A stretch of DNA of 15,543 nucleotides, taken from a virus. Positions 1 to 15,543 of this stretch are shown here, piece after piece; within the stretch, counting starts at the first letter, position 1; each line of letters starts with the position of its first letter. The translations under genes and the position numbers were made by a program. The DNA lies in the IMG/VR virus record IMGVR_UViG_3300020548_000004; one strand, 5' to 3'. Under the pieces are notes generated by a model. That model was not told the origin of the DNA and did no database searches. It saw nothing but the letters and a program-made list of their open reading frames with translations.

Positions 1-99
1 AATGATTGAGCGGAGCTCGCGCTTGTCATAGCTGATTGGTAACTCATCTGCCACCGCTACGCTCCTTTAATATATCTATGGCCGTCATTACTTGGTCTA
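1..99. repeat. Terminal repeat copy A, exact 99-nt match to 15445..15543 (circular-assembly overlap)
   Basis: Base-by-base comparison: aatgattgagcggagctcgcgcttgtcatagc...cattacttggtcta occurs at 1..99 and again at 15445..15543, running to the last base of the window. It contains the 5' end (1..54, minus strand) of the CDS annotated at 15031..15498. Confidence 0.95.
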
Positions 100-441
100 T
101 ATCTGTCCAGTAAGGCATTGGAATCCCAGTTGCGATAGCAATCTCGATGATTAGTCGGTTGATGCTTCCGGGCTCGTAACTTTTGGGCTTTCATCTCCAA
201 TCGTCATTTCCTCAACTGTCAGCTCCCAAATCTCTTGGGACTTGGTTGGCTTCCCTGCTGCTTCGCGCTTATACGCAAAGAAAGCAAGATCTAAGAAGTC
301 CGCTTGCTGATAAGCCGAGATATCCTTCATCGAATAAATCGACTTACCAGTTTTGCGTTCCCACTTAGCCCATTCTGGCAAGCCAGCCTGATAAGTAACT
401 GATTCGCCTGAGCTGTATTTAATTGTGATTGATATTTTCAT
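44..441 (-). CDS. Tail assembly chaperone, -1 frameshift product (gpGT-like), join 441..181 then 181..44
   Basis: After slippage on C CCA AAA (187..181), the -1 frame stays open for 45 codons (SYEPGSINRLIIEIAIATGIPMPYWTDIDQVMTAIDILKERSGGR) and stops at TGA 46..44. This fills the otherwise unexplained 96-nt gap between the chaperone stop and the next gene. Predicted product is 87+45 = 132 aa. Confidence 0.55.
151..441 (-). CDS. Tail assembly chaperone, 0-frame product (lambda gpG-like)
   Basis: 96-aa ORF immediately downstream of the putative major tail protein and upstream of the tape measure region. It carries a canonical -1 slippery heptamer near its 3' end. Size and acidic C-terminus fit chaperones. 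Confidence 0.65.
   Translation of the reverse strand: MKISITIKYSSGESVTYQAGLPEWAKWERKTGKSIYSMKDISAYQQADFLDLAFFAYKREAAGKPTKSQEIWELTVEEMTIGDESPKVTSPEASTD
181..187 (-). promoter_or_regulatory. -1 programmed ribosomal frameshift slippery heptamer C CCA AAA
   Basis: Minus-strand sequence gaa agC CCA AAA gtt is in X_XXY_YYZ register with the 0 frame of the 151..441 ORF, 9 codons before its stop. Confidence 0.6.
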
Positions 442-462
442 AGCTCCCGATGCTCCGATCTC

Positions 463-864
463 TTAGGTAAAGGACTCCGCTGGTTGTCCAACAACTGTCA
501 TTGTCCAAGTGTCGGTGAGTGCTCCAGGGGCAGCTCCACCAGCAGTTGGGAAAATTGGCAAAACATTAAATGTAAAAGTTGCGCCTGATGCAGCTGTGAA
601 TACTGTTGAAATTGTCGTATTTGGTGCTGATTCTGCAACGCCCCAAATAATTTCAAATAGAGAGCCAGTCGCTCCCCAATCCTGCAATAGTTCAATTGTG
701 AAAGTCCATTGCTTATCTACAGACTTATAAGCGCGACCATCAAGAGTTTGATAAGTCTCGATAATTGTGTCGCAACTTAGAACGGCTGAAGTTGTTTGAG
801 CGTCAAAGTTATTACCCCCAATGGTAAAACTCACATCGCGCCCAGTTATTACTGTGGTTGGCAT
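463..864 (-). CDS. Major tail protein (small, siphovirus-type)
   Basis: 133-aa ORF with a Thr/Gly/Ala-rich, beta-like composition. It lies after the head-tail joining genes and directly before the frameshifting chaperone. Start ATG at 864. Confidence 0.6.
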   Translation of the reverse strand: MPTTVITGRDVSFTIGGNNFDAQTTSAVLSCDTIIETYQTLDGRAYKSVDKQWTFTIELLQDWGATGSLFEIIWGVAESAPNTTISTVFTAASGATFTFNVLPIFPTAGGAAPGALTDTWTMTVVGQPAESFT

Positions 865-873
865 TTGTATCTC

Positions 874-1266
874 CTATGCGGTTTGCTCGTAGCGGACGCT
901 CAAGCGTATATCTGAAACTAGCAGGGTTGTAGTTCCTACTTCTGTTACCGAAGGTCTTTCGACTATTGATAACTCATACTTGGAAGCGTTAAGCGCTCCA
1001 AGAATACTAATAATTAATTGCTCTAAATTATCAAGAGCAGCAGCGTTGCTAAAATACGCAACGCAAGCAGTTATGGTGTAATTTAACTTAACGCGAGTAG
1101 TTGATTTACCCAAGACTTCAAGCTCCATATAGGGCGAGTCTGGAATGACGATAATTGCTGGGACTATTGGCGCTTCTGGAACTGAATCATAAATATTAGC
1201 GGTGCATCCTGCTAAAGCGGTTTTAAGCGCTCCTCTAACATCTGTGGCAATTGTGCTGGCTGGCAT
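874..1266 (-). CDS. Head-tail joining / tail terminator-like protein
   Basis: 130-aa ORF with a TAATG overlap to the upstream gene at 1266. The N-terminal pattern (V..AL...L....A.IYD..PE....PAIIV) resembles tail completion/neck proteins. Position is between capsid and major tail genes. Confidence 0.45.
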   Translation of the reverse strand: MPASTIATDVRGALKTALAGCTANIYDSVPEAPIVPAIIVIPDSPYMELEVLGKSTTRVKLNYTITACVAYFSNAAALDNLEQLIISILGALNASKYELSIVERPSVTEVGTTTLLVSDIRLSVRYEQTA

Positions 1267-1838
1267 TAGCCCACCATTGTCTCAACATCAAGATAAGGCC
1301 CTAGAAGGCCAGTTACCTTGGCAAGTAAATTCTTAGATAGGCGGTAAGGGGTTACTGCAAAATCTACGCCTTCTATTGATCCACCTGCTGCTGTTCTTGC
1401 TTGGAATATTTCGACTGAGATAGCCAGAATTGCAGCTTCAGCATTGGCATTTCCGACATAGGTTGATAATCCAGAGAGCGCAGCGTTTCCTGCTGGGATG
1501 ATATTTTTCTCCAATATATCTGCATTGGTGATTGCGACTGTGAATACATAATCTGAAATCTCGTCATCGGTTAGTGTGTGAGTGCCATTGAATGGTGATC
1601 CGCAACCAGTAATAATTACGGATTGGCCTTCTGTGAATTCTTGAATTGTTGCGGTTTCAAAGTAAGCGATGTTATTTTCAAGCTTTACTTTGTTGATTTT
1701 GCTTTGAAAAGTGACCAGCATTGGAAGAACTAGGTTCTCTGAAGCATCGACAATATCGTTTAGATAAGCATCGTTATATAGGGATGACGAAACGCCAAGA
1801 ATTGTCCTCAGCTCTGTGGCTGTAACTATCGTTGGCAT
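1266..1838 (-). CDS. Head-tail connector/adaptor-like protein with an internal extra domain
   Basis: 190-aa ORF, the first gene after the capsid gene. SD AAGGA lies 7 nt upstream of ATG 1838. The N-terminus (TATELRTILGV....YNDAYLNDIVDASENLV) resembles gp6-like head-tail connectors, but the ORF is about twice their usual length. Confidence 0.45.
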   Translation of the reverse strand: MPTIVTATELRTILGVSSSLYNDAYLNDIVDASENLVLPMLVTFQSKINKVKLENNIAYFETATIQEFTEGQSVIITGCGSPFNGTHTLTDDEISDYVFTVAITNADILEKNIIPAGNAALSGLSTYVGNANAEAAILAISVEIFQARTAAGGSIEGVDFAVTPYRLSKNLLAKVTGLLGPYLDVETMVG

Positions 1839-1862
1839 TTCGTCATCCTTTCAAGCAGTTAG

Positions 1863-1897
1863 GTGAGCGGCCAGCTCGGGAGCGGACTGGCCGTCAC
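1863..1897 (-). terminator. GC-rich stem-loop after the capsid gene (putative attenuator/terminator or mRNA stabiliser, no U-tract)
   Basis: Arms gtgaGcggccag (1863..1874) and ctggccgtcac (1887..1897) pair over 11 bp with one bulged G and a 12-nt loop. It sits in the 71-nt gap between the capsid stop (1910) and the next start (1838). Confidence 0.4.
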
Positions 1898-1909
1898 TAT
1901 TAGGGATTA

Positions 1910-3463
1910 TCAGCTCTTGTTGAACCAGTTAGCACCTGCGGCAACCTTGGTTGCAAGTGCTCCATAGCCGTAGTAAGCAACCTCAATTTGGCCATTAAGA
2001 GCCACATTGGTTTGCAGACGGAAACGGCTGGATTCATACCAGGTGTAAGCATCTGGATTGATTACGACCATTGAATAATCTCCAAGGCCAGTTGAACCAG
2101 ATCCGAGAGCAGCGCGATCAACATAAAGCTCTAGACCTAACACATTTCCGCGGATGCTTTGTGGTGATACTACTCCACCAGCGTTTTGTGGTTGTGATGC
2201 AGTATAGATAGGGCGTCCAGCATCGTTGTAGGACATAATCTTGCCCCATTGCTCAGGACTTACTACCAAATTGCGAGCGAACCCAAGTGATGCCTTATAA
2301 ACTGCTGCTGCAGCAGTTGATACGAAAGTAAGCAAGCCATCTTTATCTTCTGTGGTTGCTGTTGCATTTAGTGTTCCGTTGTTGGCAATTTCACCAATTA
2401 CGAAAGCATTAGTGGCCTTTGCATAAGCAAACTCCATCTGGCGCACTAGCTCATCAAAGAATACTGGTGAGCTTCGGTCTAGTAACTCTACTGAGAAAGT
2501 CTGGCCGCCAGCATATTTATTTACTGAAACTGATATAAAGCTGTTTTCCATTCCAGTTTCACCAACTGGTTGAGCTTCATTAACATCTGCAACTGTTGGA
2601 ACTACTGTTAGCTTTGGAATCTCGAAAGTCATACCAGCATCAGGTAGGACACCGCGAGAAATTGCATCAATCGTTGGACGATCAGCATTTGAGAGAGGAT
2701 TTACAATCTCTGTTAGCTGACGGGTTGGAATTAAGCCAGCGTTGTTGCTGGTGGTGTCATCTGCTGCCATAACATACTGGCGAGCTGCGTCATCACCGAG
2801 TTTAGCGCGGACGCTATTCTCAAGATATTTTGCCTTGGTGAATTCAAGGCGAGGTGCTGTGTAAAAGGCTGGGCGAGACGCCTCAACCATATTTGCTTTA
2901 GCTGCTTCAACCGCTTCTTCAACGGCAGGAGCAGGAGCGGTAGTGTCAGACACTTGGTCTCCTTCGTTTGGTTTCTCTGAATCAGCGGTTGCTAAATCAG
3001 AATCTTCTTTTGGTGCTTCATTCTCAGAAGCTGCTACTTCGCTTACGCGAGCAGAATCAATTGCAGGATCAGTTACTAGAGATACTTCATCTAGGGTTGC
3101 TGAGGTAATCTGCATAACGCCTTTGTTGTTGGTCCATTCGTTTATCTGAGCTCCAACGCTAAATCCATCGCGCAAGCCTTCAGTTGCTTCAATTAGGGCA
3201 TCTTCTCCAGCCATAGTGTTGGCAATCTTGAAAGTAGCTTCAATGCCAGACTTAGTTACATTGTGAGAGACCATCTTGCCGATTGGGCGAGTGCGGTCGT
3301 GCTCAAGAAGCAACTTAACTGGCTTCATTTCAATTGAATCCGCTGCAAATACTGTCGGGCCAACTGAAGTATTGCCTTGCTCGTTCCAAGTTACGATAGT
3401 TCCAGTTATGGTGCGCTTAATTGTGTCGGCAGCTGTAACTGCCATTGGCATATTAACCTTCAT
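1910..3463 (-). CDS. Prohead serine protease (HK97/S78-like) fused to HK97-fold major capsid protein
   Basis: 517-aa single ORF. The N-terminal ~150 aa carry protease-like motifs (LLLEHDRTRPIGKM, GLRDGFSVG). An acidic/Ala-Pro-rich linker follows (ENEAPKEDSDLATADSEKPNEGDQVSDTTAPAPAVEE), then a ~330-aa capsid-like region. It lies directly after portal. Alternative starts at 3451 (GAAGG SD, 1 nt after the portal stop) and 3445. Confidence 0.85.
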   Translation of the reverse strand: MKVNMPMAVTAADTIKRTITGTIVTWNEQGNTSVGPTVFAADSIEMKPVKLLLEHDRTRPIGKMVSHNVTKSGIEATFKIANTMAGEDALIEATEGLRDGFSVGAQINEWTNNKGVMQITSATLDEVSLVTDPAIDSARVSEVAASENEAPKEDSDLATADSEKPNEGDQVSDTTAPAPAVEEAVEAAKANMVEASRPAFYTAPRLEFTKAKYLENSVRAKLGDDAARQYVMAADDTTSNNAGLIPTRQLTEIVNPLSNADRPTIDAISRGVLPDAGMTFEIPKLTVVPTVADVNEAQPVGETGMENSFISVSVNKYAGGQTFSVELLDRSSPVFFDELVRQMEFAYAKATNAFVIGEIANNGTLNATATTEDKDGLLTFVSTAAAAVYKASLGFARNLVVSPEQWGKIMSYNDAGRPIYTASQPQNAGGVVSPQSIRGNVLGLELYVDRAALGSGSTGLGDYSMVVINPDAYTWYESSRFRLQTNVALNGQIEVAYYGYGALATKVAAGANWFNKS

Positions 3464-4580
3464 TTGGGATTAAATCCTCTTCTCGCTGAATTTGCTCAAC
3501 GCTCATCGCGCCAATGCGGTTTAGAATTTCATAAACTTGAGCTCTCTCTAATGCGTTACCGCGTAAGAAGTCATCAAGTGCAAAGCGCGTCATTACTGGA
3601 TTAGGTGTGAAGTCCGGCAATGATAGGCGTTCCTCAATTGCCTTAAGTATTGGGCGAAGTGAGAAATCTACTAATGAGCGCCGCTCGGACACCGCGTTTG
3701 AGTAAGTCATAGAAGTCGTTTCGGCGCTCAAGAAGTAGGCAGGTATTCCACAGGCCCGAGCTAATTCTAGTGCTACATATTGACGCGCCTCTGCAAGTTG
3801 CATTGATTTAGGATCAAAACCAAATTGCTGTAATTCTACATCTGCATTTAAAAAAGCTGTTGAGCGAGATTGGCGAGCAGTTTTCCAGGCAGTTAGCAAG
3901 GATGAAATTCTTTCGGCAGTTAAATTAGTGCCATTTGATTTCAATACCATTGAAGGTGCTGGCTCTTTAGCATAATTAACTGCTGCGTTCTCAAGATAAA
4001 CTGCTGCAGCTACTGTCTTACCAGCGCGATGCAAGAAGCCTTCATCGCCGCCATCAAATCTTATAATTGAACCTACGCCACTAAGCGGAACTGCTTTACC
4101 ATCAACTTTGTAGCCAGTAATTGTGGTATTGAGGAAATCTGTATCAACTGTAACGCGGTCTGGACTTACGCGAGTCCAAGCTCTTACGCGTCCGCCATCG
4201 GTTGCGCTATACATCTCAAGCACTTGACCATAACCAGCGCCATATAGCCAGATATCTTCTGCAAGCCAGCAATAGATTACGAATCCTGCAACTCTTGGGT
4301 CTGGCTGATTGATTACTCTGTGTGGATCAACATACTGGCCAGTTATGCGATTGAAAGTTGTTAAAGGTAATGAGCCAATAGTTCCGCATATGATATTGCG
4401 AGCTCTTGCAACGGATGGAACGCTCATTGCTAATTGGCGAGTGGTATTAGTTGCACCGCCGAGAATGTTATAAACTGAATCTGAAATCTGAACTGGTGTT
4501 AAAGCTGCTTGAACATCAGTAACGGCAATAGGGCGCTTGGCCTCAACTGCTGGAAATAGGAAATCTCTTATAGCACCCAT
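3453..4580 (-). CDS. Portal protein (HK97-family-like)
   Basis: 375-aa ORF between large terminase and protease-capsid. Size and sequence character fit portal proteins. There is no obvious SD before ATG 4580. Confidence 0.8.
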   Translation of the reverse strand: MGAIRDFLFPAVEAKRPIAVTDVQAALTPVQISDSVYNILGGATNTTRQLAMSVPSVARARNIICGTIGSLPLTTFNRITGQYVDPHRVINQPDPRVAGFVIYCWLAEDIWLYGAGYGQVLEMYSATDGGRVRAWTRVSPDRVTVDTDFLNTTITGYKVDGKAVPLSGVGSIIRFDGGDEGFLHRAGKTVAAAVYLENAAVNYAKEPAPSMVLKSNGTNLTAERISSLLTAWKTARQSRSTAFLNADVELQQFGFDPKSMQLAEARQYVALELARACGIPAYFLSAETTSMTYSNAVSERRSLVDFSLRPILKAIEERLSLPDFTPNPVMTRFALDDFLRGNALERAQVYEILNRIGAMSVEQIQREEDLIPNEG

Positions 4581-4604
4581 TGCTTACATTGTAAGCGAGC
4601 CTAC

Positions 4605-6086
4605 TTACACTATTTGGATATCAACGCTACTTTCAGCCATAGTCGCATAGTGTGTTGCTAAGGCCGATGCAATTGCTCCGCAGATTGTCGTATTACTTAC
4701 TTTCCGACCCATTACCCAGCCGCCGTCACCGAAAGGGAGTTTGACGGCGGATAGGCATTGTTTGGTTAGCTCTTCCTGTCCCGAGTGAGCTAACCGCTGA
4801 GATGAAATTGCTCCTAGTAATTCATCGCAGCTTTGGGCATAATCAAGACCATCTATTGGCTCAACCCTAATTCCTGCAGGAGCTAATCGCGCAGCTACTG
4901 CCGAGGCGGTTCTGGCTGAATAGGCAACCAGCTGAACTGGATACTTGCGCACCCATTCTGCTACATCATTAGCCATTGCTTTATCGTCCAGATTGGCAGG
5001 GTTATGCCAAGTCTGAAGCAATATGACTTGGAACTTATCGCCCTCAAGTCTTTGACTAGCAACTAGCGCCGCTTCTTTTCTACTCGGGCTTAAATCAATA
5101 GCCAGCCAAGTATCAGCCTCAGGGTTGAGTCGAAGTCCCTCAACTTTGCAACTCTCCCATTGTGAAGCACTTATGACGGGATTTATAACATTTACCCATT
5201 GGGTCAAAACCTCTGTGCGCACAATATCCTCAGGGTCATTTAGAACCGCCCTAATATTATCTGGATGAATTGTTAATCCAAGTGAAGGGTTAGCTTGAGA
5301 TACACCTAGCCAAAAATCTGCAGAATTATCAAATTTAATATCTATTGGAGCTGAATATTCAAACCAACCAATATCATCAACCGCTCCATAAATAGCAGCG
5401 TAGGCTCTTTCCTTCAATCTATTTAAGACTATTGAGTGTTGATCTCCAGCTGAAGTATAGATAAAAGTTTGTGGATTTGGACTTGCCATTTGCGTATATC
5501 GCAAAGCAGACCACACATCATCATCCTTAAAGTCTCTTACTTCGTCCATATGCACACAATTTGGCGCGGCGATGCCTCTACCAGCCGAGTTATTGGCTCG
5601 GACAATATAGCGGCGGCCTTCAGTAAATTGCAGCTCCTGAAATCCCTTACTTTCCAGCTTCTTAGTAAATTGAGCAGCTAGCATTGGATTCTGTTCAATA
5701 ATTTCATAGATTTTGTAGAATAGTTCTGCTGAAGTAGTTAGCTTATGGGCCGTATGAACTTGCAACTTTTCTTTCAATACATAAATTCTAAATAGAATAT
5801 TAAGCGCCATAAAGGTCGATTTGCCATTTTGTCGGCCAACTAGAAGGCAGACGATTGGGTGAGCCCATCGGCCATCGGGTTTGTATTTAAGTGAATGATG
5901 AGCCAGCCATTGTTGCCAAGGCATCAAAGTAAAGCCGATTTCCTCGCAGAATTTAATCATTTGCTCGCCATATGAGGGGTAATCATTGAGTTTAGTGTGG
6001 ATTCTGGGTTCTGGCACACCTCGGTAAGCCGATTCGTCCCTAACTCGGACAATCTCACCCAATTCAGCCAAAGCGATTTCTTTCAT
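4605..6086 (-). CDS. terL: Terminase large subunit
   Basis: 493 aa. Walker A LLVGRQNGKST, Walker B-like CVHMDEV, and a C-terminal nuclease-sized domain. ATGA overlap with the upstream HNH gene at 6083..6086. Confidence 0.9.
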   Translation of the reverse strand: MKEIALAELGEIVRVRDESAYRGVPEPRIHTKLNDYPSYGEQMIKFCEEIGFTLMPWQQWLAHHSLKYKPDGRWAHPIVCLLVGRQNGKSTFMALNILFRIYVLKEKLQVHTAHKLTTSAELFYKIYEIIEQNPMLAAQFTKKLESKGFQELQFTEGRRYIVRANNSAGRGIAAPNCVHMDEVRDFKDDDVWSALRYTQMASPNPQTFIYTSAGDQHSIVLNRLKERAYAAIYGAVDDIGWFEYSAPIDIKFDNSADFWLGVSQANPSLGLTIHPDNIRAVLNDPEDIVRTEVLTQWVNVINPVISASQWESCKVEGLRLNPEADTWLAIDLSPSRKEAALVASQRLEGDKFQVILLQTWHNPANLDDKAMANDVAEWVRKYPVQLVAYSARTASAVAARLAPAGIRVEPIDGLDYAQSCDELLGAISSQRLAHSGQEELTKQCLSAVKLPFGDGGWVMGRKVSNTTICGAIASALATHYATMAESSVDIQIV

Positions 6087-6421
6087 TCCGTATAGTGCCT
6101 CGCCGAGCCATTTTCAGGGAAAATCTTCCCAATGGGGGTCGTGGGTCTGCTTCCGCGCTCAAAAAAGGTAGGGGTCATACGATCGCGCTTAGAACTATTG
6201 CATTGAGTGCAGCAAGCCACCATATTAGAAGCTTCATCAGTTCCACCTTTGCTGATAGGTATTAGATGATCAACTGTAGTCGCTTCTAGCCCGCAATAGT
6301 GGCAAGTATTGTAATCTCTTTGAAGCACTTGAAGTCTTGTCTTTTGGTAGTAGCTGGAGTTATAGCGTCTGCTCAATGCCAGCCCTTCGTCTCTAAGTGT
6401 TGCAAGGCATCGCAAGCGCAT
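6083..6421 (-). CDS. HNH endonuclease (terminase-associated)
   Basis: 112 aa with CHYCG...VDHLIPISKGG...N...CCTQCNSSK, i.e. HNH plus a CxxC zinc-finger pattern. Translationally coupled to terL. Confidence 0.9.
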   Translation of the reverse strand: MRLRCLATLRDEGLALSRRYNSSYYQKTRLQVLQRDYNTCHYCGLEATTVDHLIPISKGGTDEASNMVACCTQCNSSKRDRMTPTFFERGSRPTTPIGKIFPENGSARHYTE

Positions 6422-6819
6422 TTATATCTATGTCTTATGTATTTAATATGTGCATCTATTTGCTGCTTAGGGCTAAGGTCTCTATACCAAGTAGAACGCA
6501 TCTGACCAAGGCCATAATGAGAGCCGTTACGAGCCTTTGGATTCCATCTACTCTCTTTATGAATTAACCAGTTATAACATTGAAACTCTGGCCAATCTAA
6601 TTTGTTATAAGCATAAAGCTTTAGATTCATATCTGCTTTTGATGGGCTTGGATTTAATATTAATAGTAAAGCAGCTATAACGCCTATCGCTATCAAGCGA
6701 AGGCAATGGCCCCCCTCAACCTCTGTTACAGGGCCAGCTGCGCGCCCGCACTGTGGCGAGAGTGTATCAGCGTTGTCAAGTAGGCTGACATAAGTGCTGT
6801 TCAGAGCCATATCAACCAT
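6373..6819 (-). CDS. Membrane-anchored/secreted lytic transglycosylase-like protein (SLT/Apf C-terminal-like domain)
   Basis: 148 aa with a hydrophobic segment LRLIAIGVIAALLLIL followed by NPSPSKA. The C-terminal domain EFQCYNWLIHKESRWNPKARNGSHYGLGQ...QQIDAHIKYIRHRYKCACDALQHLETKGWH matches the pattern QCL..L..KES.WN..A.N.S.AYG..Q...Q....YI..RYG....AW.H....GWY known from Gram-positive muralytic proteins. Confidence 0.65.
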   Translation of the reverse strand: MVDMALNSTYVSLLDNADTLSPQCGRAAGPVTEVEGGHCLRLIAIGVIAALLLILNPSPSKADMNLKLYAYNKLDWPEFQCYNWLIHKESRWNPKARNGSHYGLGQMRSTWYRDLSPKQQIDAHIKYIRHRYKCACDALQHLETKGWH

Positions 6820-6838
6820 TTATCCCAATAGCATCCCA

Positions 6839-6867
6839 ATTATCTATATGGTCATCTATTGTTCTAA
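6839..6867 (-). promoter_or_regulatory. Weak candidate sigma70-like promoter (TTAGAA-17 nt-GATAAT) in the 65-nt gap upstream of the transglycosylase/HNH/terminase block
   Basis: Minus strand TTAGAA (6867..6862), 17-nt spacer, GATAAT (6844..6839). Only 3/6 and 5/6 matches to consensus, and the host sigma specificity is unknown. Confidence 0.15.
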
Positions 6868-6884
6868 AGATTGGATATATATCA

Positions 6885-7535
6885 TTAATCATTTAGATTA
6901 CTCTCTAACTGAATACATATTTCTTCACCCAATGCGTATGGAATCATTGACCTAGCTTGCTTGCCTAATCTTTGATTGCCTGTAGTAGTCCCCCTAGGAG
7001 ACTGCTCGTGACAAGGAGAGCCAGGGCGGCACATTTGTCTAGCTTGCCATTTCGGAACTATCCCCCAAAGGTCAGTAGGTTTCATTCTAAAATCACCATA
7101 TTGGCAATAAGTAATAGTTCTTCTAGGCAGTTCTTGCATAAACTCTAACTTCCTGAGCATCCCTCTAGGATTCTCAATTAGCCAGCCTAACTTCGGTTTT
7201 ATCTCATCTATTAAACTAATAGCTTTTTTAACCATTGCTATACCATCATAAACTCTGTCATCTTTAACTGTTAAAACTCCATTTACATAATGCCAATAAA
7301 TAGGGCAACTAGCTACGCTGAAAGTAGTGCAAGGTGGAGAAGCCCAAATGAAGTCTGGATGACCATATTTAACTATCATTTCAGCAGCTTGTAGCTCTAG
7401 CACATTTCTTTCATCTGCCTCAAATTTAGGCTGTAACTCGACCTTGACTACTTTATGGCCTCTATCCTCAAATGCTTTAGTTGCTGATCCTGTACCAGCG
7501 AAGAAGTCATAGATAATCAACCTTCTAACTCCCAT
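6885..7535 (-). CDS. DNA (cytosine-5) methyltransferase, compact form
   Basis: 216 aa. Motif I DFFAGTGS, motif IV ASPPCTTFS (catalytic Pro-Cys), motif VI LIENPRG, and a C-terminal RSMIPYALGEEI resembling motif X. There is very little sequence available for a target-recognition domain. Confidence 0.85.
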   Translation of the reverse strand: MGVRRLIIYDFFAGTGSATKAFEDRGHKVVKVELQPKFEADERNVLELQAAEMIVKYGHPDFIWASPPCTTFSVASCPIYWHYVNGVLTVKDDRVYDGIAMVKKAISLIDEIKPKLGWLIENPRGMLRKLEFMQELPRRTITYCQYGDFRMKPTDLWGIVPKWQARQMCRPGSPCHEQSPRGTTTGNQRLGKQARSMIPYALGEEICIQLESNLND

Positions 7536-7996
7536 ATCTTCTTAAACTCTAACTGGCCTGATTGAAAGGCGTCTTTAAGCCTTTCCCTGCCATCACTATG
7601 GAACTTAGTAAGCAGATAAGGCTCAGCTATTGTGCCTTCTAGCCATTCAACTTTTTCACCATTTGGATCAATAACATCATCGCCATTGATATAGTGAAAC
7701 TTATCTAGTATCGCATCGCGAGATGATTCCCGGACTGTCTCAACTATCTCGCTAGATATATTGTTTTTTACCCATTTAACGAATTCCCGCTCATTCTTGA
7801 CTACCCACTTAAATTTAGGCTTACTGGTAGTAACATAGGCAATCACATCATCACCATATTCAGCCTTTACTCTGTCTGCCCCTATTGCATCCATTTCGGC
7901 CTGTAGAGCTGCTCTCAGCCTATCCTTAGCCTTCTTAGCCTCATCAGCTATCAAACTCACCGCTGCTAGTTCCAGACTCAGTTCCTTGATTCCCAT
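7517..7996 (-). CDS. Hypothetical protein, coiled-coil N-terminus (possibly Gam/Gp157-like recombination accessory protein)
   Basis: 159-aa ORF with strong SD (AAGGGAG, 7 nt) before ATG 7996. The N-terminal helical region LSLELAAVSLIADEAKKAKDRLRAALQAEMDAIG and the position next to the annealing protein suggest the role. The functional guess is weak. Confidence 0.5.
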   Translation of the reverse strand: MGIKELSLELAAVSLIADEAKKAKDRLRAALQAEMDAIGADRVKAEYGDDVIAYVTTSKPKFKWVVKNEREFVKWVKNNISSEIVETVRESSRDAILDKFHYINGDDVIDPNGEKVEWLEGTIAEPYLLTKFHSDGRERLKDAFQSGQLEFKKIWELEG

Positions 7997-8138
7997 TTCT
8001 TTGCTCCCTTTTCTTTGCTCTGTTTAATCTAACTTCTAGTGAGTGGATATTGATCCCACAATCCTTGGCGATAAACTCCTTATCAAAACCCCATTCCATC
8101 AGCTGACGGATATATCTAATAGAGTGGGGCTTTGCCAT
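7944..8138 (-). CDS. Small helix-turn-helix DNA-binding protein
   Basis: 64 aa. IRYIRQLMEWGFDKEFIAKDCGINIHSLEVRLNRAKK looks like an HTH. The last ~17 codons overlap the next gene out of frame. Confidence 0.5.
   Translation of the reverse strand: MAKPHSIRYIRQLMEWGFDKEFIAKDCGINIHSLEVRLNRAKKREQRNGNQGTESGTSSGEFDS
7993..8020. repeat. Tandem 14-nt duplication (13/14 identical) spanning the start codon of the 7517..7996 gene
   Basis: Minus strand GAGCAAAGAAAAGG (8020..8007) is followed by GAGCAAAGAAATGG (8006..7993). The second copy supplies ATG 7996. Confidence 0.9.
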
Positions 8139-8463
8139 CTTCGTAGGGCCTTTCTAGCGTCTCGTTACCATTCCAGTATCGCACCATCTGCTTCTCAAAT
8201 CCAGCAGCCAAGCGACAAACTCGGCAGTTTCCTGCCTTCATCTTATAATTACCGCATTTATCGCATCGGGTTATATCGTCTTCTTTACTGGCTACGCGAT
8301 CTGCTGGATAGATAATGCGCTGAAGGAAGCATCGCTGACATTCAATCAACCATACTTCCTCAGGCGCTTCGGGAATATCGCTCGTCTCGTATCTATGCAA
8401 CTCAATATGCGGAGTAACTGCTAAGCAAGTTGAGCACTTAAACGGATGAGCATCAGCTCTCAT
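8116..8463 (-). CDS. Cysteine-rich double zinc-ribbon protein, function unknown
   Basis: Four CxxC pairs (CSTC, CQRC, CDKC, CRVC). I place the start at ATG 8463, which forms an ATGA overlap with the upstream stop, rather than at the ORF-track start 8505. Confidence 0.6.
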   Translation of the reverse strand: MRADAHPFKCSTCLAVTPHIELHRYETSDIPEAPEEVWLIECQRCFLQRIIYPADRVASKEDDITRCDKCGNYKMKAGNCRVCRLAAGFEKQMVRYWNGNETLERPYEDGKAPLY

Positions 8464-9047
8464 TTCTGAAAGACCCAATGCCCATCTGAACCAATACGCA
8501 TCCACTTAGCAGGATGACCAGATTTAGGTGTTGGACATACCCAGCCTCTATATTCTTTGCCTTCTTTAGTGCCAGTCTTTAGCACCATTGGTCCATCGCC
8601 ACCAGAGCAAAGCGGTATCTCATCAATTATTTCAGCACCTAATTGATTTGCTATCTCGCTTACATCCCAAACAATTGGCTCAGGATCATTAGGGCGTTGC
8701 TCTTTTATGAATTCCGCAAGAGCTGGCTTAGTCGTTTCAATTGCCTTCTTTGGGCTCGGTTTAGTCTTAGCGAAGTATCCAGCGAGGTTAAGTGCGCGTC
8801 CCAACGATCCAGTTTCCGCAAGCTCGAGTGCATATTGCTTGGATTTAGACTCACTGGATAAACCTGTAGTCCAAGGATGTAAGTCAGCTTCAGTGCGATA
8901 TAACTCAGTTTTAATGATATAGACATCACAATTAGCCACAAGCGACTCCGCCAAGATATGAGTCTTGATTCTATAATCTGGATAAGCATTTATAAACTCC
9001 TTTAATCGGTCTTGAACTGAAACATAATCATCAAGGTAATTCGACAT
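8460..9047 (-). CDS. Putative Rad52/Sak-like single-strand annealing protein with a C-terminal extension
   Basis: 195 aa with SD GGGAGAGAG before ATG 9047. VSVQDRLKEF...SKSKQYALELAETGSLGRALNLAGYFA resembles the Rad52-family signature (K..A..A.T.A.KRAL...G). The C-terminal ~50 aa (CSGGDGPMVLKTGTKEGKEYRGWVCP) look like a degenerate zinc-ribbon. Confidence 0.5.
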   Translation of the reverse strand: MSNYLDDYVSVQDRLKEFINAYPDYRIKTHILAESLVANCDVYIIKTELYRTEADLHPWTTGLSSESKSKQYALELAETGSLGRALNLAGYFAKTKPSPKKAIETTKPALAEFIKEQRPNDPEPIVWDVSEIANQLGAEIIDEIPLCSGGDGPMVLKTGTKEGKEYRGWVCPTPKSGHPAKWMRIGSDGHWVFQK

Positions 9048-9315
9048 TTAACTTCTCTCTCCCTGCGAAATTACTTATCGCATCGTCTAACTGTTCTTTT
9101 AATGAATAAAATGTGCCATCTGGCCAGTTCTGTGCTTCATCGGCGCAAGGCTGGCAATAAAACCTGACCTGTGCTTTGCGAAGCGGTGTCTCGCTTTGGA
9201 CTTTCCAAACTGCTGGAGTCATAGCTCTTAAATCCCAGCCATTCTTATTTGTTCCCCAGCGATATTTGCAATAGTCGCAGTATTGATTTTGATTATGATT
9301 GCGAGTCAGACTCAA
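9031..9315 (-). CDS. Small zinc-ribbon protein (CDYC...CQPC), function unknown
   Basis: Only the C-terminal ~94 codons of the 184-aa track ORF look coding. TTG at 9315 is preceded by GGGA 5 nt upstream and lies 23 nt before the stop of the 9293..9703 gene. The exact start is uncertain. Confidence 0.45.
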   Translation of the reverse strand: MSLTRNHNQNQYCDYCKYRWGTNKNGWDLRAMTPAVWKVQSETPLRKAQVRFYCQPCADEAQNWPDGTFYSLKEQLDDAISNFAGREKLNVELP

Positions 9316-9703
9316 TGTCGTCCCAATCTTCTGGAGTAGAAAATCTGCATCGACCCAAGATAGCGGCGTATCCAATGAGATCGAGATACGAATCCTCGCG
9401 CTCTGGACTTTCCACCATTCTTGAGAGTTTTGTTGCAATAGCAATAAGTGCCAATTCAGATGGGTCTCTGAGCTGAATACCGAGTGCTCTCGCGATTTTG
9501 TAAATGCGTAAAAAATTGTGCCTCGGGTCTCCATACTCAATCCCTCGGTCGAATAAGGTAGCACCAGCTTCTTCAAGCCATTCACTTAAGGACTTCTGTG
9601 AATCGGACACTTGACCTTCCTCTCTTATAACCTTCATTAAAGGCTTTGGCTTTAGCTGAGTTCCAAAGACTCCAGATATAAAGGCCGATAAATGGAACTC
9701 CAA
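9293..9703 (-). CDS. Hypothetical all-alpha protein (possibly MazG-like/nucleotide-pyrophosphohydrolase-related fold)
   Basis: 136 aa from TTG 9703 with AGGGA 6 nt upstream; an internal ATG at 9637 lacks an SD. The segment RGIEYGDPRHNFLRIYKIARALGIQL...IAIATKLSRM resembles small phage all-alpha NTP-PPase-like domains. Low functional confidence. Confidence 0.45.
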   Translation of the reverse strand: MEFHLSAFISGVFGTQLKPKPLMKVIREEGQVSDSQKSLSEWLEEAGATLFDRGIEYGDPRHNFLRIYKIARALGIQLRDPSELALIAIATKLSRMVESPEREDSYLDLIGYAAILGRCRFSTPEDWDDIESDSQS

Positions 9704-9735
9704 TAATTATCCCTATTACTGCTTCATCAGATAAA

Positions 9736-9936
9736 TTAGGCAACATCTGCATTTACCCCATATTTATCAAGCCAGTATGCAGAGATTTCAGCCTTAGATA
9801 AACGGCCTCGCAGCTGCTTCTTACCCATTCGCTCTTTAGCGAATCGTCTTATTATTGATCCCTTAACCCAATTTGTCTCATCAGTCCAAGCACCAGCTTG
9901 CGAGTCAAATCGAATTAGAGCTACTTTATTTATCAT
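9736..9936 (-). CDS. Hypothetical protein
   Basis: 66-aa ORF with SD AAGGGAG before ATG 9936. No motif recognised. Confidence 0.5.
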   Translation of the reverse strand: MINKVALIRFDSQAGAWTDETNWVKGSIIRRFAKERMGKKQLRGRLSKAEISAYWLDKYGVNADVA

Positions 9937-9999
9937 TTATGCTCCCTTCTAAACCCTCGAAATGGATTTAGTAGGTTAAATGTATTTGCTTAAATCTAT

Positions 10000-10329
10000 T
10001 TAGACAAGTAATAGCTCGGCGAGTCGAATATCTAAAAATCCGCATAGCCTCTCGCTGTGGGCTTTGTTGCTGAAATCGGTGGTAACTGGAAGGCTCTTCA
10101 AAACCCAGTCAGGCTCGATTAGAGCCCCTAAATCAAACTGGTATATACCTTTAGGTGTGGCATTGATATAAAGGGTCTTAGCGCCCGTTCTAGCCCTTAT
10201 ATCGGCCAGATAATCCCACTTCTTCTTCTCAATAAGTAAGCGGTCATAGTGCGTTCTACGGCATTTAAGCTCGACATAGGAATCGCTGGTAATCCCATCT
10301 GCTCGGTCGGTCGCTGATAGGGGCGTCAA
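10000..10329 (-). CDS. Putative PD-(D/E)xK-type nuclease
   Basis: 109 aa from TTG 10329. D..D....D.YVELK matches a D...ExK nuclease-like arrangement. The frame remains open and protein-like for 19 more codons upstream, up to an ATT at 10383 (see findings). Confidence 0.4.
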   Translation of the reverse strand: MTPLSATDRADGITSDSYVELKCRRTHYDRLLIEKKKWDYLADIRARTGAKTLYINATPKGIYQFDLGALIEPDWVLKSLPVTTDFSNKAHSERLCGFLDIRLAELLLV

Positions 10330-10382
10330 GTCTGGGTAAAGCGACTTGAGAGCCTCGAATAACTCGACCTCGCGGAAGTAAA

Positions 10383-10643
10383 TTAGTTATCTTCCTCGCC
10401 ATCTTCCCAACCAATTTTCTTTATTGGGTCATCGGCGGGCACTATCCAATCAGGATAAGAGCTACGATCCATAGCGAAAGCCAGCGAAGTGCCTTCATCC
10501 ATACCAGCTCTGCGACAAGCTTTATAAACTTCATTGGCAGCAATAGCCCAGAAATCAAGCTTTGTTAATGGGGTTTCTTTAATAGTCCTGCGTCTCTTAG
10601 GACGCTTGACTGGCTTCTTATTTACGCGCTTTCGCGTTGCCAT
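10383..10643 (-). CDS. Hypothetical protein with highly basic N-terminus and acidic C-terminus
   Basis: 86 aa with SD AGGGG 7 nt before ATG 10643. N-terminus ATRKRVNKKPVKRPKRRR, C-terminus WEDGEEDN. Confidence 0.55.
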   Translation of the reverse strand: MATRKRVNKKPVKRPKRRRTIKETPLTKLDFWAIAANEVYKACRRAGMDEGTSLAFAMDRSSYPDWIVPADDPIKKIGWEDGEEDN

Positions 10644-10809
10644 TTCTGACCCCTTTCGCTAGGGCCAATTCTAGCTGAGACTCCATTTTATCAAGGCGCG
10701 ACACAATAGGAATATTCTCTAATTTGATTATGTAGCGAAGGCCAGCAATTAGAAGGGCAATTGATCCTAAGACTGATGCAACTAAAGTAGCCAATTCAGC
10801 TGCAACCAT
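10618..10809 (-). CDS. Single-pass membrane protein of the lysis cassette (holin-like/lysis accessory)
   Basis: 63 aa with N-terminal TM LATLVASVLGSIALLIAGL, a helical middle and a basic tail. TAATG coupling to the upstream holin at 10809. Confidence 0.55.
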   Translation of the reverse strand: MVAAELATLVASVLGSIALLIAGLRYIIKLENIPIVSRLDKMESQLELALAKGVRNGNAKARK

Positions 10810-10991
10810 TACCGGACTTTGCCGTAACGCTCATAATTTGGATTGAGCCAGTTAATGATGCTAGGCAAGACTGACACTAGAGCGGCATTTGCAATTGCAT
10901 TGACATCTAGGCCGACTGCTAGATAAGTCGCTAGGGCTGTCGCTAGGAATGTCTTTGCCCAGCTTTCGGCCATCTTCTTTAGGTCGCTCAT
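10809..10991 (-). CDS. Holin, two transmembrane segments
   Basis: I favour ATG 10991 (MSDLKKMAESW...) because a perfect AAGGAG lies 6 nt upstream; the track start at 11024 has none. Two hydrophobic segments (TFLATALATYLAVGL, AIANAALVSVLPSII). Lies directly after the endolysin. Confidence 0.6.
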   Translation of the reverse strand: MSDLKKMAESWAKTFLATALATYLAVGLDVNAIANAALVSVLPSIINWLNPNYERYGKVR

Positions 10992-11400
10992 TAGATTCTC
11001 CTTCAAGGTTAAACCATTTGCCATCTGTGTCTCCCAAGCTAGTAAATGATATATGGAAGTGACTACGATGCGGATTAGGGCCTGAGTATTTACGCCGCTT
11101 CCACCCCAGTATTGGGCTCATAATCTTGCCATCATAGATAATATATTTGATGCGCTTATCCCCTTTTTTGGCGCACTTACGAATCTTCTCAACCAGCGCA
11201 TAAGCTTCTTCTTTATGTGCCGATAGATCAGAATCAATATCTATAGCTCTAACGATTCCATCTCTTGGTATATGGTCAGAAGTGCCTTTCGCAATGTGCC
11301 GAGCATCAGCAATCCAGCCGTCAGACTTCCTATCGCGATCAGGATAATCGTCATCGATTTGCTCCCGTAATTGGACACCAGCTGCGCATAATCTAGACAT
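10861..11400 (-). CDS. Endolysin, LAS/M15-like zinc peptidase domain
   Basis: 179 aa. RKSDGWIADARH...TSDHIPRDGIVRAIDID...YSGPNPHRSHFHISF fits the His/Asp...HxH metal-ligand pattern of cell-wall peptidase domains seen in actinophage lysins. It lies immediately upstream of the holin. The last ~45 codons overlap the holin gene in another frame. Confidence 0.6.
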   Translation of the reverse strand: MSRLCAAGVQLREQIDDDYPDRDRKSDGWIADARHIAKGTSDHIPRDGIVRAIDIDSDLSAHKEEAYALVEKIRKCAKKGDKRIKYIIYDGKIMSPILGWKRRKYSGPNPHRSHFHISFTSLGDTDGKWFNLEGESNERPKEDGRKLGKDIPSDSPSDLSSSRPRCQCNCKCRSSVSLA

Positions 11401-11428
11401 ATTAGTTATTTAGCACAATCCCTCAAGA

Positions 11429-11677
11429 TTATGCTAGAAGCAGTTTAGCCTCATCCTCAGTAATGCCTAAACGCTGCAAAAGTGCGGTTCTTGCCTTTTC
11501 GTTAGTTTCTTGAACTGCTGCTTGATTATATTTGTATAATTTAAATGCTTCTGCAAGTTCGCTTTTTGTGGGTTTTGATTCAGTATTTGTCCAATATGTA
11601 ATTTCATCACCTGTCACCACCCAGCCAGTTTTAAATCCTAACTCATTTAAGGCAATGCTGATTTCTTCGTTTGTCAT
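11429..11677 (-). CDS. Hypothetical protein between tail fibre and lysis genes
   Basis: 82-aa ORF, TAATG-coupled to the tail fibre gene at 11677. No confident motif. Confidence 0.5.
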   Translation of the reverse strand: MTNEEISIALNELGFKTGWVVTGDEITYWTNTESKPTKSELAEAFKLYKYNQAAVQETNEKARTALLQRLGITEDEAKLLLA

Positions 11678-12348
11678 TATGCACCTATCTCTAAAAGAAT
11701 TATTGATGAAACGGAATCTGTAAATTGCACAAATGCTTGCGATTCATTTTGATCTGCCGCAAATTGTGTTTTATAGGTTGTTGCTGAAGTTGTTGCTGGA
11801 CTATGCAAATGTGCATACGAAACAGCAAAGTTTTGCTTTACTTGTGTGTCGGTTGTGCCCGCTAAACGCATAAAAGTTTCAACAACAGTTGAGCCAACCA
11901 ATAATCTTAAATTACATCCTTGATATGTATTAGTTGAAGTTCTACCAACTCCATTTTGTGATATCAAAACTAAAACTTTGCTACTTGCTGAAGAAGGCGT
12001 TATTGTAGCCGTCAAAGTTGTGTCGGCATAAGTTGTTGTTGAGTTTGTTGTTGCTGTTGAAGTATATGCCGCAATAACCTGCAACACCTTGCCACCACCA
12101 GCAGGAGTTGCCCAGCTTGGAACTCCTGCTGCAACTGTTAGGACTTGCCCAGCTGACCCAATAGGCAAAGCAGTATTTACATTGGCAGTTGCTGATCTAT
12201 AAGCAAGTGCGCCAGTAGTTGTCTGTGGGTTTAAGTTCTTTGTCGTTGTATCGATTGAACTTCCCAATGTGCGAATTGCAGCTGCGCCATCCTTGACGAG
12301 ATCAGTATCGTCAGGAGTGTCCCAGCCGTAGTTAGTAGTCGTTGCCAT
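11677..12348 (-). CDS. Tail fibre / receptor-binding minor tail protein
   Basis: 223 aa. The N-terminus NYGWDTPDDTDLVKDGAAAIRTLGSSID and LPIGSAGQVLTVAAGVPSWATP match motifs recurrent in phage tail fibres. The C-terminal region is Thr/Ser-rich and beta-like. Confidence 0.65.
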   Translation of the reverse strand: MATTTNYGWDTPDDTDLVKDGAAAIRTLGSSIDTTTKNLNPQTTTGALAYRSATANVNTALPIGSAGQVLTVAAGVPSWATPAGGGKVLQVIAAYTSTATTNSTTTYADTTLTATITPSSASSKVLVLISQNGVGRTSTNTYQGCNLRLLVGSTVVETFMRLAGTTDTQVKQNFAVSYAHLHSPATTSATTYKTQFAADQNESQAFVQFTDSVSSIILLEIGA

Positions 12349-12356
12349 TTATTCTC

Positions 12357-13601
12357 CTATGCAACTATTGTAGCGTTAAGCCAGTCCAAAGTAGGGCTGA
12401 TTGTATTCCAAGTTTCAGTCGCTGGGACTGAGTTCCATCTGAACGCCTGAAGGCTGAAAGCGATAGGCGAGACATTTAGAGTCAAGTTAAGCTGATTCAG
12501 GCTGGCTGTCCAAGTCCAACCTTCTACGAAACCTTGAAATTCTCCACCGACCATATTGGCTGGCAAGTTAATGATATTAAGCGGTTGGCCCATAAATACG
12601 CCAAGAAGGTTATCTCGGTCTGAATTGTCGATTTCACCGCTGGCTATCGGGAAGGTTATCTGCCTTAAGGCAAATTGAGGGTAAGCGCGGATTAGTAGAT
12701 AGAAGGCTGCTTGATCCTCGGCATCGTTCTGATTTCGCAAAGTAGTTCTAATAGTCGTTGCCAATTGGCCATAAAGAGCTATTGAAGCTGCATCTTCATC
12801 GCTCACTTCGGCATTGCCTACGCCGTATCCAACTGTAATGGCATTTCGGACATCGCCAGCTCGCTTAACGATGGAAAGGGCTGGGCCGATGGCGTGATTG
12901 CCATCTAAATCGACATAGCCATTAGTTGAAAGATATTGGCTTCTGTGTGTTGAGTCAGCATACCCAATTCTGCCCTGAGCATCTTCATATAAATACCCAA
13001 GTCCGCTGGTCGCAAATCGAGAAGCTAGGTTATAAACTGTGTCATTTAAATTGCTTTCAGAGTGCAAGTCATAATCACCCGGAGTATCTATTTCACCTAA
13101 TCCGCTATTTTCAGCATCTTCCCATTGGACTGCTGCGTCGTAGTCATTCCAAGTTTCGGCTGCTGGCACTTCGTTCCATTGGTCAAATAAAACTGTGCTT
13201 AATAAAGTTTCAATTCTGTCGCCATCAAATTGATGAGCAAAGTTGCCTGTATAAACCGCTCTGGCTAAACGAGCCAATGCTCCTACTGCCACTATTTTAA
13301 TTTGTTGGCTGGTGGCCGTTGATCCTGAAGTTTGGACTGTAATGCCTAAATCGGTTATAAAGCCGCCAAAGAGATTGACATAATCGCCATTAGAGTCTTG
13401 GACTTCTATTGTTACTGCGTCATTTACTTCATATGGAACTGCAGCTTCAGCTGTCTCTATAAGACTTAAATTGCAGTAACCAGCAATCGGCTGCTGATAA
13501 ATGTCGGTGCGACCCGAGGTAATAGTTAAGCCGCTTAGGGTTGCGCTAGTAACTGGAACGCCATCAACCTTAACTCTATAGACTGGATTCCAGAGGGTCA
13601 T
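12357..13601 (-). CDS. Minor tail protein (distal tail protein-like)
   Basis: 414 aa with an ATGA overlap to the tape measure stop at 13598..13601. It occupies the first position after the tape measure, as Dit-type proteins do. Confidence 0.55.
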   Translation of the reverse strand: MTLWNPVYRVKVDGVPVTSATLSGLTITSGRTDIYQQPIAGYCNLSLIETAEAAVPYEVNDAVTIEVQDSNGDYVNLFGGFITDLGITVQTSGSTATSQQIKIVAVGALARLARAVYTGNFAHQFDGDRIETLLSTVLFDQWNEVPAAETWNDYDAAVQWEDAENSGLGEIDTPGDYDLHSESNLNDTVYNLASRFATSGLGYLYEDAQGRIGYADSTHRSQYLSTNGYVDLDGNHAIGPALSIVKRAGDVRNAITVGYGVGNAEVSDEDAASIALYGQLATTIRTTLRNQNDAEDQAAFYLLIRAYPQFALRQITFPIASGEIDNSDRDNLLGVFMGQPLNIINLPANMVGGEFQGFVEGWTWTASLNQLNLTLNVSPIAFSLQAFRWNSVPATETWNTISPTLDWLNATIVA

Positions 13602-15031
13602 TGCGCTACTAGACCGCCAAGTATTGCGCCCCCACCGCCGTTGCGAGCGTTGCTAGTGTTTAATGCTAATACTACGGCCCGAGTAAATCCTTCTTCATCT
13701 ATTGCGCTTGGGGCATTGACATTGACAATAACATTTCCGCGTTCTTCGCCGCGTCTAGCTGCTGCTACATCAAAGCTAGCAGGGATGGCATTACCGCTTG
13801 GAACTATCGTTGATGGGGCAGTAACCAATGATGGTGACGATACGGAAGGACTAACGACATTAGGTTTTGCAGGTGTGACTGGAGTAATTGTTACTGATGG
13901 CGTAGTTGTGACCTTTGGAGTTATAACGACACCAGATGGCAAAGACGCGGCTGCAACTGTGTTTGACGCTTTTGTGCCTCCATCAAAATCTAGTTTAGGA
14001 ATAGTTTTAATATCAGGGCCAGATTTGATTAAATTTAATCCTCGGATTACTGCATTTATGCCAGTTATTGCTGCATTTATAATTGGCTCAAGAGCGTTTA
14101 AGGCAAAGGCTACTGCGCTGACAATCCCAGAAGCAACTTTGCCAATAATTTTAATAGTATCCGCAAAACCACCAGCCAAGAATGGAACTAAAGTATCTTT
14201 GGCAAAATTGTATAATCCCCTAAAAGTGTCCTCATTTTCTTTAACCGATTTAATAACTGGATCGATAGCATTTTTCTTGAAGCGCTCAAAAGCTGGGATG
14301 GCAGTATCTGTTATGAAAGTCAGCAGCTTCTCAATGATAGGCAATAAAGCTGTTCCGACACTTTCCTTCGCTTCATCAAATGTGACTTTTAATCTTGCAA
14401 TTCTGCCCTCAAAAGTATTAGCTTGGACTGTAGCTGCGCCACCAAAGGTATCGGCTAATTGTTTAACTGTTCCTTCTAATCCTAGGGTCTTTATTTCGGC
14501 AGCAGATAAACCAACGCCTAAACGAGAAAGAGCGCCAGTATTGCCTTCATAAGCTTTACCTAAGGCATTGGATACCGATTCAACACTTTTGCCAGTAGCA
14601 GCTGATATGTCTAAGGCTAGGTTTAATAAATCTTGGGACTCAGTTACTGATCCTGTGGCAGTTGCTAAGCGTTGAAGCGCTGGGCGTAATTCGTCATCAG
14701 CAACGCCTGTAGCTAGAGAGGTTTTAAGTATTTGTTCCTCAACAGCAGAAATTTGGGCTTCGGTGGCCCCAGTAACATTCTTTAAAGCATTGGCTAGACG
14801 ATTTTGAGCTGCCTCATCTTCGATGGCTGCTTTAACGCCATCAACTGCTAACTTGACTGCATAGGCCGCTGCCGCTGCCGCTGCCGCTGCGAATGCGGCT
14901 GCTGCAACCTTGCCAAACTTTTCTAACTTACCGCCAAAACCTTCAACCTCTTTGGAGCCAGTATCAAGATTTTTCTTGAGATTATCTACATCAGCAAGAA
15001 TCGAGAGCTTGAGCGTTCTACTGCCAGCCAT
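13598..15031 (-). CDS. Tail tape measure protein
   Basis: 477 aa. Ala/Gly/Leu-rich helical repeats, a hydrophobic poly-Ala segment, a Pro/Thr/Ser-rich C-terminal part, and position after the chaperone region. Confidence 0.85.
   Translation of the reverse strand: MAGSRTLKLSILADVDNLKKNLDTGSKEVEGFGGKLEKFGKVAAAAFAAAAAAAAAYAVKLAVDGVKAAIEDEAAQNRLANALKNVTGATEAQISAVEEQILKTSLATGVADDELRPALQRLATATGSVTESQDLLNLALDISAATGKSVESVSNALGKAYEGNTGALSRLGVGLSAAEIKTLGLEGTVKQLADTFGGAATVQANTFEGRIARLKVTFDEAKESVGTALLPIIEKLLTFITDTAIPAFERFKKNAIDPVIKSVKENEDTFRGLYNFAKDTLVPFLAGGFADTIKIIGKVASGIVSAVAFALNALEPIINAAITGINAVIRGLNLIKSGPDIKTIPKLDFDGGTKASNTVAAASLPSGVVITPKVTTTPSVTITPVTPAKPNVVSPSVSSPSLVTAPSTIVPSGNAIPASFDVAAARRGEERGNVIVNVNAPSAIDEEGFTRAVVLALNTSNARNGGGGAILGGLVAQ
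14865..14888. repeat. Hexanucleotide microsatellite (GCCGCT)x4 inside the tape measure gene
   Basis: The plus strand reads gccgct four times in tandem. It encodes part of the poly-Ala run AAAFAAAAAAAAAYA. Confidence 0.9.
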
Positions 15032-15498
15032 TACTTATCCCATTCTTTCAATATCTTGGAAAATGCTTCTTGCCATTTCTTAATTAATTCAGGCTGAATC
15101 TTACGAAGGGTTGGGTAGATAAAGTAGCCAGCGTTTCCGCGACCTTTCGTTGGTGTTCTTCTTGGGAACTGACGCAAGCGATTAGATCCAAATTCATAAC
15201 CCGCCCAGAGTTTTTGTGTGCTACCGCCACCAGAAAAGCGCTGACTTGCAAAGCCGTAAGAGAACTCTCCGATTTTGGAACTGGCCGAGACTTTAACGCC
15301 TGTTGCAATTCTTCTAACTGCTTCTTGACCAAAAGTCCTTGTGAGTGCATAGGCTTTGATTTCATTTGCTGCATAAGTAGCCAGCGCGCTAGATTCTGAT
15401 TTAGCTTGGCTAACGGCTTCATCATCCATCGCTTTGAACGCGGTAATGATTGAGCGGAGCTCGCGCTTGTCATAGCTGATTGGTAACTCATCTGCCAC
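15031..15498 (-). CDS. HK97 gp10-like tail-completion/neck family protein in an atypical position
   Basis: 155 aa, GTG start at 15498 with a perfect AAGGAG 7 nt upstream, and TAATG coupling to the tape measure gene at 15031. The C-terminal half WAGYEFGSNRLRQFP...GYFIYPTLRKIQPELIKKW resembles the gp10-family pattern (Y...vEfG....pa.PFl.pA). Confidence 0.45.
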   Translation of the reverse strand: MADELPISYDKRELRSIITAFKAMDDEAVSQAKSESSALATYAANEIKAYALTRTFGQEAVRRIATGVKVSASSKIGEFSYGFASQRFSGGGSTQKLWAGYEFGSNRLRQFPRRTPTKGRGNAGYFIYPTLRKIQPELIKKWQEAFSKILKEWDK

Positions 15499-15543
15499 CG
15501 CTACGCTCCTTTAATATATCTATGGCCGTCATTACTTGGTCTA
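15445..15543. repeat. Terminal repeat copy B, exact 99-nt match to 1..99
   Basis: Same comparison as copy A. The repeat ends exactly at the window end, which is typical of a fixed-length k-mer overlap in a circular contig. Confidence 0.95.

Follow-up and report, generated by a model that had tools for sequence, protein, structure and literature searches.

The window analysed in this study is the whole 15,543-nt stretch of the IMG/VR virus record IMGVR_UViG_3300020548_000004. All of its 28 ORFs, like the one frameshift product, are encoded by the minus strand; this gene map is a direct observation. The initial annotation had counted about 27 same-strand genes; the common orientation is retained and the number is corrected, while its remark that there is almost no non-coding DNA agrees with a coding fraction of 97.8%. 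The packaging, head and tail genes are the following.

6083..6421, minus strand: HNH endonuclease, 112 aa (PHROG HNH families; Pfam PF01844 and PF14279)
4605..6086, minus strand: large terminase (TerL), 493 aa (phrog_9, E = 1e-66)
3453..4580, minus strand: portal, 375 aa (phrog_12, E = 9e-40; PF04860, E = 8e-36)
1910..3463, minus strand: fused prohead protease (S78) and HK97-type major capsid protein, 517 aa (phrog_2263, E = 9e-72; phrog_80; PF04586 and PF25209)
1266..1838, minus strand: head-tail connector candidate, 190 aa, by position only (kept in 146 loci; no profile match)
874..1266, minus strand: neck or tail-completion candidate, 130 aa (phrog_22278 'minor tail protein', E = 1.5e-6)
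463..864, minus strand: major tail protein, 133 aa (phrog_4574, E = 1.6e-5; 28% identity to the Decurro major tail protein)
151..441, minus strand: tail assembly chaperone, G-like, 96 aa (between major tail protein and tape measure; kept in 124 loci)
44..187, minus strand: slippery heptamer C.CCA.AAA (187-181) and -1 frame extension (181-44) (conservation, substitution bias)
15031..15498, minus strand: conserved 155-aa protein (between chaperone and tape measure; coding periodicity; 4,814 homologous clusters, none named)
13598..15031, minus strand: tape measure, 477 aa (nine PHROG tape-measure families)
12357..13601, minus strand: tail-tip protein, 414 aa, by position probably distal tail or hub (phrog_5313)
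11677..12348, minus strand: receptor-binding candidate, 223 aa, C-terminal part variable (relatives align over residues 1-82 only)
11429..11677, minus strand: accessory ORF, 82 aa (only 5 loci)

The genome is that of a siphovirus-like member of the Caudoviricetes with an HK97-type head and a non-contractile tail, and no protein matched a sheath or baseplate family of PHROGs. The protease part of the capsid fusion is 40% identical to the 'major capsid and protease fusion protein' of cluster AN phages. The chaperone and its -1 extension together form a 132-aa G-T-like fusion. The frameshift is observed directly: the -1 frame is present in 51 of 51 distinct relatives, the heptamer is conserved, and the third-codon-position substitution bias of the extension lies in the -1 frame. 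A mechanical TTG ORF at 57-200 was also considered as the chaperone extension and was rejected, being in the +1 frame and devoid of coding periodicity. The gene of the 155-aa protein starts with a GTG at 54 (equal to 15498), preceded by AAGGAG. It had been labeled gp10-like, a name that received no backing, as the protein has no family or fold match in PHROGs, Pfam, NCBIfam, PDB sequences or a structure model. The lysis and early genes are the following.

10861..11400, minus strand: putative endolysin (phrog_32486; conserved part 11025-11400, the tail of the ORF overlapping the next gene)
10809..11024, minus strand: holin-like protein, 71 aa, two hydrophobic segments (sequence; coding periodicity)
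10618..10809, minus strand: small membrane protein, 63 aa, possibly a lysis cassette member (sequence; kept in 99 loci)
10383..10643, minus strand: basic 86-aa protein (kept in 102 loci)
10000..10329, minus strand: 109-aa ORF lacking an ATG start, a genuine coding sequence (coding periodicity; kept in 104 loci)
9736..9936, minus strand: 66-aa early protein (kept in 107 loci)
9582..9752, minus strand: 56-aa membrane protein (periodicity favours its frame in 9586-9703)
9293..9610, minus strand: DUF6378 protein, with a likely GTG start at 9610 giving 105 aa (PF19905, E = 2.5e-12; periodicity)
9031..9315, minus strand: Cys-rich protein, about 94 aa, start uncertain (periodicity backs the frame only downstream of 9293)
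8460..9047, minus strand: 195-aa early protein (phrog_11717 and phrog_23738)
8116..8505, minus strand: Cys-rich protein, 129 aa (kept in 135 loci)
7944..8138, minus strand: 64-aa protein, putative DNA-binding role (kept in 138 loci)
7517..7996, minus strand: 159-aa protein, weakly Mu Gam-like (end protection) (phrog_5168, E = 4e-14; phrog_2205, E = 1.4e-6)
6885..7535, minus strand: DNA methyltransferase, 216 aa, accessory (phrog_757, E = 9e-29; only 8 loci)
6373..6819, minus strand: transglycosylase-like protein, 148 aa, with an N-terminal hydrophobic segment (phrog_12661 and phrog_35836)

The putative endolysin has a peptidase-like H/D/HxH pattern, recognised by eye only, and according to coding periodicity the region that it shares with the holin-like gene evolves in the frame of the latter. 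No replication genes were recognisable in the genome, and no protein of the genome matched a small terminase in PHROGs, Pfam or NCBIfam. With this caveat, the claim of a full head, tail, lysis and early set is borne out for the modules.

A separate question concerns the two ends of the window, which carry the same sequence.

1..99: assembly overlap copy 1, single-copy in the real genome (identity to 15445-15543; relatives with one copy; no cluster of contig ends here)
15445..15543: assembly overlap copy 2, redundant, removal of which gives the 15,444-bp unit (identity; single copy in relatives)

The two copies are identical. No exact terminal overlap longer than these 99 nt exists, and the repeat reaches the last base, which excludes chance. 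Once the duplicate is removed, the genome unit has a length of 15,444 bp and 44% G+C. The junction is traversed collinearly by 74 alignments of relatives' contigs (up to 98% identity, 0 gaps), and the 99-mer is single-copy in 72 of the 72 relative loci that carry it. The exact repeat and the genuine, collinear closure of the circle are direct observations; together with the packaging, head, tail and lysis genes, the closure supports the earlier description of a complete small siphovirus-like genome. The repeat is an assembler overlap and not a packaging terminal repeat. As had been pointed out, it cuts coding sequence, since the 3' end of the chaperone -1 extension (minus strand, 181 to 44 of the window) lies within it, as does the GTG with which the following gene begins. 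Moreover, 99 is among the standard k settings of de Bruijn assembly, and in a circular relative, L010, the closing overlap measures 127 bp and sits elsewhere in the genome. It could be argued that an exact and terminal repeat of 99 bp represents a genuine short direct terminal repeat of packaged DNA, as in T7, and short repeats do occur in other phages, with those of some Arthrobacter phages measuring 589-1584 bp (PMC5513430). We give this reading next to no probability, given the two coding sequences that would be cut, the k-mer length and the differently placed overlap of the relative, the relatives that read through the region with one copy, and the physical ends of the family, which map to other positions, only 1 of 402 contig ends being within 50 nt of the repeat. 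The initial annotation had likewise considered a packaging repeat unlikely, a judgement strengthened by the single copy in relatives and by the clustering of contig ends elsewhere. In practice, a circle closed by a k-mer overlap is uninformative about the type of packaging.

The probable termini were located through the contig ends of relatives (402 mapped ends, 287 related contigs), resulting in the following features.

6108..6133, minus strand: probable left virion DNA end and conserved cos-flank motif ATTGGGAAGATTTTCCCTGAAAATGG, with 6133 as first base (contig starts)
6134..6144, minus strand: inferred 11-nt 3' cohesive overhang, 5'-CCACGACCCCC on the coding strand (absent from left-end and right-end contigs)
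6145..6160, minus strand: probable right virion DNA end (...GCAGAC), with 6145 as last double-stranded base (9 distinct contigs end there)

Base 6133, 47 nt upstream of TerL, accounts for 40 of the 402 mapped ends and 6145 is the second commonest position, all other positions having at most 2 and a single end lying near the window junction. Approximately 20 contigs from 20 different metagenome ids start at the left-end base, and contigs start exactly at the first base of the cos-flank motif (offset 0) in 44 of its 165 occurrences. On the opposite side, 9 sequence-distinct contigs stop at 6145, 11 nt upstream of the left-end base. These pile-ups are observed directly, and the 11 nt between the two positions are missing from both types of contig end, the pattern that polishing of an 11-nt 3' cohesive end would leave. 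Pile-up and gap together point to unique 3' cohesive ends, so that the molecule is probably not circularly permuted and most likely has fixed sticky ends away from the 99-bp repeat. The earlier reading of an assembly overlap from a circular or circularly permuted molecule therefore stands for the overlap and lacks support for the circular or permuted molecule. The 3' polarity and the chemistry of the overhang may be deduced by analogy with cluster AN, whose 11-base 3' extension, CCCGCGCCACC, was determined experimentally (PMC5679792); it is an analogy since the homology is distant, with 5 of the 28 proteins being similar at 24-40% identity. Contigs with the right end are much scarcer than those with the left end (9-12 vs 40-44), a shortage that we tentatively attribute to retrieval and virus-detection bias.

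Headful (pac) packaging of a circularly permuted, terminally redundant genome would agree with the assembly of the contig as a circle and with the 103 of 165 motif occurrences that are internal to relatives' contigs. However, replicative or annealed DNA is also expected to give internal occurrences, whereas permuted genomes lack fixed ends such as the base that takes 40 of 402 ends with the opposite end 11 nt away. An HNH gene beside TerL is also typical of cos systems. In view of these points, and of the defined 3' cohesive ends of the cluster AN relatives (PMC5679792), headful packaging appears very unlikely. Slightly more weight, although still little, may be given to an assembly-graph artefact at a conserved/variable boundary in mixed strains. 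The motif is nearly invariant with variable flanks, and mixed strains are common, as in L330, whose terminal overlap is 95% identical. Breaks of this kind, however, give k-1 overlaps at positions that vary with k and strain and not a constant 11-nt gap, while the same end base recurs in at least 20 samples, across lineages with TerL 65-90% identical to that of the window. In addition, right ends with 7 different flanking sequences share one stop position, and 11 nt is the overhang length determined experimentally for cluster AN (PMC5679792).

In the proposed mechanism, TerL and the adjacent HNH endonuclease would cut concatemers at the cos site, producing a unique linear molecule that would start at 6133 (ATTGGGAAG..., 47 nt before TerL), follow the minus strand across the junction and finish at 6145 (...GCAGAC), with 11-nt 3' overhangs (CCACGACCCCC) at both ends. 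Reads from joined cos ends, in circular or concatemeric replicative DNA, would have let the assembly graph close on itself, and the 99-bp duplication would have arisen because of this closure, when the assembler opened the circle at an arbitrary place. Taken as a whole, it is very likely that the window represents a complete lytic siphovirus-like genome of HK97 type from a freshwater lineage, with a k-mer overlap repeat, cos packaging and no permutation. More generally, contig-end pile-ups across public assemblies can expose cos sites without reads.

The position of the cos site relative to the packaging genes deserves attention. The HNH ORF straddles the probable cut: codons 1-93 fall at the right end, the left end holds codons 97-112, and its tail peptide IGKIFPENGS..HY is open and kept across cos in relatives. 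TerL, which in tblastn matched actinophage TerL proteins at <30% identity, overlaps the HNH stop (ATGA) and starts 47 nt from the left end, with no gene in between. A role of HNH proteins in cos cleavage is known from HK97 gp74, and an HNH gene adjoining TerL is typical of cos systems. The genome resembles HK97-type packaging in the HNH gene next to the terminase at the genome end, the portal, the S78 protease and the HK97-fold capsid; it differs in the fusion of protease and capsid protein, in a putative 3' overhang of 11 nt, in a probable cut within the HNH ORF and in the absence of an identifiable small terminase. Whether the whole lineage has its cleavage site inside the HNH ORF and encodes no small terminase is, in our opinion, an evenly balanced matter. 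If so, the gene of the packaging nuclease would be split in every virion and become whole again only when the cohesive ends join, TerL would also be transcribed only across joined cos, and the expression of packaging genes would depend on genome topology. This would represent extreme compaction, with a cis-acting packaging site within coding sequence, in a phage group that ranks among the most abundant of fresh water.

The nearest cultured relatives are the Arthrobacter phages of cluster AN (genus Decurrovirus, e.g., Decurro KT355471 and Maggie), with >20 described phages of 15.3-15.6 kb (PMC5513430; PMC5679792). They share with the window the genome size, a similar gene number (about 26 there), nearly all on one strand (PMC5679792; PMC5513430), and the order TerL, portal, protease-capsid fusion, adaptors, major tail protein, two small genes and tape measure, followed by tail tip, lysis and small early genes, with HNH last before cos. 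Both are without replication genes and integrase, and both have a C-rich 11-nt 3' overhang (putative here) preceded by GAC, and a T-run followed by CCC near the left end. On the other hand, cluster AN has a GC content of 60% vs 44% here, comes from soil vs freshwater and has a tape measure of 665 aa vs 477 aa, and no frameshift site was found there (PMC5679792) vs the clear -1 site here. Furthermore, Decurro has its left end and TerL separated by three small genes, where the window has 47 nt, and its HNH gene stops 16 nt before the cut, while here the ORF runs through it. No nucleotide match to cluster AN was obtained by megablast. The genome works like that of a cluster AN phage yet is not a member of the cluster, the architecture being shared and the nucleotide match absent.

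Cultured tailed phages of this size had been described as rare. Phages of this size are no rarity, given the 109 cultured actinophages <20 kb (bioRxiv 10.1101/2022.02.05.479200), cluster AN, Rhodococcus phage RRH1 of 14.27 kb (PMC5513430; PMC5679792) and the freshwater 'miniphages' of Kavagutti et al. (2019), complete metagenome-assembled tailed-phage genomes with a peak near 15 kb, some of them predicted actinophages (PMC6802176). RRH1 (14,270 bp), also a minimal siphovirus, likewise has protease and capsid fused in one gene and sets the lower size limit to which the initial annotation had alluded (PMC5513430); compared by description, it is 1.2 kb smaller, and it was absent from the capsid tblastn matches. 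The miniphages, also compared by description, were defined as <15 kb with actinophage calls via whiB, whereas the present genome measures 15.44 kb and no whiB was recognised in it. Phages of such size and layout are already known and the argument for novelty was overstated: the known size range of tailed phages is not extended and no new kind of system is revealed. The value of the window lies in its use as a reference genome, clean and complete, for which the gene map has been validated and a frameshift site and probable physical ends are at hand.

Relatives are numerous, with >540 related stretches in IMG/VR (543 for the tail-tip protein) and unit lengths, taken as cos-to-cos spacing, of 15,098 to 15,639 bp, and the uncultured lineage reaches very high abundance in metagenomes from fresh water, a single gene alone having 4,814 protein clusters. 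Neither integrase nor host flanks were found in any related contig (>280 contigs and MAG contigs), and the lifestyle is presumably lytic. The very small size and the lack of a recognisable small terminase and replication genes might suggest an element that is not an autonomous virus, i.e., a plasmid, an integrated or defective prophage, a satellite or a gene-transfer-agent-like cluster. This seems extremely unlikely for a genome with full sets of packaging, head, tail and lysis genes and no integrase or partition genes found, whose relatives show no host flanks and contigs with physical ends that imply packaged linear DNA; the cultured cluster AN phages, whose gene content is the same, produce plaques (PMC5679792). 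Regarding the host, a 96%-identical fragment was found within one Ca. Nanopelagicaceae MAG bin, with other related contigs in bins of unrelated taxa, and the 44% GC of the window is similar to the 44.7% of acI phages, whose host has 46.5% (PMC10202952). On these hints, one bin and the GC content, acI / Ca. Nanopelagicales or a similar low-GC Actinobacterium is the probable host.

The terminal repeat of the window was confirmed. Positions 1-99 are identical to 15445-15543, and 99 nt is the longest exact terminal overlap, reaching the window's last base; with one copy removed, the unit measures 15,444 bp at 44% G+C. A 700-nt segment over the closed junction, carrying one copy of the 99-mer, aligned as a single piece to 74 stretches of relatives' contigs, at best with 98% identity and no gaps, and two copies were present in none of the 72 loci carrying a homologue of the 99-mer. 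The related contig L010 closes by a 127-bp overlap at another position of the genome, and both overlap lengths, 99 and 127, match standard k settings of de Bruijn assemblers (MEGAHIT and SPAdes defaults). Taken together, the collinear single-copy junction in relatives, the closure of L010 elsewhere and the standard k values indicate that the repeat is an artefact, namely an overlap left by the assembler when the graph closed, which agrees with the initial annotation.

The same annotation regarded the genome as complete, and this view was borne out. In contigs that exceed one unit, cos/HNH is present twice, with the copies 15,098, 15,135, 15,155, 15,521 or 15,639 bp apart, and the L010 unit is 15,579 bp. 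The 15,444 bp of the window fall inside this narrow range and every conserved family gene is present; the genome is complete. The family is large, as related IMG/VR stretches numbered at least 599 with the capsid fusion as query, at least 257 with the HNH protein and at least 543 with a tail protein; the exact capsid protein sequence was not on record in public assemblies. Host flanks in longer assemblies, a point also raised initially, were found in none of the related contigs, and matches in genome collections were short unintegrated contigs in freshwater MAG bins. Contigs of 26 kb to 2 Mb that matched a 16-mer anchor, considered as possible prophages, matched it by chance and have no homologous protein. 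Some IMG/VR contigs span more than one unit, and their lengths overstate genome size: L330 (16,017 bp) has a 496-bp terminal overlap at 95% identity, 3300011116_000840 (15,930 bp) a 775-bp exact terminal overlap, and 3300035670_001115 (26,243 bp) about 1.7 genome units.

Every long ORF is on the minus strand. Coding frames were checked by substitution periodicity across relatives and three mechanical ORF calls were corrected, giving a revised map of 28 ORFs and one frameshift product (97.8% coding).

Main features of the genome, in map order (window positions)
6083-6421, minus: HNH endonuclease
4605-6086, minus: large terminase (TerL)
3453-4580, minus: portal
1910-3463, minus: fused S78 prohead protease and HK97-type capsid protein
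1266-1838 and 874-1266, minus: two candidate neck proteins
463-864, minus: major tail protein
151-441, minus: tail chaperone
15031-15498, minus: conserved 155-aa protein, reached across the junction
13598-15031, minus: tape measure
After the tape measure, in order, minus: two tail-tip proteins, then a putative lysin paired with a holin-like protein, followed by around a dozen small early genes
After the early genes, minus: accessory methyltransferase (6885-7535), then a transglycosylase-like protein

No small terminase was recognised anywhere in the genome, and most tail and early proteins had no match in Pfam or NCBIfam.

The physical ends of the virion DNA appear to lie elsewhere than the window's junction. 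A first search revealed many related contigs whose start lies some 2,670 nt ahead of the capsid gene. On mapping, approximately 20 contigs, representing 20 different metagenome ids and with 65-90% TerL identity to the window, share one starting base: the A of ATTGGGAAGATTTTCCCTGAAAATGG, which is 47 nt before the start of TerL (window 6133, minus strand). The conserved flanking motif was at offset 0 in 44 of its 165 occurrences (213 unique contigs). As a control, every end of 287 unique contigs was mapped onto the window: 40 of the 402 ends fell exactly at 6133, 6145 was the second most frequent position, every other position had at most two ends, and a single end lay within 50 nt of the window's own junction. 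At 6145, nine contigs with seven different flanking sequences all stop exactly at ...AC. The 11 nt between the two types of end, 5'-CCACGACCCCC (6144-6134), are missing from both left-end and right-end contigs. Such a loss is the outcome of library end-polishing where the overhangs are 3'; with 5' overhangs, which are filled in, the two ends would overlap. An assembly-graph artefact would produce overlapping ends dependent on k and strain rather than a constant 11-nt gap. To judge by the contigs of its relatives, the molecule is most likely not permuted but bears unique 3' cohesive ends at 6133/6145. The initial annotation's circular or circularly permuted molecule does not agree with this pile-up and gap; its observation is confirmed, and its interpretation has partial support.

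The HNH ORF runs through the proposed cut, with base 6145 in codon 93 and the left end starting at codon 97, and its stop overlaps the TerL start (ATGA). The tail of the ORF, ...RPTTP|IGKIFPENGS.(R/V/K)HY..., is open up to TerL in almost all of the 117 cos-spanning versions, even where the downstream DNA differs. Beyond the cut its third-position bias is weak, though in the right frame. Since the ORF continues through the cut, the HNH gene would be split between the two virion DNA ends and rebuilt when the cos ends join. No report of wrap-around genes across cos was found among the papers searched.

The only cultured phages with a detectably related capsid fusion, over the protease domain, are those of Arthrobacter cluster AN (15,319-15,630 bp). 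Identity to this cluster is 24% for TerL, 31% for the portal, 40% for the protease, 28% for the major tail protein and 31% for HNH, and megablast of the whole genome found no nucleotide match to deposited phages. The overhang of the cluster AN phage Decurro is preceded by ...GGACAC and followed by CCGATCTTTTTTCCCC, that proposed for the window by ...GCAGAC and ATTGGGAAGATTTTCCC. Their likeness in overhang length and composition was judged by inspection, and local alignment of the two cos regions gave a short T-run match only. However, the HNH gene of Decurro stops 16 nt before the cut, whereas the window's ORF passes through it, and Decurro has three small genes before TerL, while in the window just 47 nt separate the TerL start from the proposed left end. 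Scaled from cluster AN, where a 665-aa tape measure goes with a 98-nm tail (PMC5679792), the window's 477-aa tape measure would correspond to a tail of about 70 nm. Given the distant protein homology, the lack of a nucleotide match and a GC content of 44% vs 60%, the window phage falls outside cluster AN, although it works like a phage of that cluster.

The size had initially been described as near the lower limit, which is correct, although it is not at the limit. Its rarity and its special value as a model were overstated: 109 cultured actinophages below 20 kb were counted in one survey (bioRxiv 10.1101/2022.02.05.479200), and 155 complete miniphage genomes below 15 kb have been reported from freshwater (PMC6802176). 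The window phage is therefore not rare and is of an already known kind.

Concerning the host, the sources of related contigs were freshwater MAG projects, Lac Pavin and Lake Mendota among them. A single match was close (96%), in a Ca. Nanopelagicaceae bin; contigs of the phage group (L388-L395) were binned as Rhodoferax, Saprospiraceae, Caulobacter, Terrimicrobiaceae and Nanopelagicaceae. The presence of more distant relatives in bins of unrelated taxa points to mis-binning of phage contigs into bacterial MAGs. TerL matches among cultured phages were all to actinophages, and at 44% the window's GC content resembles the 44.7% of cultured acI phages and the 46.5% of the host of these phages (PMC10202952). 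It is reasonable, if tentative, to assign the phage to an actinobacterial host, possibly acI.

The tail chaperone carries a slippery heptamer, C.CCA.AAA, at 187-181 in the canonical X.XXY.YYZ register. In the -1 frame, 45 further codons lead to a stop at 44-46, and the resulting fusion is 132 aa long. This extension is kept in 51 of 51 distinct relatives examined, with peptide identity as low as 53%, and in 47 of these the first slippery site encountered is the heptamer. A TTG ORF at 57-200, tried as the extension, was spurious, as it lies in the +1 frame without third-position bias; the constrained frame is -1, 181-44. The extension overlaps the GTG start of the 155-aa gene (54 = 15498, preceded by AAGGAG), so the 99-mer does interrupt two coding sequences, as first noted. 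This strongly conserved gene is unusually placed between the frameshifted chaperone and the tape measure. In public data its homologues fall into 4,814 clusters at 90% identity, of which none is annotated, and the protein matched no known family or fold. The 'gp10-like' label given to it initially found no support in PHROGs, Pfam, NCBIfam, a PDB sequence search, or an AlphaFold model (mean pLDDT 58) searched with Foldseek (best E = 4.4).

Scans of the window found no tRNA genes or Rfam families, and the GC-skew profile no clear origin. Prediction of sigma-70 promoters and terminators yielded fewer sites than shuffled sequences did and is therefore uninformative. A repeat search revealed no iterons or origin-like arrays; its sole feature was a 24-nt inverted repeat at 1782-1848 (83% complementary, 19-nt spacer), which spans the start of the gene that follows the capsid gene, beside a 71-nt non-coding gap (1839-1909), and could be a hairpin for transcript processing or attenuation. 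At 9293-9585, substitution periodicity revealed constraint in the DUF6378 frame only. The lysin ORF and the holin-like gene overlap by 164 nt (10861-11024); as only the holin-like frame is constrained there, the lysin tail is probably unconstrained read-on. The DNA methyltransferase (6885-7535) and an 82-aa ORF (11429-11677) are accessory, with 8 and 5 related loci only, respectively, vs more than 100 for neighbouring genes. Finally, alignment of the 223-aa tail protein (11677-12348) to relatives is limited to residues 1-82, and its C-terminal two thirds are hypervariable, as would be expected for a receptor-binding tip.
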